IMG/VR virus record: IMGVR_UViG_3300032020_000845
Coordinates: 1-64,000 of that record
Length of the DNA: 64,000 bases
From: a virus
Strand: one strand, 5' to 3'
Shown here: positions 1 through 64,000 of the stretch, piece after piece
Position numbering within the stretch: the stretch's first letter is position 1
Layout of the letters: each line of letters opens with the position of its first letter
Program-made: the position numbers and the translations under genes
Notes under the pieces: generated by a model
Databases searched by the model: none
What the model saw: only the letters and a program-made list of their open reading frames with translations
What the model was told of the DNA's origin: nothing

Positions 1-2
1 TA

Positions 3-1067
3 TTACAGCAATTTGTTACATTACAAACTGTTGTAATATCTGATCCAGGAAGTTTTATGCCAGATAGAGGACAATGGGAAACCACAGCTCCTATAAGAGC
101 GTTGGCAGGAGGATCTCAAGCAAATGTTGATGCTGAAGCTATATGTGTTATGGTTACTCCTATTGGAAACGTTGCTGGGTGTTTTAACCCAAATACAGTA
201 ACAACGGGAGAAGATCAAGAAACAATTTCTTCATTAAAATTACGTGTAAAAAGCATCCTTAAAGGAAATAACGTTGGAACAAAAGCCGGTTATTATTCGT
301 TAGTAATGAATGATGTAAATGTTACTGATGCCTTAGTTATTGAAGCAGGTAGCGCATATGCTGAAAGGTCTTCTTTTGGAGCTGTTGATGTTTTAGTGAG
401 AGGTGGAGTACCTTCTCAAGCAATTGATGAAGTTATATATCATACTGGGTCTGAATATCATATATTTACTTATCAACCGGTTCATCTTTTTACTGAAAGT
501 GGAAGTTTTAATGCTATTGGAAGTGTTACTGGCAATTTAATTGAAGGGACTCATTATGTTATTTTAAAAGATGAGAGTATTTATAAAGGATCTGTTCGAG
601 GAAGAGATGAATTTTATTATATTGGAGTACTTACTGATGGAGAAATTATTACTATAACATATACATATAATTCATTGATCCCTACATTACAAGCATCTGT
701 TGAGGGAGATAGTGCAAAAATTGTAAGTTCGGATGTTTTGATTAAAGAGGCAAAAATAAGGTTAATAGATGTTACTGCTACTATTGAATTGTTTGCGGGA
801 TATGATATTACTGATGTAATTACAAATGTTCAAACTGCTATAGCAAATGCTTTGAATGATTATTTAATAGGGCAAGAAGTACAACAATCAGATATTATAA
901 CAGTAATTGCTACAGTAGAAGGAGTAGATGATGTTTTAGTTCCTCTTACAAAGTTTCAAGAAAGTTCTTCTACTGGAAATATTGTACAAGACTCAGATGG
1001 TAATTTGGTAATTCCTTGGGATTCATATGCTCAAAGTGGAACTATTACTGTTATCGTAAAAAGTTAA
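3..1067 (+). CDS. Baseplate J-like (wedge) protein, 5'-truncated by window edge
   Basis: Frame is open from nt 3. Contains the baseplate-J pattern (AGGSQANV...NP...TTGEDQETISSLKLR...GTKAGY...GAVDV) and C-terminal IGQEVQQSDIITVIATVEGVDDV. Confidence 0.85.
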   Translation, partial: LQQFVTLQTVVISDPGSFMPDRGQWETTAPIRALAGGSQANVDAEAICVMVTPIGNVAGCFNPNTVTTGEDQETISSLKLRVKSILKGNNVGTKAGYYSLVMNDVNVTDALVIEAGSAYAERSSFGAVDVLVRGGVPSQAIDEVIYHTGSEYHIFTYQPVHLFTESGSFNAIGSVTGNLIEGTHYVILKDESIYKGSVRGRDEFYYIGVLTDGEIITITYTYNSLIPTLQASVEGDSAKIVSSDVLIKEAKIRLIDVTATIELFAGYDITDVITNVQTAIANALNDYLIGQEVQQSDIITVIATVEGVDDVLVPLTKFQESSSTGNIVQDSDGNLVIPWDSYAQSGTITVIVKS

Positions 1068-1084
1068 AAAGAAGGAGAAAATAA

Positions 1085-2497
1085 TTGTCTACATCGTTTA
1101 ATACTTTTATTGAAAAATTACGTAGATCTTTAACAAGGTATTATTCTGTTTCTTATTCAAATGATACTCATCTATATTATATTTTACAAATATATGCTGC
1201 AGAATTTGCCTCTGGAAGCAGTGATCTTGAAGAAGCTCATAAAAATTTGAGTATTGATACTGCTAATACTCAAAAACTTTATGATAATTTTGGAACTTAT
1301 TTTGAACAACTTAAATATTTTTATCAAAATGCTAATGAAGATGTATATACTCCTATTTATTCATTAGTATCGGGTTCTGGTGGTTTCGCCGCTGTAACTG
1401 GATCTGGTTCTATTTCTAGTTATCGTAAAACAATTGATTTTTTAATGCAAGCGGCTATGAATGGAAGTACTGTGTATGCAATAAAAAGAGTTGGACATGC
1501 TTTTACTTTAGTGACTCCGGATATTAGAGAACCTTATAGAATATCAAGATGGAAATTAAAAACAGATGATGGTTCTATTTCGAGTGCAAGTTCTGGTTAT
1601 CCATATATAATTGGGGATGAAGATAAAAGTTGGAAAGACGGTGAATGGGATGGGGCATTACTTTTAGAATCTGGATCAAGTGATTTATGTCAAGTCCTTG
1701 AAAATTATTTAGATAATAAAATAAAATATTATCCAATAACACGTCCTGAACATATATTTTCTGTTGGAAATGAATATACAATTACCTTTAGTAAACTAGG
1801 CTCAAATACTAGACTATATGATAAATTAGAAAAGTGTTTTGCTGCAATTATTATTATTTGGTTACCTCAAGGGCAATCAGGACGAAAACCTGCAATTGAG
1901 AAAGCTTTAAATGATATGAAACCTGCCCATGTTAACTTAAACGTTGATTATGAAAATTATTATACAGCGCAAACAACAACTGAACAACTTAGTTCTGGCT
2001 CAAGTAGCTCTTTCCCTTATTCAAGTTATGACCATAATGTATTTTTGGTAGAATATGGGGCAGTAAAAAGTTTGGTTCCAACTATTAATGCTTCTTTTAG
2101 TGGTTCAACTACTAATATAACAGTTCCTGGAACTTATGGTTTTGTGAAATCGAGTGGATCTATTGTTAATAACATTTATACAAGTCCTATATTAGATTTA
2201 TCTGAGGTTGGCCCATTATATGCAAATTACGATTGGGCTTATGATTGGGTTGTTAATTTAGGATATGATTGCCGAATTTTAGTTGAAGCAAAATTATTCA
2301 ATAGTTTACCTCCATCTGGAAATTGGATTATAGTAAATGCGGGAGATGTTGTTTACTATTCAGATATAAAAAGATATTGTCAATATCGAGCGCATGTTTT
2401 TACTTTATTTACTGGAAGTTTTTCATTGCATCAATTTTCGATGAAACAATATTTAAGTAGTTCTTCTGATCCGTATTATACATCTGTGATTATATAA
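1085..2497 (+). CDS. Baseplate/tail-associated structural protein
   Basis: Directly follows baseplate J; has the NDMKPAHV motif typical of baseplate wedge proteins; Ser/Gly-rich; TTG start with AAGGAG RBS. Confidence 0.65.
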   Translation: MSTSFNTFIEKLRRSLTRYYSVSYSNDTHLYYILQIYAAEFASGSSDLEEAHKNLSIDTANTQKLYDNFGTYFEQLKYFYQNANEDVYTPIYSLVSGSGGFAAVTGSGSISSYRKTIDFLMQAAMNGSTVYAIKRVGHAFTLVTPDIREPYRISRWKLKTDDGSISSASSGYPYIIGDEDKSWKDGEWDGALLLESGSSDLCQVLENYLDNKIKYYPITRPEHIFSVGNEYTITFSKLGSNTRLYDKLEKCFAAIIIIWLPQGQSGRKPAIEKALNDMKPAHVNLNVDYENYYTAQTTTEQLSSGSSSSFPYSSYDHNVFLVEYGAVKSLVPTINASFSGSTTNITVPGTYGFVKSSGSIVNNIYTSPILDLSEVGPLYANYDWAYDWVVNLGYDCRILVEAKLFNSLPPSGNWIIVNAGDVVYYSDIKRYCQYRAHVFTLFTGSFSLHQFSMKQYLSSSSDPYYTSVII

Positions 2498-2513
2498 TTA
2501 AGGAGGAGGAATA

Positions 2514-3545
2514 ATGACTTCAGATCCGTTATATAGTGGTCAAGGAAGTATATTTTTTGATGATCAATATGTTTATAAAGAAGATCTCAATAATATTGAA
2601 TATACTAAATTAAAAACAATTCGAAAATCCATAGCAGGTTGTTTAAGGCAAGCTGGAGTTGCTATTGATTCATTAACTGATTCAGCTTTAAAAGTTGCAT
2701 ATGTTGATGCTAAACATTTTACAGTCAATCCTGGAGTTGCTATTGATGCCCTTGGAAGATTGATCTATGTGCCTGAAAATACATCTGCGGATGGAAATAT
2801 TATTGATGATCCAGATTATCACCCAGTTTGGCCTAATAGGGAAACAATTGCGCATGGTAAAAGTCCAAGTGTGTTTACAAGATATTATGTTAACATTTAT
2901 TATAATACTCAATTAGATATTATAGAAACAGATGATAGTGGTGTTTCCCATTACACTCGTATATATGACAGTTACGAAATTAGTTGTGAGGATTTTCCAG
3001 CAGAGTCGGGAAGTTCTAAAGTAGGTCTATGTTTAGGCAGTTTTGAGGTTAATACTGAGGGAAATATTCGTTATGGAGAAATTACTGATTTACGTCCTTT
3101 TTTGCAAGTATTGTCTGAAATTGTAATTAATCCTTATGTGCCAAGTTCTCGAAGAATTTTTGCGCAATCAAATGTTGCAAGTTATTTATCAAATGCTGTA
3201 GCTGGAAACAATTATTGGGCAGTAACTGCAGGAAGTTATGCTCACCCAAAAGCGAATATTGGATATAAACATCGTACTGGTTCTACTGCAATGAATATAC
3301 GATTCTGTATTCCAGATTATTCTCAGGTTTCAACAAATGCATATGTTTATGCATATATTTATCAAGGGGCAGCTTTGGTTGTTTCTGGATCTATTAATAT
3401 AACTTCTAATTCTGAAATACATGATCTTTCTTTGAATATTTCTGGATTATCGACAAGTGCTATATATGACGTTAGAATTACTATGAGAACTTTTGTTGGT
3501 ACTGGTACTTTTTATATAAGAGATCTTGTTATTGATGTTAGTTAA
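2514..3545 (+). CDS. Putative tail fibre / receptor-binding protein, paralog 1
   Basis: N-terminal FFDDQ..EDLN and VNPGVAIDALGRLIYV fibre-attachment-like motifs; beta-rich variable C-terminus; located after baseplate genes. Confidence 0.6.
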   Translation: MTSDPLYSGQGSIFFDDQYVYKEDLNNIEYTKLKTIRKSIAGCLRQAGVAIDSLTDSALKVAYVDAKHFTVNPGVAIDALGRLIYVPENTSADGNIIDDPDYHPVWPNRETIAHGKSPSVFTRYYVNIYYNTQLDIIETDDSGVSHYTRIYDSYEISCEDFPAESGSSKVGLCLGSFEVNTEGNIRYGEITDLRPFLQVLSEIVINPYVPSSRRIFAQSNVASYLSNAVAGNNYWAVTAGSYAHPKANIGYKHRTGSTAMNIRFCIPDYSQVSTNAYVYAYIYQGAALVVSGSINITSNSEIHDLSLNISGLSTSAIYDVRITMRTFVGTGTFYIRDLVIDVS

Positions 3546-3554
3546 GGAGGAATA

Positions 3555-4577
3555 ATGACTTTAGATCCCATTTATAGTGGTCACGGAAGTATATTTTTTG
3601 AAGATCAACAAATTTTTTCTCAAGATTTAAATAATATTGAACATTCAAAACTTCGAATAATTCGAGAGTCTTTAGTAGCAATGATGTATCAGCCTGGAGT
3701 AGCTATTGATTCCCTTAGTGACACTGCTTTGAAAGTAATATATATTGATACTGAGCATTTTACAATTAATCCTGGAGTAGCTATTGATTCTTTTGGTAGA
3801 CTAATTTATGTTCCATCTGATACATCTGCAAGTGGAAGTACTACTACTGATCCTTACTATCACCCAGTTTGGCCTAGTCGTCAAAATATTGTTCATAATC
3901 AATTACCAGAAGCAGTTACTACATATTATGTTAACATTTACTATACTATGCAACAAGATATTGCAGAAACAGATGATAAAAAAGGGGCACATTATACTCG
4001 AGAATATGATAGTTATAGAATTGCTTGTGAAAATAGTATTCCAAGTGATGATAGTGATGGAATATGTTTAGCAAGTTTTCAAGTAGACACTGATGGAGAT
4101 ATTGTAGGAGGGAGTGGTAGTATTAATGATATACGTCCTCTTTTATTATTTGGTCTTCAAACAGCTGCTTTTAGTGCTCGAGAAGTTTTTAGACAAGCAA
4201 GTGTTGCAAGTAATGTAGTAAATAATGATGCTGGAAGTAATTCTTGGCAAGAAAGCTTATGTTTGGGGCCAGATCCTGTAAGTGTTCCAAAAGCAAGAGT
4301 ATCATTTATGTATTATGGAGAAACAACAATGAATGTTCATTTTTTAAAACTTGCTTTATCTGATTCTGGTTCTCTTTTAGTTAGTGTAGATAATAATACT
4401 GGTGGATCTGGGTCTTATGATTTTAATAATACTGGAAGTAATGATTATTATTCTTTTTCTTTTAGTTTGAACGCTGCTATGAATAAAGATATTTTTCATT
4501 ATATAACTATATATCTTGAAACATCTGTATGTAGTTCTGCTGCAATTGTTGGTGATACAGTTATTGATGTTATTTAG
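3555..4577 (+). CDS. Putative tail fibre / receptor-binding protein, paralog 2
   Basis: Shares about 195 N-terminal aa with 2514..3545; divergent C-terminus. Confidence 0.6.
   Translation: MTLDPIYSGHGSIFFEDQQIFSQDLNNIEHSKLRIIRESLVAMMYQPGVAIDSLSDTALKVIYIDTEHFTINPGVAIDSFGRLIYVPSDTSASGSTTTDPYYHPVWPSRQNIVHNQLPEAVTTYYVNIYYTMQQDIAETDDKKGAHYTREYDSYRIACENSIPSDDSDGICLASFQVDTDGDIVGGSGSINDIRPLLLFGLQTAAFSAREVFRQASVASNVVNNDAGSNSWQESLCLGPDPVSVPKARVSFMYYGETTMNVHFLKLALSDSGSLLVSVDNNTGGSGSYDFNNTGSNDYYSFSFSLNAAMNKDIFHYITIYLETSVCSSAAIVGDTVIDVI
3768..3878 (+). repeat. 111-bp exact direct repeat, copy 1 (copy 2 at 4777..4887)
   Basis: aatcctggagtagctattgattcttttgg...cacccagtttggcctagt is identical in paralogs 2 and 3. 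Confidence 0.95.
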
Positions 4578-4587
4578 GAGGTTTTAA

Positions 4588-5505
4588 ATGGCAATTAATG
4601 AAGGGTTAAAAAGTATATTTTTTGGGGATCAAGATGTTTATGAAGAAGACCTCAATAATATTGAATATACTAAAATTAGAACGTTCCGAAAATCTTTAGC
4701 TGCTTGTTTACAACAACCAGGGGTAGCTATTGAATCTCTTAGTGATCTTGCTTTAAAAGTTGTTAGTGGTTCAGTAAATCCTGGAGTAGCTATTGATTCT
4801 TTTGGTAGACTAATTTATGTTCCATCTGATACATCTGCAAGTGGAAGTACTACTACTGATCCTTACTATCACCCAGTTTGGCCTAGTTGTACATACGGTG
4901 GAGGAGGAGATTATGTTAACATTTATTATAATACTCAACAAGACATTATAGAAACAGACGATAGTGGCGTTTCTCACTATACTCGTATATATGATAGTTA
5001 TATAATTATTGCAGAAGGCTCTCTTCCAAGTAGTGATAGTGGAGGGATATGTTTGTCAAGTGGTGGAATTGATTGTCGCCCCCTTTTGAAATTAAAAGCA
5101 TCTGTTGTACCTTTATCTGTTGTGGATGAGGCTTGGATTAAAGCAGTTCAGGCTAGTTCTACTTTAAATCAAATATCTCCTGCTATATATTGGATAGATA
5201 CTCTTAGCGGTACGCGTAAAAAAGCAGAAGTAGCTTATAAACATATTGGTGGTTCTTCTATGGATATAACTTTTTCTGTTTATAATGCAAGTTCTCCAGG
5301 AACTTTTCAGGTTGATATATATGATTCATTGACAGAAGCTGTTGTTATTACAAATTCTGTGAATTTTTCGGCAGGAGCTGGACAATATACTTTATCTCTT
5401 CCAATATCTTCATTATCTACAACATCTTTATATTTTATACGTATTACTATAATTGCTGGAACTGGCACTACTTATATAAACTATGTTATTGTAAATATAA
5501 CATAA
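4588..5505 (+). CDS. Putative tail fibre / receptor-binding protein, paralog 3
   Basis: Same N-terminal module with internal deletions; divergent C-terminus. Confidence 0.6.
   Translation: MAINEGLKSIFFGDQDVYEEDLNNIEYTKIRTFRKSLAACLQQPGVAIESLSDLALKVVSGSVNPGVAIDSFGRLIYVPSDTSASGSTTTDPYYHPVWPSCTYGGGGDYVNIYYNTQQDIIETDDSGVSHYTRIYDSYIIIAEGSLPSSDSGGICLSSGGIDCRPLLKLKASVVPLSVVDEAWIKAVQASSTLNQISPAIYWIDTLSGTRKKAEVAYKHIGGSSMDITFSVYNASSPGTFQVDIYDSLTEAVVITNSVNFSAGAGQYTLSLPISSLSTTSLYFIRITIIAGTGTTYINYVIVNIT
4777..4887 (+). repeat. 111-bp exact direct repeat, copy 2
   Basis: Identical to 3768..3878. Confidence 0.95.
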
Positions 5506-5526
5506 AAAAAGTTTAATTTTTGAAAG

Positions 5527-5550
5527 TTTTAGTGTATTTAATATTAAATG
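5527..5550 (+). promoter_or_regulatory. Phage promoter-like motif (variant) upstream of glycan operon
   Basis: ttttagtgtatttaatattaaatg resembles the motif at 28072, 30073, 48141, 53921 and 55068. Confidence 0.55.
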
Positions 5551-5595
5551 TTGGAGTGAGGTAATGTATAGTTATAAAATTTTAAATTACAATAT

Positions 5596-5630
5596 AAGCG
5601 TTAGTTGTTAAGGCTAATGCTTTTATTTTT
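5596..5630 (+). terminator. Intrinsic terminator-like hairpin
   Basis: aagcgttag/ctaatgctt stem (one G-U pair) followed by a T-rich tract. Confidence 0.6.
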
Positions 5631-5649
5631 ATAAAATTAGGAGGGTTTT

Positions 5650-6900
5650 GTGAAAATTGTTTATTTGTCGGATTCTCCTCAAATATCAAGTGGGTATGGC
5701 AAGATAGGAAAAGATTTACTTACAAGATTAAGAGCAAAGGGACACCAAATTATTATATTAGGAGGATCATTAAATCCTGGTCCTTTTCAACCTCAACCTT
5801 GGAATGGAATGGTTTTTTATCCAATTCATGGGTATGGAAATATTGAACATATTCGTCATATTTTGAAAGAACACAAACCGGACGTGATGCTTATAAATTC
5901 AGATCCACGACATTTACGTCATATTTTTGAAATTGATAATGAAATTAGGGGTATATGTCCTTTAGCTTTTTATCATTTATGGGACGATGCTCCTTTTCCT
6001 AAATTTAATACTATGTATTATCGTTCTACAGATACTATTATTGCTGGGTCTAAGTTTATTTATGATTTGCTAAAAGCTAATTATACTGACACTCCTGTTT
6101 TTTATGCTCCTATGGGAATAGATACAAAAGTATACGATATTCTTCCGAAGGAAAAGGTTCAAGAATTTAAAGCAAGTATTTTTAAAAATCAACCACAATT
6201 TGTAAATAAATTTATTGTTGGTTATGTTGGTAGAAATATATTTCGCAAAAGATTGTTAGATCTTTATCGTATATTTGCGAAATTTGCAAAAGATAAAGAA
6301 GATGTTTTATTGTTTTTACACTCAAGTCCATTTGACCCTGAAGGAAGTAATCTATTGTATCTCCAAAGCACTTTATATCCAAACCTTCCAGTTGTTATAA
6401 GTGATCCTCGAGGTCAAGATGATTCTTATTTAACACATTTATATAATATGTTTGATGTGAGTATTAATATTGCTTTTGCAGAAGGTTTTGGATTACCTTT
6501 AGCAGAATCAATGGCTTGTGGAACTCCTTGTATTTCAGCAAAGACTGTTGGCCCAAGTGGATTAATTACAGAAGAAAATGGGTGGCTTGTAGAACCTAAA
6601 TGTATTGCGCAATTTGGAAGTAATCTTGTTCCATTTATTGATCAACGTTTTGTGTTGGATGAAGATGTACTTTCTGCATTAACAGAAGCGTATATGAAAC
6701 ATGTTTTTTCAGATTCAAATAAAACATTATTAGAAGAAAAAGCTTCTAAATGTAGACAATATATTGTTGAAAATTATTCTGCAGATGCAATGACGGAGAA
6801 AGTTGAAGAAGCTTTAAAAGAAACAGTTATAAATTGGAAAAAATATCCAAAATATACAGTTACAACATTTCCACAAGAAATAAGTGAAGGAGGTAAGTAA
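5650..6900 (+). CDS. Glycosyltransferase, GT-B fold (GT4-like)
   Basis: SGYG N-terminal motif, VGRNIFRK, EGFGLPLAESMACGTP. Confidence 0.9.
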   Translation: MKIVYLSDSPQISSGYGKIGKDLLTRLRAKGHQIIILGGSLNPGPFQPQPWNGMVFYPIHGYGNIEHIRHILKEHKPDVMLINSDPRHLRHIFEIDNEIRGICPLAFYHLWDDAPFPKFNTMYYRSTDTIIAGSKFIYDLLKANYTDTPVFYAPMGIDTKVYDILPKEKVQEFKASIFKNQPQFVNKFIVGYVGRNIFRKRLLDLYRIFAKFAKDKEDVLLFLHSSPFDPEGSNLLYLQSTLYPNLPVVISDPRGQDDSYLTHLYNMFDVSINIAFAEGFGLPLAESMACGTPCISAKTVGPSGLITEENGWLVEPKCIAQFGSNLVPFIDQRFVLDEDVLSALTEAYMKHVFSDSNKTLLEEKASKCRQYIVENYSADAMTEKVEEALKETVINWKKYPKYTVTTFPQEISEGGK

Positions 6901-7071
6901 AGATGAAAATTCAGGATTGTTTGATTATTTCCAGAAAAAAAGAAGAGATGAACCAATGCTTGAAATTGGTAAAAATGAGAATGCTTTAATTGAAAGAAAC
7001 ATATTTATATCAGAGCCTTTGACTTTTTGGCAAAGGGTGAAATATCTTCTTTTTAATGACTCTATTTGGAA
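6821..7071 (+). repeat. About 250-bp imperfect direct repeat, copy 1 (copy 2 at 7336..7590)
   Basis: Covers the 3' end of GT 5650, the RBS and the 5' part of the following small gene; diverged copy downstream. Confidence 0.9.
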
Positions 7072-7150
7072 GAACCCGCTAATACATAGGTATGCGGTTG
7101 TGATTAAACTGAAAAACTTTATCTACTCCTGGAGGCGTTTATGCTTATAG
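6903..7150 (+). pseudogene. Frameshifted paralog of 7418..7660
   Basis: RBS-led ATG 6903 reads MKIQDCLIISRKK; homology to 7418 continues in the -1 frame after the A7 run at 6935..6941. Confidence 0.7.
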
Positions 7151-7326
7151 CAAAAAATGCTTTATGCCCAAAGTGTAAAGTCTCAGTTGTTGAATCTTCA
7201 AAATTAATTGGAGAACTTTGGGAATTTCCCTGCTGGGAATGTCCGAAGTGTGGAGATATTTGGGATTCATTAAGTGATATAAAAGGGTGTAAAGTATTGA
7301 TAGGAACTAAAGGAGGTAAAAAATGA
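7141..7326 (+). CDS. Small zinc-ribbon protein
   Basis: Two CPKC motifs; GGAGG RBS. Confidence 0.65.
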   Translation: MLIAKNALCPKCKVSVVESSKLIGELWEFPCWECPKCGDIWDSLSDIKGCKVLIGTKGGKK

Positions 7327-7415
7327 ACAATAAAAAAACAGTTGTAAGTTGGAAAAAATATCCAAAATATACAATTACAACCTTTCCACAAGAAGTAAGT
7401 GAAGGAGGAAAGTAA
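7323..7415 (+). CDS. 30-aa chimeric junction ORF (GT 7657 N-terminus fused to GT 5650 C-terminus)
   Basis: MNNKKTVV-SWKKYPKYTITTFPQEVSEGGK; 35 bp at 7312..7346 identical to 7646..7680. Confidence 0.6.
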   Translation: MNNKKTVVSWKKYPKYTITTFPQEVSEGGK

Positions 7416-7590
7416 AAATGAAAATTCGAGATTGCTTGATTATTTCTCGAAAGAAAAGAGGGATAGATGAACCAATGCTTGAAATTGGTAAAAATGAGAA
7501 TGCTGTAATTGAAAGGAATATATCTATATCGAAACCTTTAACTTTTTGTCAAAGGTTGAAATATTTGCTTTTTAATGATCCTCTTTGGAA
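7336..7590 (+). repeat. Imperfect direct repeat, copy 2
   Basis: Homologous to 6821..7071. Confidence 0.9.
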
Positions 7591-7660
7591 AATTCGTAAA
7601 GCACCAGCAGTAATAATGAGTAACTTTAGACTTGCTCTCCCCATCGGAGGTAAAAAATGA
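7418..7660 (+). CDS. Hypothetical protein
   Basis: AAGGAGG RBS; intact paralog of 6903..7150. Confidence 0.6.
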   Translation: MKIRDCLIISRKKRGIDEPMLEIGKNENAVIERNISISKPLTFCQRLKYLLFNDPLWKIRKAPAVIMSNFRLALPIGGKK

Positions 7661-8817
7661 ACAATAAAAAAACAGTTGTATTCAGAGCAACAGTAGATAA
7701 TTTTTCAGGATATGGTACTGTAAGTAGAAATTTAATTCTTGCTTTTTATAAAAAGTATAAAGATTGTTTTAATATCGCTTTACAACCTCTTCAATGGTTA
7801 ACTGCTGGTGATATAGAAATTCCTCCAGAAGATTGTGAAATTCTTGATACTTTAAAAAGAAAACAATTTCCTCCAGAAGAGTCTATTCTTATTCATATGT
7901 CTATTCCTATTGAATTTCAATGGCCTCACAATTATAAAAAGTATTATGGATTTACAATGCTCGAAACTGATAAAATTACTCCTACATGGACTTATATTCT
8001 TAATCGTCTTGATGGTTGTTTGGTTCCAACTCCGTTTAACGTTAAGACTTTTATGGAAAGTGGTGTCAAAGTTCCTCTCACTATAATTCCATTTGGAGTT
8101 GATTTTAATATGTTTGCTTTGGACAAAGAACCTTTACTTTCAAAAGAAGACATTCCAACAAAGTTTAATTTCTTATGTTCTGGACAATGGACTTATGGAG
8201 ATCGTAAGAATATTGCTCAGACAATCTTGTCTTTCCTCAAGACATTTAGAACTAACAAGGAAGTTGGATTAATTGTGAAAGTATATAGTGTTGGAGCGGG
8301 AACCATGGACAAAATAAGTTGTACTGAAAAAATTAATAGTATTCGAAAACATTTAAAACTTAACCCAGACGAGGGTCCTAAAGTTTATTTAGTGCATGGA
8401 GCTTTGACAACAGAAGAAATGTCAAGATTGTATCATAATGCTCAAGTGTTTGTATTACCCAGTTCTGGAGAAGCTTTTGGAATGCCTTTAGTTGAAGCTC
8501 TTGCAAGCGGATTGCCTGTAATTACAACTGGTGGCACTGCTCCAAGTACCTTTTTGAACCCTGAGAAAACTACTCTTTTAAACTATAAATGGGTACAGTT
8601 AAGACCGGAGATGTATTGGCAACACGTATATGACCCAGGAATAATGGGTATGACGGAGCCTGATTGGAAGGATTTTGAGAAGCTAATGATAAGAGCTTAT
8701 GAAAAATATTCTATTGCAAAAAGTTTAGCCCTTGAACAGCGCCAGGAATTAATTGATCGACATTTAACATGGAATGAAAGTGCTGAGAGATTAGCATTGT
8801 TTTTGGATAATATATAA
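7657..8817 (+). CDS. Glycosyltransferase, GT-B fold (GT4-like)
   Basis: FSGYG, TMLETD, DRKN, SSGEAFGMPLVEALASGLPVI. Confidence 0.9.
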   Translation: MNNKKTVVFRATVDNFSGYGTVSRNLILAFYKKYKDCFNIALQPLQWLTAGDIEIPPEDCEILDTLKRKQFPPEESILIHMSIPIEFQWPHNYKKYYGFTMLETDKITPTWTYILNRLDGCLVPTPFNVKTFMESGVKVPLTIIPFGVDFNMFALDKEPLLSKEDIPTKFNFLCSGQWTYGDRKNIAQTILSFLKTFRTNKEVGLIVKVYSVGAGTMDKISCTEKINSIRKHLKLNPDEGPKVYLVHGALTTEEMSRLYHNAQVFVLPSSGEAFGMPLVEALASGLPVITTGGTAPSTFLNPEKTTLLNYKWVQLRPEMYWQHVYDPGIMGMTEPDWKDFEKLMIRAYEKYSIAKSLALEQRQELIDRHLTWNESAERLALFLDNI

Positions 8818-8827
8818 AAAAAATAAA

Positions 8828-9100
8828 ATGATAAAAAAATTTGTAAGAAAAATTTTATGTTGGATTGATTTTTGGTTTTATGCTCATTATGGTAAATCGT
8901 TGACTAAAATAAAGTATTTCAAAGAAGATGTACCAAATAAATATTGGGGTAAATGTTTACTTAATAATATAGAGATTGTCCCCTACCCTCTTATATTTGT
9001 TAGAGATCCTAAGACAATTGAAGTAACAGAACAAGACATAAAATGGGCAGAAGAGTTACTTCAGAAAAATGATTTTTTTAAAGAAGAAGAGGAAGGATAA
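8828..9100 (+). CDS. Hypothetical protein
   Basis: ORF fills the gap in the operon. Confidence 0.55.
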   Translation: MIKKFVRKILCWIDFWFYAHYGKSLTKIKYFKEDVPNKYWGKCLLNNIEIVPYPLIFVRDPKTIEVTEQDIKWAEELLQKNDFFKEEEEG

Positions 9101-9101
9101 A

Positions 9102-9326
9102 ATGAGTAAGACAATAGATGTGTGTGAGAACGTTTCTTTAACTAAGTTTTGGGGAGGCGATGAAGAAGGACAAATGGTTCAAATAACAGCTCCTGGAGAA
9201 TGTAGCCTTTCTTATGTTCAATTAACTCCAGAAGAAATGGATAGGTTATTAAATTGCTGGTTAAAATTTAAAAAAGAGTTTGGAAGAAATAAAAATAAAG
9301 ATAAAAATGACTATGTCAAAACTTAA
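9102..9326 (+). CDS. Hypothetical protein
   Basis: ATG 9102 after GGAAGGA RBS. Confidence 0.55.
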   Translation: MSKTIDVCENVSLTKFWGGDEEGQMVQITAPGECSLSYVQLTPEEMDRLLNCWLKFKKEFGRNKNKDKNDYVKT

Positions 9327-9498
9327 ATTAATTCACGTCTATTTTGATGATGGAATTTTCTGGATTCGTCTCTTTGGGAAAGGTATATCAGTTGTTGATA
9401 AGAAAAAGTACCCTCCTCTTTTTAGTGAAAGATTTGGATATCGTAAGGTAGTTAGAATTGGTAAGTGGGGTATTGAGTGGCTAAAACAAATATATTAA
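9307..9498 (+). CDS. Hypothetical protein
   Basis: ORF in operon; start uncertain. Confidence 0.5.
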   Translation: MTMSKLKLIHVYFDDGIFWIRLFGKGISVVDKKKYPPLFSERFGYRKVVRIGKWGIEWLKQIY

Positions 9499-9517
9499 GA
9501 AAAATAAAAAAAATTAA

Positions 9518-10459
9518 ATGATTAAAATCCTTTCAAAACTTTTTCATAGTTCATATCAAAAAAATTTATCTAAGATTCCCAACACTTCATATTATCATAT
9601 TGTTGATAAAGATAATAAAGTTTGGGATAATCAAACTTTACAACCTTCGAATGTTTTTGCTATCTCTTCCGAAGAAGCATTAGCTAAACAGGAAAACTTT
9701 GATTTATTGCTTGTTGGGAGACATCCAGAAATTTTATCTTCCTATGAAGAAGGTTTTCGAAATCTTCCACGAATATTCGTAGAACAAACTCATCCATATA
9801 ACGAATGGAACATTTCTCATTGGAAAGAAAATCGTGCGAAATTTGTAGATTATACTGTTTTCATTACTAAATCAAATCTCAATGCTTGGGGCATGAAAGA
9901 GGACGATAAAAATTCAGTAATTTATCATGCTATTGATGTAAATGAATTTCCATCTTATGCAGGAGGAGAAAAATTCATCATGACTACTTGTAACGAATTT
10001 CCGAATCGCGATTGGTGTTGTGGTTATTTACTTTGGGTTAATTCGGTATGGGGTTTAAAAGATGTGAGGGTTTATGGTTATGGTAATAGGAATATTGGAG
10101 AAGCTGACAAAGGAACAATGCCCAATAATGAAATAAAAAAATTGTTGTCTAAATGTGGGGTTTATTTTAATCCTGCGACAGCTTCTCCAATACCAGTATC
10201 TACACTAGAGGCGATGGCTGTAGGTACTCCTGTCGTTTCTACTTATAATTGTGGAATGAAAGATATTTTACAAGATGGAGTGAATTCTTTAACTGCAAAT
10301 GATGCTCCTACTTTAAGAAAGAAGATTATTGAAATGTTAGAGAATCCTGGAAGGGCTAAGAAGATAGGAGAGAAAGGAAAAGAACTTGTAAGAGATATAT
10401 TCCCCCCAGAAAGATTCATCTATAAATGGGCAAAAGTTTTTGAAAGAGTAGTAAGATGA
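9518..10459 (+). CDS. Glycosyltransferase, GT-B fold
   Basis: YFNP..SPIPVSTLEAMAVGTPVVS, IQDGVN-like motif, IGEKGKE..F.PERF. Confidence 0.85.
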   Translation: MIKILSKLFHSSYQKNLSKIPNTSYYHIVDKDNKVWDNQTLQPSNVFAISSEEALAKQENFDLLLVGRHPEILSSYEEGFRNLPRIFVEQTHPYNEWNISHWKENRAKFVDYTVFITKSNLNAWGMKEDDKNSVIYHAIDVNEFPSYAGGEKFIMTTCNEFPNRDWCCGYLLWVNSVWGLKDVRVYGYGNRNIGEADKGTMPNNEIKKLLSKCGVYFNPATASPIPVSTLEAMAVGTPVVSTYNCGMKDILQDGVNSLTANDAPTLRKKIIEMLENPGRAKKIGEKGKELVRDIFPPERFIYKWAKVFERVVR

Positions 10460-10665
10460 TAAACATTGATGTGATTAAATTTATTAAACATAATGCAATT
10501 AAAGATTATAATATTGGAAAGTTTCGAATTAAGAAAGGGGATAATATATTAAAAATTTGTTTTTCCGAAAATGACATACATAAAAGTAGAAAAGGAGTAT
10601 TACATTTAGATATATGGGGGTTAAAGTTAAGGCAATTAAAAAAGATTTTAGAGGAGGTAAAGTGA
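10456..10665 (+). CDS. Hypothetical protein
   Basis: ATGA-coupled to upstream gene. Confidence 0.5.
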   Translation: MINIDVIKFIKHNAIKDYNIGKFRIKKGDNILKICFSENDIHKSRKGVLHLDIWGLKLRQLKKILEEVK

Positions 10666-10874
10666 AATTTAAATTGAAAATCGAATTAGAGGCAGAAGCA
10701 GAAAGCGAAGAGAAACTTCGGCAGAATATAATGGAGCCTATGTTAGTTTTTGGGCAGGGAAAAATGACGAAAGAAGAGTTTTGGAATCGCTGGAAAAGGG
10801 AAAGGATTTGCGATTACGAATGGTATGGTTTATTTTTGACTGGTGATGATATACAAATAGAAGAAATTATATGA
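10662..10874 (+). CDS. Hypothetical protein
   Basis: GTG start after GAGGAGG. Confidence 0.55.
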   Translation: MKFKLKIELEAEAESEEKLRQNIMEPMLVFGQGKMTKEEFWNRWKRERICDYEWYGLFLTGDDIQIEEII

Positions 10875-10897
10875 GAAAAGTAAAATGAGGAGATAAG

Positions 10898-11419
10898 ATG
10901 AGTGAAGAAAAGATTAAAAAAGTTAATTTGACGTTTGAGGATTTACTTGACGATTATACAAATGTAAGTGTAAGAGCAGCACCAGGTGCAGATGTTGTGG
11001 TTGGTTCCTTTTACGATCTTCGTGTTTTCGAAGATGAAAGCATCGAAGAAATATGTTCAAATTATATAATTAATTGTTTGCCTGTGAATTTACATATGGT
11101 TGCAATAAAAGAATGGTGGCGTATTTTAAAACCAGGAGGTAAACTTTTTGTATTTTGTCCTGATGGAAATTTGATTTCAAAAAATTATGTAGATGGTTTA
11201 ATTAATATTATTGAATTTAATAAATTGTTATTTCAAAACAATAATCAAAACAGTATATACGCTGAATATGTACCTCGCTGTGCTTTTGATTTGCCAAGAT
11301 TAGTATTTTTATGTACATTTTATGGATTTGAGTTTGAGCAGACGGCTAAAAGACCTAATGCATATAAATATGAATTAGGGATAGAGTGTAAGAAAATCGA
11401 AACAAAATATCCTTATTAA
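10898..11419 (+). CDS. Class I SAM methyltransferase-like protein with degenerate motif I
   Basis: EWWRILKPGGKL; paralog of 12466 (shared RPNAY.Y.LG) but NLGCG is replaced by NLTFE. Confidence 0.7.
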   Translation: MSEEKIKKVNLTFEDLLDDYTNVSVRAAPGADVVVGSFYDLRVFEDESIEEICSNYIINCLPVNLHMVAIKEWWRILKPGGKLFVFCPDGNLISKNYVDGLINIIEFNKLLFQNNNQNSIYAEYVPRCAFDLPRLVFLCTFYGFEFEQTAKRPNAYKYELGIECKKIETKYPY

Positions 11420-11420
11420 A

Positions 11421-11486
11421 ATAGCAGAAGAGATTGTGGGAGAAAGAGCCGAAGGTAAATTGAGAGTCTCGGTTCTCTTCTGCTAT
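11421..11486 (+). other. Intergenic structured RNA / hairpin
   Basis: 13-bp perfect inverted repeat atagcagaagaga/tctcttctgctat with inner stem agagccga/tcggttct. Confidence 0.6.
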
Positions 11487-11503
11487 AAATGTTATAAATC
11501 TTT

Positions 11504-12469
11504 ATGAAAATTATTACCACTTGCCCATTAGAATGGGCAGATACTGGTGTTTACTGGTATCTTAAAAATTTGGAATTTGTTAGTAATACTAAACATATTC
11601 CTTGGAATCAATTTCAGATTCAAGATGCTGATTTGGTTATTTCTTGTGGTATAGGAGAAGTAGATTTACTAAAGTTGAAAAGACAAAAAGTAAAAGTTGG
11701 AGTACTTTTTTGCTCTCCTTTAGCTCAAGCGCATATTGTTCCTTCTAGTCCCAATGGGGATTTGGATTCATTATTAAGATATGTAAATATGTTAAAAAGT
11801 GGAGATATTGATTATGTATTTTTAGCATCTAAACAATTAGCAGAACTTTTTAAAAATGACAAAATTATTTATTTACCTCCTCCTTTGCATTGGGAAGGAT
11901 TTCCTATTACAAAAATAGAAGACAGAAAAGGAATTGGATATTTTGGCACAATGGATAGACATAAAAATTTGGCTACAATGTTTGGAGCAGTTAAACATTC
12001 TGGAATTGAAGATCCTTTTATTATAACAGGTTCGGAAAAGATATCTATGTGTTCTTTTTTCTCACATTTATTTGATATGAAGAATATTTTTGTGTATCCG
12101 AGATTTTCAAGACCTGCTCTTTTTGAAATAATGAGTAAGGTGAAACTGGGTATCCAAATAGGTTTTTCGGAGTCTTTTTCTTATACTGTGTGGGAATCAG
12201 CAATGTTGGGAGTTCCAAGTATTGTTAGTCCAAGTATATGGTGGTATTGTGATGATCCTTTTCTTAAAAGTTATTGTATGGTTCAAAATCTTGATGACCC
12301 AATTTTGATTGGAGAAAAAATTAAAAACCTTTATCTTCTTGCTTCTATGAATAAAGATTGTGATGGTTCTGCCATATATGTTGAATTATGTAAAGTAGCT
12401 AAAAAAGTTGCTATTGAAACGATGAATAAAAATAATCAAATGATTCAAGAAATTTTTGAAAAGTTATGA
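11504..12469 (+). CDS. Divergent GT-B glycosyltransferase
   Basis: HKN, SESFSYTVWESAMLGVPSIVS (E-x7-E motif); paralog of 13868. Confidence 0.75.
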   Translation: MKIITTCPLEWADTGVYWYLKNLEFVSNTKHIPWNQFQIQDADLVISCGIGEVDLLKLKRQKVKVGVLFCSPLAQAHIVPSSPNGDLDSLLRYVNMLKSGDIDYVFLASKQLAELFKNDKIIYLPPPLHWEGFPITKIEDRKGIGYFGTMDRHKNLATMFGAVKHSGIEDPFIITGSEKISMCSFFSHLFDMKNIFVYPRFSRPALFEIMSKVKLGIQIGFSESFSYTVWESAMLGVPSIVSPSIWWYCDDPFLKSYCMVQNLDDPILIGEKIKNLYLLASMNKDCDGSAIYVELCKVAKKVAIETMNKNNQMIQEIFEKL

Positions 12470-12945
12470 AACTAAATTTAGGTTGTGGTAGTGAAATTTT
12501 ACCAGGATTTATAAATGTTGACGGTAGAAATCTTCCAGGAATAGATAAAGTTTCAGATATTAGGGATTTATCCTGGGTAAAAAATGATTCTTGCGAAGTA
12601 GTTAGAATGTCTCATATAATAGAGCATTTTAAAGAAAGTGAAATAATTAATATTTTAAAAGAATGTTTTAGGATTTTAGAAAATCAGGGAATACTTGAAA
12701 TTTATTGTCCTGATGCTAAGAAAATTGCTGCAGATTACGTAGAGGAAAAAATAGATTGTGGGGAATTTTCTAGATTGTTATTTGGCAATCAGGATTATAT
12801 AGAAAATCTTCATAAAGAGGCGATTGATAGGCTCCGGTTAGATAATATGGTAAAAGAAGTTGGGTTCGAGATTGTTGGAAGAAATCCTAGACCGAATGCT
12901 TACCTTTATGATTTGGGAAGCCAAGTAAAGAAGATTATAAAATGA
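12466..12945 (+). CDS. Class I SAM methyltransferase
   Basis: KLNLGCG...INVD...SHIIEH...FRIL. Confidence 0.85.
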   Translation: MKLNLGCGSEILPGFINVDGRNLPGIDKVSDIRDLSWVKNDSCEVVRMSHIIEHFKESEIINILKECFRILENQGILEIYCPDAKKIAADYVEEKIDCGEFSRLLFGNQDYIENLHKEAIDRLRLDNMVKEVGFEIVGRNPRPNAYLYDLGSQVKKIIK

Positions 12946-13871
12946 AAATTTTTATTTCAGGGCCTTTGCATTCGCCAAATCAGAATGGTTTACTTATTGC
13001 AAGAGCTTTTCGAGAAATAGGGCATGAAGTTTTGACATATCCTATTGGAGCTCCTTCAGTAGATATTGTTGAAATGGTTAAACAATATAATCCGGCTTTT
13101 GTTTTACAGTGTGGAGGAAGAACTGTTTCTCCTTTACATTTATTGCCTTTAAGACAACTAGGATATAAGTTGGTTTTGTGGTATCCGGATGCGTATGGGC
13201 CAACCGCTCCTCCTGATATTGAATTTTTTAAACAGGTAAAAGGAAAATTTGATCTAATTTTGGTTGCAGTAAAAGGAATAGTTCCTCAACTTGAAGGTTT
13301 TGCTACAAAAGTTGTATGGGGACCTCAATATTATGATCAAACTTACTATAAACCAACTATTGAAAGATTGGATCCAAGATGTGAAATATATAATGTCTGT
13401 TTTATCGGACATAATAATGGAGGCATTTCTCCAGATCGAAATATTTACATTCCTAAATTGTATGAAAAGCATAGAATAAAAGTTATTGGGAGAGGTTTTG
13501 ATGTTCCTAGTATTGTTATAGAAACTAAAGAAATTGCAAATATATATAGAAATTCGAAAATTGCATTGAACTTTATTACCAAAATTAATAAATGTTCTTT
13601 ACAAATGTCTGATCGTATTTATAAGATTTTGGGTTGCTGTTCGTTTTGTTTGACCCAACCAATTCCTGGATTAGAACAATTGTTTCAAGATGGAAAACAT
13701 TTAGTAGTTTTTGATGGCTACGAAGATCTTTGTAGTAAAATCGAATATTATTTAAAACATGAAGAAGAAAGAGAAAAAATTGCAAAACAAGGACAACAAG
13801 AAGTTTTAGAGAAACATACTATTAGTACTAGAGTTCGCGAGTATTTAAAAGAAATTGAGAAAATATTATGA
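12942..13871 (+). CDS. CgeB-like glycosyltransferase (Glyco_trans_1_2)
   Basis: CFIG, YRNSKIALN, SDRIYKILGC, F.DGKHL, KIEYYLKHEEEREKIA..GQ. Confidence 0.85.
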   Translation: MKIFISGPLHSPNQNGLLIARAFREIGHEVLTYPIGAPSVDIVEMVKQYNPAFVLQCGGRTVSPLHLLPLRQLGYKLVLWYPDAYGPTAPPDIEFFKQVKGKFDLILVAVKGIVPQLEGFATKVVWGPQYYDQTYYKPTIERLDPRCEIYNVCFIGHNNGGISPDRNIYIPKLYEKHRIKVIGRGFDVPSIVIETKEIANIYRNSKIALNFITKINKCSLQMSDRIYKILGCCSFCLTQPIPGLEQLFQDGKHLVVFDGYEDLCSKIEYYLKHEEEREKIAKQGQQEVLEKHTISTRVREYLKEIEKIL

Positions 13872-14803
13872 ATAAAATTATTGCTATCATTCCTCAAAAG
13901 TGTTTAGGGTTTGGTGGAGCTTTTTCGGTTTATGAGGGGTTAAGTCTTTTATCAGAAGTGGAATTACAAACGTTTGAAACCTTTAATCCAACAGTTGATA
14001 CAAAATTAGTTATTGGATTTGGATGGTCTCCTCCAAGAAAAGAAGGATTTAATTACAAAACAAGTTTTCTTTTTTGCTCTCCAATTCTTCAATGCGAATT
14101 TAGTAATGAATTAAATTTATTAAATGGGAAAATTCAGGAAGTAAATAAAGGTATTTTAGATTATTTATTTTTACTTCATAAACCAGATGCGGATGCTTTA
14201 AGCTCTATTTGGGGAGAAAAAATTATACATCTTCTTCCGTTATTTAACAAAAAATTACCAGAACCTCAATTTGAAAGTCGAAGAGGAATATGTTGTGTGG
14301 GCATGGCCCGCGGTAATAAAAATTATTATAATCAGGCTTTAGCAGTTGCTATTTCAGCATATGAAGATCAAGAATTATATACATTTGGGGATAAACCCGA
14401 ATTGTTTCATTTAAGTAAATCTCTTTTTAAACAAGATTGGAATTGGTTTGATTGGAAATCTAATGATGAATATTATAATATACTTAGAAGAATGAAATTA
14501 GGACTTCAGGTTTCTCTTGCAGAAAGTTTTTGTTATTTTGTACTGGAACTTGCAATGCTTAAAATACCTTCGATTGTTAGTAAAACAGTTAGTTGGTATG
14601 CTGATGATCTTGATTTAAATGATAATTGTGTTGTTGAAAATTCTAATGATCCTATTGAAATAAGAGATAGAATAAATAATATTTTAGACCATCCAGATAC
14701 TTATAGTGCTATTTGTGAAAGAAGTTATTTTGTTGCTCAAAGGATATTAAAAGATAATTTAGAAAAAACACAAAAAATTTTAGAGGATTTGATTAATGAT
14801 TAA
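13868..14803 (+). CDS. Divergent GT-B glycosyltransferase
   Basis: NKN, AESFCYFVLELAMLKIPSIVS; paralog of 11504. Confidence 0.75.
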   Translation: MNKIIAIIPQKCLGFGGAFSVYEGLSLLSEVELQTFETFNPTVDTKLVIGFGWSPPRKEGFNYKTSFLFCSPILQCEFSNELNLLNGKIQEVNKGILDYLFLLHKPDADALSSIWGEKIIHLLPLFNKKLPEPQFESRRGICCVGMARGNKNYYNQALAVAISAYEDQELYTFGDKPELFHLSKSLFKQDWNWFDWKSNDEYYNILRRMKLGLQVSLAESFCYFVLELAMLKIPSIVSKTVSWYADDLDLNDNCVVENSNDPIEIRDRINNILDHPDTYSAICERSYFVAQRILKDNLEKTQKILEDLIND

Positions 14804-15800
14804 TATAGTTATCCTTTCCCAGGCTGACTTTGCCGGTAGTGCTTATCAAGCAGCTTGTGCAATAAATTCTGTAAAAAAATTTAATGTGAGATGTGTTTCA
14901 ATGTCTAAGCATCCATTTGATTTTCCTCACGATATTATAATTCCTTGCCATCAAGATTCTCATAAAGGAACTTTTGCTAAAGAGTGCGAAAACTACGAAG
15001 AAGTAATGCAATTACTTAATGATGCAGATTTGATTCATCTGTGGAATGATATAGATCAGGATCCAAAATATATGGATTTTGAAAAAGGGGGAATAAATAT
15101 TCCATTAGGAAAACCAATAGTAGTAACTATGACGGGCTCTTTATATCGAAATGAACACGTTCGTTTAAATACAATTATAAAAGAAAGAGGGTATAAACTT
15201 GTAGTTCAAAATCCGATGTTACGATTTTTAGATGAGATAGAATCAGTTTTTATACCACATGCTGTAGATACTGAATTTTTACAGCCACTACAAAGAAATA
15301 ATGAAAAAATAACTTTAGGTGTTTATTTTGGTCATTATTATGCAACTGTGGGAGAAGATAGGAATTTTTTAATGTCTTGTATAAAAGATAAAAACATTAA
15401 TGTAATAGACCATTTATCAAGAAAAATTCTTTGGAAAGAACATATTGAGTTTATAAAAAATTGCGATATTCTTTATCACGGAATTAAGATAAGTGAAATT
15501 GTGAAATATATAGGAAGGTCATCATTGGAGGCAATGGCAATGGGCATTCCTGTAATAACGTTTGTTAATGAACAAAAAGCTATTGAATTATCTGAAGGAA
15601 AAATAGGAAGTTATATTCCTATTTATAATACAAAACTTGAACAATTAAAAAATCATTTAGATGAACTAATTAAAAATTTAGATTTAAGAATTGGGTTAGG
15701 TATTGACGGTAGAAAATGGGTTGAAAGACATTTCTCCTACAAAACAGTTGGAGAACAATATTCTAAAATATATGAAGAGGTATTGAATGGAATTGTTTGA
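14796..15800 (+). CDS. Glycosyltransferase, GT-B fold
   Basis: IPHAVDT, GRSSLEAMAMGIPVI, GRKWVERHFS. Confidence 0.8.
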   Translation: MINIVILSQADFAGSAYQAACAINSVKKFNVRCVSMSKHPFDFPHDIIIPCHQDSHKGTFAKECENYEEVMQLLNDADLIHLWNDIDQDPKYMDFEKGGINIPLGKPIVVTMTGSLYRNEHVRLNTIIKERGYKLVVQNPMLRFLDEIESVFIPHAVDTEFLQPLQRNNEKITLGVYFGHYYATVGEDRNFLMSCIKDKNINVIDHLSRKILWKEHIEFIKNCDILYHGIKISEIVKYIGRSSLEAMAMGIPVITFVNEQKAIELSEGKIGSYIPIYNTKLEQLKNHLDELIKNLDLRIGLGIDGRKWVERHFSYKTVGEQYSKIYEEVLNGIV

Positions 15801-16518
15801 TAGTTTTATAGGTAAGATGTGGGTTTTTGATAAAGAAGAGATTGCAAAAGCAAGTCTTGCTGTTAGATTAAGTATGGGAGATTATATAAGTAATAAAATT
15901 AAAGCGGGTGGTTATGAACAAGATAATCTTGAAATTGTAGGAAAGTATTTACAATTAGGGTCTACTTGTGTGATTGCAGGCGCTAATATAGGAATGTATT
16001 CTGTTTTTACATCTCAAAAAGCTAATAAGGGAATTGTTTATTCGTTCGAACCTAATTTTGAAATTTATAAAGTTCTTGCACAAAATTCGATATTGTATAA
16101 AAATATAAAACCTTTTAATTTTGGTTTACATAATAAAAATAGTATTATAAATTATAGAGGATTAAATTTTAAGGTTGTTGTTGGAGATGAATTTTTACAA
16201 CATTTAGACAAAGTAGATTTTATTAAGATAGATGTTGATGGGGCAGAAGTAGGAGTTATCCAAGGTTTACAAGAACTTATTAAAAGAAGTCCGAACTTGT
16301 TAATGCTTTGTGAATTTAGTAAAGTTCATTATGAACTTTCTGGTTTTACTATGGATCAATTCTTTGATTTAATTGAAAGTTTAAGATTTCAGTATGGTAG
16401 AATTTATAAAGGAACTATTGATTTGAAGAATGCTAAAAATCAATTAATGCTAGTTGCTGCAAACCAACATTGGAATTTACTTTTATGGAAAGGAATAGAA
16501 CCTTTTTGGGAAGTATAA
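15787..16518 (+). CDS. FkbM-family methyltransferase
   Basis: AGANIG, SFEPN, FIKIDVDGAE. Confidence 0.9.
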   Translation: MELFDSFIGKMWVFDKEEIAKASLAVRLSMGDYISNKIKAGGYEQDNLEIVGKYLQLGSTCVIAGANIGMYSVFTSQKANKGIVYSFEPNFEIYKVLAQNSILYKNIKPFNFGLHNKNSIINYRGLNFKVVVGDEFLQHLDKVDFIKIDVDGAEVGVIQGLQELIKRSPNLLMLCEFSKVHYELSGFTMDQFFDLIESLRFQYGRIYKGTIDLKNAKNQLMLVAANQHWNLLLWKGIEPFWEV

Positions 16519-16542
16519 AATAAAATTACAAAGGAGAATTAA

Positions 16543-17283
16543 GTGGAATTAGTTGATACTTTTGTAGGAAAAATGTGGCTTCTAGATAAAAACGATGAAG
16601 CTAAAAAAGATGAAAAGGTTAGAGTAGGCAGTGGTTATTTTGTAAGTCAGCGTATTAAACAAGGGGATTATGAAAATAAGGAACTTGAAATTGTTAAATC
16701 TTATTTAAAACCTGGAATGACTTGTATAGATGTAGGGGCAAATGTAGGTGTATATTCAGTTTTGGCTGCCCAAAAAGTAGGAGACGGAATTGTTTATGCG
16801 TTTGAACCTGTTTTTGGTATTTATGAAGTTCTTGCTAGAAATTCAACTCTTTATAAAAATATTCGTCCTTTTGATGTTGGATTAAATAATAAAGCAGGTA
16901 TTACTTATTTTAAAGGTATTAAAGAGTTAGATTTAAATGTAGTTGTTGGAGACGCTCTTTTGCAGGATGTTGAGAAAGTAGATTTTATTAAAGTTGATGT
17001 AGATGGAGCTGAGCCAGGGGTAGTTGAAGGTCTCCAGAATCTTATTAGTAGAAGTCCTAAATTGGTAATGATGTGTGAACTTAGCAAAGTGCATTACGAG
17101 TTAGCTGGTTTTACTGAACTACAGTTTTTTAATTTAGTTGAGAAATTAGGATTTCAATACGGTAGAATGTTTAATGGTCAAGTTGATTTAAGATCTTGTA
17201 AACAATTAATGAATGTATCTGCGGCAAGAGCATGTAATATACTTTTGTGGAAAAATGTTGATCCTTTTGTGAAAGGAATGTAA
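16543..17283 (+). CDS. FkbM-family methyltransferase (tandem paralog)
   Basis: DVGANVG, AFEP, FIKVDVDGAE. Confidence 0.9.
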   Translation: MELVDTFVGKMWLLDKNDEAKKDEKVRVGSGYFVSQRIKQGDYENKELEIVKSYLKPGMTCIDVGANVGVYSVLAAQKVGDGIVYAFEPVFGIYEVLARNSTLYKNIRPFDVGLNNKAGITYFKGIKELDLNVVVGDALLQDVEKVDFIKVDVDGAEPGVVEGLQNLISRSPKLVMMCELSKVHYELAGFTELQFFNLVEKLGFQYGRMFNGQVDLRSCKQLMNVSAARACNILLWKNVDPFVKGM

Positions 17284-17284
17284 A

Positions 17285-17776
17285 ATGGAAAAAAAGTTAA
17301 ATTTAAATTTGGGGTGTGGAGATCAAATACTCCCTGGATTTTTGAATGTAGATGCTAATTCTAATAAAGATGTTGTTTTTGATGATGTTGTTTTTCTTAT
17401 AAACTTTTCTGATAATGGCACGGATATGATTTATGCCGCTCATGTTCTTCAATGTATTTTTCCGCGAAGTAGGGTTTTGATTGCTTTGGAAAATTGGTAT
17501 AAGGTGTTAAAACCTGGTGGGCATATTATTATTGAAGTGCCTGATATAGTACCTGTGACTAAGGCTTATCTTGAAGGAAAAGTGCCTATTGAGACCTTTA
17601 TTCAGGGAATTTATGGCGTGGATAAAGATGGTATAAGACAAACAATATGTTTTAGTTTTGACTACCTAAAAAAATTATTAGAAGAAGTTGGCTTTAAGAA
17701 TATAAAAAGAATTGATCAGCCTTCATATAGTCGTCATTGTAAAGAGACTAATATTTGTGTTGAGGCTGAAAAATGA
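17285..17776 (+). CDS. Class I SAM methyltransferase
   Basis: LNLGCG, WYKVLKPGG.IIIEVPD. Confidence 0.85.
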   Translation: MEKKLNLNLGCGDQILPGFLNVDANSNKDVVFDDVVFLINFSDNGTDMIYAAHVLQCIFPRSRVLIALENWYKVLKPGGHIIIEVPDIVPVTKAYLEGKVPIETFIQGIYGVDKDGIRQTICFSFDYLKKLLEEVGFKNIKRIDQPSYSRHCKETNICVEAEK

Positions 17777-18834
17777 AAATTCTTGTAATATCGTCAGGTA
17801 ATATTACTCAATTAGCTAAATACCCGCAACACTTTGCTAAAATGGGTCACGAATGTGTTTTTATAAATCCAGCTTGGCAAAATGTTTTATGTGGGAAAAC
17901 TGCAGAAGAAGAGTTTGGAGGATTGCATATAAGGTTTTATACATGGAAAGATTTTGCTTTGAATAGGGTGTGGGAAAAAGAAAAGTTTGATGTAATTTTT
18001 GGTACTCAGCATGGAGCTTCAATAGAGACTTTGCATTATCAAGAAATGCTAAAAATACCAGCTTTATTGCAGATTTTGGATATTGCTGAAGGATCTGATC
18101 TTGCTCAAAATTTTCCTCAAGAGTATCAAAGATTATGTATGACTCAAAAATCTTATTTAGAAGCTTATAAAAGAATAAATTATTTGACAGGAATAAATCC
18201 TGCGATTCCAAAGCAAATTAAAAAGTTAATTGGAAGAGAAGATTGTTTTTGTGCTTTTTATCCTGTTGATACTGCTTTGTATGATTCTGTTCCTGAACAA
18301 AAAACTGAAGATTTTGTTTTTATAGTTAGTCGTTTAACACCTTTTAAATGTGTAGATTTAGCAATTAAAGCTTGTGCTTATGCTAAAAAGAAATTGGTTA
18401 TTGCTTCTGATGGAGGATTGAGAAAGGAGTTAGAAAAATTAGTAAAAGATTTAGGCTCGGATGTAGAATTTCTTGGATATATTCAGGATAAACAAAAAGC
18501 AGAACTAATGAAAAAATGCAAGCTCCATATATTCACGCAACAATGGGCGGAAGCACCTTGTGTTCCAAGCGCAGAAGCTTTGTATTGTGGAAAGCCTTCA
18601 ATTATTTTTGATTACCCAGATCAGAGAGCGATTGAAGGAAATTGTTCTTATTACGTAACTCCTGGAGATTGGGAAGAAATGGGAAGATATATAAATTGGA
18701 TATGGGCTCATTATGATGAAGCAAAAGAACAAGCTTTTAGAGGAAGCAAATGGGTAAAAGAAAATTTGTCTCCTAATATAGTTGCGCAACAAATTTTAAA
18801 TATTTTGGAAGAGGTTGCAAAAAAATGTTATTAA
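17773..18834 (+). CDS. Glycosyltransferase, GT-B fold (GT4-like)
   Basis: VSRLTPFK, VEFLG, EAPCVPSAEALYCGKP. Confidence 0.85.
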   Translation: MKILVISSGNITQLAKYPQHFAKMGHECVFINPAWQNVLCGKTAEEEFGGLHIRFYTWKDFALNRVWEKEKFDVIFGTQHGASIETLHYQEMLKIPALLQILDIAEGSDLAQNFPQEYQRLCMTQKSYLEAYKRINYLTGINPAIPKQIKKLIGREDCFCAFYPVDTALYDSVPEQKTEDFVFIVSRLTPFKCVDLAIKACAYAKKKLVIASDGGLRKELEKLVKDLGSDVEFLGYIQDKQKAELMKKCKLHIFTQQWAEAPCVPSAEALYCGKPSIIFDYPDQRAIEGNCSYYVTPGDWEEMGRYINWIWAHYDEAKEQAFRGSKWVKENLSPNIVAQQILNILEEVAKKCY

Positions 18835-19793
18835 CTACGACTGTAGGAAGCTTTCCTAAGCCAGATTATCTTGTTAGAGCAAGAAATCTTTTCAGTCAGA
18901 AAAAGATTTCTTTAGAGGAACTGGAAAAGTTAGAGAAGAAGGCGACTTTTGAGGTTATAAAACTTCAGGAAAGAATTGGATTAGATATTTTAGTTCACGG
19001 GGAGATGGAAAGAGGAGATATGGTTACTTATTTTGCTGAGAGATTGGAAGGATTTACCATTAGCGGTTTGGTTCGTTCTTATGGAAATAGATATTACAAA
19101 AAGCCGATTGTGTTATCAGAGATAAAAAGAAAAGCTCCCATAACCTTGGAGATGTTTGAATATGCTTCTAGTCTAACTGAAAAACCGGTTAAGGGGATGT
19201 TGACTGGCCCTTATACCATGTGCGATTGGTCTTTCAACGAATACTATCCTACTCGAAGGGATTTAGTTTTGAAATTAGCAGAGATTATTCACCAGGAGGT
19301 GGTAGATTTAGATAAAGTTGGAGCCCAATATATTCAAATAGATGAACCCGCAATTTCGACTAGACTGGATGAGATTGATTTAGCTATTGAAGGGATGAAG
19401 ATAGTTACTGATGGAATAAAGGCCAAGACCATATCTCATATCTGCTATGGAGATTTCCGAACCATTTATCCAAAAATTCTGGAATTTGCTGTTGACCAAT
19501 TGGATCTGGAATTTGCCAATAATAATTTTTCCAATTTAGATATTTTTAAAAATCCTCCCTTCACTAAAGAGATTGCAGTAGGAGTTATAGATGTACATAG
19601 CCATATAATTGAAAATAAAGAAGAGGTCAAAAAGAATATTAGAAAAGTGCTGGAAGTTTTTCCTAAAGAAAACGTTTATATTGATCCAGATTGTGGCCTC
19701 AAGACTAGAACATTAGAGGAAGCGGAAGAAAAGCTTAAAGTAATGGTTGAGGCGGTGAAAGAAATAAGGAAGGAGTTAGGAATAAAATGTTGA
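18825..19793 (+). CDS. metE: Cobalamin-independent methionine synthase, catalytic (C-terminal-type) subunit of split MetE
   Basis: TTTVGSFP, HGEMERGDMV.YF, KGMLTGPYT, IQIDEPA, Zn ligands HICYG..LEF..PDCGLKT. Confidence 0.9.
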   Translation: MLLTTTVGSFPKPDYLVRARNLFSQKKISLEELEKLEKKATFEVIKLQERIGLDILVHGEMERGDMVTYFAERLEGFTISGLVRSYGNRYYKKPIVLSEIKRKAPITLEMFEYASSLTEKPVKGMLTGPYTMCDWSFNEYYPTRRDLVLKLAEIIHQEVVDLDKVGAQYIQIDEPAISTRLDEIDLAIEGMKIVTDGIKAKTISHICYGDFRTIYPKILEFAVDQLDLEFANNNFSNLDIFKNPPFTKEIAVGVIDVHSHIIENKEEVKKNIRKVLEVFPKENVYIDPDCGLKTRTLEEAEEKLKVMVEAVKEIRKELGIKC

Positions 19794-20770
19794 TTACGAC
19801 AGTAGTAGGAAGTTATCCTAAAATTTCTTCTGATAAAACAGCTTTGAATTTGAGGAATTCTTTAAATAGGTTTGATAAGGGAGAATTATCAGAGGAAGAT
19901 TTGAAAGTGATCTATGATAGAGTTATTTTAAGGGTGGTTCAGGAACAAGAAGAAATCGGAATTGATGTAGTAACTGATGGTCAGATTCGATGGGAAGATC
20001 TTTTTGATGGGGTGAGCCAAAGTTCTTGCGGATGTAAAAGAGGATCTTTGGTAAGATTTTTTGATAATAATTTCTATTATAGAACTCCAATAGTAATGAG
20101 TTATATGGATCGTTTGCAGGCCAGGGATTTTGAAGGATATAATCGGATAGTGGATGATTTTATATTTTTAAGAAAATGTTCAGCTGTGAGAGTAAAGGCG
20201 GTGGTTCCAGGTCCTATGACTTTTGTGGCTTTGGTTGAGGATAAGATGTTTAACAATAGGTTGGAATTGATGAAGGATTATTCTCGATTTTTATGTAGAT
20301 TGTCGAGAAAGTTAGATAGGCTTGGAGCATTTTATATTCAATTGGATGAGCCTATTTTTGGGTTTGATTGTGAAATGGTTCCATATTTTGAATATTTGAA
20401 GAGTATTGAGGAAATAAGAGGTGGGATGAAAGCAAGATTGTTTGTGCATACATATTTTGGGAAGTTTCATCACTTGTGGTTGGGTAGTTTAGATATTGAC
20501 GGTTTGGGCGTGGATGTTGTTAGTGATCCCAAAAGTTTAGAAAATTTATTAGACTTAGACTTTAGGAAGATTATAGTTTTAGGCTGCATTGATGCCAGGA
20601 CAACCAAGATGGAAAATGAGAAAGAGGTGGTTAAAATTGTAGGTAAGGTGGTAGAGAAGTTTGGAAAAGAAAATGTTTGGTTAAGTCCTTCGTGTGGTCT
20701 TGAGTTTATTCCTCATGATATAGTAATAAAGAAGTTGGAGTTGTTGAAGAGAGTAGCAATGATATTTTAG
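19787..20770 (+). CDS. Split MetE N-terminal-type (non-catalytic) subunit
   Basis: VGSYPK, TDGQIRW, RFFDNNFYY, PGPMT, IQLDEP, HTYFG, IDARTT, SPSCGLE; lacks the HxC Zn motif. Confidence 0.8.
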   Translation: MLITTVVGSYPKISSDKTALNLRNSLNRFDKGELSEEDLKVIYDRVILRVVQEQEEIGIDVVTDGQIRWEDLFDGVSQSSCGCKRGSLVRFFDNNFYYRTPIVMSYMDRLQARDFEGYNRIVDDFIFLRKCSAVRVKAVVPGPMTFVALVEDKMFNNRLELMKDYSRFLCRLSRKLDRLGAFYIQLDEPIFGFDCEMVPYFEYLKSIEEIRGGMKARLFVHTYFGKFHHLWLGSLDIDGLGVDVVSDPKSLENLLDLDFRKIIVLGCIDARTTKMENEKEVVKIVGKVVEKFGKENVWLSPSCGLEFIPHDIVIKKLELLKRVAMIF

Positions 20771-20803
20771 AAGGAAATTGTGATTAACCAAAAAAAGAGG
20801 TAA

Positions 20804-21388
20804 ATGATATATTGTTCTGTTGAAGAATTTTTAAAAGCAATATTGGAAAAACCTTTTGAAGAAGGTTGGGATGAGAACGGAGAGCCTCCTTTTTGTAAGT
20901 TATGTCAAGAAGTTTTTGAGATAATAAAACCCTTTAATACTTTTTTAGAAATAGGTCTAGGTTTTGGAGATTTTTCATTATATTTATTAAGCCAGCACAA
21001 AAAAGTTGAAATGTTGGATGTTAAAGAAGATACTTTGATATCTATGAAAAAGATTTGTGAAGAAAGAAATTATAATTATGTTTTTCATCATCAAGATATA
21101 ACCAATCCAAAGATATCTAAAATCTATGATGTGGTAATTGCAATTGAGGTTATTGAACACATTAAGGATTACAAAAAAGCTATTTTTAATATGATGAAAT
21201 TAGCGAAGCATAAAGTTATTTTGACTACCCCAGTTTTAGGAAGTTTTTATAGTTTAGATCATAAACATGTTTTTTCAGAATCTGATTTTAAATTTATTAA
21301 TAAGGCCTATAAAATTAAACGTATTATAACAAAGAAGAAAGATATTTCAACTAGTAAAAGAGCTTTTTTAATTGAGATTAATATTTAA
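20804..21388 (+). CDS. Class I SAM methyltransferase
   Basis: LEIGLGFG, YDVVIAIEVIEH, ILTTP. Confidence 0.85.
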   Translation: MIYCSVEEFLKAILEKPFEEGWDENGEPPFCKLCQEVFEIIKPFNTFLEIGLGFGDFSLYLLSQHKKVEMLDVKEDTLISMKKICEERNYNYVFHHQDITNPKISKIYDVVIAIEVIEHIKDYKKAIFNMMKLAKHKVILTTPVLGSFYSLDHKHVFSESDFKFINKAYKIKRIITKKKDISTSKRAFLIEINI

Positions 21389-21397
21389 GGAGAAAAT

Positions 21398-22651
21398 ATG
21401 GGTAAGTTTAAGTTGCTTGAAAAAGCTTCGATGGAATTTGAAAAAAAGTTAGGTTTAGTTTTTCCTGAACCTGAACCTGAGATTAAAGAAATCCCTAAAA
21501 ATAAAAGACCTTCGGATAGAAAAAGAATACCTGTTTGTTGGCCCTCAATTACTGCTTTAGAAAAAGAATATGTTTTTAGAGTTGTTAATGATGGTTGGGT
21601 TTCTTCTTTAGGTCCTGAAGTTAAAAAATTTGAAAAAGAATATGCAGAAAAGTTTGGAGTTAAATATGCAATATCTTGTACTAATGGAACCGAAGCTCTT
21701 CATTTAGCAGTTGCTTCTTTAGGTATCGGTCCTGGAGATGAAGTTATTCTTCCAACATTTACAATGGTTGCCTCTATAAATTCTGTTCTTTATATGGGAG
21801 CAACTCCTATATTAGTAGATGCTGATGATCATTTAAATATAGATGTAAAACAAATTGAGCAAAAAATAACTAAAAATACTAAAGCCATTATGCCAGTACA
21901 TATTTATGGGTGCCCTTGTGATATGACTGAAATAATGAGATTGGCTAAAAAGTATAATTTGAGGGTGATTGAGGATGTTGCAGAAAGTCATGGCTCATTT
22001 TATAAAGGAAAAATTACAGGGAGTATCGGAGATGTTGGGTGTTATTCTTTTTATGCAAATAAAATCATCACTTGTGGAGAAGGTGGGATGTTAACTACTA
22101 ATAATGAGGAACTTGCAGAAAGAATTAGGACTTTAATGAACCACGCTTTTAGTCTCGAGCGTCATTTTTGCCATAGACTCGTGGGTTTTAATTGTAGAAT
22201 GACTGCTCTGCAAGCGGCTCTTGGCAGAGCTCAATTAAAAAGATTTGATAAGATATTGGCGAAAAAAGAACAATTACGCAATAGATATATTCAAAATTTA
22301 CGTATTTCCCCAAGAATTTATATTCCTAATAGGGATCCAGAAGAAGGAATAAAATCTGTTTGTTGGATGTTTGGAGTGCAAATAATTGAAGATTATTTTC
22401 CTGTTAAAGGGAATATAAAAAATAAAGTTAGAAATTTATTAGCTAAAAGAGGAATAGAAACAAGAAACTTTTTTGTTCCAATGCATTTACAACCCATTCA
22501 ATATAAAAGATTTGAAGGGCAAAGATATCCTATATCTGAATCATTAATGGAGTCTGGATTTTACTTGCCGTCTGCAGTGGATTTAAATGTGGATGAAATA
22601 GATTATGTTTGTGAGCATTTATTAGATATTGTGGAAGGAATAAAGATATGA
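21398..22651 (+). CDS. DegT/DnrJ/EryC1/StrS PLP sugar aminotransferase (perosamine synthetase-like)
   Basis: NGTEALHLA, GPGDEVI, PVHIYG, IEDVAES, SFYANKIITCGEGG. Confidence 0.92.
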   Translation: MGKFKLLEKASMEFEKKLGLVFPEPEPEIKEIPKNKRPSDRKRIPVCWPSITALEKEYVFRVVNDGWVSSLGPEVKKFEKEYAEKFGVKYAISCTNGTEALHLAVASLGIGPGDEVILPTFTMVASINSVLYMGATPILVDADDHLNIDVKQIEQKITKNTKAIMPVHIYGCPCDMTEIMRLAKKYNLRVIEDVAESHGSFYKGKITGSIGDVGCYSFYANKIITCGEGGMLTTNNEELAERIRTLMNHAFSLERHFCHRLVGFNCRMTALQAALGRAQLKRFDKILAKKEQLRNRYIQNLRISPRIYIPNRDPEEGIKSVCWMFGVQIIEDYFPVKGNIKNKVRNLLAKRGIETRNFFVPMHLQPIQYKRFEGQRYPISESLMESGFYLPSAVDLNVDEIDYVCEHLLDIVEGIKI

Positions 22652-23367
22652 TTGAATTATTAGATCCTTCTCTTAAAATAAATTTAGATTATATTGCTAT
22701 TGATTACTTATTAGTTGGTATTTGTGAAAAAAGTCATGGTTTGGAGGGGGCGGAGGGTCTTATGAAATCTCATTATATGCTAGATTACCCTTGGCTTTTT
22801 TTGCATACTCCAATAACGCCAAAAAGTAAAGTTCTTGATGCTGGGTGCGGCAGGGGAGTTTTTCAGATTTTTTTAGCTAATAAATGTGAATTATATACTG
22901 TAGATAGAAGGGGGTTTCATATCGAAGAATGGTCAAAAGAAAAAGAAAAACAATTCAATGTAAAATTAAATTTTTCTTGTCAAGATTTAAAAAATACAAA
23001 TTATGAAGATAATTTTTTCGATCATATAGTGTCTTGTAGTTCTTTGGAACATAATTCATTTGAGGATGCAAAACTTATATTTAAAGAATTAGAAAGAATT
23101 TTAAAGCCTGGAGGAAGAATTGTTTTTACCTTAGTTGCTTGGAGAGAATTTAAGGTTTTATATGGAAATGCGAAAGACCCTATTATTATGTGTTATACTG
23201 ATGAAAAAATAAAAGAATTGATTGAAGGAACAAATTTAAAGTTATTGAGTGATGAAAATAATTTTGACCAATTTGAAGATCTTATTAAGAAGTTTTGCAA
23301 AGAATATCCAATGTATGGGGCTGATTATATACCAGTTGGAGTAGTTTTTCAAAAGGATAATGTATGA
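22648..23367 (+). CDS. Class I SAM methyltransferase
   Basis: VLDAGCGRG, FDHIVSCSSLEH, RILKPGG. Confidence 0.9.
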   Translation: MIELLDPSLKINLDYIAIDYLLVGICEKSHGLEGAEGLMKSHYMLDYPWLFLHTPITPKSKVLDAGCGRGVFQIFLANKCELYTVDRRGFHIEEWSKEKEKQFNVKLNFSCQDLKNTNYEDNFFDHIVSCSSLEHNSFEDAKLIFKELERILKPGGRIVFTLVAWREFKVLYGNAKDPIIMCYTDEKIKELIEGTNLKLLSDENNFDQFEDLIKKFCKEYPMYGADYIPVGVVFQKDNV

Positions 23368-24308
23368 AAATACTATTAATTATAAAAACAGATAATTCTT
23401 TTTCTAATGGTATTCGCATATGGGAATCTTTAGTACGTTTAGGACATGAAGTACATGCCGTTTCTTTTGGAAAATCAATAGAGGAATATTGTTCAAAGTA
23501 TAAAAAATTTAATCCAGATTTTGTATTTCAAATAGGAATAGGCCCTCTAAAGGGTGATCTTAGTATGCAACAAGGATTGAAAGATTTGGAAGCAAAACTG
23601 GTATTGTGGTACCCAGATGCTTATTGGTTGTTTCAAGAGCCATCAAGATCTTATTTTTTAGATGCTTTTAATATATTTGATTTATTTCTTGTTACCATGA
23701 GAGGACATGTAGAAGTTGCTATTCCTTATACAAATAAAGTTGTTTGGGCTCCTCATTATTTTGATTCAACTTTTTTTAAAACAGATAAAGTTTTGGAACA
23801 AGAAAATGATGTTATTTTTGTAGGAGGTAAAACTGAAGCATCTCCTCAGAGAGAAGAATATTTAAAAGATGTTGAAAAGGAAGGCTATAAGTTAGAAGTT
23901 ATTGGGTATGGTTTTAATATTAATAACAAAAGAACTCATGCTGATTGGAATGGGGAGCATATTGCTTCCGTTTATAAAAATTCTAAAATAGGGTTGAATA
24001 TAATTTCAGGAGGTATACTAAATTGCGATTTGCAATTTTCTGCAAGAGTATATCAAACAATGGGATGTGGATGTTTTCTTTTAACTGAATATATTCCAAA
24101 TATTGAAGAACTTTTTACTCCAAAAAAGCACCTTGATGTATTTTATACTAAAGAAGAAATGTTAGAAAAGATTGATTATTATTTAAAACATCCTGAAATT
24201 AGAGAAGAAGTTGCAAAACAAGGACAAGAGGAAGTTTTGAAAAATCATGATATTGACATTCGCATAAACCAATATTTAGAAATAATTAGAAAGGAATTAC
24301 ACATATGA
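23364..24308 (+). CDS. CgeB-like glycosyltransferase
   Basis: DVIFVG, YKNSKIGLN, SARVYQTMGCGCFLLT. Confidence 0.85.
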   Translation: MKILLIIKTDNSFSNGIRIWESLVRLGHEVHAVSFGKSIEEYCSKYKKFNPDFVFQIGIGPLKGDLSMQQGLKDLEAKLVLWYPDAYWLFQEPSRSYFLDAFNIFDLFLVTMRGHVEVAIPYTNKVVWAPHYFDSTFFKTDKVLEQENDVIFVGGKTEASPQREEYLKDVEKEGYKLEVIGYGFNINNKRTHADWNGEHIASVYKNSKIGLNIISGGILNCDLQFSARVYQTMGCGCFLLTEYIPNIEELFTPKKHLDVFYTKEEMLEKIDYYLKHPEIREEVAKQGQEEVLKNHDIDIRINQYLEIIRKELHI

Positions 24309-25258
24309 GAATCTTGGTAATAGCAAAAAGATTTAAAAGTACTAATGGAAGTTTAAATGCATATCAAAGTGGTATTCGGATTTCTGAAGAGTTAAAAAGA
24401 CAAAAACATGAAGTTGCTACTTTTTTCTATAATTCTAAAATAGCTGATATAAAGAAAAATTATTTGGAATTTCAACCGCATTTTGTTTTTCAGACTGGTG
24501 GAGTAAATAGAAGTTTTGATATTGCAAAATGTTTAAAAAGTTTAGGCGCAAAAATTGTGTTGTGGCATCCAGATGCTTATTTTCTTTTGCAAAAAGATTC
24601 TAAAAAGTTATTTTTAGAAGTATTTGACATAGTTGATTTGTTTATAACTACTATGAAAGGGCATGTAGAAATTGCAAAACCTTATACTGATAAAGTAGTT
24701 TGGAGTCCTCACTTTTTTGATCATACTTATTATAAATCTGATAAAAATTTATCAAAAGCGCATGACGTAATTTTTGTAGGAAATAAAACTCCTTGTTCTC
24801 TTCAACGTAAAGGATATTTTGAAAGTATAGTTAAAGACAATTATAAGTTAGCTATTGTAGGTTGGGGATTTGACCGGCTTGGAGGTGTTATTAACTATGG
24901 CGGGGAATTTATTGCAGATTATTACAAAAGTTCTAAAATTGGTTTAAATATTATTTCTGGAGAAGACCTGAATTATAATTTACAATTTTCAGTTCGTGTT
25001 TATCAAGTGATGGGTTGTGGGTGTTTTTTACTTACAGAATATATTCCAGGAATTGAGGAACTTTTTATTCTTAAAAAACATCTTGATGTGTTTCATACTA
25101 AAGAGGAAATGTTAGAGAAAATTAAGTATTATTTGGAACATGAAGAAGAAAGAAATAAAATTGCAGCGCAGGGACAAAAAGAAGTTTTTGATAAATACAC
25201 AATTGACAAAAGTGTTCATAGATACCTTTCTATTATTCAGGAGAGATTGGAGTTATGA
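24305..25258 (+). CDS. CgeB-like glycosyltransferase (tandem paralog of 23364)
   Basis: Same motifs; high similarity to the preceding gene. Confidence 0.85.
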   Translation: MRILVIAKRFKSTNGSLNAYQSGIRISEELKRQKHEVATFFYNSKIADIKKNYLEFQPHFVFQTGGVNRSFDIAKCLKSLGAKIVLWHPDAYFLLQKDSKKLFLEVFDIVDLFITTMKGHVEIAKPYTDKVVWSPHFFDHTYYKSDKNLSKAHDVIFVGNKTPCSLQRKGYFESIVKDNYKLAIVGWGFDRLGGVINYGGEFIADYYKSSKIGLNIISGEDLNYNLQFSVRVYQVMGCGCFLLTEYIPGIEELFILKKHLDVFHTKEEMLEKIKYYLEHEEERNKIAAQGQKEVFDKYTIDKSVHRYLSIIQERLEL

Positions 25259-26289
25259 AAATTGGAACAATAGGATATTCTAATGCTTCTGGATTAGGGG
25301 TAATGTTGAAATTTTTTAGGAAACATCTCGAGATGGATAGTCAACTTGTTATAGATTGGGAAGCAAAAGGAATGAATTTAGAAGACTTAGGTTGTAAGTA
25401 TGTTGTGACTTCTAAGGAATATCCGAGTATAGAAACTCTTGAGGAGTTTATAAGTTTTAAACCCGATGTAGCTTTGATAATAGAGTATCCATTTTGTTGG
25501 GACTATTTAAAAATTTTAAAAGAAAAAGGAATTAAGATTGTTTATATTCCTATGTTGGATAGTGTGGGATTAAATGTTCTTGAACTATGTAAAGATTTTG
25601 TAGATTTGTGGCTTTGTGTTACTAAACATAGTTATAAACTAATTCAATTAAAAGGATGGAAATGTTGTTATTTACCATATCCTGTTGATACAAATTATTT
25701 CAAATTTGAAAATAGAAAATTATGTGAAAAGAATTTAACATTTCTTCATAATGCTGGATATTGTAATCCAAGAAAGGGTACAGATTTAGTTTTTGCTGCT
25801 TACTTAAAATTGAAAGAAAAAATTCCTAATATATCCTTGATTGTGAATTCTCAAGTACCTATGCCTTTTGTGGAAGGCCCCGATATTAGAATACATAATA
25901 CTAAAGAGTTATCTGATTTATATAGGGGAGGTAATATTTATTTAGCTCCTTCAAGAAAAGAAGGATTAGGACTTCCTATTTATGAAGCAATGGCATATGG
26001 TTTTCCTGTGATTACAACAAATGCTCCTCCAATGAATGAAGTGGTAACTGATGAAAGGCTGTTAGTAAAAGTTGAAAATTTTGGGGAAGGTTTGTTTAGT
26101 ATAATAGGAGGAATTGCTTTTGAACCAAGTTTAGATAATTTGGTTTTAAAAATGGAACATATAGTAAATGCTGATTTAGATGCTATATCGAAAGCAAGTA
26201 GAAAAGTTATTGAAGAAAAATTTTCCTGGAATATTTTGAAATCAGAATATTTGAATGTTTTTCAAAAAGTAGTTGATGGGAAATTATGA
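25255..26289 (+). CDS. Glycosyltransferase, GT-B fold (GT4-like)
   Basis: RKGTD, PSRKEGLGLPIYEAMAYGFPVITTNAPPMNE. Confidence 0.9.
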   Translation: MKIGTIGYSNASGLGVMLKFFRKHLEMDSQLVIDWEAKGMNLEDLGCKYVVTSKEYPSIETLEEFISFKPDVALIIEYPFCWDYLKILKEKGIKIVYIPMLDSVGLNVLELCKDFVDLWLCVTKHSYKLIQLKGWKCCYLPYPVDTNYFKFENRKLCEKNLTFLHNAGYCNPRKGTDLVFAAYLKLKEKIPNISLIVNSQVPMPFVEGPDIRIHNTKELSDLYRGGNIYLAPSRKEGLGLPIYEAMAYGFPVITTNAPPMNEVVTDERLLVKVENFGEGLFSIIGGIAFEPSLDNLVLKMEHIVNADLDAISKASRKVIEEKFSWNILKSEYLNVFQKVVDGKL

Positions 26290-27275
26290 AAATATTAGTA
26301 TTTGCTTATTGTAATAAACCTTATCAAAATGGTCTTTTAATTGCTAGAGAAATGAAAACTCTTGGGCATGAAGTTTTAGTTAAATGTTTGGTTGAAAAAG
26401 AAAGGTGTCTACCATATTCTCATCCTTTAAAACCTGGATCTGCTAAATATGTATATGAACAGCAGATGTTTGAATTTGCGAAACAGTTTAACCCCGATTA
26501 TTTATTTGTGACTGGTACAGGGGTAGAGCCTAAAGAGTTTTTTGAAGGAATCTCTAAATTAGGAATAAAGTTAGTATTGTGGAATGCGGACGCTTATGTT
26601 CCAGATAAAGATAAAGGGTATTGGGATAGATATAAAGGGGTGTTTGATTTGATTATAACTTCTGTGGAAGGTATGGCAAAAGTTTTAGAGGATTATGCGA
26701 AGAGTGTTACATTTTTACCTCAGTATTATGATAATGTTTATTATAAGCCAACTATTAAAAGGTTAGATGCAGAACATGAAATTTATGACATATGTTTTAT
26801 TGGAAATACTCAAAGGGGACGGGGAATTTTTGCAAGAGAGAATTGTATTAAAGCTCTAAACAAGTTTTGTAAAGTAACAGTTTTTGGGAATGTATCTGGG
26901 GTTTCTTCTAAGGCAGAACTTTATGGTACAGAGATGGCTAATGTTTATAGGCAGTCTAAAATTACATTTGATACCCTGCACGTAATAAAAAAGGATTTAG
27001 GTTGGAAAATTTCGGATAGAATTTTTAAAGCTATGGGTTGTGGCTGTTTTTTCATTTGTCCTCCAATGCAGGGACTTGAACAATTTTTTACTCCGGGAAA
27101 ACATTTAGTAATTTATGATGGAAGTGTTGAAGATTTAGAATTAAAAGTTAAATATTATTTAGAATATGAAGATGAAAGAGAAAAAATAGCAAAACGTGGT
27201 TATGAAGAAATTATGAAAAATCATACTATTGGTGTTAGAGTAAATCAATATTTGGATGTGATGGGAAGAATATGA
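26286..27275 (+). CDS. CgeB-like glycosyltransferase (paralog of 12942)
   Basis: QYYD..YYKPTI.RLD..EIY..CFIG, SDRIFKAMGCG. Confidence 0.85.
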   Translation: MKILVFAYCNKPYQNGLLIAREMKTLGHEVLVKCLVEKERCLPYSHPLKPGSAKYVYEQQMFEFAKQFNPDYLFVTGTGVEPKEFFEGISKLGIKLVLWNADAYVPDKDKGYWDRYKGVFDLIITSVEGMAKVLEDYAKSVTFLPQYYDNVYYKPTIKRLDAEHEIYDICFIGNTQRGRGIFARENCIKALNKFCKVTVFGNVSGVSSKAELYGTEMANVYRQSKITFDTLHVIKKDLGWKISDRIFKAMGCGCFFICPPMQGLEQFFTPGKHLVIYDGSVEDLELKVKYYLEYEDEREKIAKRGYEEIMKNHTIGVRVNQYLDVMGRI

Positions 27276-28045
27276 AATTATTTTCGAGTTTTACGAAAGT
27301 TATAGAAATTATTCCTCCTTCGGGTAAAGATATGAACTCGTTTTTTAAGAGTATTAAGGTATTGAAAGAAACAGGTGTTAAGGTGGTTAGTGTTGTATCT
27401 AATCCTATGGCACAACCAAAATTGCCCGCTTTGTATATTGCTCAATATTTGATATCAGAAGGATTTAAAACAATTGTTCATTATCCTCTTTCTGGAAGGT
27501 CTGAAGTTATAGTGAAATCTGATATGCTTCAGGCAGTATCAATGGGAGTAGATGTTATGCTTATTTTATCTGGAGATCCTCATGGAATAACGTTTGAATC
27601 TGGTATGAATATATTAGATGCTATTAAATTTGTAAGATCGCATAATATTTTAGTTGGGGTCGCCGCAAACCCTAATAAAATAAACCATGAGCATTTAAAA
27701 GCCAAAGTAGATGCTGGTGCAAATTATTTTCAAACTCAACCAGTGTTTACAATAGATTGTGCATTAAAGTTTTTGAAAGAAATAGAACAATACAATTTAC
27801 CTGTGTTAATAGGTATAGTGGTTCCAAAATCTAAAAAACATCTAGAAAGATTATTACAAATTCCTGGAGTGGTTATACCAAAAGAATATTTGAAAAGTTT
27901 TGAACAAATAAATACAGAAGAAGATTTTATGACAAATGCTTTTGCGCGCGCGAATAAAATTATTGAAACGATTAAAGAAATGACAGCTGGAGTTTATTTG
28001 TCTATGCCTCAGTCTATGTTTAGATATATAGGAGAGAAAATATAA
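27272..28045 (+). CDS. metF: Methylenetetrahydrofolate reductase family protein
   Basis: EIIPP, NPMA.P, LSGDP, GVAANPN, KVDAGANYFQTQPVF, PGVVIP. Confidence 0.8.
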   Translation: MKLFSSFTKVIEIIPPSGKDMNSFFKSIKVLKETGVKVVSVVSNPMAQPKLPALYIAQYLISEGFKTIVHYPLSGRSEVIVKSDMLQAVSMGVDVMLILSGDPHGITFESGMNILDAIKFVRSHNILVGVAANPNKINHEHLKAKVDAGANYFQTQPVFTIDCALKFLKEIEQYNLPVLIGIVVPKSKKHLERLLQIPGVVIPKEYLKSFEQINTEEDFMTNAFARANKIIETIKEMTAGVYLSMPQSMFRYIGEKI

Positions 28046-28071
28046 AAATAAAACAAAAGAGTTGGGGTTTA

Positions 28072-28095
28072 TTTGTGTATAATATATAAATGATA
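28072..28095 (+). promoter_or_regulatory. Conserved phage promoter motif
   Basis: tttgtgtataatatataaatgata, identical at 30074..30097; RBS follows. Confidence 0.75.
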
Positions 28096-28114
28096 AGAAA
28101 AAGGAGGAAGAAAT

Positions 28115-28258
28115 ATGAATAAGTTAATTTTGTTATTTGTTGGACTTTTGACTATTTGTCCCAACCTTTACTTCTTCTTCTTTCTTTTCCTTCTTTTCCT
28201 TTTCTTGTCTTTTTCTTTGTTGTGCAATAGACCTAGAAAAGGGCTAGGAACAAGATAA
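28115..28258 (+). CDS. 47-aa hydrophobic peptide / lipoprotein-gene remnant
   Basis: AAGGAGG RBS; MNKLILLFVGLL matches the start of the 48185 gene; continues into a pyrimidine-rich tract. Confidence 0.45.
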   Translation: MNKLILLFVGLLTICPNLYFFFFLFLLFLFLSFSLLCNRPRKGLGTR

Positions 28259-28288
28259 TAAATGTATTTTAAAAATAGGAGTTTTGAA

Positions 28289-28585
28289 ATGGATGGTAGA
28301 GAGTTTTTAGATTCTATTATAAAAAGTGGTGAAGAAGTTTTTATTACCCTTAAGCCAACATCAATAGGAGAGATTAGAGTTGTAAGGGGGACAATTATTT
28401 GGAGTGATGAAGATACAATAGGTATTAAATTTGTTATAGAAGAAAAAGATGGGACTTATGATAGTTCTCTTTCTGCCTTACCTGTTGTAAACATTAGGAA
28501 AAAAATTGTTTTATGTTATAAATCTGCTATTGAAAATATTGATGGTGGATGGGAAAAAGTAGTAAAAGAAGAAGAGTTATTTTAA
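28289..28585 (+). CDS. Putative Hfq/Sm-fold RNA-binding protein
   Basis: FLDSII...VFITL...RGTI.W.D (Sm1-like) and VLCYKSAI (cf. Hfq YKHAI, Sm2). Confidence 0.5.
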   Translation: MDGREFLDSIIKSGEEVFITLKPTSIGEIRVVRGTIIWSDEDTIGIKFVIEEKDGTYDSSLSALPVVNIRKKIVLCYKSAIENIDGGWEKVVKEEELF

Positions 28586-28588
28586 AGT

Positions 28589-30070
28589 ATGGAAAAGTAT
28601 AAAGTAAAGATAAGTCCAGTATACTCTCAACTTATCCCTCTCAGTCCTTCTAAGGAAATTTTTGATTACCTTTATGACCTCCTTGCTTATGAGGTTCAAA
28701 ATAGTTTTTTTATAAAAGCGTCTTCAAAAAATCGTTATATTTCAAAAGAATGGGATGGAAAACAGCATTTGTTTTCTAGATTAACTGGAACATTTTTAAC
28801 GGGACATTTACCATTAGTATTAGAAGCTTTGGATTCAAATTCTATTTCTTATGAAATAGAAGATTTGAGACCTGTTTATGAAAAGGGAAAACCTCTCGAG
28901 TTAGTTGGAGTTGAAAAAAGAGGTTATCAAGAAAAAGCGGTTGAAGTTATTTTAAAACACAAAAGAGGACGTATTTGGGCAAGAGTTAGAAGCGGCAAAA
29001 CTATAATAATGATAATGACTTATGCTCGTTTAAATATTGCCCCCTTTGTTATTATTTGTCAAAGTATTGATATTGCTTATCAAACAAAAGAAAAGTTTCA
29101 AAAGTTTCTTCCTCAAGTTCCTGTTGGAATAGTAGGGGATGGTCAATGTGATATTAAGTTAGATGGAGTGACTATTATAACAATACAATCTGCGGTTGCA
29201 TCTTATGATAAAAAGTATAAACTTAATTCTGGGGAAAGAAAAGAAAAGTCTTTCGAAAAACTTATTGAAAAAAAGTATGTAAGAGAATTAATTACAAATG
29301 CAAAGTTTGTTTGGGTAGATGAGTGTCATCATACGGCGAGCAGTAGTCATCGATTTGTTTTAGTTCAGATCCAAAACGCTGAATATATTGTGGGTGGAAG
29401 CGGCACCTTGTTTCGAGAAGATAACACAGATCTTCTTATAGAAGGATTAATAGGGCCTTTAATTTATGAAATTAATTATTCCGATTTAATTGAGGGCGGT
29501 TATTTAGTTGCTCCTACTATTCATATGATTAAACTGCCCCGAAATATTGAACCATCAAACGATAGTTATTCAACAATTTATAAAGAATGTGTTGTAGAAA
29601 ATAAATATCGTAATACTATTATAAGTAATGTTGTAAAGAATTTGATAGAACGAAATAAATCATCTATGGTCTTGGTATCAAAGATAAAGCATGGAGAAAT
29701 TCTTCAAGAGTTAATTCCTGGAGCTTTATTTTTAAAAGGAAATGATGCTTCCGATTTTCGAACAAAGACATTTAAAGATTTACAAAATAAGAGGCTATTA
29801 TGTCTAATTACCACTTTGGGAGACGAGGGGGTTGATATTCCTAATTTGGATGCTGTGGTAATTGCTGCTGGCGGAAAATCAGCAATAAAGGTATTCCAAA
29901 GGCTTCGATGTATGACTCCATACAAAACAGCGGCTGAAGAGAAGAAAAGTGCTATAGTAGTGGATTTCATTGATAATTACAAGTATTTACGAGCACATAG
30001 TTTTAAACGAAGACGTTTATACAAATCAGAACCTTCTTTCAAAATAGTAGAAAAAGATGCTCTACCCTAA
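28589..30070 (+). CDS. SF2 DExH helicase (UvsW-like)
   Basis: RGYQ Q-motif, SGKT, DECHH, SGT, DEGVDIP, QRLR. Confidence 0.9.
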   Translation: MEKYKVKISPVYSQLIPLSPSKEIFDYLYDLLAYEVQNSFFIKASSKNRYISKEWDGKQHLFSRLTGTFLTGHLPLVLEALDSNSISYEIEDLRPVYEKGKPLELVGVEKRGYQEKAVEVILKHKRGRIWARVRSGKTIIMIMTYARLNIAPFVIICQSIDIAYQTKEKFQKFLPQVPVGIVGDGQCDIKLDGVTIITIQSAVASYDKKYKLNSGERKEKSFEKLIEKKYVRELITNAKFVWVDECHHTASSSHRFVLVQIQNAEYIVGGSGTLFREDNTDLLIEGLIGPLIYEINYSDLIEGGYLVAPTIHMIKLPRNIEPSNDSYSTIYKECVVENKYRNTIISNVVKNLIERNKSSMVLVSKIKHGEILQELIPGALFLKGNDASDFRTKTFKDLQNKRLLCLITTLGDEGVDIPNLDAVVIAAGGKSAIKVFQRLRCMTPYKTAAEEKKSAIVVDFIDNYKYLRAHSFKRRRLYKSEPSFKIVEKDALP

Positions 30071-30072
30071 GA

Positions 30073-30097
30073 TTTTGTGTATAATATATAAATGATA
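30073..30097 (+). promoter_or_regulatory. Conserved phage promoter motif
   Basis: ttttgtgtataatatataaatgata followed by AAGGAGGT. Confidence 0.75.
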
Positions 30098-30113
30098 TAA
30101 AGGAGGTAGTAAA

Positions 30114-30230
30114 ATGAAAAACTATGATACGTGGTATAAAAAATTTTTAATAGTTGTTGGGATAATTATAATAGTTGTGTGGGGAGGATATATAGTAGGT
30201 TTATTAATCGGACCAATAATATTGAAATAA
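30114..30230 (+). CDS. 38-aa single-TM peptide
   Basis: Perfect RBS; MKNYDTWYKKFLIVVGIIIIVVWGGYIVGLLIGPIILK. Confidence 0.55.
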   Translation: MKNYDTWYKKFLIVVGIIIIVVWGGYIVGLLIGPIILK

Positions 30231-30249
30231 TAAACAAAGGAGACAAAAA

Positions 30250-30942
30250 ATGAAAAGAGTTTTTTTAATGTTGGTAGCAATTATTTTTGTATGTATTTTT
30301 TTCCAATTTTTTAACTCAGAATCGGTTGCTGATACTCGTGATAAATATTGTGTTGGAGATACTCTTTATCATTTAGCTGGAAACCCTGCTGCTTTATTAT
30401 ATAGTAACGTTCTTGGTAAAGGGGGCAAGAAAATTTACTTAGTTGGGGGAGATGACAAAATAATAATTAGGGAGTTTTACAACTATGACTCAAGTTCAAT
30501 AGTAGGTGACTTTCATATAACAAATCTTGGCTCTCTTGGAGGATTTTATGTAAAAATTATTTCTTCTGGGGATGATTCTGTTTTGTATGGTTTTATATAT
30601 ATTGACGATTTCCTCGGACTTAAATTAACGAAAGACTCACCTGAACAAAAAGAAGAGCAACAAAAACAAAAAGAAGAGCAACAAATACTAGTTGATGCTA
30701 AAAGACTCAAAGAAAGACTCAAAGAGTTGCAGGTGAAATATGGAACAAAGTTTGGAAAACTTATTTTTGAAAATCAGATTGTGTTGAATATGAATAAGGA
30801 AATGGTTAGAGAAAGTTGGGGAAGTCCAGAGAGAATTAATAAAACTGTTAATAGATATGGGGCACATGAACAATGGGTTTATACTAATTATTATCTCTAT
30901 TTCGATGATGGTATTTTAACAACTTGGCAATCGTTCCGTTAA
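30250..30942 (+). CDS. Secreted protein with C-terminal SmpA/BamE-like domain
   Basis: Signal peptide; MNKEMVRESWGSPERIN...EQWVY...YLYFDDGIL. Confidence 0.65.
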   Translation: MKRVFLMLVAIIFVCIFFQFFNSESVADTRDKYCVGDTLYHLAGNPAALLYSNVLGKGGKKIYLVGGDDKIIIREFYNYDSSSIVGDFHITNLGSLGGFYVKIISSGDDSVLYGFIYIDDFLGLKLTKDSPEQKEEQQKQKEEQQILVDAKRLKERLKELQVKYGTKFGKLIFENQIVLNMNKEMVRESWGSPERINKTVNRYGAHEQWVYTNYYLYFDDGILTTWQSFR

Positions 30943-30997
30943 GGAGGAAAAATAAAGAAAATCATTAGACAAATAAAAAGTAAAGAGGAGTGAAAAA

Positions 30998-31147
30998 ATG
31001 ATTTTAGGGGTTATAGAAGTAATAGTAATAGGAGTGTTGATAATAGGTAGTGTGGGAACATCAATACTAGGAATTATAAGTTATTTTTATTGGAAAGAAA
31101 AGGAGAATTTTATTGTAGAATATATTGCTCAAAATGTAAACGATTGA
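30998..31147 (+). CDS. 49-aa membrane peptide
   Basis: GAGGAG RBS; hydrophobic N-terminal 30 aa. Confidence 0.5.
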   Translation: MILGVIEVIVIGVLIIGSVGTSILGIISYFYWKEKENFIVEYIAQNVND

Positions 31148-31593
31148 CTATACATCGTCAACTTTTATCGATTAAACAAGAAGAAAAATCACATAATCGT
31201 GAGTCCTTACCTTTTTGGCTTGTGAAAAAGGTTAGAAAAATATATAACGACAAAGATGCATTTGATGATTCTGTCCCCGCATATGTTAAAAGCAAAATTG
31301 AAGTAGATCATCGAGAACCAACTATTAGAAATCCTGCTCCAGGCTACCCTTCTAAAAATGCCTCAAATAAAGAATTTGAAAATCGTTATATGTTATTAAC
31401 TCGACAAAATAATCTACGCAAATCTCGTGCTTGTGAACATTGTAAAAGAACTGGAAAACGGGCAGCTTCAAGAGACGGTGTTAAACACTGGTATGAAGGG
31501 GTAGAAAAGTATGATTCAAAAATAGGATGTATTGGTTGTTTTTGGGCATATCCTGAAAAATGGAGAGAATCGGTGAATGATAAAAAGAGGTAA
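31090..31593 (+). CDS. HNH/beta-beta-alpha-Me endonuclease-like protein, possibly 5'-truncated
   Basis: CSKC, EVDHREP, LLTRQNN.RK, CEHC, GCIGC; weak TTG start inside the upstream ORF. Confidence 0.6.
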   Translation: MERKGEFYCRIYCSKCKRLTIHRQLLSIKQEEKSHNRESLPFWLVKKVRKIYNDKDAFDDSVPAYVKSKIEVDHREPTIRNPAPGYPSKNASNKEFENRYMLLTRQNNLRKSRACEHCKRTGKRAASRDGVKHWYEGVEKYDSKIGCIGCFWAYPEKWRESVNDKKR

Positions 31594-31597
31594 ATTT

Positions 31598-32512
31598 ATG
31601 TCGTGTACTATTTTAAATGGTTGTATATTAGAACAATCAACAAAAATAGAAAATGATTCAATAGATTTTATCCTTACAGATCCCCCATATAGTATAAGCA
31701 AAGATTTTAAGCCTGTTTGGAGAGATAAAGATGGAAATGATCTTAACACAATTCATGATCACCAATTTGATAGAAATTTTATTGATAAGTGGGATACTAC
31801 GGAAGATTTTGCACATCAATTAGATATGTGGGCTGAAATATGGGGAAAGAAATTACGTAGAAATGGGAGTATAGTAGTTTTTACAGGAGATAGACATATA
31901 TCTCATCTTTGGGAAGCATTAGAGAAACATAATATTACTCCTAAAAGAGTAATTACTTGGCGTAAACCTGCGGCAGTGCCTTTTAACCGAAAGGTTTTAA
32001 TGCTTAGTGGGTGTGAATTTTTAGTCTATGGAATTAAAGAAGAAGGTGTAGGGAAGAAAAAGAAAATTTTTAACGCTGATTTAAAAGTAGGAAGTATACA
32101 AGAAATATTTATTGCTGCAGATAAGGCAGGAACTATTCTTAACAAATATATGCAAAGATTTTATGGGAAAAAATCTCTTTCGGAAATTATACAAATAGCT
32201 GAAATAGAAATAAAAGAAAAATTAGATGCTATATTACAAAATGAGATTGTGAGATTGTGCGTCCCAAATATTATTACATATTCTGGAGGTCTTGGTAAAA
32301 ATCGAATTCATCCTACTGAAAAGCCTGTAAAAATATTAAAATATTTAATAAGTATTTTTTCTAATGAAGGAGATATAATTTTAGATACATTTGCAGGAAG
32401 TGGGAGCACCGGGGAAGCGGCTCTGTCTCTTAATCGTAATATAATTCTTATAGAACGTGATAGAAATCTTTGTGGAAAAATAGAAAATCGTTTGGAAAAA
32501 TATAAAAAATAA
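31598..32512 (+). CDS. DNA N6-adenine/N4-cytosine methyltransferase (beta class)
   Basis: TDPPY ... HPTEKP ... LDTFAGSGST. Confidence 0.92.
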   Translation: MSCTILNGCILEQSTKIENDSIDFILTDPPYSISKDFKPVWRDKDGNDLNTIHDHQFDRNFIDKWDTTEDFAHQLDMWAEIWGKKLRRNGSIVVFTGDRHISHLWEALEKHNITPKRVITWRKPAAVPFNRKVLMLSGCEFLVYGIKEEGVGKKKKIFNADLKVGSIQEIFIAADKAGTILNKYMQRFYGKKSLSEIIQIAEIEIKEKLDAILQNEIVRLCVPNIITYSGGLGKNRIHPTEKPVKILKYLISIFSNEGDIILDTFAGSGSTGEAALSLNRNIILIERDRNLCGKIENRLEKYKK

Positions 32513-32533
32513 ACTAAAAGGAGGTGATAAGAC

Positions 32534-32722
32534 ATGACAAATAATCAAGATCGTGAAATAAAGATAGTGGATTATTCTAATGGTAAAAGTGTAGTTGAGC
32601 GTGTTAAAGGGGTGTCCCATGTAAGAAGCGGACAAGAAGTTTCAGAAGAACAAATTGCGAAATGGATAAATGAGGGAATAACTGTAATTCGTCGCAAAGC
32701 GTCTGAAACAAGAGTATATTAA
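32534..32722 (+). CDS. Hypothetical protein
   Basis: GGAGGTG RBS. Confidence 0.55.
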   Translation: MTNNQDREIKIVDYSNGKSVVERVKGVSHVRSGQEVSEEQIAKWINEGITVIRRKASETRVY

Positions 32723-32816
32723 CATTAGAAATTATAATTTTAAGTTAAGTACTATAACGAAGAAAAGTCAAGTAAAGTGATTAATGTTCAAATCTTTGAG
32801 AAGAACTCAAAGAATG

Positions 32817-32852
32817 AGCGGATAACTTTTTTGCGTTATCCGCTTTTTATTT
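32817..32852 (+). terminator. Intrinsic terminator
   Basis: Perfect 10-bp stem agcggataac/gttatccgct plus T tract. Confidence 0.8.
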
Positions 32853-32893
32853 ATAAATAAGTATTGAAGATGTAAATAAAATAAGGGCTAAAA

Positions 32894-33439
32894 ATGCAAA
32901 TTGATCCAATAGAATACGATTTACTTCTTTACACCTTAGAAAAGCAGCAGAAGGAAATTAAACGCCTTAGAAACCGAGCTGACTTTGAGGAACCTAAGGT
33001 GTTTACTACAAAGAACCAGAAGCATATAGAGCTGTCTATTCCTACGGACAACTGGACTTGCCAGCACTTCATTCGTTATTTTCTACAGCGATACAGAGCA
33101 GCATATGGTAAAAATTATTCTATGCAACCTTCAGCCTTTAAATTGGAGGCGTTTAAGATCACTCATTTTTGGCAAAGGCATAAAGATTTAACTAAAACAC
33201 AATTTAAAGACATGATTGATTGGTTGTTTGAAACCGTAAACGAGAATTATGAACTTAAAATGGGATTAATGACAAATGACAAACAATTAGAAAATTTTAA
33301 AAAATCTGCAACCAAAAATAAAAAAGATGAGTATAATATAAATGAAGAAGAGTTGAGAGAGGCTATTAAGAAACAGCCAAAGGTAGATATGACCACAAAG
33401 GAAGTAATGGAAAAGTTAAGAAAAGCAATAGACAAATAA
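32894..33439 (+). CDS. Hypothetical protein (possible replication initiator/helicase-loader partner)
   Basis: Helical protein upstream of the DnaC-like gene; function inferred from position only. Confidence 0.45.
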   Translation: MQIDPIEYDLLLYTLEKQQKEIKRLRNRADFEEPKVFTTKNQKHIELSIPTDNWTCQHFIRYFLQRYRAAYGKNYSMQPSAFKLEAFKITHFWQRHKDLTKTQFKDMIDWLFETVNENYELKMGLMTNDKQLENFKKSATKNKKDEYNINEEELREAIKKQPKVDMTTKEVMEKLRKAIDK

Positions 33440-33460
33440 AAAGTAAAGGAAGGAAAAAAA

Positions 33461-33764
33461 ATGGAAAGACTTAAAGCTAAAAAAGGTTTAAAAGGGGGGC
33501 CCTGCGGTAATAATTCCTCTATCAGAAAGTGAGCCGGATAGATTGTTTTTTAATGATGTTGTTGACAAGCTTTATGGTCGTGATGTAAGAACTGAAAAAG
33601 AACTTAGTAAGGCATTTAACATTATGTGTAATTTACAAGACCATATGTTACTAGATGCCAAGTTAAACAAGGCTAAACTTGACCCCAACAATTCTAAAGA
33701 ACTACACACATTTCATGCAAAAGTTATTGCGAAGTATTGGCGTTCAAAAGATAAGGAAAGTTAA
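33461..33764 (+). pseudogene. Frameshifted hypothetical gene
   Basis: RBS-led ATG 33461; a +1 shift at GGGGGGCCCT (33494..33503) joins it to the 33543..33764 frame. Confidence 0.5.
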
Positions 33765-33778
33765 AAGGAGGTGAAATA

Positions 33779-34009
33779 ATGAAAAAGCGAAAAGATAATT
33801 TTCAAGCGATAGGAAAAGCGATTGAAGCTCTTATAAAACAATACAAAGGAGAAGTTTGTTTTGTAGGATCCTTCTTCGTTTTTGATAAGGATGGAGAAGT
33901 TGTGGACGATAGAATGTTTGCTCATGGTACAAAGGATGGTATAAAAATATCTTTAGATTCTCTTAACGAAGAAGTTGCAAAAGAGAAAGATGATTTCATT
34001 AACTGGTAA
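33779..34009 (+). CDS. Hypothetical protein
   Basis: AAGGAGGTG RBS. Confidence 0.6.
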   Translation: MKKRKDNFQAIGKAIEALIKQYKGEVCFVGSFFVFDKDGEVVDDRMFAHGTKDGIKISLDSLNEEVAKEKDDFINW

Positions 34010-34022
34010 ATAAAGGAGGAAT

Positions 34023-34397
34023 ATGCCCTCTCAATTTAAAAATCTTGACCAAATTGCTCGAATTACATTTATACACACAACAGATTTTGAATCTGCTTTT
34101 AGTAAAGAAGATTTGCAAAGTGAAGAGTTTTTGGAAGAACAACGGAAAGAATTTCTTGAAGAAGGAAAGGTTTTAACTCTTGATGAAGTTAAGAAACATT
34201 ATGAAGGTCCTTTACGAACAGGTTGGATACTTATTTTATGGGTAGATAGAGAAAGGATAGAAACTTTATTGGATCGGAATTATATAAAACACATTCAAGA
34301 AATGAAACATTTGAATGAACAAGAAAAAAATGCTTTAATTAAAGAAGTGCAGAAAGTACTTGGACTTAATGGAATAAATCCAGATCCAGAAAGTTAA
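34023..34397 (+). CDS. Hypothetical protein
   Basis: AAGGAGG RBS. Confidence 0.6.
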   Translation: MPSQFKNLDQIARITFIHTTDFESAFSKEDLQSEEFLEEQRKEFLEEGKVLTLDEVKKHYEGPLRTGWILILWVDRERIETLLDRNYIKHIQEMKHLNEQEKNALIKEVQKVLGLNGINPDPES

Positions 34398-34419
34398 AAA
34401 TAATGAATAGAAGGAATTT

Positions 34420-35169
34420 ATGTATTCAATTCAAGACATAGAAAAATTAAAAACAAAAATTTTAGACAACTGCCCAGAGTGTAAAGGTAAAGGCCGTTAT
34501 ATGACTCCAACTGGTTTTGTTTTATGTAAATGTATTGATGAATTCAGACGTTATATCGATATGGTTAACGCGAATATTCCTAAAAGTTTTTGGGATCTTG
34601 AGTTAGATTTCAAATATTTTACGCAGAAATTTAGGGATGAAAATAAACCTTCTTTAAATACTATCTCTGACTATTTAAGTCATTTACCTGATGCAATTAA
34701 AACTGGTGCTGGATTATATATTTATGGTTCTTATGGCGTAGGAAAGAGTTTTATTGGATGCTCCATTTTGAAAAAAGCATTAGAACAAAAGTTTAAAGCA
34801 TATTTTATTTTGCTTTCTGAATTAATTAATTTAGCTCATAGGGCTTTGAGGGATGATGAAATAAGGGCATTTCTTGATTATATGATAATGGAAGTAGATT
34901 TTTTATTAGTTGACGAAATAGATAAAAAATACAAGACGGATCTGATTGATGCTCTTTTAGATGAGGCGTTCAAAAAAAGGTATTATTCGGGCAAGCCTTT
35001 TATTGTTACTTCAAATGATAGTCCTACAAAGGTTTTAGACGGCTTTGGAAGAAGTGTTTGTGAAATTTTTTCAGAAAGAATAATTGAAGTTCCATTAGTT
35101 GGTGAAAGTTTTCGCCCTGAGATTTTAGAAGAAATCAAGAAAGGTTTATTAGGAGGTAAAGATGAATAG
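34420..35169 (+). CDS. DnaC/IstB-like AAA+ helicase loader
   Basis: CPECKGKG...CKC Zn site, GSYGVGKS, LLVDEI, IVTSN, SFR. Confidence 0.85.
   Translation: MYSIQDIEKLKTKILDNCPECKGKGRYMTPTGFVLCKCIDEFRRYIDMVNANIPKSFWDLELDFKYFTQKFRDENKPSLNTISDYLSHLPDAIKTGAGLYIYGSYGVGKSFIGCSILKKALEQKFKAYFILLSELINLAHRALRDDEIRAFLDYMIMEVDFLLVDEIDKKYKTDLIDALLDEAFKKRYYSGKPFIVTSNDSPTKVLDGFGRSVCEIFSERIIEVPLVGESFRPEILEEIKKGLLGGKDE
35119..35160 (+). repeat. 42-bp direct repeat (copy 2 at 35420..35461, one mismatch)
   Basis: gagattttagaagaaat(c/t)aagaaaggtttattaggaggtaaa flanks gene 35162..35389. Confidence 0.9.
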
Positions 35170-35389
35170 CCTTGTAATAAAACCAGAAGGTTGGGAATGT
35201 AATATTGAAGAATGTCCCCCAGGATTTTTTGTGTATAAGGGGGAGTTATGTCTTAAAACGGAATATGGAGATTGTGAGGCATATTGTTGTAGTGGAGAAA
35301 AGTTTGTGGGTGAAGGTGGAGGAAGAGAGACAACAAGAAATAAGTTAATAGTTCAGCCTTGTATTGCAGTTTGGGAAGAAAATAATTAA
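35162..35389 (+). CDS. Hypothetical protein
   Basis: AGGAGGT RBS. Confidence 0.6.
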   Translation: MNSLVIKPEGWECNIEECPPGFFVYKGELCLKTEYGDCEAYCCSGEKFVGEGGGRETTRNKLIVQPCIAVWEENN

Positions 35390-35463
35390 ACAAGGATATG
35401 CAATGAAAGCCATTTCATAGAGATTTTAGAAGAAATTAAGAAAGGTTTATTAGGAGGTAAAGA

Positions 35464-35898
35464 ATGAATATTTCAATAAAGGATTTTGGAAAAGATCATT
35501 GGTCTACATTTGCTTATATTGAAACTCTTTGCGTTGATAGCCCAAATTCGGAGGGTGTTGGAGTCATTAATGGGAGGAGAATGCGTTGCGATACAGATCG
35601 ACATCCGTTACTTGTTGGAGGACTGTATTCGTTTGCTGATGAGAAATATCCCACTAGACTTCGAGAAGGTAAAGAGTTATCAAATCATGATGATTGGGAT
35701 TGTCTTGAAGATTTAGAAAGAGAAGGTTTACTTGAAATTATTTCCTTAATAAACGGTTTTGTAAAGCTCACTGAAAAGGGCATAAAGATCGCCGGAGAAC
35801 TTAGAGGGCACAAGGCTAGAGGAGGAACATTTTCAACTTTTGTTCCTTCATGTATAGGAGAAAAGAAAGATGATGAAACCTCTGAAGGAAAAGTTTAG
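35464..35898 (+). CDS. Hypothetical protein
   Basis: AGGAGGT RBS supplied by the repeat copy. Confidence 0.65.
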   Translation: MNISIKDFGKDHWSTFAYIETLCVDSPNSEGVGVINGRRMRCDTDRHPLLVGGLYSFADEKYPTRLREGKELSNHDDWDCLEDLEREGLLEIISLINGFVKLTEKGIKIAGELRGHKARGGTFSTFVPSCIGEKKDDETSEGKV

Positions 35899-36109
35899 GA
35901 CATATTACATCATACATGTTAATTGTGAACATGGTGGATGTGGATGTCACGAAGAAGCAAGGACAAACCTTCCCCATAGTATATTTGGTGGTTTGAGATG
36001 TAGTTATTGTCATAAAATCTTAGGGATATTTGATTGGAGAATATTGGATAAAGTTAAAGCTCGAGGAGATGTAGAAGCTCTTGGTATTTTTTATCGAAAG
36101 GAGAAGTGA
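35870..36109 (+). CDS. Cys/His-rich hypothetical protein
   Basis: AGGAG RBS; CEHGGCGC and CSYC. Confidence 0.55.
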   Translation: MMKPLKEKFRTYYIIHVNCEHGGCGCHEEARTNLPHSIFGGLRCSYCHKILGIFDWRILDKVKARGDVEALGIFYRKEK

Positions 36110-36547
36110 TTGGAAGATAAATTTAAAAAAGAATTTGTGGAAAAGTTAGTGGCTGAAGCATTACTTCCTCTTACTAAGGCTAACAATTGGTTAATGAAAG
36201 CAGAAAGTATAATGTTTAAGCATAGGTGGAACATGGTTGATGGTAAAAGTGATATAAGGAGAACTTTGGAAGAGTTTGAGGATAATTTGGAAAAAGCTTG
36301 GAAAGAGCAATATGAAAAATATGGAGTAGATCATGTTTTTAAATTGCCATTAAATGTTTACAAGGAAGTATGTGAGAAATTTATAAATGAACCTGGACTG
36401 AAAATTATTAAAGATTTTGTTCATAAAGCTACTAAAAACCCGTGGATGTATATTACGGATCCTCGGGATAACCCTTATATTTTAGCTGTTGGGGCATTGA
36501 TTAAAACATATAATATTAAAAATGTGGAATTAGAAAAAAATGTTTGA
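36110..36547 (+). CDS. Hypothetical protein
   Basis: TTG start after AAGGAG. Confidence 0.55.
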   Translation: MEDKFKKEFVEKLVAEALLPLTKANNWLMKAESIMFKHRWNMVDGKSDIRRTLEEFEDNLEKAWKEQYEKYGVDHVFKLPLNVYKEVCEKFINEPGLKIIKDFVHKATKNPWMYITDPRDNPYILAVGALIKTYNIKNVELEKNV

Positions 36548-37094
36548 AAAATTATATTCAAAAAAATTTGATGTTATATTAGCAGATCCGCCTTGGGAAT
36601 ATAGTGCTTGGCAAGATGCTCCTAAGAAATGGAGAGGTATTGCAGCGTCAACACATTATGAAACAATGAAATTAGAAGATATTAAAAATCTTCCAGTTCA
36701 AACTCTTTGTAAAGAAGATTGCACTTTATTTTTATGGGCTACTTGTCCCAACATCCCATTTGCTTTAGAAGTAATTAAGGCTTGGGGATTTACTTATAAA
36801 ACTGTTGCTTTTGTATGGATTAAAGAAAATAGGAAGTCTAAAGGGTTATTTTTGGGATGTGGACATTATACAAGAGCAAATGCAGAGTTATGTTTATTAG
36901 CAACAAAAGGACATCCTAAAAAAATGTCTTCGAGTGTTCGTCAAGTAATTATGTCTCCGGTAAGGGAGCATTCTCGGAAACCTGATGAACAATATGACAG
37001 AATTGGTCAATTGTTTAGTGGAGATAAATTAGAATTATTTGCAAGGTATCAACGTGGGGATTGGTTTTCTTGGGGAAAAGAAGTAAAAGGTTAG
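36540..37094 (+). CDS. MT-A70-family adenine methyltransferase
   Basis: ADPPW, HYETM, LFLWAT, HSRKP, LELFAR. Confidence 0.92.
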   Translation: MFEKLYSKKFDVILADPPWEYSAWQDAPKKWRGIAASTHYETMKLEDIKNLPVQTLCKEDCTLFLWATCPNIPFALEVIKAWGFTYKTVAFVWIKENRKSKGLFLGCGHYTRANAELCLLATKGHPKKMSSSVRQVIMSPVREHSRKPDEQYDRIGQLFSGDKLELFARYQRGDWFSWGKEVKG

Positions 37095-37095
37095 T

Positions 37096-38487
37096 ATGAC
37101 AAAATTTAATGATGTTGAAACTGAAAGGATTATTCTTGGTTATTTGTTTAAAGATACTGTTTATATAGAAGAGGCCGTTACTAAAATAGCTGTTTCAACA
37201 TTTTATGACGAAAATCATAAAAAGTTGTTTGATTTAATAAGCAGGTATTTTAGAAAGCACCATAAAGTATTATCTCGAGATATTTTAGAAAGATTTTTAA
37301 AGAAAAATGAAAAAGAGTTTCCTGTAGATTTTCAAATATCTTTGTTGTTATTATATGATGATATTTCAAAAATTCAAATAGATGATTCTGGATTTAGGTT
37401 TTATCTTAATGAATTAAAAGAATTAGAAATTAAACGTGAATTATATAAAACTGCTTCTGATGTTATTGATGACTTGGGTAGTGATAAAGAAGTAGAAGAA
37501 TCATTAGCAAATGTTACAGAAAGAATTTTACATATTAAAACACTTGATTCTTCGGAAGGGGTTACACGTAAATTACTTTATGGAAATACTGATGAACGTT
37601 GGGAAGCATATTTAGATAGAAAAAATCATCCTGAAAAGTATAGAGGAATTCCTTATGGAATGAAAGACCTTGATGAAGTAACTGGAGGTCTTTTTCCTTC
37701 AAAGCTTGGAATGGTCTTCGGGAGAATGAAGCGGGGCAAGTCGCGTTGGTTATTTAATGTTGGATGTAATGTTTCTGATTTAGGATATCGAGTTATGTAT
37801 GTTACCATTGAAATGGAATTGGCAATTCTTCAATTAATGTGGGAAAGTAGATACACAGGGATTACTCTTAATGATTTAAGAGATGCTAAATTAACTGAGT
37901 ATGAAGAAAAAATTTATCAAGATGCTTTAAATCAACTTAAAGAAAAAAAGTGTCCTTTTTCTGTTGTTGATATAGCTCGTGGAACAACTCCGTCGATGGT
38001 TGATTATGAAGTTATGTTGCATCAAAAAGTATTTGGAATCAAACCTGATGTTGTTATAATTGATTATGCGAACTTAATGAGACCAGATGAACGATTTGTT
38101 AAAGATCGATCAGAAAAGTATGATAATGTGTTTCGTGGATTGAAAGAAGTTGCGAGGGCTCATAATGTGTCTATTTTGACAGCAGCTCAACAAAATCGGA
38201 AATCAATAGATGTTCGAAGGGAAGAAGTAGATACTGAACATGTTGCTCTGTCAGATATGGCTGCAGCGCATTGTGATGTTGTGTTTAACATATGGCATGG
38301 AATGACTCCTGCAGAGGAATTTGCAATGCAACTAGCAAAACGAGTATATCTGAAGATTGTTGCAAGTCGTTATAGTGAATCAAAGACTATTGAATTGTTT
38401 GCTGATTTTAGTGTAAATTTTATAGGAGATTTAGAGAAATTGCAAGAAATTTGGAAAAAAGTAAGAAGAAATGATCAAGAATTTTAA
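37096..38487 (+). CDS. dnaB: DnaB-like replicative helicase
   Basis: LDEVTGG, GRMKRGKS, TIEM, IIDYANL, TAAQQNR. Confidence 0.88.
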   Translation: MTKFNDVETERIILGYLFKDTVYIEEAVTKIAVSTFYDENHKKLFDLISRYFRKHHKVLSRDILERFLKKNEKEFPVDFQISLLLLYDDISKIQIDDSGFRFYLNELKELEIKRELYKTASDVIDDLGSDKEVEESLANVTERILHIKTLDSSEGVTRKLLYGNTDERWEAYLDRKNHPEKYRGIPYGMKDLDEVTGGLFPSKLGMVFGRMKRGKSRWLFNVGCNVSDLGYRVMYVTIEMELAILQLMWESRYTGITLNDLRDAKLTEYEEKIYQDALNQLKEKKCPFSVVDIARGTTPSMVDYEVMLHQKVFGIKPDVVIIDYANLMRPDERFVKDRSEKYDNVFRGLKEVARAHNVSILTAAQQNRKSIDVRREEVDTEHVALSDMAAAHCDVVFNIWHGMTPAEEFAMQLAKRVYLKIVASRYSESKTIELFADFSVNFIGDLEKLQEIWKKVRRNDQEF

Positions 38488-38499
38488 AAGGAGGTAGAA

Positions 38500-38838
38500 A
38501 TGAAATTGAAAATTTCTTATGCTACAACGGGTCCTTGGAAGGACGGTTTAGAAAAGAAAGCTTATCCAGAAGGATATAGGTTTTATATTTCTGTAGAAGA
38601 CAAGGGAAATGCTCCTACAAATCTCATTTTTGTTTATGAATATGATAGGGAAATGTTTTTTGGTGGAAATGATTATACGGGAGAATCTTCAATATATAAG
38701 TCTGGGGTTTTTTCAAATTTTGAAGAGTTAGAAATTGCAGAAAAAAGGTTATTGAAAAAAATTGCTTTGTGGTATGAGCAATTTAAGGTTGAAGATTCAA
38801 ATGGAACAGTATTACTTCCAAAATGTGTGCAATTATGA
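38500..38838 (+). CDS. Hypothetical protein
   Basis: AAGGAGGT RBS. Confidence 0.6.
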   Translation: MKLKISYATTGPWKDGLEKKAYPEGYRFYISVEDKGNAPTNLIFVYEYDREMFFGGNDYTGESSIYKSGVFSNFEELEIAEKRLLKKIALWYEQFKVEDSNGTVLLPKCVQL

Positions 38839-38883
38839 ATATTTTAATAAAAAGATGACCAAGAATTTTAAGAAGGAAATAAA

Positions 38884-39108
38884 ATGAAAGCAGTTTGTGA
38901 AGCACATATAGCAATTATATATGAATATAATGATGATAGAATTTTATATAGAGAATTAAATGCTTATTGTCCAAAATTTTTAGATGAAATTAAAAGGAGT
39001 GAAAAAATAGAAATGCTAATAAGACTTCCTACTAAAGAAGAGGAGACGAGGTATAAAGACATATATTTAAAAAGAGAAATAAAAAAGGAGAATAAAGATG
39101 TTGTATAG
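38884..39108 (+). CDS. Hypothetical protein
   Basis: ORF with RBS. Confidence 0.55.
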   Translation: MKAVCEAHIAIIYEYNDDRILYRELNAYCPKFLDEIKRSEKIEMLIRLPTKEEETRYKDIYLKREIKKENKDVV

Positions 39109-39298
39109 AGCAACAGATTATGAAGCTGCGAACAGGGGAGAAGCGGATGTTGAACATTATTATTGTAGTATGGTATGTGCCGAAGCGGCAGGATTTAAGG
39201 ATGAAGATTGCGAAGAATTATTTACGGAAGATGTAGAACCCGTGGAAATTTATTCGTGTGAAGAATGCGGAGAAGAGGTAGAAGTAGAGGATAAATAA
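39098..39298 (+). CDS. Acidic zinc-finger-like protein
   Basis: CSMVC ... CEEC. Confidence 0.55.
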   Translation: MLYRATDYEAANRGEADVEHYYCSMVCAEAAGFKDEDCEELFTEDVEPVEIYSCEECGEEVEVEDK

Positions 39299-39309
39299 AA
39301 GGAGGAAGA

Positions 39310-39444
39310 ATGTGTAAAGAAAAAATAATCGATAAATTACTTATAGATCATGATGTCTGGGAATGTGGATATACACGCAGCCAACTGGAAGGTTGTTCTA
39401 AAGATTATCTAAAAAAATGGTTAGAGGATTTAGAGGAGGAGTAA
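39310..39444 (+). CDS. 44-aa hypothetical protein
   Basis: AAGGAGG RBS; below ORF-track cutoff. Confidence 0.5.
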   Translation: MCKEKIIDKLLIDHDVWECGYTRSQLEGCSKDYLKKWLEDLEEE

Positions 39445-39530
39445 GAATGTTGGAGATTCTTATATTTTGTGTGCTTGTATTTTTAATAATGCGGTGGGGC
39501 AGTCCATCAAGTAAATTATAAGGAGTAAGA

Positions 39531-39992
39531 ATGTTGAGAGTGATTTTAGACGTCAACGGCGACAGGATCGGTGAATTCCACATACTAAACGTTGGCATTC
39601 ACGGTGATGGCAAAAGACAGAAGAGAAAATATAGGGTTCAATACTTCAGAGAACTATTACCTCATGTCAGAGAAGCACTCTCGATAAAAGAGGGAGAGGA
39701 GTTTCAAATTTTAGACTCGAAGTTTTCGGTTATTCATTATAGAGAGGATGGAGCATTAGTTCTAGTTAAAAAAGTGTTAGATGAGTTTTTTAATCCTAAC
39801 AGGTTGATTAAGAAGAGGAACAGTGAAGGGAGTAAGAATGAAAAGAATAAGGGAGTAGAAAATAGAATTTGTGGGAATTGTAATGATTATTATGTTTGTA
39901 AATCAGATAGTAAAGTAAGAGAAGAAAAGTATTTGCCCAAAAATAAGAAAGGTTGTAAAGAGTGGATAAGAAAGGAGGCGCGAAGTGAGTAA
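39531..39992 (+). CDS. Hypothetical protein
   Basis: AGGAG RBS. Confidence 0.55.
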   Translation: MLRVILDVNGDRIGEFHILNVGIHGDGKRQKRKYRVQYFRELLPHVREALSIKEGEEFQILDSKFSVIHYREDGALVLVKKVLDEFFNPNRLIKKRNSEGSKNEKNKGVENRICGNCNDYYVCKSDSKVREEKYLPKNKKGCKEWIRKEARSE

Positions 39993-40150
39993 GAGTATGG
40001 GAGATAGAAAGGTAATGAGTTTTACCGATCTACGAAATCTTTTGTCAAGTATTGCTTTTCTCGATATGTCAGTACTCGACATAGTTGTAGAGGCGGAGAG
40101 AAGATTTGGAAAAAGGGATAAGATCGGAAAACCAGGAAGGAGATAATGAG

Positions 40151-40444
40151 ATGGAAATAAAGGTTGGAACAAAGATAAAATTTCCAGAAGAAAAACAAAG
40201 ATATACTGTTCAATGTTATAATGAAAGGTATGTTATATGCACTAAACCACTTAATTGTTTAAAAACAGTTTTATATACAATAATAGATTTTAAAGAAAAT
40301 ATAAGGGGAGCAGAAGATTTAGTTCTTTGTATGGGTTTTGAAACTAAAGAAGGATGTCAAGAAGCATTGGAAAGATTGATAACAGGAGTATCTGAAGTTT
40401 CTTATAGGAATAGAATACCATTATCTATTGAATCTTTATCGTGA
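40151..40444 (+). CDS. Hypothetical phage protein
   Basis: ATG 40151 after AAGGAG. Confidence 0.6.
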   Translation: MEIKVGTKIKFPEEKQRYTVQCYNERYVICTKPLNCLKTVLYTIIDFKENIRGAEDLVLCMGFETKEGCQEALERLITGVSEVSYRNRIPLSIESLS

Positions 40445-40456
40445 GATAAAACAAAA

Positions 40457-41095
40457 ATGAAAGATTTTTCTAAAAAAATAAATTTAGCAGACCTTATATC
40501 TCAAATTGATATAGTGACTTTGATAGAAGAATATGGAGTGGGTTTAGAGTCTTCGGGAGATAATTTTATAGCTTTATGTCCTTTTCATCCAGATAATAAG
40601 ACAAAAAGTTTCTTTGTCTGTCCTTCTACAAATACTTGGCATTGTTTTGGATGTAAAAAAGGCTCGAGTGTTTTTGATTTTGTGATGGAAATGGAACATA
40701 AACCTTTTTGGGAAGCTGTGCATTTTTTAGCTGAGAAAATAGGATATGTAAATGTTTTTTCTTTAGATACTTTGAAACAAAGATTAGAAAGATTACACTC
40801 TGAAAAAAATAAAAACGGAATATCTGAATTTCGTAAAATTCGTGAGCATATTGAGAACTTAATATATACAAAAATTAAAGAAAATTATACTTTTACAAAG
40901 AATTTGTCTTTTCAAGATTATGATAAAAAGTTAAGAGATTTATGGAAGTGGTATGATGAGGGACAACGTTGGTTTGATTTACAAATATGTCATTATAAAA
41001 GTGGAGAAAATATTGATTTGAGTTTTTTGACTAAAAAATTACAATCTTTTTATTCGAAATTTTTAGAAAAATTTGAATGTCTTCCTTCAAATTAG
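40457..41095 (+). CDS. CHC2 zinc-finger protein (primase Zn-binding domain without TOPRIM)
   Basis: LCPFHPD.KT.SF...WHCFGC..G.SVFDFVM...F.EAV..LA. Confidence 0.85.
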   Translation: MKDFSKKINLADLISQIDIVTLIEEYGVGLESSGDNFIALCPFHPDNKTKSFFVCPSTNTWHCFGCKKGSSVFDFVMEMEHKPFWEAVHFLAEKIGYVNVFSLDTLKQRLERLHSEKNKNGISEFRKIREHIENLIYTKIKENYTFTKNLSFQDYDKKLRDLWKWYDEGQRWFDLQICHYKSGENIDLSFLTKKLQSFYSKFLEKFECLPSN

Positions 41096-41562
41096 TGTAT
41101 TATAAGAATAGGAGATGTTATGAAAAAAGAAGTAACGGCTTTTTAGTAGATGGGTACAAATTTGTTGTGGATAATAAATGTTCCTCTTTAGGATGTTATT
41201 ATGGGGAAGATGATTGGACTGTTGAAGTTATTGCTGAAGATTTAGAAACTCTTCAAAAGTTAGCGATAGAAGAGATTGTAAAAAGTCGAGTTTGGGAAGA
41301 CGGAAAAAGACTTTATAAAATAACTTATTTAGAGTATAATGGAAGCAAGTATGTTGTAACTGAAGATGCATGTTCTCGAGAAGAAACTCAAAAAGTGTTT
41401 GGAGAAATTATTAAGTCGCAATATTATAAAGGGTTAATGAAATTACGCAAAGAAAACGATAAAGAGGAAGAAAGTAGAAAACAGAAACAATTGGATAAAG
41501 AAAAAGAATTGCAAGAAAAGAAACTTTATAAGGATTTAAAAAAGAAGTATGAAAAAGACTAA
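41077..41562 (+). CDS. Hypothetical protein
   Basis: ORF in operon; charged C-terminus. Confidence 0.55.
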   Translation: MSSFKLVYYKNRRCYEKRSNGFLVDGYKFVVDNKCSSLGCYYGEDDWTVEVIAEDLETLQKLAIEEIVKSRVWEDGKRLYKITYLEYNGSKYVVTEDACSREETQKVFGEIIKSQYYKGLMKLRKENDKEEESRKQKQLDKEKELQEKKLYKDLKKKYEKD

Positions 41563-41598
41563 TTTTGAAAGTATTATTAAATTTTGGGGTGAAAAGTT

Positions 41599-42066
41599 AT
41601 GAAATGTTGTTTTGGAGGACTGTGTAGAGAATCTGAATATGTTAGTGTTGGAAAGGGCGTGTGCAGTTTTTTAATATTAGATTTAGGAGTATTACATCGT
41701 ACTGTTAGTATGGAGAAAGATGAATTGGTGTTAGATTTTACATCTCTTCTTTTGTTGTTGGAATTTATATTGTTAAATCCTTATTTATTTAAACATTTTT
41801 ATTCTCTTGAAGTATATGGATCTAATAATGATGTTTTAAAATATCTTAAACAAAATAAAGTTCCTGCGAAAATTAGATCTTTGAAGGAAATGGTGATGTC
41901 TTTTATTAAACAAAACCCATATGTAAAAGTTAGTTTTTTGAAAATTTCTAAAGAAACGAATCCGATATTTTTTAAAGTTGCTAGTTTGCCAATTGATATG
42001 AAAATGTCAGAATATGTTAAAAGTTTGATGGAGGTTATTAGTGATCCAAATAAAAATCAGGAATAA
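41599..42066 (+). CDS. Degenerate RNase HI-fold protein
   Basis: Pattern CFGG..G.G..SFLI / LEVYGS / V.F..I.KE.N aligns by eye with RNase HI, but the acidic catalytic residues are missing. Confidence 0.4.
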   Translation: MKCCFGGLCRESEYVSVGKGVCSFLILDLGVLHRTVSMEKDELVLDFTSLLLLLEFILLNPYLFKHFYSLEVYGSNNDVLKYLKQNKVPAKIRSLKEMVMSFIKQNPYVKVSFLKISKETNPIFFKVASLPIDMKMSEYVKSLMEVISDPNKNQE

Positions 42067-42652
42067 TTTTTTTGAAATTCCAAAGATACCTCTCCAAAAT
42101 GATTCATTAACTAAGATTGATTGGCTTGCCAATCAATTTTACAAAACAGAAGATAGCTACTATATAAATACACTAATTTGTATTGCTATTCCATATATGC
42201 GAAAGGTTGCAAGTTCTTTTTGTAGAAATACTGAAGATGCTAAAGAGTTATGCCAAGAATTAAAAATAGATTTATTAAGATTACTTCGTAAATGGAAACC
42301 AAAAGAGAAAATGCGTTTTAATTATATAATGCGGCGGCAATTTTATAATTTTTCTTGTAATTTTATTAGAAAATTAAAGAAAGTTTCATTTGTTGATGTT
42401 GAATTATTTCAACAGGAATTGCTAGACACAAATGATTTTATGAAAGATTATGAAATAACAGATTTAGTTAAAAAATTGCTGAGTTTAGTGGATGATAAAA
42501 CAAAACAAATTCTTACTTTATTTTTAAGTGGTGTTACCACTTATGAGCAAATAGGAAAAGAACTTAGTGTCACTGGTGTAACGGTACGTAATAGAATATT
42601 AGGATGTAAACCTTTGATATTAAAAATATTAAGAGAGGGAAAAAATGTATAA
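42041..42652 (+). CDS. Phage sigma-70/ECF-like RNA polymerase sigma factor
   Basis: Region 2 (VASSF..DAKELCQE...KW.P) and region 4 HTH (TYEQIGKELSVTGVTVRNR). Confidence 0.75.
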   Translation: MIQIKIRNNFFEIPKIPLQNDSLTKIDWLANQFYKTEDSYYINTLICIAIPYMRKVASSFCRNTEDAKELCQELKIDLLRLLRKWKPKEKMRFNYIMRRQFYNFSCNFIRKLKKVSFVDVELFQQELLDTNDFMKDYEITDLVKKLLSLVDDKTKQILTLFLSGVTTYEQIGKELSVTGVTVRNRILGCKPLILKILREGKNV

Positions 42653-43055
42653 AGTCGTTAAAGAAGTTAAATGGGACGCCGCTCATAGATTATTAAATTA
42701 TGATGGTCTCTGTTCACATATTCATGGTCATTCTTTCAGAGCTCTTTTTACATATGAGTGTAGTATTCTTAATAAAGATGGGATGGCTATTGATTTTAAT
42801 ACCATAAAAAATAAAATTCAAAAATGGGTTGATGAGTATTGGGATCATGCTTTTATGTTAAATAGTAAAGATCCTCTTGTAAAGATTTTAAGTAAATATG
42901 AGGATAGAATTTGGATTATGCAAGGAAATCCAACGGCTGAAAATATGGCTAATTTTTTATTTATGAAATTTAAGTATACATTTCTAGAAGTTAATTTAAG
43001 GAGTGTTGAAGTTTTTGAAGGGCCGAAATCAAGTGCTATATATGAAGAAGGATAA
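42645..43055 (+). CDS. queD: 6-carboxytetrahydropterin synthase
   Basis: DAAHRL..Y.G.C..IHGHS, GMAIDF, WDH, NPTAENMA, VFE. Confidence 0.93.
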   Translation: MYKVVKEVKWDAAHRLLNYDGLCSHIHGHSFRALFTYECSILNKDGMAIDFNTIKNKIQKWVDEYWDHAFMLNSKDPLVKILSKYEDRIWIMQGNPTAENMANFLFMKFKYTFLEVNLRSVEVFEGPKSSAIYEEG

Positions 43056-43065
43056 GGAGAAAATA

Positions 43066-43866
43066 ATGATCGAAGAACAATTACCTGATATTCAAGCGTC
43101 AAAAGATATTCGTGAAGTGCATTTACATCGAGTTGGAGTTGAAAATGTTAGTTTTCCTATATTAGTAACAAAAAAAGAAAAAAGACAGTATCAAACAACT
43201 CAAGCAACTATTTCAATGTATGGAGATCTTGAAAAAGAAATAAAGGGAATTGATATGAGTCGTTTTCTTGAGGTTCTAATGCAATATCGTTATAAAGTAA
43301 TGAATTCAAAGAAATTAAAAAAGTTTTTAAAAGAATTAAAAAGCAGACTTAAAACAAGAGATGCTTATGTTGTTGTTAGTTTTAAATATTTCATTCCCAA
43401 AGAATCTCCTATAAAAAAAGTGAAAGGAATTCAAGGGTATGATTGTTCTTTTGTTGCTCGTTTGACTTCCGACAAATATGATTTTTATCTTGAGGTAGCT
43501 GTTCCAATAACTACTTTATGCCCTTGTAGTAAAGAAATAAGTAAGTATGGGGCTCATAATCAAAGAGCGGTTGTAATAGCTCGTATAACATTTTCAGAAA
43601 AGCCTTTGTGGATTGAAGATATTGTTTCTTTATTAGGATCAATGGGCAGTTGTGATATTTATCCTGTGTTAAAAAGACCGGATGAAAAATTTGTTACAGA
43701 AAAAGCATTTAAAAATCCAAAGTTTGTGGAGGACGTTGCTCGAGATACTGCTCTTGCGTTGAATAAAATATCTAGTGTTGAAGGATACAGCATTAAGGTA
43801 ATGTCATTTGAAAGTATCCATACACACAATGCTGTTGCATATTTTAAAAAAAATTGGAGTTTTTAG
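43066..43866 (+). CDS. folE2: GTP cyclohydrolase I, type IB
   Basis: PDIQ, KGIDMSRF, TLCPCSKEIS.YGAHNQR, LKRPDEKFVT, NPKFVED, ESIHTHNA. Confidence 0.93.
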   Translation: MIEEQLPDIQASKDIREVHLHRVGVENVSFPILVTKKEKRQYQTTQATISMYGDLEKEIKGIDMSRFLEVLMQYRYKVMNSKKLKKFLKELKSRLKTRDAYVVVSFKYFIPKESPIKKVKGIQGYDCSFVARLTSDKYDFYLEVAVPITTLCPCSKEISKYGAHNQRAVVIARITFSEKPLWIEDIVSLLGSMGSCDIYPVLKRPDEKFVTEKAFKNPKFVEDVARDTALALNKISSVEGYSIKVMSFESIHTHNAVAYFKKNWSF

Positions 43867-44492
43867 TGGAAGTACCTTCTATTTTTTTTGGAGTGGATGA
43901 AGTAGGTGTAGGTTGTTTAGCTGGTCCTGTTGTTGCGGGAGCTGTTGTATGGCAGAATTCTTATGCTTGGAATATAGTGGGTTTAAATGATTCTAAAAAA
44001 TTAACTTTGAAACAGCGCGAAAAAGTTTTTCAGCAATGTAAGGAATTAAATATTGTATTTGCAACAGGATCTGCTGATGTTAATGAAATAGAAAAATTGA
44101 ACATTTATCATGCAACTAGATTAGCAATGAAAAGGGCAATCGATTTAGTGATTCCTCGAAGGCCAACAATTCCAAGTATTGGTTTGATTGATGGCAAGGG
44201 ATATATAGAAGGTTTAGAGATAGAACAAAAATGGATAGTAAAAGGAGATGAAAAAGAGCCCGCGATTATGATGGCCTCTATTGTTGCTAAAGTATTGAGA
44301 GATAGATATATAAAAAGTTTGGTTGATCAGTTTCCTGAATATGAAGTATATGGTTGGAGAACTAATATTGGTTATGGAACAAAAAAACATCTTGAAGCAA
44401 TTAAAAAATATGGTTTAACGCCTTTTCATAGGAAAACTTTTCAACCAATTAAGCAATGGTTGGAGGAGGGAATAATAAATGCCGCAAACTAA
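43866..44492 (+). CDS. rnhB: Ribonuclease HII
   Basis: GVDEVG.G.LAGPV, DSKKL, IDG, KGD, ASIVAKV.RD, GYGT..H, HRKTF; likely GTG start at 43866. Confidence 0.93.
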   Translation: MEVPSIFFGVDEVGVGCLAGPVVAGAVVWQNSYAWNIVGLNDSKKLTLKQREKVFQQCKELNIVFATGSADVNEIEKLNIYHATRLAMKRAIDLVIPRRPTIPSIGLIDGKGYIEGLEIEQKWIVKGDEKEPAIMMASIVAKVLRDRYIKSLVDQFPEYEVYGWRTNIGYGTKKHLEAIKKYGLTPFHRKTFQPIKQWLEEGIINAAN

Positions 44493-45210
44493 AACATTAG
44501 ATATTAGTGAGATTTTTTGTTCGATACAAGGAGAAGGAATTTATACTGGAGTTCCCTCAATTTTTATAAGACTTCAGGGATGTTCTAGTCATTGTATTTG
44601 GTGTGATACTAATTTTGGGCAAAATAAAAACTTAGGGAAAAGAATGACAAATGAAGAAATTTTGAACAAAATTTCTGAATATAAATATATAAATCATATT
44701 GTAATCACAGGAGGAGAACCGACTGAACAAATGGAAGGTTTAAGAGCTTTTTTATCCTTCCTTTCGGCTCATTTTTTTGTAACCGTTGAAACAAATGGAA
44801 CAATAAATCCTTTTGATTTTGACCCTTATGCTTACGTAGATAAATGGGTTAGTTTATGGTCTGTAAGTCCAAAACTTCAATCAGCAAAAGCAAAACGTAA
44901 GTATAATTTTTGTGCTATAGAGGCTATGCTTTTGCATAAAGCTCAGTTGAAGTTTGTAATTAGTGATGAGAAAGATATTGAAGAAATGTTTGAGTTATTA
45001 CAAAGGTTTATGAAGGTTCCCCCTGTAATTATTGTTCAACCAAACGGACAGGAAGAAGGAAAGACATGTTCTCCTGAGGAATATTCAAAACGAGCTGATT
45101 GGTTAGTTAATATTTTGTTGGATAAATATATTGATTATTTTGATAAATATGATATTAGGATAATGCTTCAAACACATAAAGTAATTTGGGGCAATAAAAG
45201 AGGAATGTAA
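44479..45210 (+). CDS. queE: 7-carboxy-7-deazaguanine synthase (radical SAM)
   Basis: SIQGEG, FIRLQGC...C.WCDT, TGGEP, ETNG, SVSPK, QTHK. Confidence 0.93.
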   Translation: MPQTKTLDISEIFCSIQGEGIYTGVPSIFIRLQGCSSHCIWCDTNFGQNKNLGKRMTNEEILNKISEYKYINHIVITGGEPTEQMEGLRAFLSFLSAHFFVTVETNGTINPFDFDPYAYVDKWVSLWSVSPKLQSAKAKRKYNFCAIEAMLLHKAQLKFVISDEKDIEEMFELLQRFMKVPPVIIVQPNGQEEGKTCSPEEYSKRADWLVNILLDKYIDYFDKYDIRIMLQTHKVIWGNKRGM

Positions 45211-45689
45211 TGAAAACAGAAAAAATATCTTGGAACTATTATTTTCAATTAATTAATAAGCTTATAGAAATAATATCGGTTCATGTGGAAGAAAAGTTTG
45301 ATCTTGTTGTGGGTATTTCGCGTGGAGGTCTTATTCCTGCTATGCTGATGTCTCAAGATTGGAATGTTCCTTTAGATGTAATAGTAACAAGATTTTATGA
45401 CAAAAAGAACCAGCGCTCTATGTTGAAAGTTGGAAATCCTTCATACTTATGTTTTAAAGATATTAATTTTGATAGTAAAATATTAATTGTTGATGACCTT
45501 GTTGATAGTGGAAAGACTATGAAGGCTGTTGTTGATTTATACAAAAAAAAGGGTTTCAAGAACATTAGGACAGCTGTATTGATTTATAAACGAAGTTCTG
45601 AATTTGACCCAAGATATTTTGCCGCTGGTGCAGATGAAGATACTTGGATTGAGTTTCCATATGAACGATTTGAAGGAGATATAAAATGA
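45210..45689 (+). CDS. Type I phosphoribosyltransferase (Gpt-like)
   Basis: GISRGGLIPA, LIVDDLVDSGKT, WIEFPYE. Confidence 0.9.
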   Translation: MKTEKISWNYYFQLINKLIEIISVHVEEKFDLVVGISRGGLIPAMLMSQDWNVPLDVIVTRFYDKKNQRSMLKVGNPSYLCFKDINFDSKILIVDDLVDSGKTMKAVVDLYKKKGFKNIRTAVLIYKRSSEFDPRYFAAGADEDTWIEFPYERFEGDIK

Positions 45690-46372
45690 GTGAGGCAATT
45701 TTTCTTTTAAGTGGTGGTTTAGATTCTACTACATTGTTTGTTTTTATATTAGAAAAAGGTTGGGCGCTTTATCCTTTAAGTATTAATTATGGTCAAAAAC
45801 ATTCTGTTGCAGAAATAGCTTCAGCAACGCGCCTTTGGGCAAGATATCAACATAAATATGGAGAAAAGAAAGTAGGAGACTTAAAAATTTTAAATTTTAA
45901 TTTATCTCAAATAGGACATAGTGCATTAACTGATAAAAATTGGAAAGTTCCAAACAATATGAAAGATCAAATTAAAACTGTAGTTCCTTTTCGAAATACT
46001 ATGTTAATGACATTAGCTGCTGCTTATGGAGAGTCTTTAGGTTTAAGTCCTATAAATATTTTTATGACTCCTGTAAAAGAAGATTTTGCGTCATATAGAG
46101 ATTGTCGTAAACCTTTCTTTACTTGTTTAGAAAAAACATTAAGTTTAGGATCTACTTATGGCGTAGATGTTCACATTTATACACCGTTTGTTGAAAACAC
46201 AAAAGCAGAAATTATTGATATAGGTACTAAATTGGATGTTCCATATCATTTAACTTATTCTTGTTATGAAGGAACTCAACCCTCTTGTGGTAAATGTCCT
46301 GCGTGTATTGAAAGATTAGAAGCATTTAAAGCAAATGGTTTATCTGATCCTTTAGAATATAGAAAGGAGTAA
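45686..46372 (+). CDS. queC: 7-cyano-7-deazaguanine synthase
   Basis: LSGGLDS, YGQKH, VPFRN, YRDCR, TYSCY...CGKCPAC. Confidence 0.93.
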   Translation: MSEAIFLLSGGLDSTTLFVFILEKGWALYPLSINYGQKHSVAEIASATRLWARYQHKYGEKKVGDLKILNFNLSQIGHSALTDKNWKVPNNMKDQIKTVVPFRNTMLMTLAAAYGESLGLSPINIFMTPVKEDFASYRDCRKPFFTCLEKTLSLGSTYGVDVHIYTPFVENTKAEIIDIGTKLDVPYHLTYSCYEGTQPSCGKCPACIERLEAFKANGLSDPLEYRKE

Positions 46373-46376
46373 AGTT

Positions 46377-46940
46377 ATGAAATTTAAATTTTTGGATAAA
46401 GAAATAAAATATGATGGATCTCAATTGCATTCTCATTTTAATTATGAGAATGGTCTTGAAGGGAATAGCATTTCTTGTTTTTTTGGGCCTGCGGAAGTTA
46501 AAGAACATTTGGTAGATTGCGAAGATAAATTAAAAAATGATTTTATTAATAGTGCATATATGATGCATTTTATAATTGAAATTTTTGAGGCTTCTTTGAG
46601 AGAAGCAGTTGTATGGCAAAGATTATTTATTGCTCAAATTGCCGCTTTTTTAAAGAAATGTTGTTTGGTGTCTCATGTTGCTTATCGAGGAGATGATATT
46701 TTTATTGATAATAAAAAATTGTCTGTTTCGATTGCAACAAAATCTCCAGTTTCATGTCTTATTCACGTTGGATTAAATATTGAGGTAGGAGATGAATGTC
46801 CTGTTCTTGCTGTTGGATTTAATGATTTTGATGATTATGGGTATGCTTTAAGAGACGTTGCTCATATGTTGATGGCTGCCTTTGTGGAAGAATTTGAGGA
46901 TATTCAGAAAGCTTGTTATAAGGTGAAAGGAGTACAATGA
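46377..46940 (+). CDS. DUF366 family protein (biotin/lipoate ligase-like fold)
   Basis: YDGSQL, F.GPAEV.EHLVD.ED, MHFIIE, QRL, R.GDD...KKLSVSIAT, H.GLN. Confidence 0.75.
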   Translation: MKFKFLDKEIKYDGSQLHSHFNYENGLEGNSISCFFGPAEVKEHLVDCEDKLKNDFINSAYMMHFIIEIFEASLREAVVWQRLFIAQIAAFLKKCCLVSHVAYRGDDIFIDNKKLSVSIATKSPVSCLIHVGLNIEVGDECPVLAVGFNDFDDYGYALRDVAHMLMAAFVEEFEDIQKACYKVKGVQ

Positions 46941-47299
46941 AGCCTTTTATAGTTGCAATAGATTTTGATGGAACAATCGTTGAAGATAAATATCCTAATA
47001 TTGGTCCTTTAAAGGAAAATGCTGTTTCTTGTATTAAATTATTGAAAGAATTGGGGTGTTATATTATAGTAACATCTTGTCGCACAAGTCCAAATAGAAC
47101 TTCAAGTGTAACTGAGAGAAGTTTACAAAGACAAATTATGCAAAAATTTTTAAGAGAAAATGATATTCCTTATGATTGGGTTGATGATGGTACTCAAGGT
47201 AAAGTAGTTGCTGACATTTATGTTGACGATCGTGCTATTAGATTTGAAAATAATTGGGATGAAATTGTTAGAATAATAAATTTAATGTTAGGAGAGTAA
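46937..47299 (+). CDS. Small HAD-superfamily phosphatase
   Basis: AIDFDGT ... K..ADIYVDDRA. Confidence 0.85.
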   Translation: MKPFIVAIDFDGTIVEDKYPNIGPLKENAVSCIKLLKELGCYIIVTSCRTSPNRTSSVTERSLQRQIMQKFLRENDIPYDWVDDGTQGKVVADIYVDDRAIRFENNWDEIVRIINLMLGE

Positions 47300-47300
47300 A

Positions 47301-47780
47301 ATGTTAAATTGGTTTTTAAATTTTCTTTATAAATTTACATTTCCAAGAAATATAAAATGCTCATTGATTCGTTCAGACGCTAAAATTCCAACTCAAGCGT
47401 ATGAATATGACGCTGGGTGGGATTTATATGCAGTTGAAGATATTATAATTCCTTTTGGTTGGTGTAAAGAAGTACATACTGGGGTATGTTTTGAAATTCC
47501 TCCTGGGTGGGTAGGTATAGTTTCTACTCGTAGTAGTTATGGAAAAAAGGGCAGAGCTGCACACCATGGAATTATTGACCCTGGATATAGGAATGAGGTG
47601 TCTATTTTTATTCGAAATAGTGTTCAGTATACACATAAAGTGGAATCTATTAACATTTTAAAAGGGGATAAGGTTGCCCAAATTCTTTTTTTTAAATTAC
47701 CGAAAGTCAATTTAATTCAAGTTGGGCGGCTTTCGGAAAGTGAAAGAGGAAAGAAAGGACACGGCAGTAGTGGTAGATAA
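47301..47780 (+). CDS. dut: Trimeric dUTPase
   Basis: DAGWDL, RSS, GIIDPGYR, GDKVAQ, RGKKGHGSSG. Confidence 0.92.
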   Translation: MLNWFLNFLYKFTFPRNIKCSLIRSDAKIPTQAYEYDAGWDLYAVEDIIIPFGWCKEVHTGVCFEIPPGWVGIVSTRSSYGKKGRAAHHGIIDPGYRNEVSIFIRNSVQYTHKVESINILKGDKVAQILFFKLPKVNLIQVGRLSESERGKKGHGSSGR

Positions 47781-47813
47781 AACAACTACATTTATTTGTT
47801 TAAAGGAGGGAAT

Positions 47814-48029
47814 ATGGTTTTAGATGATCTTATTCCAGAATTAGAATTGGATATTATTCCAGCAGAAGATGGAGAGCTTCAAGTTGAGTTAATGCATAAA
47901 GAATTTTTTAAATATTTGAAGGAAAACGAAATTCTGGATTTAGATATAAATTTTATTACATCGCGAGAGTTGAAGGGGTTTGTTGAAAACCTTTATGAGA
48001 AATATAAACTTTATAAAGTCAATAATTAG
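47814..48029 (+). CDS. Hypothetical protein
   Basis: AAGGAGG RBS. Confidence 0.55.
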   Translation: MVLDDLIPELELDIIPAEDGELQVELMHKEFFKYLKENEILDLDINFITSRELKGFVENLYEKYKLYKVNN

Positions 48030-48050
48030 ATAAGACATTGAGGAGAAACA

Positions 48051-48137
48051 ATGTTAAAAGGTTTTATAGATTATTTGCTTATTGTATTGTGGATTAGTTT
48101 TATTCTTTATTTTTGGTATGAATGGCTTCGAGAGTAA
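48051..48137 (+). CDS. 28-aa membrane peptide
   Basis: GAGGAG RBS; hydrophobic. Confidence 0.45.
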   Translation: MLKGFIDYLLIVLWISFILYFWYEWLRE

Positions 48138-48140
48138 ATA

Positions 48141-48165
48141 TTTGTGTATAATATATTAAAATGAA
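48141..48165 (+). promoter_or_regulatory. Conserved phage promoter motif
   Basis: tttgtgtataatatattaaaatgaa upstream of the lipoprotein island. Confidence 0.75.
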
Positions 48166-48184
48166 TGGGAAAAGAGGTGAAGAA

Positions 48185-48481
48185 ATGAAGAAGTTAATTT
48201 TGTTATTCGTTGGTCTTTTGATTGTATTATTCAGTTTTAGTTGTTCCAAATGTTCCACCTGTCCTGGAGGAGATATGTGTGGAGATGTTAATGGTGATGG
48301 TCAAGTAAACCGGAAGGATTGGATTTCTTTGTCGAATTATCTATTTAATGGCGGTTCTATGGTTTGCCTAACCTGCGCAGATGTCAATTCTGATCATAAG
48401 ATAGACATGGAGGACGCTACTATTTTGTCACATTATTTGCTTGATGGAGAACCCGTACTTAATTGCTCGTTAGAAGAATAA
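48185..48481 (+). CDS. Lipoprotein with a dockerin type I domain
   Basis: Signal plus FSFSC lipobox; CGDVNGDGQVN..D...L.NYLF.GG ... ADVNSDHKID..DA..L..YL. Confidence 0.85.
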   Translation: MKKLILLFVGLLIVLFSFSCSKCSTCPGGDMCGDVNGDGQVNRKDWISLSNYLFNGGSMVCLTCADVNSDHKIDMEDATILSHYLLDGEPVLNCSLEE

Positions 48482-48552
48482 GAAGCTAAAAAAGAAAGTT
48501 ATTAGGATTAGAACAAAGTAGTAATAGAAGAGATATAAAAGGAGGAAGTAAA

Positions 48553-49086
48553 ATGAAGTTCACAAAAATTTTGTTAGCAGTAGTTTTAGTTGGTTTTATG
48601 TGGTTATCAGCCTTTGGATTTGATCCTCCAAAGGGATTGAAATGGAATATGGCATTCGTTGAAGTTGATTCTGTTTTGCAATTAAAATTGAAACCTTTAG
48701 GTGAGTTCCGAGGGTATCATATTTTTTCTTGTGGAAATATGTTATTTGGGTTTTTAAATACAAACAAATTAGCAGTTGTCAGGGCAGATACTTTCTTTTA
48801 CGAAAATTCACTTGAAAATGCAAACAAGTTTATTGATAGTTTAGAAAATGTGTATGGAGATACCGTCCTTGTTTTTGGTGAAATTGGAATAGAAGAAGAT
48901 CTATATTTTAAATTTGATATTGTTAAAAGGTATTTTTTTGTGGATGCGGACACTTCACAACTTTTAGTAGTTAGGTCAGATAAATCTTCAAATACTCTTT
49001 CTTGGATAAGAGTACAATATGAATCTCCTCTTTTTGTACAATTAAAAGAAAAGGATAGAAAAAAAGAAATTAATTTTGGGAGATAA
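48553..49086 (+). CDS. Secreted protein
   Basis: Signal peptide ending SAFG; mature region starts FDPPKGLKWNM. Confidence 0.65.
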   Translation: MKFTKILLAVVLVGFMWLSAFGFDPPKGLKWNMAFVEVDSVLQLKLKPLGEFRGYHIFSCGNMLFGFLNTNKLAVVRADTFFYENSLENANKFIDSLENVYGDTVLVFGEIGIEEDLYFKFDIVKRYFFVDADTSQLLVVRSDKSSNTLSWIRVQYESPLFVQLKEKDRKKEINFGR

Positions 49087-49115
49087 ATATTAAAATGAAA
49101 GAAAAGGAGGATAAA

Positions 49116-50177
49116 ATGTTAAAGTTTAGTTCTCTGGTATTAGTGTTGTTATTGATGTTTATTCCTAATTGTTCTAAAAATCCGGTTATTTCTCAGGTTG
49201 AACCGAAAACAGATATAACAACTTACAGGTTGATTACTGATCCATACATGAGAATCGAAACTGATACTGTTTTTGTTATCGATACTATTTTCACTACAGA
49301 CACTGCTATCGTTGCTATTGATACAATTGCTACAATGAGAGGGGATCTAGATTTAGATGGAGATGTTGATTGGGACGATTGGGGTAGCTTAAGTGAGCTT
49401 TTAACGTATCCCAAAGTACCCTATGGAAAAAACATAGATGTGAATGGAGATGGTAGAATAGATAATGGCGACTTAGTGTATTTGGGAAATTACTTGCAAG
49501 GAACGGTCATGGTCTACATCTATGACACGACTATTATTTTCGACACGGCCTTTGTTCCAGATACTGTATTTCAGTCATACGTTGTTGTTATTGTTGATAC
49601 TATTTTTATAGCTGATACCGCTTTTGTTATTGATACTGTTATTAATACTACTTTGATTGCTACAATGCGTGGAGATTTAGATTTAGATGGAGATGTAGAT
49701 TGGGATGATTACAGTGATTTAAGTGAACTCTTATCTTATCCTAACGTACCTTATATAAAAAGTGCGGATGTAAATGGTGATAATAAAGTAAATAATAACG
49801 ATCTGGTATATCTAGGGAAATATTTACAAGGAACAGGACCAGCACCAATATCGGATACGTCCTTTGTTTATGATACTATTTTTATTCCAGATACGATATT
49901 TGTTTTTGATACTACTTTCATTTCAGATACGTCCTTTGTTTTAGACACTGTTTTTACGATTGACACTGTTATAGTTGTTGATACTGTTTTTAGTGTTATC
50001 GATACTATTATCGTAGAAGGGCAAGCCCCGATCTCTGATATGATTTTTATATACGATACTACCTTTACTCAGAACGTGAGGTTTGTTCTAGACACTCTTT
50101 TTGTCGCAGACACTATTTTTACATATGAGAAGAATGTTCATAGTATAAAGGATAAGAAAGAAAGACTCAGGAGATAA
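49116..50177 (+). CDS. Lipoprotein with two dockerin domains and Asp-Thr hexapeptide repeats
   Basis: Signal plus Cys (IPNC-SK); two copies of RGDLDLDGDVD..D...L...DVNGD..(I/V)...DLVYL..YL; 22 DT dipeptides. Confidence 0.85.
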   Translation: MLKFSSLVLVLLLMFIPNCSKNPVISQVEPKTDITTYRLITDPYMRIETDTVFVIDTIFTTDTAIVAIDTIATMRGDLDLDGDVDWDDWGSLSELLTYPKVPYGKNIDVNGDGRIDNGDLVYLGNYLQGTVMVYIYDTTIIFDTAFVPDTVFQSYVVVIVDTIFIADTAFVIDTVINTTLIATMRGDLDLDGDVDWDDYSDLSELLSYPNVPYIKSADVNGDNKVNNNDLVYLGKYLQGTGPAPISDTSFVYDTIFIPDTIFVFDTTFISDTSFVLDTVFTIDTVIVVDTVFSVIDTIIVEGQAPISDMIFIYDTTFTQNVRFVLDTLFVADTIFTYEKNVHSIKDKKERLRR

Positions 50178-50180
50178 AAA

Positions 50181-50363
50181 ATAAATAGAAAAGACGTAAT
50201 CGGATATATTATCCACATATTAAAAAAGATATTTTCGCGTAAATATCGTCGATATTTACAGTATGTTGACTTGCAAGCAAAGATTGCTAAAATGGAACAT
50301 ATGATAGAGTTGAAGTTAGATCCATTTAAAGCAGTTAAAAAAATTGATGAAAAGAATTGGTGA
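50181..50363 (+). CDS. 60-aa ORF with ATA start (non-canonical start or decayed gene)
   Basis: AGGAG 7 nt upstream of ATA; its stop overlaps the next ATG (TGATG). Confidence 0.4.
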   Translation: MNRKDVIGYIIHILKKIFSRKYRRYLQYVDLQAKIAKMEHMIELKLDPFKAVKKIDEKNW

Positions 50364-51091
50364 TGATAAAAGATAAGAATTTTATAAATACCATTGAAAC
50401 ATACGAATCTATTAAGAAAATTATTAAGCCTGGTGATGTAATAAATCAATCAAATAGTCCAGAATGGTGGCAATTTTGGTTAGCATTTACTCATTTAGCA
50501 ATTAAATGGTATCAAAGGGAATTATTTGGAAGCAATTCTATTTGGAAAGATACTCATAGTATGTTATATTTAGATGAGAATAATACTTTTTCTGTTGAAT
50601 TTCCAAAAGTTGTGATGAAACCTCTTCGAGATTATTATTTATCAGATTTTACTATTTATAGAATGGACCTGACCAATCTAAACGAAATATGTGTTGAGAT
50701 CTTAAGGGATACTGCTTTGCAAATGATTGGGGAGGATTACGATGTTGGACAACTATTAGATATTGGAATAAACGAGATATTAGGATATCATTTTCAACGG
50801 AAGTTAAGTCTTTTTGATTTTGGAAGAAAAAGAAAGGTCTGTAGTGTGGGGGTTAGAATTTGTTTTGAAAATCTCGGAAATCAAGTTAGGACACCATTTG
50901 GGAAATCAACAAAACCTGGTAAATGGCTGTTCCACGATTTGAATCCAAGCATGTGGACTAAAAGAGAAATTGAGGAATATAGAGGAACAGATGTGGAAGC
51001 AACATCTCCAGCACATTTTGCTAATTCTAATTATTTTTGTAATGAGTTTAGATTAATTGCTAAGTTTAGTAAAGGAAAACAAATACTTTAA
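50363..51091 (+). CDS. Permuted papain-like NlpC/P60 (YaeF/YiiX-like) protein
   Basis: KPGDVI ... THSMLY ... DYD ... VCS, with His before Cys. Confidence 0.6.
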   Translation: MIKDKNFINTIETYESIKKIIKPGDVINQSNSPEWWQFWLAFTHLAIKWYQRELFGSNSIWKDTHSMLYLDENNTFSVEFPKVVMKPLRDYYLSDFTIYRMDLTNLNEICVEILRDTALQMIGEDYDVGQLLDIGINEILGYHFQRKLSLFDFGRKRKVCSVGVRICFENLGNQVRTPFGKSTKPGKWLFHDLNPSMWTKREIEEYRGTDVEATSPAHFANSNYFCNEFRLIAKFSKGKQIL

Positions 51092-51096
51092 AAATT

Positions 51097-53613
51097 ATGA
51101 GTTGTAATAAGTGTTCTTTATTTAAAAATTGTAAACATCCTTGTGTTCAAGGCGTTGGTTCTATTCCTGCAAATATAATGTTAATTGGAGAGGCCCCGGG
51201 CGAAGAAGAAGACAAGAGAGGCACTCCTTTTATCGGACTTGCAGGTAAACGCCTTGATATTATTTTGAAGGAGGCTGGATTACATAGAAATGATTTATAC
51301 ATAAGTAATTTGGTAAAATGCAGACCTCCTAATAATAGAGACCCAGAACCTGAAGAAATAAAAGCTTGTTCTCCCTATCTCGAAAAAGAAATTAAAGAAG
51401 TAAAACCTAAAATTATTGTTCCTTTGGGAGACCCTGCTCTTCAATATATATTAGGTCTTGAATTAATTACAAAATATGCTGGAACAAGGTATTGGAGTGA
51501 AAAATATAATTGTTGGGTAATGCCTACTTTTCATCCCGCTTATATTTGTAGAATTTTGGGAATGCAGGGAGTAATGGTTGATCATTTAAAGAATGTTTTA
51601 GAATGGTTAAGAAATCCGGTAGAACCAGATCCTCCTAAATATGTTATTGTAAACACAATAGAAAAAGCTAAAACTCTTTTTGAGAGATTAAATAGTGTTG
51701 ATGCTTTTTCTTTTGATTTAGAAACAAGTGGTTTAAATTCTCGAAAGTATAAAATTTTATGTTGCAGTTTTTCTTGGAAGGAAGGAACCGGAGTTGTCCT
51801 TCCTATATTACAACAACATTGTGGAGAGTTTTGGGGATTAGAAGAAAAAAAATGGATAATGGAACAATTAAAAAAAGTATTAGAAAGCAACATTGGTAAA
51901 ATTGGACAGAATTTATCCTTTGATATTCAATTTTTAAAAACTTATGGAATTGAATTAAATAATTTTATGTCTGATACAATGCTCGCCCATCATCTTCTTG
52001 ATGAGAATGTGGGAAGGAAAGGACATGGATTAGACACTATGGTTCTTCGTTATTTTCCCCATATGGGAAAATATGATGAGAGACTATTAAAATATTTACC
52101 TACTAAAAATACTTCTTATGCAGTAATTCCAAATGATGTTCTTTGGAAATATTCTGCAACTGATGCTGACGCTACTTTTCGTTGTTATAAAAAGTTTAAC
52201 CCTGAACTTGAAAATCAAGGCCTTATGCCTTTGTTTACCAAAATTGTTATCCCTTTTCAAAAGGTTTTATTAGAAACTGAATATCATGGTGTAAAACTTG
52301 ATGTTAAACGTCTTAAAGAATTGGAAAAAGAATATTTAAAACGATTGAAAGAAATTGAAAAAGAATTTCGAACAACAAAAGTAGTTGGAATGGTAGAAAA
52401 AATATTATATAGTAAAGCAATAAATAAAATTGAAAAGCGGTATGATCTTTTGAAAACAAAGCCTAAAATGATAACTAAAGAAAAATATATACAAAAATAT
52501 ACAAAGCCTATTACATTTAATTTAAGATCGTCTCCGCATTTACAAATATTGTTATTTGATGTTCTTAAATTTAAACCTGTAAAAAAGACTAAAAAGGGGG
52601 GTCTTTCTACTGATAAAACTGTTTTGGATGAATTGTCAGAGATGTCTCCGGAATTAACTAAATTAAAAGAACATAGAGATTTAAGTAAACTTTATAGTAC
52701 TTATGTAGTAGGAATGCTTGAGAGGGTAGATGAAAATGAAAGAATTCATACGGATTATCATGTGGATGGTACTGTAACGGGTAGACTTTCAAGTACAAAT
52801 CCAAATCTTCAGAATATTCCGCGTGATAGTGATATTAAAGAATGTTTTATTGCTTCTCCTGGGTGTGTGTTAATAGAAATTGATTCAAAACAAGCTGAAT
52901 ATAGATGTTGGGCTCATTATTCTAATGATCCAAAAATGATTGCAACAATTAAGTCTGGAGTAGATGTTCATAACCAGATGGCTTCAGAGTGTTTTGGTAA
53001 GAAAATAGAAGAAGTTACAAAAGAAGAAAGACAAAAAGCGAAGGGGTCCGTTTTTGGGTTAATGTTTGGAAGAGGCTCTAAAAGTCTTGCAGCAGAACAC
53101 GAAATGACTGAAGAAGAAGCAGAACATATTAGGAGTGTGTTTTTTGATCGTTATCCTAAGGCAAAAGATTGGATATATGGAATTAAAAAAGTGGCCCAAA
53201 CCTATGGTAAAGTAACTAATGCTTTTGGACGAATTAGAAGACTTCCTGCAGCTCAAATTCCTTGGAGTGAGGATATGGAAAAACATGACAGAAAGGATAG
53301 AAGCGAAGCAATGCGCCAAGCTGTCAACTCTCCAATCCAATCGATGGCGTCTGATATTACTGCTTTAACTGCTTATCGTATATATAAAAAATTAAAACAA
53401 ATAAATAGTAAAACAAAATTAGTCCTTACTGTACATGATTCTTTAGTTTATGAAGTTCTGAAAGAAGAAAAAGATATTTTTATTCAAATAGTAAAGGAAG
53501 CCGTCTCTCGTAGTTATAATACATTAAGTGGCCCTATCAAAGTTCCAATAGAATTTGATATTACTATCGGAGAAAGATGGAGAAAATTGGTAGAATTAAG
53601 CAAATATGTATAA
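51097..53613 (+). CDS. Family A DNA polymerase with N-terminal family-4 uracil-DNA glycosylase domain (SPO1-type)
   Basis: UDG: CNKC, IGEAPG.EED..G.PF.G.AG, VKCRPPNNRDP, TFHP. Exo: FDLETSG. Pol: TGRLSS..PNLQNIP, D..Q.E.R, NSPIQS, VHDS. Confidence 0.95.
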   Translation: MSCNKCSLFKNCKHPCVQGVGSIPANIMLIGEAPGEEEDKRGTPFIGLAGKRLDIILKEAGLHRNDLYISNLVKCRPPNNRDPEPEEIKACSPYLEKEIKEVKPKIIVPLGDPALQYILGLELITKYAGTRYWSEKYNCWVMPTFHPAYICRILGMQGVMVDHLKNVLEWLRNPVEPDPPKYVIVNTIEKAKTLFERLNSVDAFSFDLETSGLNSRKYKILCCSFSWKEGTGVVLPILQQHCGEFWGLEEKKWIMEQLKKVLESNIGKIGQNLSFDIQFLKTYGIELNNFMSDTMLAHHLLDENVGRKGHGLDTMVLRYFPHMGKYDERLLKYLPTKNTSYAVIPNDVLWKYSATDADATFRCYKKFNPELENQGLMPLFTKIVIPFQKVLLETEYHGVKLDVKRLKELEKEYLKRLKEIEKEFRTTKVVGMVEKILYSKAINKIEKRYDLLKTKPKMITKEKYIQKYTKPITFNLRSSPHLQILLFDVLKFKPVKKTKKGGLSTDKTVLDELSEMSPELTKLKEHRDLSKLYSTYVVGMLERVDENERIHTDYHVDGTVTGRLSSTNPNLQNIPRDSDIKECFIASPGCVLIEIDSKQAEYRCWAHYSNDPKMIATIKSGVDVHNQMASECFGKKIEEVTKEERQKAKGSVFGLMFGRGSKSLAAEHEMTEEEAEHIRSVFFDRYPKAKDWIYGIKKVAQTYGKVTNAFGRIRRLPAAQIPWSEDMEKHDRKDRSEAMRQAVNSPIQSMASDITALTAYRIYKKLKQINSKTKLVLTVHDSLVYEVLKEEKDIFIQIVKEAVSRSYNTLSGPIKVPIEFDITIGERWRKLVELSKYV

Positions 53614-53647
53614 CTGGAAAATTTTTGTTTGAATTAATGGAGGTAAA

Positions 53648-53887
53648 GTGAAATATATACAACATAATCCACAATTTATTAATGGCTACCCAGCTCCTTG
53701 TGAGGTTAATGGCCAAGATGTTATCAGTTCTCCAGTTTCTGTTCCGGTATGGGAGACAGTTTACAGGGACGGGGGGATTATAGATTTACCATCTGATGAG
53801 GTTTTTAAAAATTATCCTCGCACACGAAAGAGGATTAAGGTTTTTGATGGTTATAGATGTTTAGGTTGTGGAATAATTATTAAATAA
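53648..53887 (+). CDS. Hypothetical protein
   Basis: GTG start, GGAGGT RBS. Confidence 0.55.
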   Translation: MKYIQHNPQFINGYPAPCEVNGQDVISSPVSVPVWETVYRDGGIIDLPSDEVFKNYPRTRKRIKVFDGYRCLGCGIIIK

Positions 53888-53920
53888 TGTTGGGAAAAAT
53901 TTATTAACATTTTTAAAATT

Positions 53921-53940
53921 TAAGTGTATATTATATTAAA
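53921..53940 (+). promoter_or_regulatory. Conserved phage promoter motif (variant)
   Basis: taagtgtatattatattaaa followed by AAGGAGGT. Confidence 0.6.
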
Positions 53941-53963
53941 CGTAAAGTTAAGGAGGTAAAGTT

Positions 53964-55052
53964 ATGTATAACGAGTTAAGTTTTGCCACAGAAAAGGAAC
54001 ATGTAGCTGTAAAAGACATGTCTGAGGCTTTTAAAGCAGTTGAAGAGTTCAAAGCATTCCCTCAAAAAACTTCCCTTTCCGATGTTCAAGTTTCATTAAA
54101 TGGCGGAGCTAATTTAACCGTCGGTAGTGATTCCAGAAAAATGACACAATGGAGTCTTCAGTCTCTTTGTAGGATTTTAGGAATTCCCGATCCCTTTGCT
54201 CGTAAGATTCCAGTTGATTTATTACAGGAAAATATTTCTCGGTTGCTTCGAGAAAAATCGGAGGGAGTTGTCTCTCTTCTTGTTGGAAAAGAAAATGAAG
54301 TTGTTAATATTGTTTGTGCAGCTTATAAACCTTTTTATAATGAAACCTTTTTGAGTAAGATTAGTGAGCTTTTTAAAGACAAGCCGGTTGAATGGGAATC
54401 GATGAGAATTGGTCCTCGTGGTTTTGACCTTAATGTAATTGATCCGTCAATGAAACCATTGGAACCGCAAGTTGGAGATATTACTAAAATTGGTTTTCAA
54501 ATTATGAATTCTGATACTGGATTTCGTGATGCTGTTGCTAATCTTTATCTTTTCAGACTTACTTGTGTAAATGGAGCTACTTTGACTGAGGATTGGGGAG
54601 TTGTGCGAAGGAGAGCAAATAGAAACATTTCTCTTGATAAAGATTTTGGTTATTTTATGGATGGTGTTAAGCATTTAAAAGCTAACTTTGGAAGATTAGG
54701 TAAAGTGTATAATAAGATGCCTGAAACTAATTTGACAGATTTTCAAGTAGAGAGTGTTTGGAAAGCAACCAATCGTATTGCGGGACCAGAACAAGCGGAC
54801 GCAGTTATTGAGAAAGATGAAAATGGAAGGAAAGCTATTATACATTCGGTTACTGCAAAAAGAGCTCATAATAGACAATTGTTTGTTGAAGAACTTAAAG
54901 AACCTTCTCCTACTGATGTAAATTCTTATGGCACTTATAACAGAATAACTGATGCTAGTAAACAATATAAGTGGCAGCAAGCTCTTCAATTACAAAGAAT
55001 TGGTGGTAGAATAATATCGATGCTTACTGAACAATTTATGAGTAATAATTAG
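53964..55052 (+). CDS. DUF932/DUF945-like protein
   Basis: GFQIMNSDTG ... FRLTCVNG; C-terminal YNRIT. Confidence 0.6.
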   Translation: MYNELSFATEKEHVAVKDMSEAFKAVEEFKAFPQKTSLSDVQVSLNGGANLTVGSDSRKMTQWSLQSLCRILGIPDPFARKIPVDLLQENISRLLREKSEGVVSLLVGKENEVVNIVCAAYKPFYNETFLSKISELFKDKPVEWESMRIGPRGFDLNVIDPSMKPLEPQVGDITKIGFQIMNSDTGFRDAVANLYLFRLTCVNGATLTEDWGVVRRRANRNISLDKDFGYFMDGVKHLKANFGRLGKVYNKMPETNLTDFQVESVWKATNRIAGPEQADAVIEKDENGRKAIIHSVTAKRAHNRQLFVEELKEPSPTDVNSYGTYNRITDASKQYKWQQALQLQRIGGRIISMLTEQFMSNN

Positions 55053-55067
55053 CACATACCTCCTAAA

Positions 55068-55090
55068 TTTTGTGTATAATATATTATAAA
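55068..55090 (+). promoter_or_regulatory. Conserved phage promoter motif flanked by anti-SD/SD inverted repeat
   Basis: ttttgtgtataatatattataaa between atacctcct (55056..55064) and aggaggtat (55092..55100). Confidence 0.75.
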
Positions 55091-55103
55091 GAGGAGGTAT
55101 AGT

Positions 55104-55646
55104 ATGGCAGAAAAGGTTTTAGCTAAAGATGCTGAGATAAATAGTGTCTATTTGACACGCGGAGGTAAACAGGTAGATGCTAAAGGGAAAGAGAGTTTAT
55201 GGGGATTTCATCCTGTGCGTGTCCTTCGCAAAGAATTTCAAAAGGATGAAATTATAAAAGTGGCAGTTCTTACTCCTTGGGATACTGAATTGCCATTAGA
55301 CCCTAATTATCCGTTAGAGGTAACAGATTTGCAAACGTTACCAGCTGAAAGTACTTCTATATTGACAGATCGTAAAGTTTCTTTTGATGATGAAGCTCCT
55401 CCAGAATATATTGAGAAGTTAAAAACTACAAAGAAGGAAGAACAGGTTCGTGAAGATCCACACAAAGACAATAAAAGTATAGTTGTTGAAGAATTGAAAA
55501 AGGGAACGCCTCTGAAACAGATTGTGGAAAAGGTAGAAGGAATGGATTATCACGCTGTTTATAGTTATGTTTCGCAATTGAAAAAGAACGGAGTATACAA
55601 AATTCAAAAAGTTGGAAAGGGAATATTTAAAATAGTGGAGGGATAA
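55104..55646 (+). CDS. Hypothetical protein with probable C-terminal winged HTH
   Basis: LKQIVEKV.GMDYHAVYSYVSQLKK.G...KVGKGIF. Confidence 0.55.
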   Translation: MAEKVLAKDAEINSVYLTRGGKQVDAKGKESLWGFHPVRVLRKEFQKDEIIKVAVLTPWDTELPLDPNYPLEVTDLQTLPAESTSILTDRKVSFDDEAPPEYIEKLKTTKKEEQVREDPHKDNKSIVVEELKKGTPLKQIVEKVEGMDYHAVYSYVSQLKKNGVYKIQKVGKGIFKIVEG

Positions 55647-55648
55647 AG

Positions 55649-55765
55649 ATGACGTGTCCAAAGTGTGGATCTAAAATGACTCAAGGTTCAAGTCACGCCG
55701 ATTATGGACATTCTCAATGGGAATGTCATAATTGTGGATATTGCGAAGTAATTACGGAGGAATAA
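55649..55765 (+). CDS. 38-aa zinc-ribbon peptide
   Basis: CPKCG ... CHNCG; RBS GGAGG. Confidence 0.55.
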   Translation: MTCPKCGSKMTQGSSHADYGHSQWECHNCGYCEVITEE

Positions 55766-55766
55766 A

Positions 55767-56078
55767 ATGAGCGTTCTTATTATGAGATATAAAAATCAAA
55801 AGGAAAAGGAATGTATAAAGATTTCTGGAGTAGACTTTGGTAGTTATTTGGAAATAGTGGAAGAAAATCGAAAATTTATTTTGTGTAAGAGATCTGGTTA
55901 CTTGGGTTGGATAGGTATAGGAATGCAACATTATTATCCGCCAAAGTTTTTATTATTTGAGAAAGAGATGGTGCAGGATACTGTGAAAGATTGTTTAGGA
56001 AGAAGTTTCAAATATAATCGAAAAACAAAAAAGCAAGTTATGAAAAAAGCTATGAAAGCTTTGAAAGAAGGAGAATAA
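55767..56078 (+). CDS. Hypothetical protein
   Basis: GGAGG RBS. Confidence 0.55.
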   Translation: MSVLIMRYKNQKEKECIKISGVDFGSYLEIVEENRKFILCKRSGYLGWIGIGMQHYYPPKFLLFEKEMVQDTVKDCLGRSFKYNRKTKKQVMKKAMKALKEGE

Positions 56079-56094
56079 ATTTAGGAGGAAATAC

Positions 56095-56625
56095 ATGAAA
56101 ATTCTATTAGTAGGATCTCACGGAACTGGAAAATCTACTTTAGCAAAAGAAATTCAAAGAGTTTTTCCACCTCCTTTTTATATTATTGATAATATTCATC
56201 GTGATGCAAAAGCGAATGGATTTGAAATAAACAAAACTGATGATGTAATTAGCCAAATAGAAACGGTTCGAAGATATCTGCGAGAAATAGGAGTAAAGGA
56301 TAATTTTGTTTCTGTAGATAGTATAATACGACAAACCGCATATGCAATATGTAATAATTTACCCGAACCTGTTATTGGTTTAATGAAAGAGTTATGCTAT
56401 GTTGAAAGAGCTTATTTTGCAAATATTATTTTCTATTTTCCAATAGATTTTTCTTTAGTGAAAGATGGTATTAGAGATGAAGATATTGAGTTTCAAAAAA
56501 AGATTGATGTTGAGATTGTAAATTTGTTGAACATTTATTATTGGAATATGTGTCATACAGTAACAGGAACAGTTTCACAACGAAGTGATAAAGTTGTTAA
56601 AATACTTGAACTTTGTAAGAGGTAG
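56095..56625 (+). CDS. P-loop nucleotide kinase-like protein (AAA_28/NadR-like)
   Basis: GSHGTGKSTL; IFYFP..F.L..DG.R..D.EFQ..ID. Confidence 0.75.
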   Translation: MKILLVGSHGTGKSTLAKEIQRVFPPPFYIIDNIHRDAKANGFEINKTDDVISQIETVRRYLREIGVKDNFVSVDSIIRQTAYAICNNLPEPVIGLMKELCYVERAYFANIIFYFPIDFSLVKDGIRDEDIEFQKKIDVEIVNLLNIYYWNMCHTVTGTVSQRSDKVVKILELCKR

Positions 56626-57444
56626 ATGCAAGTGAAAGTTTGTCATATTGTTCCAACAAGTTATATTGAAGTTTGTAATCGAAACTCCTTTATGCATCTT
56701 TTAATTGCTCAAGAAGTTTTGAACAACGAAAAATATAGAGAAGCATATTTGGATAGAAGTTTGAAAGGGGATTTTCTTATAATGGATAATGGGGCATTTG
56801 AATATGGAGATGCTGCTTCTCTTGGAGATATTATTAAAGCTACAGAATTAGTTCAAGCACGTGAATTAGTTTTACCTGATTGTTATCTTGATGGAGGAGT
56901 AACTACTGTAAGAGTTATCAACGCTTTGAAAGCATTAATGAAATATAAATTATTAGAAAAGTTTAAAGAACCAATTTATTTAATGGCTGTTCCTCAGGGA
57001 AAAACAGAAAAGGAATATATGAAATGTTTTTCGGAAATATTGTCTATTGATGAAATTGCCACTATTGGATTTTCATATGGAGCAATAGGTAAATCATTTG
57101 AAGGATATAATCTCCCTCAATGTCTTTTAAGACCAATGGCGATTAGTTACTTAAATCAACATTTTGATTTAAAAAATTCAGGCAAAGATTTTCATTGTTT
57201 AGGTATTGGAGGACATCCTATTGAGATTAACTTTTTGAAACGTTTTGGATTTATTAGAAGTGTTGATTCTTCAAAAGCATTTGTATGTGCTGTAAAAGGG
57301 ATTGATATTACTAAAGTTTTACCAGCTCATTATATCTCTCCTGAAAGACCTGCAGATTACTTTGATATTCAGGTTTCAGAAAATATTGTAACACTTGCTT
57401 TGAAAAATATAAAAACGATGGAAAAGTATAATAATGAGGAGTAA
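56626..57444 (+). CDS. TGT-fold (DpdA-like) deazaguanine transglycosylase
   Basis: MDNGAFE (cf. DSGGF), LPD, VPQG, HCLG and RSVDSS occur in TGT order. Confidence 0.65.
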   Translation: MQVKVCHIVPTSYIEVCNRNSFMHLLIAQEVLNNEKYREAYLDRSLKGDFLIMDNGAFEYGDAASLGDIIKATELVQARELVLPDCYLDGGVTTVRVINALKALMKYKLLEKFKEPIYLMAVPQGKTEKEYMKCFSEILSIDEIATIGFSYGAIGKSFEGYNLPQCLLRPMAISYLNQHFDLKNSGKDFHCLGIGGHPIEINFLKRFGFIRSVDSSKAFVCAVKGIDITKVLPAHYISPERPADYFDIQVSENIVTLALKNIKTMEKYNNEE

Positions 57445-57446
57445 AA

Positions 57447-57650
57447 ATGAGTAAAGTACAAATAGAAGCAAAACATAGACCAGCTTGTATTTATTGTGGT
57501 AAAAGAACAGATTTATTAATGTCAGCACATCGGAATGAAGTTGGTAATATGGTTGGGTGGATATTTGTGTGTGAAGAAGATTTCGAAAAGGTAGCTGGTC
57601 AAGATATAGTTATTGAATTTAATAAAGATAAGGGAACAAGAGTAGTGTAA
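57447..57650 (+). CDS. Small Cys-containing hypothetical protein
   Basis: CIYCG ... VCEED. Confidence 0.55.
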   Translation: MSKVQIEAKHRPACIYCGKRTDLLMSAHRNEVGNMVGWIFVCEEDFEKVAGQDIVIEFNKDKGTRVV

Positions 57651-57671
57651 AGTAAATATTAGGAGATAAAA

Positions 57672-58706
57672 ATGACAAAAAAAGGGAAAAGTGAAATTCC
57701 TACTGATCCAAATGAATTTAAGGAATATATCAGAAAAAAGTATAAAGATAAAATAAGAAACTTAGAATCTACTAGTAAAACGGAAAAAGCTTATTCTACT
57801 GGAATTATTACTGTTGACATTGCTTCTGGTATTGGAGGATTTCCTCGGGGTAATATGATTGAAATTTTTGGTCCTGAAAGTAGTGGTAAAAGTCTTTTAG
57901 TTTTACAAGCAATGGGACACGCCCAAAAGAAATATAATAAACCTTCAGTTTATTTTGACCTTGAATATGGAACTCCGAAAGAGTGGATGAAAATTTATGG
58001 TATAAATACAGATATGATTGAAGCAGTTGGTCAAGTAAGCGCTGAAGAAGCTTTTGATATGGCGTTAGACTTCGTTTGTAGCGGCTTGTATGCCTATGTA
58101 GTCATTGATTCTGTTGTAGGATTAGTTCCCCAAGCAGAAATTGAAGGGACAATGGAAGATCAACAAATGGCTGCTCTTGCTCGTATAATGGGTAAAGGGT
58201 TACGGAAAATTGCTCCAGAATTGAATAAGACAGAAACTTGTTTAATTTTTGTGAATCAAGTAAGAGATGCTGTTGGAGTTATGTGGGGAGATCCAGAAAA
58301 AACTCCTGGTGGCAGAGCTTTAAAATTTTATGCTGCTCAACGATATAAAGTCAAAAAGATTTTGAAGTCGGATGTGAAAACTGGAGATTTACTTATTGGA
58401 CATAGTATTGATGTATGTGTTGTTAAAAATAAATTAGCTCCTCCAAAAAGACGTGGACAGTTTCCTATTCTTTATGAAAAAGGAGTTGACTTTGAATTAT
58501 TGCTTTTCGAAGAGGGTATTGGTAAAGGAGTAATACGTAGAGCCGGAAATAAGTATTCTCTTGTTGCAGATGAAAAGGTTAATGCAAATAGTAAAGATGC
58601 TTTTATTGAATTATTAAAGGATCCGGTGATGTATGATTTGGTGTATAATAAGATCTGGGAAAAGAGAAACGATATATTACAACAAAAGGATGTGGAGGAT
58701 TTTTAA
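57672..58706 (+). CDS. recA: RecA recombinase
   Basis: GIGGFPRG, EIFGPESSGKS, VIDSV, ARIM, FVNQVR, TPGGRALKFYA, VKNKLAPP. Confidence 0.95.
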   Translation: MTKKGKSEIPTDPNEFKEYIRKKYKDKIRNLESTSKTEKAYSTGIITVDIASGIGGFPRGNMIEIFGPESSGKSLLVLQAMGHAQKKYNKPSVYFDLEYGTPKEWMKIYGINTDMIEAVGQVSAEEAFDMALDFVCSGLYAYVVIDSVVGLVPQAEIEGTMEDQQMAALARIMGKGLRKIAPELNKTETCLIFVNQVRDAVGVMWGDPEKTPGGRALKFYAAQRYKVKKILKSDVKTGDLLIGHSIDVCVVKNKLAPPKRRGQFPILYEKGVDFELLLFEEGIGKGVIRRAGNKYSLVADEKVNANSKDAFIELLKDPVMYDLVYNKIWEKRNDILQQKDVEDF

Positions 58707-58708
58707 AT

Positions 58709-58987
58709 ATGAATAATTCAGTTCCTAATACTCAGGAATTAGAAAAAATTAGTTTTAGTGGATTTGTTTTTGTGGTGAGTGTTAATATGTGGGTTGTTAG
58801 ATTTTCTTCTGAAGATGAATGGACAGCAATTCCTCGAGATGTTTTAGAACCTAACAAATACTTAGAACAAATTATATCTTTTGAGACATTGATTGGAAGA
58901 CTTTTTATATCAGGATATAGAGGAACGGCGGAAATACTTTTGAAACAAATAGAAGATAGTAAAGAAAGAGATCATTACAAAGGTTAA
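58709..58987 (+). CDS. Hypothetical protein
   Basis: GGAGG RBS. Confidence 0.55.
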   Translation: MNNSVPNTQELEKISFSGFVFVVSVNMWVVRFSSEDEWTAIPRDVLEPNKYLEQIISFETLIGRLFISGYRGTAEILLKQIEDSKERDHYKG

Positions 58988-59000
58988 AGGAGAAAGTAAA

Positions 59001-59120
59001 ATGAATTGGCCAAAAGCTTGTGCAAATATGGTTCTCATTGGTGGAGTAGTACTTGTTACTTTATTATTACATAATCCAAAATGTTTGTGGGCTCTTCTAT
59101 TTCTTATTATATGGAATTGA
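59001..59120 (+). CDS. 39-aa membrane peptide
   Basis: AAGGAG RBS; hydrophobic. Confidence 0.5.
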   Translation: MNWPKACANMVLIGGVVLVTLLLHNPKCLWALLFLIIWN

Positions 59121-59134
59121 TAAAGGAGGAACAA

Positions 59135-59524
59135 ATGTTTATTAAGAAGGATGTTACTCTTGAAAGATTAAAAGTAACTGTTCAAAAGGTGTTAACAGGA
59201 CACGTTTTAATGACTACAGAATTGGAATCATGTAGAAACGAAGTTATTAATGATTTGGTTTTTCGGTTAAAAGCAGAACTTATGGCAGAGAAATTAGAAG
59301 ATAGAAAGCAAACGGTTACTTTTGAGTTTCCGAAATCGTGGTGGCAACATTTTAAACAAGAATACTTTCCAAAATGGTTATTAAACAGATTTCCGGTTAA
59401 GCTCACATCTTGTGAGAAAACAGTTATATTTAAACGTTATGCAACTTATCCAGAACTTCCCGTAGTTTTTCCAGAGACTGGGAGAGTTGTTTTTAAAGAA
59501 TATGTAATTAAGAAGGAACAATAA
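59135..59524 (+). CDS. Hypothetical phage protein
   Basis: ATG 59135 after AAGGAGG; PKSWWQHFK..FP.W...FPV. Confidence 0.6.
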   Translation: MFIKKDVTLERLKVTVQKVLTGHVLMTTELESCRNEVINDLVFRLKAELMAEKLEDRKQTVTFEFPKSWWQHFKQEYFPKWLLNRFPVKLTSCEKTVIFKRYATYPELPVVFPETGRVVFKEYVIKKEQ

Positions 59525-59818
59525 ATGTCTTTAAAAATTGTTAAAATTACTAAAGGATATGGACGTAGAATTGGAAGTACTTTTGCTTACCAATGTTTTT
59601 GGGATTTTCTCCCAACTATATTAGAGGCGGAAATTGAAATTGATTTGGATAAAGAAGAAGATAAAGAGAAACTAAAAAAAATTAGTGCTCAATTATTTCA
59701 GGCGGCAAGAGCTCTCACAAACGCTGATATAAAAGCAACTAAAGAGAAAGATATTGAGTTTGCTAAATCTTTGGAAAAAATATTAGAAAAGGTGAATAAT
59801 GATCAAAGCACAAGTTGA
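59525..59818 (+). CDS. Hypothetical protein
   Basis: Coupled ORF. Confidence 0.55.
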   Translation: MSLKIVKITKGYGRRIGSTFAYQCFWDFLPTILEAEIEIDLDKEEDKEKLKKISAQLFQAARALTNADIKATKEKDIEFAKSLEKILEKVNNDQSTS

Positions 59819-60374
59819 AAATATTCCTTGGCTTGCAGAATTAGAAGAATTGCAAGAAAGATTTGAAAAGATATCTCCTTTAAACTATTCTGAAATAAAA
59901 GAAGAATTGGATGGTTATGTTGTTAAATTAGACCCTGATCCAAGTTCAAAAGGTTTAGACAGTTTAAATAAAAAAATAGCTGATGTTGATAGTTTTATAA
60001 GTAGGGTTGTTACTATTTTAACTAATGCAATAGCTAATGAAAATAAATTTGAATCTTTTTTTAGTGATGTAGTTGTATTTTATAATAAACATTTGAGAAT
60101 TCAGTTAAGACAAAAAGAAGTTGCAGATCTTTCGAATCAAAAGTTGCAACAAGCGGCTGCTGAAGAAAGAATAGAAGATATTGGAAGACTTAAATATGCT
60201 GTTGAGAAAACTTTAAATGATGCAAAAACACACACGAAGATATGTAAAGAGAAATTGGATAATTTAGATAAAACAAATAAAAATATTTCACGTCAAATAA
60301 CTGTGATACAAACGCAGTTAGAGGTGGGAGAAATTCAAAGAAAAGTAAGTGGAAGATTTAAAGATAGTTTTTAG
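59799..60374 (+). CDS. Coiled-coil protein (possible recombination mediator)
   Basis: All-helical pattern, located between recA and ssb; function is a guess. Confidence 0.45.
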   Translation: MIKAQVENIPWLAELEELQERFEKISPLNYSEIKEELDGYVVKLDPDPSSKGLDSLNKKIADVDSFISRVVTILTNAIANENKFESFFSDVVVFYNKHLRIQLRQKEVADLSNQKLQQAAAEERIEDIGRLKYAVEKTLNDAKTHTKICKEKLDNLDKTNKNISRQITVIQTQLEVGEIQRKVSGRFKDSF

Positions 60375-60387
60375 AAAGGAGAAAAAG

Positions 60388-60726
60388 ATGGCAGTGAAGA
60401 GTAAGAAAGAAATTAAGGAATGTATTAAGAAGTTGAAATTACTCAGAACGGGTATTCCTCATCATGATATCTTTGGAGGTGATAATTGGAAGGACATCGA
60501 TATTAAAATTGGTGTTCTTGAAAAATGTATAGAAGTCTGTTGTGATTACGATGGGATTGAAGATAAACTTCATGATAAATTAGATGAAATCGATATGGAA
60601 GGCGGAGATTGTTTTGATAGTCCGTATGTAAAAGCTTACGATTGGATCCTCGGGAATACAGATGACGAGTTAGTTTCTGATGATGATATAAAGATATTTT
60701 GTAAGAATAAGAAGAAAAAGAAATAA
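60388..60726 (+). CDS. Hypothetical protein
   Basis: AAGGAG RBS. Confidence 0.55.
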   Translation: MAVKSKKEIKECIKKLKLLRTGIPHHDIFGGDNWKDIDIKIGVLEKCIEVCCDYDGIEDKLHDKLDEIDMEGGDCFDSPYVKAYDWILGNTDDELVSDDDIKIFCKNKKKKK

Positions 60727-60738
60727 GGAGGTAATGAA

Positions 60739-60954
60739 GTGAGAAAACAAAATGGTATAGTTTATTTAATTACTTTTATAATGGGAATATTGGGACAAGT
60801 AGTATTAAGATTTGTTTCAATTTGGGTATTTTGGAATTTAGTAGTAACTAAATTGTTTAAAGTTCCCTCTTTAAACATTCTTAATATTATATTAATACTC
60901 TTTGCTTGGTTTTTAGTTTCAATAAAATTAAATATTAACTTTAAGAAAAATTAA
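60739..60954 (+). CDS. Two-TM membrane protein
   Basis: Hydrophobic segments; AAGGAGGT RBS. Confidence 0.6.
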   Translation: MRKQNGIVYLITFIMGILGQVVLRFVSIWVFWNLVVTKLFKVPSLNILNIILILFAWFLVSIKLNINFKKN

Positions 60955-60967
60955 AGGAGGTGTAATA

Positions 60968-61438
60968 ATGGTTATTAAGGGTGAAGTAGAGAAAAATGTC
61001 TGGTTAGATACCGACGGATCATTCACTGCTAAACTGATTAATGTAGAAGAAAAACAGTTTGCATTTGACCCTGCTCTTCAATTTACTTTTGAAATACTTG
61101 TTGATTCTACTAATGAAGGGAAACAAGTTACAGGGCTCACCAGTAAAAGAGTAACGCCAGACAATAAAACAGCAAAATGGATTAAGGCTCTTGATCCGAA
61201 CTTTGATCCTGAGATTGGAAGGACTTTTGATTTTGATTATCTTAAGGAAAAGGTTTGTCGCATTTTGGTTGAACAGAACAAAGAGTATTTCAATGTGGTA
61301 AAGTGTAGAGCTCTAAAGCCGGAAGAGTTAGTCATTTTAGAAAAAGTAAAGAAACCAACTCCAGCGCCTGTAGAAAAGAAAGAAGAGAAAAAGGAAAAGC
61401 CTAAAACTACTCCAGCTGATGCTGACATTGATTTTTAA
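60968..61438 (+). CDS. Putative single-stranded DNA-binding protein
   Basis: OB-like beta region, flexible P/K/E linker and acidic-aromatic tail ADADIDF. Confidence 0.65.
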   Translation: MVIKGEVEKNVWLDTDGSFTAKLINVEEKQFAFDPALQFTFEILVDSTNEGKQVTGLTSKRVTPDNKTAKWIKALDPNFDPEIGRTFDFDYLKEKVCRILVEQNKEYFNVVKCRALKPEELVILEKVKKPTPAPVEKKEEKKEKPKTTPADADIDF

Positions 61439-61448
61439 TAATGAATTT

Positions 61449-61482
61449 GGAGAGAGTAGTAATCCTACTCTCTCCTTGTTTT
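61449..61482 (+). terminator. Intrinsic terminator
   Basis: Perfect 11-bp stem ggagagagtag/ctactctctcc plus ttgtttt. Confidence 0.8.
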
Positions 61483-61486
61483 GATT

Positions 61487-62620
61487 ATGAAAATTAAAAA
61501 ATTACAAATTAAGAATTTTCAATCTCATAAAGACACAACTTTAGCATTTGATGAGGGATTGAATGTTATAGTTGGATCTACCAATACTGGAAAATCTGCT
61601 ATTTTAAGGGCTTTGAAAAAGGTGATAAGAGACACTCCAAGTGGAAATAATTTTGTGAATGTAGATGAGAAAGAATGTGTTATTAATGTTACAACCGAAA
61701 ATGATACTATAACACGTAGGATCGCCGTGTCTTCTAATGGAGATACTAAGACAAATGAGTATATTTTGAATGGTGTGCTGTTTGCTAAGTTTGGAAAAGA
61801 AGTTCCTATTGAGATTATAAATGCATTAAGAATGTCTGAAATTGATTTTGATACAATTAAATTGGATTTAAATTTTGCAGATCAACTCGAAGGTCCTTTT
61901 TTATTGACATCTCCTCCTTCTTTAAAAGCAAAAGTTTTAGGAAAGTTAACTGGCGTTGACGTTTTAGACCGTTCTATTATTCAGACAAATAAATATTTGA
62001 GACAATTGTCTGGAGAAATTAAAAATTATACTGGAGAAATACAAAAATTAGAAAAAGAGTTGTCTGAGTTTATTGATATACAAAAATGTGATGAAGAGTT
62101 AAATAATTTAAAACAGTTACTAAATAAAGTTGAACAAGATATTTTGTTGTTAGAAAAATTGCAAATTCTAAAGCTTAATTTAGATGCTGTAGTAACACAA
62201 GGTAAACGAGTTAAAAAAGATGTTGAAAAACTTGGAATAGTTGATACGATTACTTTTGATGATATTGAAAAGACTTTTGTTTTATTTCAAAAAACAAATG
62301 ATTTAAATGTTCAGATAAAGGATATTGATATTAAAGAAAAACGATTACAAATTGAGTTAGAACGTTTTCAGAGTATTCAAGAAATTGATTTTAGTGTTGT
62401 TGAATCTGTTGTGGTTCAGTTAGAAAGAACTGTTAGTTTAGAAAATGAGTTAGTAATTTTTGATGAAATAAAAACTTGTGAGAAGGGCATTGAAAATTTA
62501 AATATGCTTATCGGAACAAAAGTTAAAGAATTAAAAATGTTTTTAGAAATACTAAAAGTTTGTCCAACTTGTGGGCAAGAGTTATCCAATAATGTTATAA
62601 ATGAAATAGTAAAGGAGTAA
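61487..62620 (+). CDS. SbcC/Rad50-like ATPase, N-terminal half ending at zinc hook
   Basis: KNFQSH, GLNVIVGSTNTGKSAI, coiled coil, CPTCGQ near the C-terminus; no Walker B half. Confidence 0.8.
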   Translation: MKIKKLQIKNFQSHKDTTLAFDEGLNVIVGSTNTGKSAILRALKKVIRDTPSGNNFVNVDEKECVINVTTENDTITRRIAVSSNGDTKTNEYILNGVLFAKFGKEVPIEIINALRMSEIDFDTIKLDLNFADQLEGPFLLTSPPSLKAKVLGKLTGVDVLDRSIIQTNKYLRQLSGEIKNYTGEIQKLEKELSEFIDIQKCDEELNNLKQLLNKVEQDILLLEKLQILKLNLDAVVTQGKRVKKDVEKLGIVDTITFDDIEKTFVLFQKTNDLNVQIKDIDIKEKRLQIELERFQSIQEIDFSVVESVVVQLERTVSLENELVIFDEIKTCEKGIENLNMLIGTKVKELKMFLEILKVCPTCGQELSNNVINEIVKE

Positions 62621-62621
62621 A

Positions 62622-62993
62622 ATGAGATTCAAAAAATTATTAATTCATGAAGTTTATACTGTAGGTGCTTTGGAAAGTAGTAATTTTGAGGTGAGAACTA
62701 TTATAGGAAGAAAAAGTTTTGCAAAAAATCATTATGTTAAATATGTAAATATTATTGGAGAGTCTAAAATAATAAAATGGAAAAGTTTTCAAAAATGGAT
62801 TCATAGAAAATCAGTTAAGTGGCTAGGATTTTATAATTCTAAAAAGAAAATATTTATAACTTTAACAAAACTTGCTGAACTTATGGTAAAACCTATAACT
62901 AGATCCTTTGATTATTATAGTATGTGTAAAAATTTAGTAATAGTAATTCCTATGGAAAATCAAGAAAATGAGGTAAAAAATGAGAGAAGATAA
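62622..62993 (+). CDS. Hypothetical protein
   Basis: AAGGAG RBS. Confidence 0.5.
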   Translation: MRFKKLLIHEVYTVGALESSNFEVRTIIGRKSFAKNHYVKYVNIIGESKIIKWKSFQKWIHRKSVKWLGFYNSKKKIFITLTKLAELMVKPITRSFDYYSMCKNLVIVIPMENQENEVKNERR

Positions 62994-63204
62994 GAAAAGA
63001 AAACCAAAAAAGACTTTTACAAAGAAACGAGGATTACTTTGCATGGTTTGTAGAAGTGTAATTTGTTCTTGGGAACGTCATGATTTTCGTGCTTGTGTGT
63101 GCGGTGCAATTTTTGTTGATGGTGGCGATGACTATTTTCGGTGTGGAGGGACTGGAATAGAAAATCGTGAATATAAGGACGTAATTGTTCAATTTTTAAA
63201 GTAA
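62980..63204 (+). CDS. Small Zn-binding phage protein
   Basis: CMVC..I.S..RHDF..C.CGA..VDGG..Y.R. Confidence 0.65.
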   Translation: MREDKKRKPKKTFTKKRGLLCMVCRSVICSWERHDFRACVCGAIFVDGGDDYFRCGGTGIENREYKDVIVQFLK

Positions 63205-63222
63205 AATATAAAAGGAGTAAAA

Positions 63223-63549
63223 ATGAGAATTGAATTAAAAGAATCTGAAAAATTATATCCTTTAGGAACTGAGGATTTAGATACTACTCTTCACTTAACT
63301 ACTTGGATAGGAACCGGGACAATGAAATGGTTTTTTGCAGTTATGGTAGGAGATGCATTTTCTCGTCCTTATTGGGACGATTCTAAACGTTCAAATACAA
63401 CCCCTGTCCATAAGGTTTTAGCAATTTTTGATAATAAAGAAGAAGCAAGAAGTTTTATGTTGAATAATATACAACCAGATATTTATTTGAGTTTTGGATG
63501 GATAATAACAGACGAAAAAGAAAATGCAAATACTGTCGAAAAAAAGTAA
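63223..63549 (+). CDS. Hypothetical protein
   Basis: AAGGAG RBS. Confidence 0.5.
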   Translation: MRIELKESEKLYPLGTEDLDTTLHLTTWIGTGTMKWFFAVMVGDAFSRPYWDDSKRSNTTPVHKVLAIFDNKEEARSFMLNNIQPDIYLSFGWIITDEKENANTVEKK

Positions 63550-64000
63550 AGAAAACGTTTTTGAAAAAGCTTTGTCTTTAATTCAAGATAAAGAAAAACG
63601 AAATTGGGTTAAAAAGGTATTAACTACTTTTCCTGAGTATTTTTGGACTCAAGCAGCTAGTACTACTGGAAAATATCATCCCAATTGTGTTAATGTTAAA
63701 AGCGGTTTATTAATTCATACAAAAAGGGTAACGTGGTTTGCTCTTATATTTATTCGGGCATTTGGTCTTGAATCCTTAGATCAAGATGATATTATTGCTG
63801 CTTGCATTTTACACGATGGATGGAAAGGAGGAAAAGGATGTGGAGAAAGAACTACAAGTTATCAAAATTATTTAGATCATCCAATATTAGTTGAAAAATT
63901 TTATAGGCAATCTTTTCCGGAAGAAAAACTAGAAAATTGGCAACAAAGAATTTTTGATTTAATAAAATATCATATGGGACCTTGGACGCCAGATTTAGTA
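63524..64000 (+). CDS. HD-domain phosphohydrolase, 3'-truncated by window edge
   Basis: Translated by hand: AASTTGKYHP...GLLIHTK...ACILHDGWK...HP...HMGPW. Confidence 0.8.
   Translation, partial: MQILSKKSKENVFEKALSLIQDKEKRNWVKKVLTTFPEYFWTQAASTTGKYHPNCVNVKSGLLIHTKRVTWFALIFIRAFGLESLDQDDIIAACILHDGWKGGKGCGERTTSYQNYLDHPILVEKFYRQSFPEEKLENWQQRIFDLIKYHMGPWTPDLV

Follow-up and report, generated by a model that had tools for sequence, protein, structure and literature searches.

Freeman and colleagues are said to have described virion glycosylation in the mycobacteriophages Che8, Corndog and Myrna (2023, in Cell Host Microbe). According to one account (PMC12619734), mycobacteriophages use a few glycosyltransferases (GTs) to modify capsid and tail-tube subunits at C-termini rich in Ser/Thr. 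Glycans on virion proteins are also made by giant viruses: those of Vp54 in chlorovirus PBCV-1 by A064R/A061L and others, and those of the fibrils in Mimivirus (review PMC9614988). Large clusters of LPS or cell-wall genes are carried by the cyanomyoviruses P-SSM2, S-SCSM1 and S-SCSM2R (13 GTs), and their target is not experimentally known (PMC12801897). A cultured phage with a comparable gene set is Flavobacterium phage vB_FspM_immuto (Immutovirus, MW353176), for which a literature search returned nothing on glycosylation.

The window analyzed here, a stretch of 64,000 nucleotides, is the start of a 107-kb IMG/VR contig (55% complete) of an uncultured large myophage, whose host is probably a Gram-negative bacterium of the FCB group. 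It contains a 22-kb island (5650-28045) of about two dozen enzymes, all co-oriented, with the base composition of the remaining phage sequence; all features described below lie on the plus strand. Pfam searches revealed 12 GT-B GTs, seven methyltransferase-fold genes, one DegT aminotransferase, a split methionine synthase (MetE) and an MTHFR-like gene. The numbers of GTs, methyltransferases (two of them FkbM) and DegT enzymes are identical to those given in an earlier sequence-only reading, and its placement of the block in one orientation directly behind the baseplate and fibre genes was borne out by the gene map, Pfam and PHROG; the MetE and MTHFR-like genes were absent from its list and are added here. 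It had also seen no transmembrane segment in these enzymes, and indeed none has a 19-residue hydropathy window ≥1.6. A consensus scan detected a terminator-like hairpin (5596-5622; an 11-pair stem, then a T run) in the gap separating the fibre genes from the first GT, although the overall number of such sites was not above chance. The 3′ boundary is marked by the first copy (28071-28089) of a promoter-like motif (extended -10, TTTGTGTATAATATAT). The motif occurs seven times in the contig, not once within 1-28045, and makes its first appearance at 28074.

Like the mycobacteriophages, this phage encodes soluble GTs beside structural genes; there, the phage's own virion proteins are decorated in the cytoplasm. 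The locus differs from theirs in having 12 GTs, 6-7 methyltransferases, an aminotransferase and methyl-cycle genes, and in its candidate acceptors, which are Ser-Gly-Ser (SGS) motifs dispersed over the distal tail proteins that this myophage encodes. No homology to the mycobacteriophage GTs was seen; the search of phages matched those of Flavobacterium, Microcystis, Streptomyces and Rhodococcus. With giant viruses the locus shares cytoplasmic GTs, sugar aminotransferases and sugar methyltransferases, and, as proposed here, the attachment of methylated amino-sugar glycans to virion proteins independently of any cellular secretory pathway. Giant viruses differ in their eukaryotic hosts, in the N-linkage of chlorovirus glycans at atypical sequons, and in encoding NDP-sugar synthesis enzymes, which the window phage lacks. 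The cyanomyoviruses are likewise large lytic myophages with at least 10 GTs plus sugar-modifying enzymes. Their clusters contain NDP-sugar epimerases, KdsA/KdsB, PgaA and others, and have been interpreted as modifying the host surface or DNA, whereas the island has no such genes, forms a single contiguous block behind the fibres and has a candidate acceptor motif. Given the published 13 GTs of a cyanomyovirus (PMC12801897) and the larger sets of giant viruses, the earlier statement that phages usually have only a few GTs is dated. Phage immuto carries homologues of the GT pair at 5650 and 7657 (29% identity, 93% query coverage), followed by a GT2, a WecE-type aminotransferase, a methyltransferase, a mannosyltransferase, an acetyltransferase, an epimerase and another GT. 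Its distal tail proteins are SGS-enriched as well, but its set is smaller (∼5 GTs and one methyltransferase) and lies ∼30 kb from the tail genes, and the ∼75 kb of its genome that were examined showed neither MetE nor MTHFR.

In all relatives found (G001, G002, G003, L013 and L113), the island is flanked by the fibre genes on one side and a helicase on the other, so that its tail-adjacent position, for which the sequence-only reading had proposed a synteny search, is fixed. These relatives conserve the three GTs nearest to the fibres, and the rest of the island varies among them. The first core GT (5650-6900; GT4, GT-B; PF00534 6e-16, PF13439) is 72-74% identical in G001/G002 and 42% in G003. 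The second (7657-8817; GT4, GT-B; PF13692, PF00534) is the best-conserved enzyme of the island (78% in G001/G002, 45% in G003), and its family has 52 members, all metagenomic; GTs of the two types were paired in 51 of 80 metagenome loci. Among solved structures, the second core GT is best matched by chlorovirus NY-2A B736L (3oy2, E 2.2e-12), a remote match over ∼190 residues to an enzyme whose acceptor is not assigned (PMC9614988). The third (9518-10459), a GT-B C-terminal domain (PF00534 2.1e-15), shows 70% identity in G001/G002 and 38% in G003. Small ORFs are interspersed among the three: 6884-7150, which has no Pfam match, and its 63% identical paralogue 7418-7660; a CxxC...CxxC zinc-ribbon ORF (7141-7326); and three ORFs at 8828-9498, of which 8828-9100 has no Pfam match. 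At 7332-7415, the 3′-terminal stretch of the first GT gene recurs as an 84-nt copy.

Nine further GTs follow. Four are CgeB-like (PF13524): 12942-13871 (2.1e-25), which is 38-41% identical to its three paralogues, 23364-24308, 24305-25258 and 26286-27275. The others are GT-B enzymes at 11504-12469 (PF00534 3.7e-4, below the Pfam cut-off, and 32% identical to the next), 13868-14803 (2.4e-6), 14796-15800 (1e-5; 25.6 bits, just under the cut-off of 26.4), 17773-18834 (3.4e-20) and, flanked by CgeB-like GTs, 25255-26289. The relation of the four to CgeB of the Bacillus spore crust is one of family membership only, with different biology, and no close homology to CgeB itself was found in PDB or as an NCBIfam equivalog. 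CgeB works in the cytoplasm of the mother cell, and neither a lipid carrier nor a flippase takes part in its action on the proteinaceous surface layer.

The seven methyltransferases of the sequence-only reading hold as a count of folds, but one of them appears inactive. In 10898-11419, which matches only the C-terminal part of PF08241, the Gly-rich SAM motif I is lost (NLTF where its paralogues read NLGCG in the alignment), and the protein is probably non-catalytic; it is kept in L003 with 58-63% identity. Its short paralogues, 12466-12945 (159 aa, motif LNLGCG) and 17285-17776 (PF08241), have motif I intact. The two FkbM-type enzymes, 15787-16518 (PF05050 2.2e-13) and 16543-17283 (5.3e-11), both with a weak RfbT match, are a tandem duplicate (57% identity) that is single-copy in G002. 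Two further class I SAM methyltransferases are located at 20804-21388 (PF13649, PF13847) and 22648-23367 (PF08241 6.4e-16); the latter is translationally coupled to the DegT gene, has generic PDB relatives and is present in two copies in G002. The DegT-family sugar aminotransferase (21398-22651; PF01041, 369.6 bits) is closest to GDP-perosamine synthases and LegC (PDB 3bn1, 3dr4 and 3dr7 at E ∼1e-90), and the LegC and PseC models match it under their cut-offs. The cobalamin-independent MetE (18825-20770) is split into a catalytic half (18825-19793) and an N-type half (19787-20770), with PF01717 at 3e-88 and NF003317 at 447.5 bits against a cut-off of 406. Its catalytic half is 80% identical to proteins of Ignavibacteria MAGs, that is, of bacteria of the probable host class, and the split MetE is absent in G001-G003. 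The last gene of the island encodes the MTHFR-like protein (27272-28045; 257 aa; PF02219 71.2 bits, cut-off 24); G002 has a 64% identical counterpart in the corresponding place.

Family searches of the 107-kb contig detected no NTP_transferase, Epimerase/dehydratase, Bac_transf, WecA/MraY, Wzx or SAM synthetase, and searches of the 90%-complete relative G002 detected no phosphoglycosyl transferase, Wzx, NTP-transferase, SDR dehydratase or MetK. By hydropathy, through which alone Wzy and ABC transporters were covered, neither contains an ORF with >4 TM-like segments. The absence of flippase, Und-P transferase, NDP-sugar pyrophosphorylase and dehydratase, originally noted for the window, thus extends contig-wide and to G002, and supports the view of a large, soluble and self-contained glycan and methylation factory without a lipid-carrier or export part.

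Immediately upstream of the island are the genes of the distal tail. A baseplate J-like wedge protein (57-1067; PF04865 4.8e-10; phrog_6, baseplate wedge, 5.8e-26), whose 5′ end is cut by the contig start and which is 470 aa long in relatives, is followed by a 470-aa protein (1085-2497) with no Pfam or PHROG match and just 10 homologues among 5.8 billion proteins. The latter contains seven SGS sites, against 0.49 in shuffles, and five are kept in its homologues, which makes it our strongest candidate acceptor; its predicted structure (pLDDT 30.6) gave no usable model of site exposure. Three fibre or receptor-binding-like paralogues (2514-3545, 3555-4577 and 4588-5505; 46-50% mutual identity) share a common N-terminus, have variable C-termini and carry eight SGS sites in total. 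The AF2 model of 3555-4577 (pLDDT 67) has CBM-like beta-sandwich domains, matched by Foldseek to CBM22/CBM4 and the lactococcal phage 1358 RBP, and its SGS sites fall in loops or at loop-strand junctions.

SGS is ∼10-fold over-represented in the distal tail proteins and nearly missing elsewhere. In the window phage, the tail proteins (1,794 aa) hold 16 sites and everything else (32,052 aa) only 9, and its giant proteins have 1-2 in 967-1,873 aa. Over four related phages, 102 sites were observed against 8.3 expected, many of them homologous across relatives and hence not independent events; the tripeptides SGT, TGS, TGT, NGS and SGN were at ∼1x in the same phages. The sites use 12 different codon combinations, and in G002 they cluster in the sheath, the wedge, baseplate J, a 469-aa protein and the fibres. 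A second phage group shares with immuto homologues of the first two GTs. Among 841 ORFs near distant homologues of the GT pair, only the distal tail proteins named above and a ∼512-aa family were SGS-enriched; this family, encoded in the second group after the baseplate wedge gene, is not homologous to the 470-aa family. The distal tail block of immuto has 33 SGS against 7.0 expected (4.7-fold), and the long tail fibres of T4, as a control, 4 against 2.3. New here is thus an SGS over-representation in distal tail proteins that tracks the GT pair in unrelated protein families, and it indirectly supports the virion as the glycan target.

The soluble enzyme block behind the fibres, together with the SGS-studded tail proteins, makes coating of the tail tip by a methylated sugar chain the most likely explanation. 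We propose, with a probability of roughly 0.55, that the island O-glycosylates the phage's own tail tip in the cytoplasm with a perosamine-like methylated glycan, a target suggested by gene position and motif statistics. The hairpin that parts the fibre genes from the first GT was counted against this proposal with regard to co-transcription.

Solubility and a GT-B or GT-A fold are also the norm for peripheral O-antigen GTs. The island could accordingly remodel the host envelope, its GTs building a methylated amino-sugar glycan on host undecaprenyl-phosphate and borrowing the host initiating transferase, flippase or ABC exporter, and ligase, so that LPS or capsule is altered during infection, e.g. 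to block superinfection or to keep progeny from sticking to debris. O-antigen loci typically feature perosamine, FkbM/RfbT-type methylation and WecE/DegT enzymes, the immuto cluster lies among early or lysis-type genes, and cyanomyoviruses with up to 13 GTs and 22 cell-wall genes were so read by their authors (PMC12801897). We consider this explanation unlikely, because no initiating transferase, flippase, polymerase, ligase or polytopic membrane protein was found, the 90%-complete relative included, all lineages keep the island behind the fibre genes, and the SGS enrichment that tracks the GT pair is left unexplained. Furthermore, among 201 genomes of the probable host class none has an orthologue of a core GT or of a CgeB-like GT, which also argues against recent copying of the island from an LPS or capsule locus of the host.

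Mycobacterial methylglucose and methylmannose polysaccharides (MGLP, MMP) are polymethylated and cytoplasmic, and soluble GT-B enzymes with SAM methyltransferases and no export genes would fit a product of that kind. Such a free or lipid-free oligo- or polysaccharide, or glycosylation of non-virion proteins (host proteins, the phage giant proteins or its secreted dockerin lipoproteins), is compatible with the fact that the sequence itself names no acceptor. We regard it as quite improbable, since it offers no reason for the conserved fibre-adjacent position or the SGS signal, and the giant proteins are nearly SGS-free. DNA hypermodification, in which the GTs and methyltransferases would put glycans on modified phage bases to evade restriction, is very unlikely: phage GTs adding diverse glycans to DNA are known (bioRxiv 10.1101/2023.12.21.572611), and the first notes on this phage list a putative 7-deazaguanine operon, but a search confined to the thymidylate-synthase/hydroxymethylase families found none in four contigs and so no route to a hydroxymethyl acceptor, the 12 GTs, aminotransferase and six methyltransferases are far above known DNA glycosylation sets, and the island belongs to the structural region and not to the replication region led by the promoter motif.

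From the earlier interpretation, a soluble, tail-adjacent factory with the virion as its target is therefore retained, the last through the indirect SGS evidence; its O-methylated glycan is kept as one methylated on O or N, and DNA is an unlikely substrate. In the proposed tail-tip glycosylation, the GTs at 5650, 7657 and probably 9518 would prime an O-linked glycan on the serine of exposed SGS motifs, and the nine variable GTs, the four CgeB-like ones among them, would extend and branch it. The DegT enzyme would convert a host-made GDP-4-keto-6-deoxy sugar to a perosamine-like GDP-4-amino-4,6-dideoxyhexose, and the six intact methyltransferases, two of them FkbM/RfbT-like, would methylate the sugars. 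MTHFR and the split MetE would recycle homocysteine to methionine, from which host MetK could keep SAM available under a heavy methyl demand. The predicted targets are the baseplate periphery, the 470-aa protein and the three receptor-binding paralogues, with the sheath as a lesser one. If this is correct, the likely benefit to the phage would be a protective or recognition-modulating coat on its host-recognition apparatus.

The window covers bases 1-64000 of a linear virus record of 106,979 bases, which CheckV scored as 55% complete. The + strand carries all genes of note, and the GC content is 28-35% throughout, the glycosyltransferase (GT) island at 5650-28045 included. Genes for a baseplate J/wedge protein, a family A DNA polymerase, and DnaB-type and SNF2-type helicases were found on the contig, and the close relative G002 has one for a tail sheath; judged by these genes, the source is a large myophage. 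The island gave no match to isolate phages at the DNA level with megablast, and neither did the 470-aa protein encoded at 1085-2497 when compared with phages by tblastn. Four post-baseplate proteins could be assigned to no family by Pfam or PHROG. Relatives were recovered by searches with the 470-aa protein, baseplate J (57-1067) and the core GT (gene 7657, named, like all island genes here, by its start position). All of these relatives share the order baseplate J, 470-aa protein, fibre paralogues (2514-5505 in the window), GT island and helicase. The island begins 145 nt past the last fibre gene, and its placement beside the structural module, proposed in the sequence-only reading, was borne out by synteny in five relatives.

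That reading had also listed about 12 GTs, seven SAM methyltransferases (two of them FkbM) and one DegT aminotransferase, and Pfam recovered this inventory gene for gene. Ten of the 12 GT-B enzymes scored above the Pfam cut-off for the GT-B C-terminal nucleotide-sugar binding domain (Glycos_transf_1, Glyco_trans_1_4 or Glyco_trans_1_2); GT 14796 was marginal (25.6 bits against a cut-off of 26.4), and GT 11504, a paralogue of 13868 at 32% identity, fell under the cut-off at 20.5 bits. Four GTs are PF13524 CgeB-like paralogues with mutual identities of 30-52%. Of the seven genes with a methyltransferase fold, three are short and paralogous, two belong to the FkbM type and share 57% identity, and the other two are ordinary class I genes. 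SAM motif I or a full-domain match was detected in 12466, 17285, 15787, 16543, 20804 and 22648. In the ORF at 10898-11419 the glycine-rich SAM motif I is gone (NLGCG is replaced by NLTF, with a deletion), and the same change is present in its orthologue in the related locus L003. Hence all seven proteins have the fold, one of them lacks the motif, and six island methyltransferases look active. The motif-less ORF is kept at 58-63% identity in a relative, and may encode a non-catalytic partner. The single DegT aminotransferase matched PF01041 with 369.6 bits over residues 51-408. A hydropathy scan revealed no hydrophobic window fitting a membrane span in any of the enzymes, in agreement with the earlier view that they are without membrane segments. 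Solved relatives of the FkbM and CgeB-like proteins were not found.

Part of the island was built by internal duplication, since an all-against-all BLAST comparison revealed paralogues. A local duplication is also visible: 84 nt at 7332-7415 repeat the 3′ end of the GT gene at 5650-6900 with 92% identity. This copy adjoins two small ORFs, 6884-7150 and 7418-7660, which are paralogues with 63% identity; an ORF for a 61-aa CxxC...CxxC zinc ribbon (7141-7326) is located between them.

A 16-nt promoter-like motif of the extended -10 type, TTTGTGTATAATATAT, occurs seven times in the contig and never in 1-28045. The copies are intergenic and stand ahead of non-structural genes, at window positions 28074, 30076, 48143 and 55071 and at contig positions 101014, 105180 and 105689. 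As the first of them is placed 26 nt past the last stop codon of the island, the island groups with the tail genes and not with the replication genes. A terminator-like hairpin is present between the fibres and the first GT. A generic scan of 1-20000 for sigma-70 promoters and terminators gave nothing above chance.

Functions that would be needed for sugar-nucleotide synthesis and glycan export were sought by model searches over the whole contig (G000) and the related contigs G001, G002 and G003, of which G002 is 90% complete, with control genomes that gave matches in the NTP_transferase, Bac_transf, WecA/MraY, Wzx and SAM synthetase searches. Initiating phosphoglycosyl transferases (WbaP/Bac_transf, PF02397; WecA/MraY, PF00953) were found in none of the four contigs, although the controls were positive, and the Wzx family (PF01943) was likewise absent by model search; the earlier statement that flippase and Und-P transferase genes are missing can thus be extended to the whole contig and three relatives. 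In G000 and G002, every ORF has at most four TM-like segments; this family-independent screen, the one that covered Wzy_C and ABC functions, agrees with the reported lack of a polymerase (Wzy) and gave no candidate for a ligase or ABC permease. The absence of NDP-sugar pyrophosphorylases and dehydratases also held: NTP_transferase (PF00483) is absent from all four contigs, and the epimerase/dehydratase family PF01370 from G000 and G002, while four PF01370 copies are present in the G003 island. Since pyrophosphorylase and dehydratase genes are absent, the sugar nucleotides and the keto intermediate must be supplied by the host. With respect to the target, remodelling of the host envelope through host carrier and export enzymes is a possible, less likely reading. 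The virion had been named as the most plausible target and DNA as a possible one; the virion is still the more probable one, and DNA modification is unlikely, for the thymidylate-synthase/hydroxymethylase family PF00303 (ThyA-like, hydroxymethyl-pyrimidine acceptor) is absent from G000-G003.

The sugar chemistry could be approached from the DegT protein. Its best equivalog was the LegC family (319.7 bits against a cut-off of 420), and no score exceeded the cut-off of any substrate-fixing equivalog (LegC, PseC, ArnB, WecE, DesI). Its closest solved structures are GDP-perosamine synthases (E about 1e-90). GDP-perosamine synthases and the LegC family use GDP-linked 4-keto-6-deoxy sugars; because the protein is under all equivalog cut-offs, we infer rather than assign such a substrate. 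The FkbM genes gave weak, sub-threshold matches to Vibrio cholerae RfbT, the perosamine O-methyltransferase, which for these genes is a lead only. The identification of 22648 as a TylM1/DesVI-type sugar N,N-dimethyltransferase was considered and found unsupported, its PDB matches being to generic methyltransferases only. For the core GT, the best relative with a solved structure is chlorovirus NY-2A B736L, whose best-bound ligand is GDP-mannose and whose acceptor is unknown (PMC9614988).

The island also carries genes for methyl supply. The catalytic half of a split MetE (18825-19793) scored 447.5 bits with NF003317, above the equivalog cut-off of 406, and the second half matched Meth_synt_1 at 1.4e-25. 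Genomes of Ignavibacteria and Zixibacteria also carry a split MetE pair, with the N-type half first; in the phage (18825-20770) the catalytic half comes first. For the catalytic half, identity reaches 80% with proteins of uncultured Ignavibacteria and is 77-78% with those of Zixibacteria; the N-type half shares only 44-46% with its counterparts in the two groups. Possibly, the pair was captured in two steps. It is absent from all relatives, and therefore a recent gain; a scan of viral contigs with the catalytic half gave no match, and for MetE a recent capture from the host is accepted on these comparisons. The gene that closes the island is a member of the MTHFR family (PF02219, 71.2 bits against a cut-off of 24), with all NCBIfam equivalogs far under their cut-offs. 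The SAM synthetase family was not found on the contig or the three relatives. The MTHFR-like protein and MetE would fit a regeneration of methionine for SAM, for which MetK and SAH breakdown by the host are needed.

Comparison of the relatives revealed a constant and a changing part of the island. G002 shows the same gene order as the window. The MetE pair and ORF 10898 are missing from it, the MTHFR-like gene is kept, FkbM is a single gene, and the 22648 methyltransferase is present twice. In the more distant contig G003 and in locus L013, baseplate J and the core GT are ∼45% identical to those of the window, and homologues of 5650, 7657, 9518, a CgeB-like GT and 25255 are retained. The rest of the G003 island consists of GT2s, a PseB/CapD-type dehydratase, SDRs, an FdtA/RmlC-like isomerase, two acetyltransferases, a distant DegT and a homing endonuclease; no membrane parts were found in it. 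The endonuclease gene is of the NUMOD3 type (L009:5792-6367, - strand) and adjoins the PseB/CapD-type dehydratase gene. With the core kept and the rest differing among relatives, the island is a conserved site in which the fibre-proximal core is constant and the tailoring part varies, and it appears to evolve much like an O-antigen locus. G001, the 48-kb fragment that holds L003, ends inside the GT island and carries the IMG/VR label 'provirus', which may have been caused by host-like GT genes and not by true flanking host DNA.

Collinearity with a single bacterial LPS or capsule locus, which the sequence-only reading had set as a test, was not found within the genomes searched. In 201 genomes of the likely host class, the matches of core GT 7657 were no more than partial and at motif level (best E 3e-11), and the CgeB-like 26286 had no match at E 1e-25 or better in genomes of this class; on these searches, a recent host capture of the two genes was rejected. 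The 7657 family counts 52 members in 5.8 billion proteins, all of them metagenomic and unnamed. One homologue of the 470-aa protein was located in a MAG labelled Cloacimonetes. The host is likely a sediment bacterium of the FCB group, which we regard as a lead and not as a result.

A candidate acceptor signal was detected in the tail proteins. Five tail proteins of the window phage contain 16 Ser-Gly-Ser (SGS) tripeptides in 1,794 residues, and the other 142 ORFs contain nine in 32,052 residues. In 21 distal-tail proteins of four related phages, 102 SGS were observed against 8.3 expected from composition, and the control tripeptides SGT, TGS, TGT, NGS and SGN occurred at 0.7-1.8 times expectation in the same proteins. 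In distal tail proteins strict SGS is enriched ∼10-fold, and in the rest of the proteome it is nearly absent; the enrichment was noted in window 1085-5505 and in loci L003, L004, L005, L017, L113 and L203. An Ile directly follows the motif at 30 of the 102 sites. The 16 sites of the window are encoded by 12 codon combinations, which rules out a DNA-level origin of the signal and places the constraint on the protein. Five sites of the 470-aa protein are conserved among its homologues, and the remaining ones are lineage-specific. The near-complete G002 proteome has 46 SGS in 50,907 residues, concentrated in the fibres, the sheath, a baseplate wedge protein, baseplate J and a 469-aa protein. No SGS is present in the GTs and methyltransferases. 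T4 long tail fibres, analyzed as a control, have four SGS against 2.3 expected. Contig L020, without the GT, has few SGS; it is 37% complete, and so weak as a negative control. In an AF2 model of the fibre paralogue at 3555-4577 (pLDDT 67), the SGS sites lie in loops or loop-strand junctions of beta-sandwich domains similar to carbohydrate-binding modules and to the receptor-binding protein of a lactococcal phage. For the 470-aa protein, the model (pLDDT 30.6) was too poor to judge SGS exposure.

A metagenome scan with a core-GT profile recovered 80 loci, 51 of which hold both a 5650-type and a 7657-type GT (the GT pair), side by side in every locus whose map was inspected. Nine of the 841 ORFs around these loci were significantly enriched in SGS, all being tail proteins of the clade or members of a ∼512-aa family, and 14 control tripeptides gave zero or one enriched ORF each in the same 841 ORFs. 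The 512-aa family, encoded directly after the baseplate wedge gene (phrog_219), has no homologue in cultured phages. As hhalign profile comparison revealed no homology between it and the 470-aa family, SGS enrichment arose at least twice. A second widespread phage group (L157, L120, L131, L133 and L170) has the order PD-(D/E)XK nuclease, GT pair, three small genes, ∼550-aa protein, wedge gene and ∼512-aa SGS protein, with variable sugar genes upstream (UDP-glucose dehydrogenase-like, DegT and radical SAM). A third instance of the enrichment comes from the cultured Flavobacterium phage vB_FspM_immuto, in which the GT pair (29% identity) is accompanied by a smaller glyco cluster; the post-wedge tail block of this phage contains 33 SGS against 7.0 expected, and 25 kb of its non-structural genes contain zero. 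The predicted GT pair is spread over several uncultured myophage lineages and one cultured phage.

From position, content and motif statistics, we propose, with a probability of about 0.55, that the island serves the cytoplasmic glycosylation of the phage's own distal tail. The conserved GTs would prime the glycan at Ser-Gly-Ser in the cytoplasm, and the attached glycan would be methylated and bear amino sugars. A more general version is tentative: the GT pair might constitute a phage-borne general cytoplasmic O-glycosylation system that recognises SGS on distal tail proteins in their folded state and primes a glycan specific to the lineage, here heavily methylated and fed by phage methionine regeneration.

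Glycosylation of virions by virus-encoded enzymes is established in giant viruses (PMC9614988) and, by phage enzymes, in mycobacteriophages (PMC12619734); GT-rich clusters have been published for cyanomyoviruses (PMC12801897). Phage-encoded soluble GTs within or beside the structural module are shared with the mycobacteriophage type. The mycobacteriophage glycans are attached to capsid or tail-tube subunits at Ser/Thr-rich C-terminal extensions, whereas the candidate acceptor here is dispersed SGS in distal tail proteins. Unusual features are the size of the island, its built-in methyl-donor module, the GT pair common to several phage lineages and the discrete candidate sequon.

The SGS signal, together with a cultured Flavobacterium phage that has the same enzyme pair, makes the idea directly testable. 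If it is true, this would be a new protein glycosylation system of the bacterial world with its own sequon, the variable island would be an 'O-antigen locus of the virion', and a compact soluble toolkit for sequon-directed O-glycosylation would be possible for glyco-engineering. Some puzzling 'LPS gene clusters' of large phages would be explained, and protein sequence alone would be insufficient to read tail-fibre function and host range. A virion 'glycocalyx' locus, similar to an O-antigen locus in size and variability, may then exist in tailed phages of Gram-negative environmental bacteria; it would come with a methyl-donor supply of its own and be directed at the end of the particle that recognises the host.

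Follow-up and report, generated by a model that had tools for sequence, protein, structure and literature searches.

A phage-encoded, predicted split methionine synthase with discordant subunit histories, inserted in an older glycan/methylation operon

Split MetE, a two-subunit form of the cobalamin-independent methionine synthase, has been described as two adjacent proteins of ~320 aa, one with a Meth_synt_2 domain carrying the Zn ligands and one of the Meth_synt_1 type, as in Pyrococcus furiosus (PF1268/PF1269; Price, Deutschbauer and Arkin 2021, PMC7857596). The family was described primarily from archaea and its methyl donors were predicted to be methyl-pterins; in GapMind 2026 (PMC13759103) split MetE is still only 'predicted'. 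Independently, the viral genes metK, metE, metH, ahcY, mtnN and luxS have been catalogued as auxiliary metabolic genes (AMGs) of the methionine/SAM cycle (Kieft et al., bioRxiv 10.1101/2021.01.05.425418). The gene pair described here shares the domain layout of split MetE, and like the viral AMGs it represents a host-derived methionine-cycle function on a virus genome. However, it differs from described split MetE in being phage-encoded, in the order of the genes (C-terminal-type half, then N-terminal-type half), in the discordant histories of its subunits and in its bacterial (Zixibacteria-type) donor. In contrast to the catalogued viral AMGs, the enzyme is split and is accompanied by an MTHFR-like gene within a glycan operon containing seven methyltransferases. 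Viral metE is thus already on record, whereas a split and chimeric enzyme encoded within a glycan operon had not been.

The analysed window comprises 64,000 nucleotides, positions 1 to 64,000 of IMGVR_UViG_3300032020_000845, a phage record of 107 kb with an IMG/VR completeness of ~55%. The first gene of the pair occupies exactly positions 18825..19793 (+ strand) and encodes 322 aa. It scored 296.6 bits with Pfam Meth_synt_2 and 447.5 bits with the NCBIfam 'methionine synthase' equivalog NF003317 (cut-off 406), remaining below every cut-off of the other short methionine-synthase NCBIfam models and, with 325 bits, far under the cut-off of 930 of TIGR01371. When aligned to residues 437-763 of T. 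maritima MetE, all four Zn-ligand positions were found to be filled, by H205 and C207 (HICYG), E229 (DLEF) and C290 (PDCG), as the first-pass annotation, made from the DNA letters and translations alone, had read them. In total, 142 of the 146 family-conserved columns are kept, the four ligands among them. The protein also aligned end to end with the catalytic barrel of full-length MetE (E. coli, T. maritima; PDB 1XPG/1T7L; 237 bits), with equal Zn ligands. Together with its position in the tree, this identifies the protein as the catalytic, C-terminal-type subunit of a split MetE, predicted to bind Zn and homocysteine.

The second gene (19787..20770, + strand) overlaps the first by 7 nt and encodes 327 aa. 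Its score with Meth_synt_1 (PF08267; 91.0 bits, cut-off 27) exceeded that with Meth_synt_2 (PF01717; 82.5 bits), and its best PDB stretch was the N-terminal barrel of a fungal MetE. The 'TYFG' signature of the N-domain is present, two of the four Zn-ligand equivalents are missing, and 37 of the 42 columns conserved in cellular N-halves are retained (cellular range 0.83-1.0). The reading frame, the profile scores and the partial loss of ligand equivalents agree with the earlier proposal that a non-catalytic N-terminal-type half, putatively pterin/folate-binding, follows the catalytic one. Unlike full-length MetE, the phage enzyme would consist of two polypeptides instead of one, the N-half aligning with the N-terminal barrel. 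With a catalytic protein of at most 400 aa matching Meth_synt_2 and an adjacent partner, also of at most 400 aa, scoring higher with Meth_synt_1 than with Meth_synt_2, the pair belongs to the two-subunit split MetE type and presumably uses folate.

The co-directional operon around the pair (5650..28045, + strand) was delimited by Pfam matches and by synteny with a related phage, G001 (168 kb, 90% complete), at 55-76% aa identity. It contains ~12 GT1/GT4 glycosyltransferases, a DegT aminotransferase (start 21398, + strand) and seven methyltransferase-like ORFs by Pfam (starts 10898, 12466, 15787, 16543, 17285, 20804 and 22648, all + strand), of which the one at 12466-12945 scored 24.4 bits, under the Pfam gathering cut-off of 27. 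Downstream of the operon we found one N6/N4 DNA methylase, a radical-SAM QueE-like gene and FolE2. The first-pass annotation had counted nine methyltransferases plus QueE as SAM users; the seven methyltransferase-like ORFs, one of them below cut-off, the QueE-like gene and one of the two DNA methylases stand. A hairpin followed by a T-run lies just ahead of the operon (5596-5622), and a scan for promoters and terminators gave no terminator-like sites near the MetE pair and was otherwise uninformative.

Upstream, the pair is bounded by a GT1-family glycosyltransferase gene (17773..18834, + strand; Glycos_transf_1, 72.7 bits), whose final 10 nt overlap the start of the catalytic gene and which is 66% identical to its G001 homologue (L086:448-1506). 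The downstream boundary is a class-I SAM methyltransferase (20804..21388, + strand; Pfam Methyltransf_25/31), 72% identical to the gene directly after GT1 in G001. There, no MetE was found: GT1 is directly followed by the methyltransferase reading frame. Because MetE is missing from the otherwise corresponding operon of the related phage, the sequences indicate that the pair was inserted into the short GT1-methyltransferase spacer of an older operon. Since G001 manages without it, the operon does not require the pair, and the site of insertion could be incidental.

The last gene of the operon (27272..28045, + strand) encodes a stand-alone, YitJ-type MTHFR-like protein of 257 aa, supported by PF02219 (71.2 bits, cut-off 24), the fold model and synteny. 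It scored 130 bits with NF006396 (HMT/MTHFR fusion), which is under the cut-off, and reached no NCBIfam equivalog cut-off. The AlphaFold2 model had a pLDDT of 87, with values below 50 in two cofactor (flavin-contact) loops, and the top Foldseek matches were bacterial MetF (TM 0.79-0.84). With the equivalents of E. coli E28, D120 and Q183 as catalytic reference, E12, H70, D102 and Q154/Q156 were found to be family-invariant and to align with T. thermophilus MTHFR. Two motifs deviate ('LRGD' to 'LSGD' and 'TYGA' to 'VSNP'). A loss of flavin binding on account of 'LSGD' and 'SNP' was considered and dropped, since host YitJ-type MTHFR domains carry the same kind of variants, which are therefore no evidence of a new function; S-x-P-M, [ST]GDP, ANPN and TQP are likewise common to the phage protein and the host domains. 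The family is small and isolated, with one 50%-identity cluster and one neighbour among 1.84 billion representatives. At the equal operon position, G001 carries a gene 64% identical to it.

The first-pass annotation had noted by eye more G/C-ending codons in the metE pair than in its neighbours, and had taken this as a sign of more recent capture. The measured GC3 values of the two halves were 0.313 and 0.317, compared to 0.15-0.21 for the operon neighbours and a genome mean of 0.202 (sd 0.055), and are the two highest among ORFs of more than 200 aa. They lie between those of the host (0.41-0.43) and the phage (0.20). Both the codon excess and the later capture are thus borne out, the latter also by the related phage that lacks the pair. 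In contrast, the idea that MetE and MetF form a single module is not, as the MTHFR-like gene is present in the MetE-less relative and has a GC3 of 0.202; it is an old, fully ameliorated resident of the operon that predates the MetE insertion. Taken as a whole, the first-pass observation was confirmed and its interpretation partly supported: gene identities and later capture hold, the single module does not.

In the tree, the sister of the phage catalytic half was the C-half of a cellular contig, L087, with 99% SH-aLRT support, nested within a Zixibacteria-type clade. The two share 94.4% aa and 88% nt identity, the end branch of the phage sequence is short (0.048), and the flanks of L087 are syntenic with Zixibacteria-type MAG contigs. 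The phylogeny of the donor lineage suggested by the first-pass annotation therefore yielded a source, which is bacterial and not archaeal, and the catalytic half appears to have been captured fairly recently from a Zixibacteria-type host. Zixibacteria-type operons (L003, L087) consist of an N-half, a C-half and a YitJ-like HMT/MTHFR fusion. The phage catalytic half is 80-94% identical to theirs, and in the phage, too, MetE is combined with an MTHFR domain of the YitJ type. However, its MTHFR protein of 257 aa is without the HMT domain, ~27% identical and 6.5 kb away, and its N-half is only ~40-46% identical.

The two halves indeed differ strongly in their relation to the cellular genes. Identity to L087 was 94% for the C-half and 40% for the N-half, whereas in pairs of cells with C-halves 90-95% identical the N-halves are 68-93% identical. 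The N/C ratio of patristic distances was 21.9 for the phage, whereas the cellular values have a median of 1.6 and do not exceed 4.35. Among 5.8 billion proteins the closest relative of the N-half showed 46% identity, and its end branch is 1.28. Co-capture of both halves with subsequent fast evolution of the N-half protein was ruled out by a synonymous-site test, in which third-position identity to L087 was 0.75 for the C-half and 0.46, the saturation level, for the N-half, while both halves stayed in step in the cellular controls. An AU test of the N-half grouped with L087 gave p = 0.10 and hence no formal rejection. In addition, the phage order of C then N is reversed compared to the cellular loci, in all 101 of which the N-half precedes the C-half. 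The 94% identity of the C-half, the at most 46% identity and saturated synonymous sites of the N-half and the reversed order together indicate that the enzyme is a chimera of separately acquired halves, the N-half having diverged much further along a path of its own.

What the pair may do has to be considered within the methyl cycle. MetE is a notoriously slow enzyme. The two ORFs are intact, overlapping and translationally coupled. The seven phage SAM methyltransferases would convert SAM to SAH, from which host AhcY would free homocysteine. The phage MTHFR-like enzyme would produce 5-methyl-THF, with which the MetE pair would remethylate homocysteine to methionine, and host MetK would regenerate SAM. 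In this way the phage would add capacity at both folate-linked steps, so that methyl supply is kept up and SAH inhibition kept down. Neither metK, ahcY nor SHMT was found in the available 107 kb (~55% of the genome); the cycle would therefore need host enzymes, and metK and ahcY are adjacent in four of four Zixibacteria-type genomes. Met_synt_B12 gave weak matches only, to short ORFs in Zixibacteria genomes. Because the operon already contained a methyl-folate reductase gene, the phage probably tops up the methyl-donor cycle of its host, and Met/SAM recycling for the phage methyltransferases is plausible. We give a probability of about 0.6 to the reading that this is a phage-borne, chimeric split MetE inserted in an older glycan-methylation operon, where it would boost the methyl cycle. 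More tentatively, and with a good deal of doubt, the enzyme might have been assembled through two captures from different donors into a new order, with a long-diverged N-half perhaps adapted to a particular form of folate or to the stand-alone MTHFR of the phage itself, giving a phage-private channel from methyl-THF to methionine for glycan methylation.

Alternatively, the pair may be a general methionine/SAM auxiliary gene, raising the methionine available to phage translation and to every SAM-dependent enzyme, its position in the operon being accidental. This would suit the SAM users outside the operon (the DNA methylase and the radical-SAM QueE), the related phage that operates the same operon without MetE, and the cataloguing of viral metE, metH and metK as general organosulfur AMGs (bioRxiv 10.1101/2021.01.05.425418). 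However, separately acquired halves lie side by side among methyltransferase genes, and the MTHFR-like gene is conserved in the operon of both phages; both observations tie the one-carbon supply to the operon, and we consider such a general role with an accidental position unlikely.

It is also conceivable that only the catalytic half matters, by partnering with an N-type subunit of the host, the phage N-half being the relic of an older capture or having another role. The host-like C-half and the very long branch of an N-half with no host counterpart above 46% identity would be in line with this. Yet the N-half is intact, coupled to the catalytic gene by the 7-nt overlap and largely conserved at the 42 columns, and its GC3 of 0.317, still above the phage mean, disfavours a long neutral residence. 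We consider this reading improbable, a pairing of the host-like catalytic half with an N-half only ~40-46% identical to cellular ones being putative.

MetE-like proteins of ~320 aa are often folate-independent core synthases of the Mes type (PMC7857596), and MesA is ~38% identical to catalytic subunits of split MetE. The MesA-MesD enzymes are catalytic barrels that stand alone, lacking an N-type partner, and are associated with corrinoid proteins or with MesX (DUF1852). The phage protein might accordingly be a MesA-D-like enzyme taking its methyl group from a corrinoid protein, with the MTHFR-like gene unrelated to it. Such a placement, named as a refutation by the first-pass annotation, was not found: among the short methionine-synthase models the protein passes only NF003317, an N-type subunit is encoded next to it, and the Pfam scan of operon ORFs revealed no corrinoid-protein genes. 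Moreover, in a survey of 101 cellular operons, in which the downstream fusion was judged where the flank was present and was usually there, an MTHFR domain was detectable in 67 loci and, in 65 of these, lay no more than 3 kb downstream of the catalytic gene, and in the loci read in detail this domain is a YitJ-type HMT/MTHFR fusion. A Mes-type enzyme is thus highly improbable.

An artefact, either a host fragment misassembled or binned with the phage or a functionless, decaying passenger, could account for the high identity of the C-half to a cellular gene and would parallel the 'MetE' matches in INPHARED phages, which turned out to be host contamination or mislabelled bacterial records, but is barely credible here: on either side the pair overlaps or adjoins phage genes whose order is shared with a second phage, GC3 is intermediate, the nearest cellular copy is just 88% identical in nucleotides, N-half and gene order match no cellular locus, and the ORFs are intact with their conserved residues. 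The same contig encodes baseplate J, DNA polymerase, a DnaB-like helicase, a UvsX-like recombinase, primase and ThyX, so that a gene with a cellular sister lies between genuine viral genes on both sides of one contig, as expected of an AMG.

A megablast search of the INPHARED collection with 22 kb of the window gave no matches, nor did single-sequence scans of IMG/VR with the two MetE halves and the MTHFR-like protein. Alignment-based IMG/VR scans with the MTHFR-like and GT1 genes returned G001 as the sole match. With the catalytic half they gave only distant loci, seven in number, comprising five open reading frames of ~720-780 aa, the size of full-length MetE, a frame of 440 aa and two fragments truncated at contig ends, the full-length-size matches being at most 46% identical to the phage half.

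To our knowledge, no member of the split MetE class has been characterised biochemically. The operon of split MetE and YitJ is widespread in uncultured bacterial phyla and not mainly archaeal. For this uncultured phage of ~170-200 kb, the 94% identical cellular copy of the catalytic half supplies a Zixibacteria-type host assignment. The methionine-cycle genes known from viruses are mostly isolated cases lacking context, whereas here the predicted MTHFR and MetE steps are coupled to a methyltransferase-rich glycan operon. The chimeric, order-reversed pair offers a natural experiment on the need for the N-type subunit and on pairing specificity, and the phage would be a concrete, testable case of methyl-group provisioning for its own modification chemistry.

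The phage record (106,979 bp, rated 55% complete in IMG/VR, with the window as its first 64 kb) has a GC content of about 31% and 139 called genes, only one of which lies on the minus strand. Among them are genes for a baseplate-J-like protein, a family-A DNA polymerase, a DnaB-like helicase, a primase zinc finger and a UvsX-like recombinase. Profile matches delineated a block of tightly packed glycan and methylation genes (5650–28045) with about 12 GT1/GT4 glycosyltransferases, a DegT aminotransferase and seven methyltransferase-like ORFs, of which two are FkbM-type; the ORF at 12466–12945 scores under the Pfam gathering cut-off. With an N6/N4 DNA methylase and a radical-SAM QueE-like protein, these seven bring the SAM-using enzymes of the window to at least nine. 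Just 5′ of the first glycosyltransferase gene (5650), a hairpin with an 11-bp stem followed by a T-run (5596–5622) is likely a terminator between the genes for tail and baseplate and the glycan operon.

The first-pass annotation had placed a catalytic MetE half, an N-terminal-type half and an MTHFR-family gene in this block, and all three genes matched exactly. The catalytic barrel P0001 (322 aa; 18825–19793, plus strand) scores 296.6 bits with Meth_synt_2, carries the Zn ligands H205, C207, E229 and C290, and passes a single equivalog, the split-type NCBIfam NF003317 (447.5 bits, cut-off 406 bits). The N-terminal-type barrel P0002 (327 aa; 19787–20770, plus strand) scores higher with Meth_synt_1 than with Meth_synt_2 (91.0 versus 82.5 bits), and the PDB stretch it matches best belongs to the N-barrel of fungal MetE. 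Split MetE has been defined as a catalytic protein of at most 400 aa with an adjoining protein whose Meth_synt_1 score exceeds that for Meth_synt_2 (Price et al. 2021, PMC7857596), and the phage pair shows every testable feature of this definition. The same study predicted methyl-pterin use for split MetE and described the stand-alone MesA-D as folate-independent; in GapMind 2026 the status of split MetE is 'predicted' (PMC13759103). Judged by these sequence features, the phage pair appears to be of the split-MetE type and a predicted methyl-pterin user.

Cellular relatives strengthen this folate link. The N-half precedes the C-half in 101 of 101 cellular loci having both, and an MTHFR domain lies at most 3 kb downstream in 65 of the 67 cellular loci in which such a domain was detectable. 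In one of them, L003, the downstream gene encodes a 631-aa YitJ-type homocysteine-S-methyltransferase/MTHFR fusion (NF006396, 770.6 bits, cut-off 453). Given the split-type features, with P0001 passing that equivalog alone, and the MTHFR linkage of the relatives, the pair does not fall into a Mes family, a placement that by the first-pass annotation would have removed the link to MetF. Split MetE was earlier described as primarily archaeal, whereas an operon with the N-type half first, then the catalytic half and then the YitJ-type fusion is common across uncultured bacteria (L003–L082, L087–L166), including Zixibacteria, Chloroflexota/Dehalococcoidia, Omnitrophota, Limnochordales and Dictyoglomota; the survey gave 281 matches among GTDB species representatives. 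In the Zixibacteria-type genomes G002–G005 the matches to the MetH activation domain were weak and confined to short ORFs, and methionine synthesis in these organisms may thus depend mainly on split MetE.

The only other IMG/VR record related at this locus is the 168-kb phage G001 (90% complete), and the insertion described here is deduced from this one relative. Its operon is collinear with that of the window (55–76% protein identity), with counterparts that include four terminal glycosyltransferases, the MTHFR-like gene (64%) and the next helicase (75%). No MetE homologue was found anywhere in the 90% complete G001, in which a methyltransferase reading frame directly follows the GT1 gene. 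In the window phage these two genes are separated by precisely the 1.95-kb MetE pair, which overlaps the GT1 stop by 10 nt at its 5′ end and is followed by a 33-nt spacer. The pair had been judged by eye to be richer in G/C-ending codons than its neighbours, and the counts bear this out: GC3 is 0.313 and 0.317 in the two halves, higher than in any other ORF of more than 200 aa, versus 0.15–0.21 in operon neighbours (genome mean 0.202, sd 0.055). The MTHFR-like gene, with a GC3 of 0.202, is fully phage-like. Because the G001 operon has the MTHFR-like gene without the MetE pair, and because of the GC3 contrast, the pair is a newcomer and the MTHFR-like gene an old operon member, in line with the more recent capture that the first-pass annotation had suggested for the pair.

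The G001 homologue (L086:1507–2087) of the methyltransferase at 20804–21388 is open from just past the GT1 stop, save for one in-frame TGA; at this position the window phage has the second Gly of its GxGxG motif for SAM binding ('EVGPGL*DF' in G001 versus 'EIGLGFGDF' in the window). This TGA could reflect a pseudogene, a sequencing error or a recoded codon; the other G001 genes appear intact with table 11. In the window, the starts of both MetE halves lie in near-identical overlap junctions (18822–18840, AAAATGTTATTAACTACG; 19784–19802, AAAATGTTGATTACGACA), and the preceding ORFs terminate in ...KCY* and ...KC*. The similarity stems from the paralogous N-termini (MLLTTT and MLITTV) and could have offered microhomology for the rearrangement.

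P0001 is 73–83% identical to hundreds of Zixibacteria-type MAG proteins, some labelled 'uncultured Ignavibacteria', and shares 94.4% amino acid and 88% nucleotide identity with the C-half on metagenome contig L087. This contig (GC 41%) has the canonical operon order (N-half, C-half, YitJ), and it is cellular, as the genes on either side of the operon are in synteny with large MAG contigs of Zixibacteria type. The first-pass annotation had proposed a phylogeny to find the donor lineage, and in our quick IQ-TREE runs the phage C-half was sister to that of L087 (99% SH-aLRT, branch 0.048), nested among cellular sequences. By this nesting, the C-half passed from cell to phage, and the host of the phage is likely from the L087/Zixibacteria-type lineage.

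In a search of 5.8 billion proteins, the closest relative of P0002 had 46% identity, and the L087 N-half has 40%; in cellular pairs with 90–95% identical C-halves, N-half identity is 68–93%. The N/C ratio of patristic distances between phage and L087 is 21.9, against a cellular median of 1.6 and a maximum of 4.35. A decaying N-half is ruled out by an intact, translationally coupled ORF, a GC3 still well over the phage mean and the retention of 37 of the 42 columns with a conservation of 90% or more in cellular N-halves (cellular range 0.83–1.0). In the tree P0002 falls within the same Zixibacteria subclade (97%, branch 1.28), and a clade with the L087 N-half was not rejected (AU test, p = 0.10). 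The test that decided was a synonymous clock, for which we compared third codon positions at residues identical in both proteins. Between phage and L087, 75% were shared in the C-half (214/287) and 46% in the N-half (54/118), the latter being saturation as in all distant pairs (0.40–0.52), while both genes were in step in cellular control pairs (0.75/0.81 and 0.73/0.65). Joint capture followed by rapid protein evolution of the N-half is excluded by these saturated N-half sites, and the two halves have separate histories. Since homologous replacement would, in addition, not yield their reversed order, two independent insertions at one spot are the simplest account.

Viral metE has already been listed among organosulfur auxiliary metabolic genes (bioRxiv 10.1101/2021.01.05.425418). 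No further split-type MetE was found in IMG/VR by pattern-based scans, which can miss divergent viral copies; the other matches there were at seven distant loci, and at five of these the open frame is as long as a full-length MetE. On the IMG/VR contigs L169 and L172 (GC 0.30–0.31; 16 kb and 25 kb), mid-contig frames of about 718 aa, 36% identical to P0001, match two-domain MetE in size, and viral or host DNA are alike conceivable. MetE matches in phage databases were rejected as host contamination. Within the scope of these searches, four traits are new: the occurrence of split MetE on a virus, the chimeric origin of the pair, the reversed (C then N) order of the two genes and their location in a glycan-methylation operon that also has an MTHFR-like gene.

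The MTHFR-like protein P0003 (257 aa; 27272–28045, plus strand) matches PF02219 with 71.2 bits, and its model (pLDDT 87) has a TM of about 0.8 to bacterial MetF structures. Its family is very small, with 14 relatives at 59–70% identity among 5.8 billion proteins, and among 1.84 billion representatives it comprises a single cluster at 50% identity and one neighbour; beyond these, scores drop steeply to YitJ-type fusions (~610 aa) and assorted stand-alone MTHFRs (270–290 aa). One member, MCK4359386.1, comes from a contig of 43.5 kb that was binned as Cloacimonadota; this contig may likewise be from a phage. The equivalents of the catalytic Glu, His, Asp and Gln are invariant. Where its motifs differ from the E. 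coli type ('SNP' for 'TYG', 'SGD' for 'RGD'), the MTHFR domains of host YitJ fusions have the same variants, and these fusions are also its top NCBIfam and Atlas structural matches. P0003 is read as a predicted stand-alone YitJ-type MTHFR domain.

The search for metK and ahcY that the first-pass annotation had suggested was carried out over the 107 kb of the phage (~55% of its genome) and over G001; neither gene was found, nor was SHMT. The metK and ahcY genes are adjacent in four of four Zixibacteria-type genomes (G002–G005). In the proposed cycle, phage methyltransferases would convert SAM to SAH, host AhcY SAH to homocysteine, the phage MTHFR-like enzyme methylene-THF to methyl-THF, the phage MetE pair homocysteine to methionine, and host MetK methionine to SAM. 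The methylene-THF pool is also drawn on by phage ThyX (Thy1, 214.6 bits), encoded outside the window at 96584–97135 of the same record (G000:C1). MetE is a slow enzyme that cells need in bulk, so extra copies would be a direct route to higher flux. The main rival is that the pair is a general methionine-supply gene whose position in the operon is incidental. With a probability of about 0.6, we favour the reading that the MTHFR-like protein and the MetE pair top up the methyl cycle for the operon methyltransferases. The MTHFR-like gene was there first, and two separately acquired MetE halves were later kept together; this order of steps agrees with selection for methyl supply acting on the operon.

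What the first reader, a model, noticed from the sequence alone, without database searches (positions are those of the whole stretch)
42645..47780. preQ0 operon carrying a phosphoribosyltransferase: possible pre-replicative 7-deazaguanine genome substitution
Seen: queD-folE2-rnhB-queE-PRTase-queC-DUF366-HAD-dut in one tightly coupled run, with no queF, queF-L or gat-queC. Known: FolE/QueD/QueE/QueC make preQ0, which phages put into DNA to resist restriction, usually through DpdA base exchange. Inference: a Gpt-like PRTase wedged between queE and queC, together with the HAD phosphatase, the kinase at 56095 and the HD protein at 63524, could route preQ0 into the dNTP pool or recycle displaced guanine. 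RNase HII in the same operon would fit clean-up of misincorporated ribo-analogues.
Basis: partly seen in the sequence, partly recalled or inferred. Interest (0 to 1): 0.8.

Follow-up and report, generated by a model that had tools for sequence, protein, structure and literature searches.

The report
Phage deazaguanine operon with overlooked transglycosylase

Summary
The gene run is real: QueD, FolE2, RNase HII, QueE, a purine-type PRTase, QueC, DUF366, a small HAD phosphatase and dUTPase. They are co-oriented and overlap or abut at 42645-47780.

The premise that no DpdA is present is wrong. The ORF at 56626-57444, directly after the kinase at 56095, is a DpdA3-family transglycosylase. It is homologous to phiST CGPG_00065 and immuto gp206, and its model has a TGT fold. 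This is therefore a DpdA3-type 7-deazaguanine DNA system on the preQ0 branch, with no QueF.

Of 80 viral loci encoding relatives of this PRTase, 50 carry QueE nearby, against 0.56% of isolate phage records. phiST and immuto, both fully substituted phages, have the PRTase too, plus a small P-loop kinase next to DpdA3 and a MazG-like gene. Published models do not mention these genes.

I favour guanine removal and recycling (guanine to GMP to GTP to preQ0), which would pull DNA base exchange to completion. A nucleotide-pool route, as with TubE in tubercidin synthesis, is not excluded. No RNR is encoded here or in a 90%-complete relative.

DUF366 has a BPL/LplA-like ligase fold and is a QueC partner in phages, Bacteroidota and methanogens. 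This scan had already noted the DUF366-QueC and PRTase-que links on other DNA.

The parts
42041..42652 (+). Sigma-70-like factor whose end overlaps the queD start by 8 nt (context)
   Evidence: Weak Pfam Sigma70_r2/r4 hits; PHROG RNA polymerase sigma factor, 6.5e-13.
42645..43055 (+). QueD (6-carboxytetrahydropterin synthase)
   Evidence: PF01242, 101.5 bits; PHROG QueD-like, 3e-33; CxxxHGH motif present.
43003..43866 (+). FolE2 (GTP cyclohydrolase IB); likely true start at 43042 or 43066
   Evidence: PF02649, 280.8 bits; NCBIfam FolE2 equivalog 257.6 bits, above its cut-off of 215; N-terminal translation.
43854..44492 (+). RNase HII
   Evidence: PF01351, 108.6 bits; NCBIfam NF000595 202 bits, above its cut-off of 167. 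Kept at the same place in L090 and L091.
44479..45210 (+). QueE (7-carboxy-7-deazaguanine synthase, radical SAM)
   Evidence: PF04055 and Fer4_12; PHROG QueE-like, 8e-46; several NCBIfam QueE models at 1e-27 to 1e-31, all below their cut-offs.
45210..45689 (+). Type I purine phosphoribosyltransferase (Gpt/6-oxopurine-PRT-like)
   Evidence: PF00156, 87.8 bits. Best NCBIfam hit is xanthine PRT at 63.8 bits, below its cut-off of 138. Nearest PDB entries are 1vdm (3e-33), Sulfolobus GpT-2/GpT-1, and E. coli XGPRT (1e-17). PRPP motif ILIVDDLVDSGKT and the C-terminal TWIEFPYE motif are conserved. Linked to que genes in 50 of 80 viral loci.
45686..46372 (+). QueC (7-cyano-7-deazaguanine synthase), single domain
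   Evidence: PF06508, 179.3 bits; TIGR00364 146.3 bits against a cut-off of 150.3.
46377..46940 (+). DUF366 protein with a BPL/LplA/LipB-like ligase fold; a conserved QueC partner
   Evidence: PF04017, 173 bits. AF2 model pLDDT 93.9. 2ddz at Z 26.8; LipB and biotin protein ligases at Z 12-13. Next to que genes in 21 of 25 viral loci. Immediately after QueC in 31 of 31 Bacteroidota loci.
46937..47299 (+). Small HAD-type phosphatase (BT0820-like), substrate unknown
   Evidence: NCBIfam NF046079, 57.4 bits, below its cut-off of 165. PDB 2obb, 2e-9. PHROG 1238, 6e-22. Kept at the same position in L090 and L091 only.
47301..47780 (+). dUTPase-family (trimeric) nucleotide pyrophosphatase
   Evidence: PF00692, 83.8 bits; PHROG dUTPase, 1.5e-40.
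51097..53613 (+). Family A DNA polymerase with an N-terminal UDG-superfamily domain and a 3'-5' exonuclease domain (context: the replicative polymerase lies between the operon and DpdA3)
   Evidence: PF00476 332 bits, PF03167 117.5 bits, PF01612 102 bits.
56095..56625 (+). Small P-loop kinase (AAA_28 / 'thymidylate kinase' PHROG) that abuts DpdA3
   Evidence: PHROG 2107 thymidylate kinase, 7e-19. AAA_28, 26.4 bits against a cut-off of 27. Walker A motif GSHGTGKS, and BLASTP 6e-8 to the immuto 'TMK'. Adjacency to DpdA3 is kept in L090, L091 and L096. phiST CGPG_00066, next to its DpdA3, is AAA_18.
56626..57444 (+).
   Evidence: Hit by immuto gp206 at 1.2e-7; BLASTP 6e-11. tblastn hits phiST CGPG_00065, which is the DpdA3 of PMC10516641. 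PHROG 20335, 8e-14. AF2 pLDDT 94.3, pTM 0.91. The Foldseek PDB top 50 are all TGT/ArcTGT, best E 2.4e-8, prob 1.0. Invariant residues: D54-N55, D85, P123-G125, H190-L192-G193, D214.

Best explanation
This is a DpdA3-type phage system for replacing guanine in phage DNA with a 7-deazaguanine, on the preQ0 branch.

FolE2, QueD, QueE and QueC make preQ0 from GTP. DUF366 probably assists at or after the QueC step. The DpdA3 transglycosylase at 56626-57444 installs the base in place of G.

The PRTase, together with the small P-loop kinase abutting DpdA3, most likely removes and recycles the guanine that the exchange releases: guanine plus PRPP gives GMP, then GDP, then GTP, which feeds FolE2 again. 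This would pull a reversible base exchange towards complete substitution and pay back the GTP cost of making the base.

Shown here: gene identities, the DpdA3 homology and fold, and the conserved co-occurrence of PRTase, kinase and DUF366 with que genes.

Inferred: the substrate of the PRTase and the kinase, what DpdA3 acts on, and the final base (dPreQ0 or a derivative).

My confidence that this is a DpdA3-type deazaguanine DNA system is about 0.85. My confidence in the guanine-recycling role is about 0.4. The figure given is for the whole statement.
For: - DpdA3 is present.
- The preQ0 pathway is complete, with a genuine QueD motif and no QueF.
- The PRTase is closest to 6-oxopurine/xanthine-guanine PRTases. 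It keeps the full PRPP loop, including the third Asp (D99), and the C-terminal Trp motif.
- PRTase relatives co-occur with QueE in 50 and FolE in 49 of 80 viral loci. The base rate is 284 of 50,697 isolate phage records with a QueE-like match.
- Among isolates, the PRTase is found in phiST-like and immuto phages. These carry DpdA3 and are reported as completely modified (PMC10516641). It was not among the hits for DpdA1/DpdA2 phages such as 9g or CAjan.
- A base-consuming PRTase would compete with a base-exchanging DpdA for preQ0. A guanine-consuming one would cooperate with it (inference).
- No RNR is encoded in this record or in the 90%-complete relative G001.
- In the one complete genome that looked DpdA-less (G004), a 340-aa ORF right after QueF aligns on all five DpdA3 motifs.
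Against: - DpdA3 activity has never been reconstituted. The authors could not obtain dDG in E. coli with DpdL plus DpdA3, and they say other enzymes may be needed.
- Simple base exchange on DNA does not require a kinase abutting DpdA3, nor the MazG-like or dUTPase-like pyrophosphatases that recur in phiST, immuto and here.
- A PRTase that uses a 7-deazaguanine exists: TubE is specific for CDG.
- Most PRTase-linked viral clusters stop at CDG, with no QueC. This matches TubE's substrate.
- DpdA3 proteins are small and acidic (pI 4.6-6.8), with no Zn subdomain. That is not what one expects of a DNA-binding enzyme, although this is weak evidence.
- The record is a fragment: CheckV estimates 55% completeness.
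Confidence: 0.45

Rival explanations
1. Pre-replicative route. The PRTase condenses preQ0 (or CDG) with PRPP to give a 7-deazaguanine ribonucleotide. The P-loop kinase and host enzymes (RNR, NDK) convert it to the dNTP, and the phage PolA incorporates it. DpdA3 would only top up or repair remaining G.
For: - TubE is a CDG-specific PRPP transferase, and toyocamycin clusters pair a PF00156 PRTase with a HAD phosphatase next to preQ0 genes. This operon has the same pairing.
- The PRTase-que linkage is widespread.
- The kinase next to DpdA3 is conserved in three lineages, and phiST has PRTase, a DNMK-like kinase and RNR clustered together.
- Complete substitution is usual for pool-level systems (established knowledge: T4 hmC, the S-2L Z base).
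Against: - A DpdA3 is present in this phage and in every PRTase-bearing system examined in detail.
- No phage RNR is encoded here or in the 90%-complete relative.
- No dGTP-specific hydrolase was identified. The HD protein is of unknown family and lies far from the operon.
- The PRTase shows no departure from canonical 6-oxopurine PRTase motifs.
- A HAD phosphatase would undo the nucleotide rather than advance it.
Confidence: 0.2
2. DpdA3 works on mononucleotides rather than on DNA. It would swap guanine for preQ0 on dGMP or dGTP. The abutting kinase then rephosphorylates the product, the PRTase salvages the released guanine, and the polymerase builds fully substituted DNA.
For: - The kinase-DpdA3 adjacency is conserved in the window, L090, L091, L096, phiST (CGPG_00066 is AAA_18) and immuto.
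- The DpdA3 family is short (250-273 aa), acidic and lacks the TGT Zn subdomain.
- No RNR is needed under this scheme.
- MazG-like or dUTPase-like pyrophosphatases that could supply dNMPs recur in these clusters.
- The heterologous DNA-modification assay failed.
Against: - All characterised TGT-superfamily enzymes, including bacterial DpdA and phage DpdA1, act on polynucleotides (PMC6884629, PMC10164549; established knowledge).
- Nothing here tests the substrate.
- Acidity and small size are weak indicators.
Confidence: 0.1
3. There is no DNA modification. The operon is an auxiliary metabolic module that boosts host preQ0/queuosine for tRNA and general purine salvage during infection.
For: - Hutinet et al. 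raised this possibility for phages with que genes but no DpdA.
- The QueC-DUF366 pair is also a normal part of cellular preQ0 operons.
- PRTase relatives also occur in viral loci with no que genes in view (30 of 80 loci, many of them short).
Against: - A DpdA3 homologue is encoded, and the authors treat DpdA as the signature of DNA modification.
- The operon sits in the replication module next to RNase HII, dUTPase, PolA and a RecA/UvsX-like gene.
- Isolates with the same gene set have fully modified DNA.
Confidence: 0.07

Closest known systems
[quoted passage not shown] 2023 (PMC10516641)
   Same: - DpdA3 homologue, 25-26% identity, same fold class.
- FolE/QueD/QueE core.
- A homologous PRTase. 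In immuto it lies between QueE and FolE.
- A small P-loop kinase beside DpdA3.
- An NTP pyrophosphatase in the cluster.
- PolA nearby.
   Different: - FolE2 here instead of FolE type I.
- QueC is present, but there is no QueF, DpdN or DpdL, so the predicted product is preQ0 or a derivative, not fdPreQ1 or dDG.
- DUF366 and a HAD phosphatase are present here and are not seen in the phiST and immuto stretches examined. tblastn with DUF366 finds no phiST or immuto record.
- dUTPase here instead of MazG-like.
- No RNR here, whereas phiST has one.
TubE / ToyH phosphoribosyltransferases of tubercidin and toyocamycin biosynthesis (PMC6112128; bioRxiv 10.64898/2026.04.15.718813)
   Same: - A PF00156 purine-type PRTase encoded inside a GTP-to-CDG/preQ0 gene cluster.
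- A HAD-type phosphatase as companion in toyocamycin clusters.
   Different: - No GMP reductase, adenylosuccinate synthetase or lyase, UbiD decarboxylase, regulator or transporter here.
- A nucleic-acid transglycosylase is present here and absent from the antibiotic clusters.
- Sequence relationship to TubE/ToyH could not be tested.
- The product there is a free nucleoside antibiotic, not DNA.
E. coli xanthine-guanine PRTase (Gpt) and archaeal 6-oxopurine PRTases (PDB 1a95, 1vdm, 4z1o, 4trb)
   Same: - Same fold family and length.
- Same PRPP loop and C-terminal aromatic motif.
- These are the best sequence matches among solved structures.
   Different: - Scores fall below every NCBIfam equivalog cut-off.
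- It is encoded by a phage within a deazaguanine operon.
- Its substrate is untested.
Pool-level base replacement in phages (T4 hmC; S-2L/PhiVC8 Z-genome with PurZ, MazZ, DatZ)
   Same: - The outcome expected for DpdA3 phages is complete substitution.
- A nucleotide pyrophosphatase, a small kinase and an own polymerase are all present.
   Different: - No identified enzyme makes the modified deoxynucleotide.
- No identified dGTP-specific hydrolase.
- A transglycosylase is present.

Membership tests
DpdA3-type phage 7-deazaguanine DNA modification system | Encodes a DpdA3-family (distant TGT) transglycosylase | tested here: met
   Window 56626-57444. Homology to immuto gp206 and phiST CGPG_00065. 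High-confidence model with the top 50 PDB hits all TGT/ArcTGT.
DpdA3-type phage 7-deazaguanine DNA modification system | Catalytic aspartates of the TGT superfamily retained | tested here: inconclusive
   D54, D85 and D214 are invariant in 17 homologues. They lie in DNG, PD and DS motifs resembling the TGT DSGG motif and the motif around the nucleophile Asp. No residue-level superposition on a solved TGT was made.
DpdA3-type phage 7-deazaguanine DNA modification system | Phage-encoded synthesis of the 7-deazaguanine base (FolE, QueD, QueE, with or without QueC) | tested here: met
   All four genes are present, and QueD carries the CxxxHGH motif.
DpdA3-type phage 7-deazaguanine DNA modification system | 7-deazaguanine actually present in virion DNA | not testable with these tools
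   This is an uncultured IMG/VR record. It needs LC-MS/MS of DNA.
6-oxopurine (xanthine/guanine/hypoxanthine) phosphoribosyltransferase | Type I PRT fold with the PRPP-binding loop (acidic pair followed by D-[ST]-G-x-T) | tested here: met
   PF00156 at 87.8 bits against a cut-off of 26.3. ILIVDDLVDSGKT has V94, D95, D99, G101 and T103 invariant. 1vdm at 3e-33 and XGPRT at 1e-17.
6-oxopurine (xanthine/guanine/hypoxanthine) phosphoribosyltransferase | Reaches a curated equivalog score for Gpt or Hpt | tested here: not met
   The best is NF006613 xanthine PRT at 63.8 bits against a cut-off of 138.
6-oxopurine (xanthine/guanine/hypoxanthine) phosphoribosyltransferase | Activity on guanine, xanthine or hypoxanthine | not testable with these tools
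   Needs an enzyme assay.
7-deazapurine PRTases of nucleoside-antibiotic pathways (TubE/ToyH) | PF00156 PRTase encoded within a CDG/preQ0 synthesis cluster | tested here: met
   The gene lies between queE and queC. The linkage recurs in 50 of 80 viral loci.
7-deazapurine PRTases of nucleoside-antibiotic pathways (TubE/ToyH) | Companion tailoring enzymes (GMP reductase, adenylosuccinate synthetase/lyase or a UbiD decarboxylase) | tested here: not met
   None of the ORFs scanned with Pfam between 41077 and 64132 matches these families. Small ORFs and the rest of the record were not scanned for them. Only a HAD phosphatase is shared.
7-deazapurine PRTases of nucleoside-antibiotic pathways (TubE/ToyH) | Closer in sequence to TubE/ToyH than to Gpt/Hpt | not tested
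Pool-level (pre-replicative) base-replacement system | Phage-encoded route from ribonucleotide to deoxynucleotide (RNR) or direct synthesis of the modified dNMP | tested here: not met
   No PF02867 or PF13597 hit in G000 or in the 90%-complete relative G001. A host RNR could substitute.
Pool-level (pre-replicative) base-replacement system | Hydrolase that removes the canonical dNTP (here dGTP) | tested here: inconclusive
   A dUTPase-family protein and an HD protein of unknown PHROG are present. Their specificity is unknown.
DUF366 (PF04017) | Full-length match above the Pfam gathering score | tested here: met
   173.1 bits against a cut-off of 29.9, covering profile positions 1-184 of 184. 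2ddz at Z 26.8.

The most novel reading that the evidence does not exclude
In DpdA3 phages, complete G replacement is achieved at the nucleotide level and not by base exchange on finished DNA. There are two possible forms. In one, the operon's PRTase makes a 7-deazaguanine nucleotide, as TubE does. In the other, DpdA3 itself swaps the base on dGMP or dGTP, with the abutting kinase and the PRTase completing the cycle. Either form would overturn the published conclusion that insertion is post-replicative. It would also define a new pathway for building a non-canonical dNTP.
Probability: 0.28. Interest if true: 0.85.

Novelty: new variant of a known kind. Interest (0 to 1): 0.58.

Why it matters
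DpdA3 phages are the only 7-deazaguanine phages with every G replaced. Yet DpdA3 has never been shown to work, and the published pathway contains no step that explains complete substitution.

This work shows that a purine PRTase, a small kinase beside DpdA3 and an NTP pyrophosphatase recur across divergent DpdA3 systems. That gives a short list of candidate 'missing enzymes' and two clear, testable models: a guanine sink and recycling loop, or nucleotide-level incorporation.

It also ties DUF366, a ligase-fold protein with a solved structure and no known function, to QueC in phages, Bacteroidota and methanogens. The preQ0 pathway was thought to be fully known, so this is a possible unrecognised component of it.

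On the practical side, fully deazaguanine-substituted DNA resists many restriction enzymes. Knowing the minimal gene set matters for phage engineering in laboratory hosts and for making modified DNA.

Tried and rejected
- Megablast of the operon against isolate phages gave no match.
- Pfam TGT on the own record gave no match. This would have wrongly confirmed 'no DpdA'. Only the search with immuto DpdA3 found the gene.
I used the search for related loci instead.
- Literature searches for PRTase plus DpdA and for DUF366 plus deazaguanine returned nothing. The search for DUF366 alone only matched DUF3669. Crippen et al. 2019 is not held.
The single protein gave 4 loci.
- The only isolate 'phage' with DUF366 is Microcystis phage MaAM05. 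It carries the gene among bacterial housekeeping genes, so it is uninformative.
- The DpdA3 profile A2 found DpdA3 in only 5 of 34 longer PRTase records. Most of those are 4-40% complete, and the profile is biased to this subfamily. I do not read this as absence.
- G004 is a complete 236-kb phage carrying PRTase, DUF366 and a full preQ1 set. It looked DpdA-less with four queries. I rejected that reading after the 340-aa ORF behind QueF aligned on all five DpdA3 motifs.
- PDB sequence searches for the kinase and the HD protein gave nothing useful, and the HAD matched only structures of unknown function.
- The promoter and terminator scan was no better than shuffles.
- The idea that RNase HII cleans up ribo-analogues was rejected as unnecessary. 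An RNase H beside the PRTase in phiST and the position in the replication module fit ordinary primer removal.

Full report
**1. What is in the sequence.**

The window is the first 64 kb of a 106,979-bp IMG/VR virus record. CheckV puts it at about 55% complete. GC is about 31%, and almost every gene is on the + strand.

From 42645 to 47780, nine ORFs follow each other with overlaps of 1-53 nt or gaps of at most 4 nt. Three profile libraries agree on their identities:
- QueD, with the CxxxHGH signature
- FolE2, above the NCBIfam equivalog cut-off
- RNase HII, above its cut-off
- QueE
- a PF00156 purine-type PRTase
- single-domain QueC
- DUF366
- a small BT0820-like HAD phosphatase
- a trimeric-type dUTPase

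A sigma-factor-like gene overlaps the start of queD.

No QueF is found in the record. None is found either in a 168-kb, 90%-complete close relative, G001. So the base made should be preQ0 or something derived from it.

**2. The missed gene.**

Pfam's TGT model indeed finds nothing. But the DpdA3 of Flavobacterium phage immuto_2-6A hits window 56626-57444 (BLASTP 6e-11).

The reverse search hits phiST at the gene CGPG_00065. That is the protein Cui et al. 2023 named DpdA3.

An AlphaFold model built on 17 homologues has pLDDT 94.3 and pTM 0.91. Its 50 best PDB matches are all tRNA-guanine or archaeosine transglycosylases, with best E 2.4e-8 and probability 1.0. The invariant residues are D54-N55, D85, P123-G125, H190-L192-G193 and D214.

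The family A polymerase lies between it and the operon. This is the layout of phiST and immuto, where DpdA3 also lies near PolA.

The system is thus a member of the DpdA3 class. All published cases of that class are reported as completely substituted.

**3. Is the PRTase linked to que genes elsewhere?**

- Among isolate phages, tblastn finds the PRTase in the phiST group and the immuto group. In immuto it sits between QueE and FolE.
- In IMG/VR, more than 517 stretches encode a relative. Of the best 80 loci, 50 carry QueE, 49 FolE, 19 QueD and 27 DpdL within 10 kb. Only 2 carry QueC (with DpdL identified).
- Of the 21 loci with full flanks on both sides, 16 carry que genes.
- For comparison, a QueE-like match occurs in 284 of 50,697 isolate phage records, or 0.56%.

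The 80 loci are 26-39% identical to the query, so they are not simply close kin.

The open literature held here does not mention a PRTase in phage deazaguanine systems.

**4. Other conserved companions.**

*Kinase.* A small P-loop kinase sits beside DpdA3 in several lineages:
- in the window;
- in its kin L090 and L091, and in the divergent L096;
- in immuto, whose 'thymidylate kinase' is AAA_28 and matches the window kinase at BLASTP 6e-8;
- in phiST, where CGPG_00066, called unknown in the paper, scores as AAA_18.

*Other nucleotide genes.* phiST has an RNase H, the PRTase and a DNMK-like kinase in a row, close to its RNR. phiST and immuto each carry a MazG/PRA-PH-like pyrophosphatase in the cluster. 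The window has a dUTPase-family enzyme in that role. None of these genes is needed by the published scheme of base synthesis plus DpdA.

**5. What the PRTase most likely does.**

Its nearest solved relatives are 6-oxopurine PRTases: P. horikoshii 1vdm (3e-33), Sulfolobus GpT-1 and GpT-2, and E. coli XGPRT (1e-17). It keeps the whole PRPP loop and the C-terminal W-I-x-F-P-Y-E motif.

From my own knowledge of Gpt and HGPRT, the third Asp of that loop contacts purine N7 and the Trp stacks on the base. Keeping both fits an ordinary purine. But family-level similarity cannot exclude a deazapurine, because TubE was also annotated as a purine PRTase.

The logic of the system favours guanine.
- A transglycosylase releases one guanine for every base it inserts.
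- Removing that guanine irreversibly as GMP would pull the exchange forward.
- With the kinase, the GMP would return to GTP, which is the precursor of preQ0.
- A PRTase that consumed preQ0 would compete with DpdA3 for its substrate.
- This would also explain why, among the isolate hits, the PRTase turns up in completely substituting DpdA3 phages and not in DpdA1/DpdA2 phages.

I give this about 0.4.

**6. Why the nucleotide-pool reading is not dead.**
- TubE condenses CDG with PRPP.
- Toyocamycin clusters pair a PF00156 enzyme with a HAD phosphatase beside preQ0 genes, as this operon does.
- Most PRTase-linked viral clusters stop at CDG.
- DpdA3 has not been reconstituted, and the authors suspect missing enzymes.
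- The nucleoside of ADG was seen in infected cells.
- The DpdA3 family is short, acidic (pI 4.6-6.8) and lacks the Zn subdomain.

Against it:
- No RNR is encoded here or in G001.
- No dGTP hydrolase can be named.
- Every system I looked at closely does have a DpdA-like gene.

The complete 236-kb phage G004 carries QueD, PRTase, QueE, QueC, DUF366, FolE and QueF. It seemed DpdA-less with four queries. But the 340-aa ORF just after QueF aligns with the DpdA3 profile on the D-[SN]-G, D, Q-G, H-x-G and D-S motifs in order. The score is weak (E 0.12), and I could not fold it.

**7. DUF366.**

The model (pLDDT 93.9) matches the P. horikoshii protein 2ddz at Z 26.8. After that it matches LipB, biotin protein ligases and LplA at Z 11-13, well above the unrelated rows.

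Its genomic context is consistent:
- In 21 of 25 viral loci it lies among que genes. In one lineage it sits directly after DpdA3. In another it sits after QueC in a QueD-PRTase-QueE-QueC-DUF366-FolE-QueF array that is only 26-39% identical to the window's proteins.
- It is present in 134 of 301 sampled Bacteroidota genomes.
- In all 31 Bacteroidota loci fetched, QueC is immediately upstream on the same strand. In the three methanogen loci it lies beside QueE or QueD.

These loci are related to one another, so the count is not a set of independent events. Still, the link holds across phages, bacteria and archaea.

A carboxylate-adenylating fold next to QueC suggests a role at the CDG-to-ADG-to-preQ0 step or in a CDG-derived amide. 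That is inference only. Notes from this scan had already reported this partnership on other DNA, and I confirmed it independently here.

**8. The remaining claims.**
- RNase HII is conserved at this position in close kin. phiST has an RNase H next to its PRTase. Ordinary primer removal in a replication module is enough to explain it.
- The HD protein (63524-64132) belongs to a PHROG of unknown function. It lies among SbcCD-like nuclease genes and a primase. Nothing ties it to the operon.
- The HAD phosphatase is conserved only in close kin, and its substrate is unknown.

**9. Verdict.**

This is a real operon in a known class of system (DpdA3-type). The gene combination is not described: FolE2 and QueC without QueF, plus DUF366, a HAD phosphatase and the PRTase.

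But its central intuition holds: the PRTase belongs to the pathway. That points to an unsolved step in how these phages reach complete substitution.

The close homologues of the DpdA3 and PRTase proteins that carry a source name come from MAGs labelled Candidatus Cloacimonetes. This hints at the host but was not pursued.

Noticed in passing
window 46377-46940; L092-L100, L115-L148: DUF366 (PF04017, described by Pfam as an archaeal domain of unknown function) has a BPL/LplA/LipB-like ligase fold. It is a conserved neighbour of QueC, QueE or DpdA3 in phages, of QueC in Bacteroidota (31 of 31 loci; present in 134 of 301 genomes sampled), and of QueE or QueD in methanogens. It may be an unrecognised component of preQ0 synthesis.
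   Followed up: partly
L100:13212-14234 (IMGVR_UViG_3300022664_000223, 236 kb, complete with terminal repeats): A 340-aa ORF directly after QueF has no Pfam or PDB sequence match. It aligns with the DpdA3 profile on all five conserved motifs (hhalign E 0.12). It is probably a further, very divergent DpdA subgroup, in a jumbo phage whose array is QueD, PRTase, QueE, QueC, DUF366, FolE, QueF.
   Followed up: partly
L004:3460-3939 (phiST CGPG_00066) and L001:9437-10045 (phiST CGPG_00044): Two phiST genes treated as unknown in the literature score as small P-loop kinases. CGPG_00066, beside DpdA3, is AAA_18 at 29.8 bits. CGPG_00044, beside the PRTase, is weakly DNMK/AAA_18. The immuto 'hydrolase' gp208 is PRA-PH/MazG-like.
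   Followed up: partly
window 51097-53613: The family A DNA polymerase carries an N-terminal UDG-superfamily domain (PF03167, 117 bits) ahead of the 3'-5' exonuclease domain. What this domain does in a phage expected to have modified G is open.
   Followed up: no
window 48161-48481 and 49095-50177: Two ORFs with type I dockerin domains lie between the deazaguanine operon and the polymerase. Another note of this scan also flags them.
   Followed up: no
MW495066.1 108408-124971 (L089): The record named Microcystis phage MaAM05 carries glyS, fabI, fliM, secF and mtgA around its DUF366 gene. This stretch looks like bacterial DNA, so the record may be contaminated or misassembled.
   Followed up: no
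L005-L084: Several unannotated protein families recur beside the PRTase and que genes in viral contigs. Examples are a 146-aa family in 40 of 80 loci and a 361-aa family in 31 of 80, both without Pfam hits.
   Followed up: partly
window 56626-57444 and alignment A2: All 17 DpdA3-family proteins compared are acidic (pI 4.65-6.83), 251-273 aa long, and lack the CxCxxC...H zinc site of tRNA-guanine transglycosylases.
   Followed up: partly
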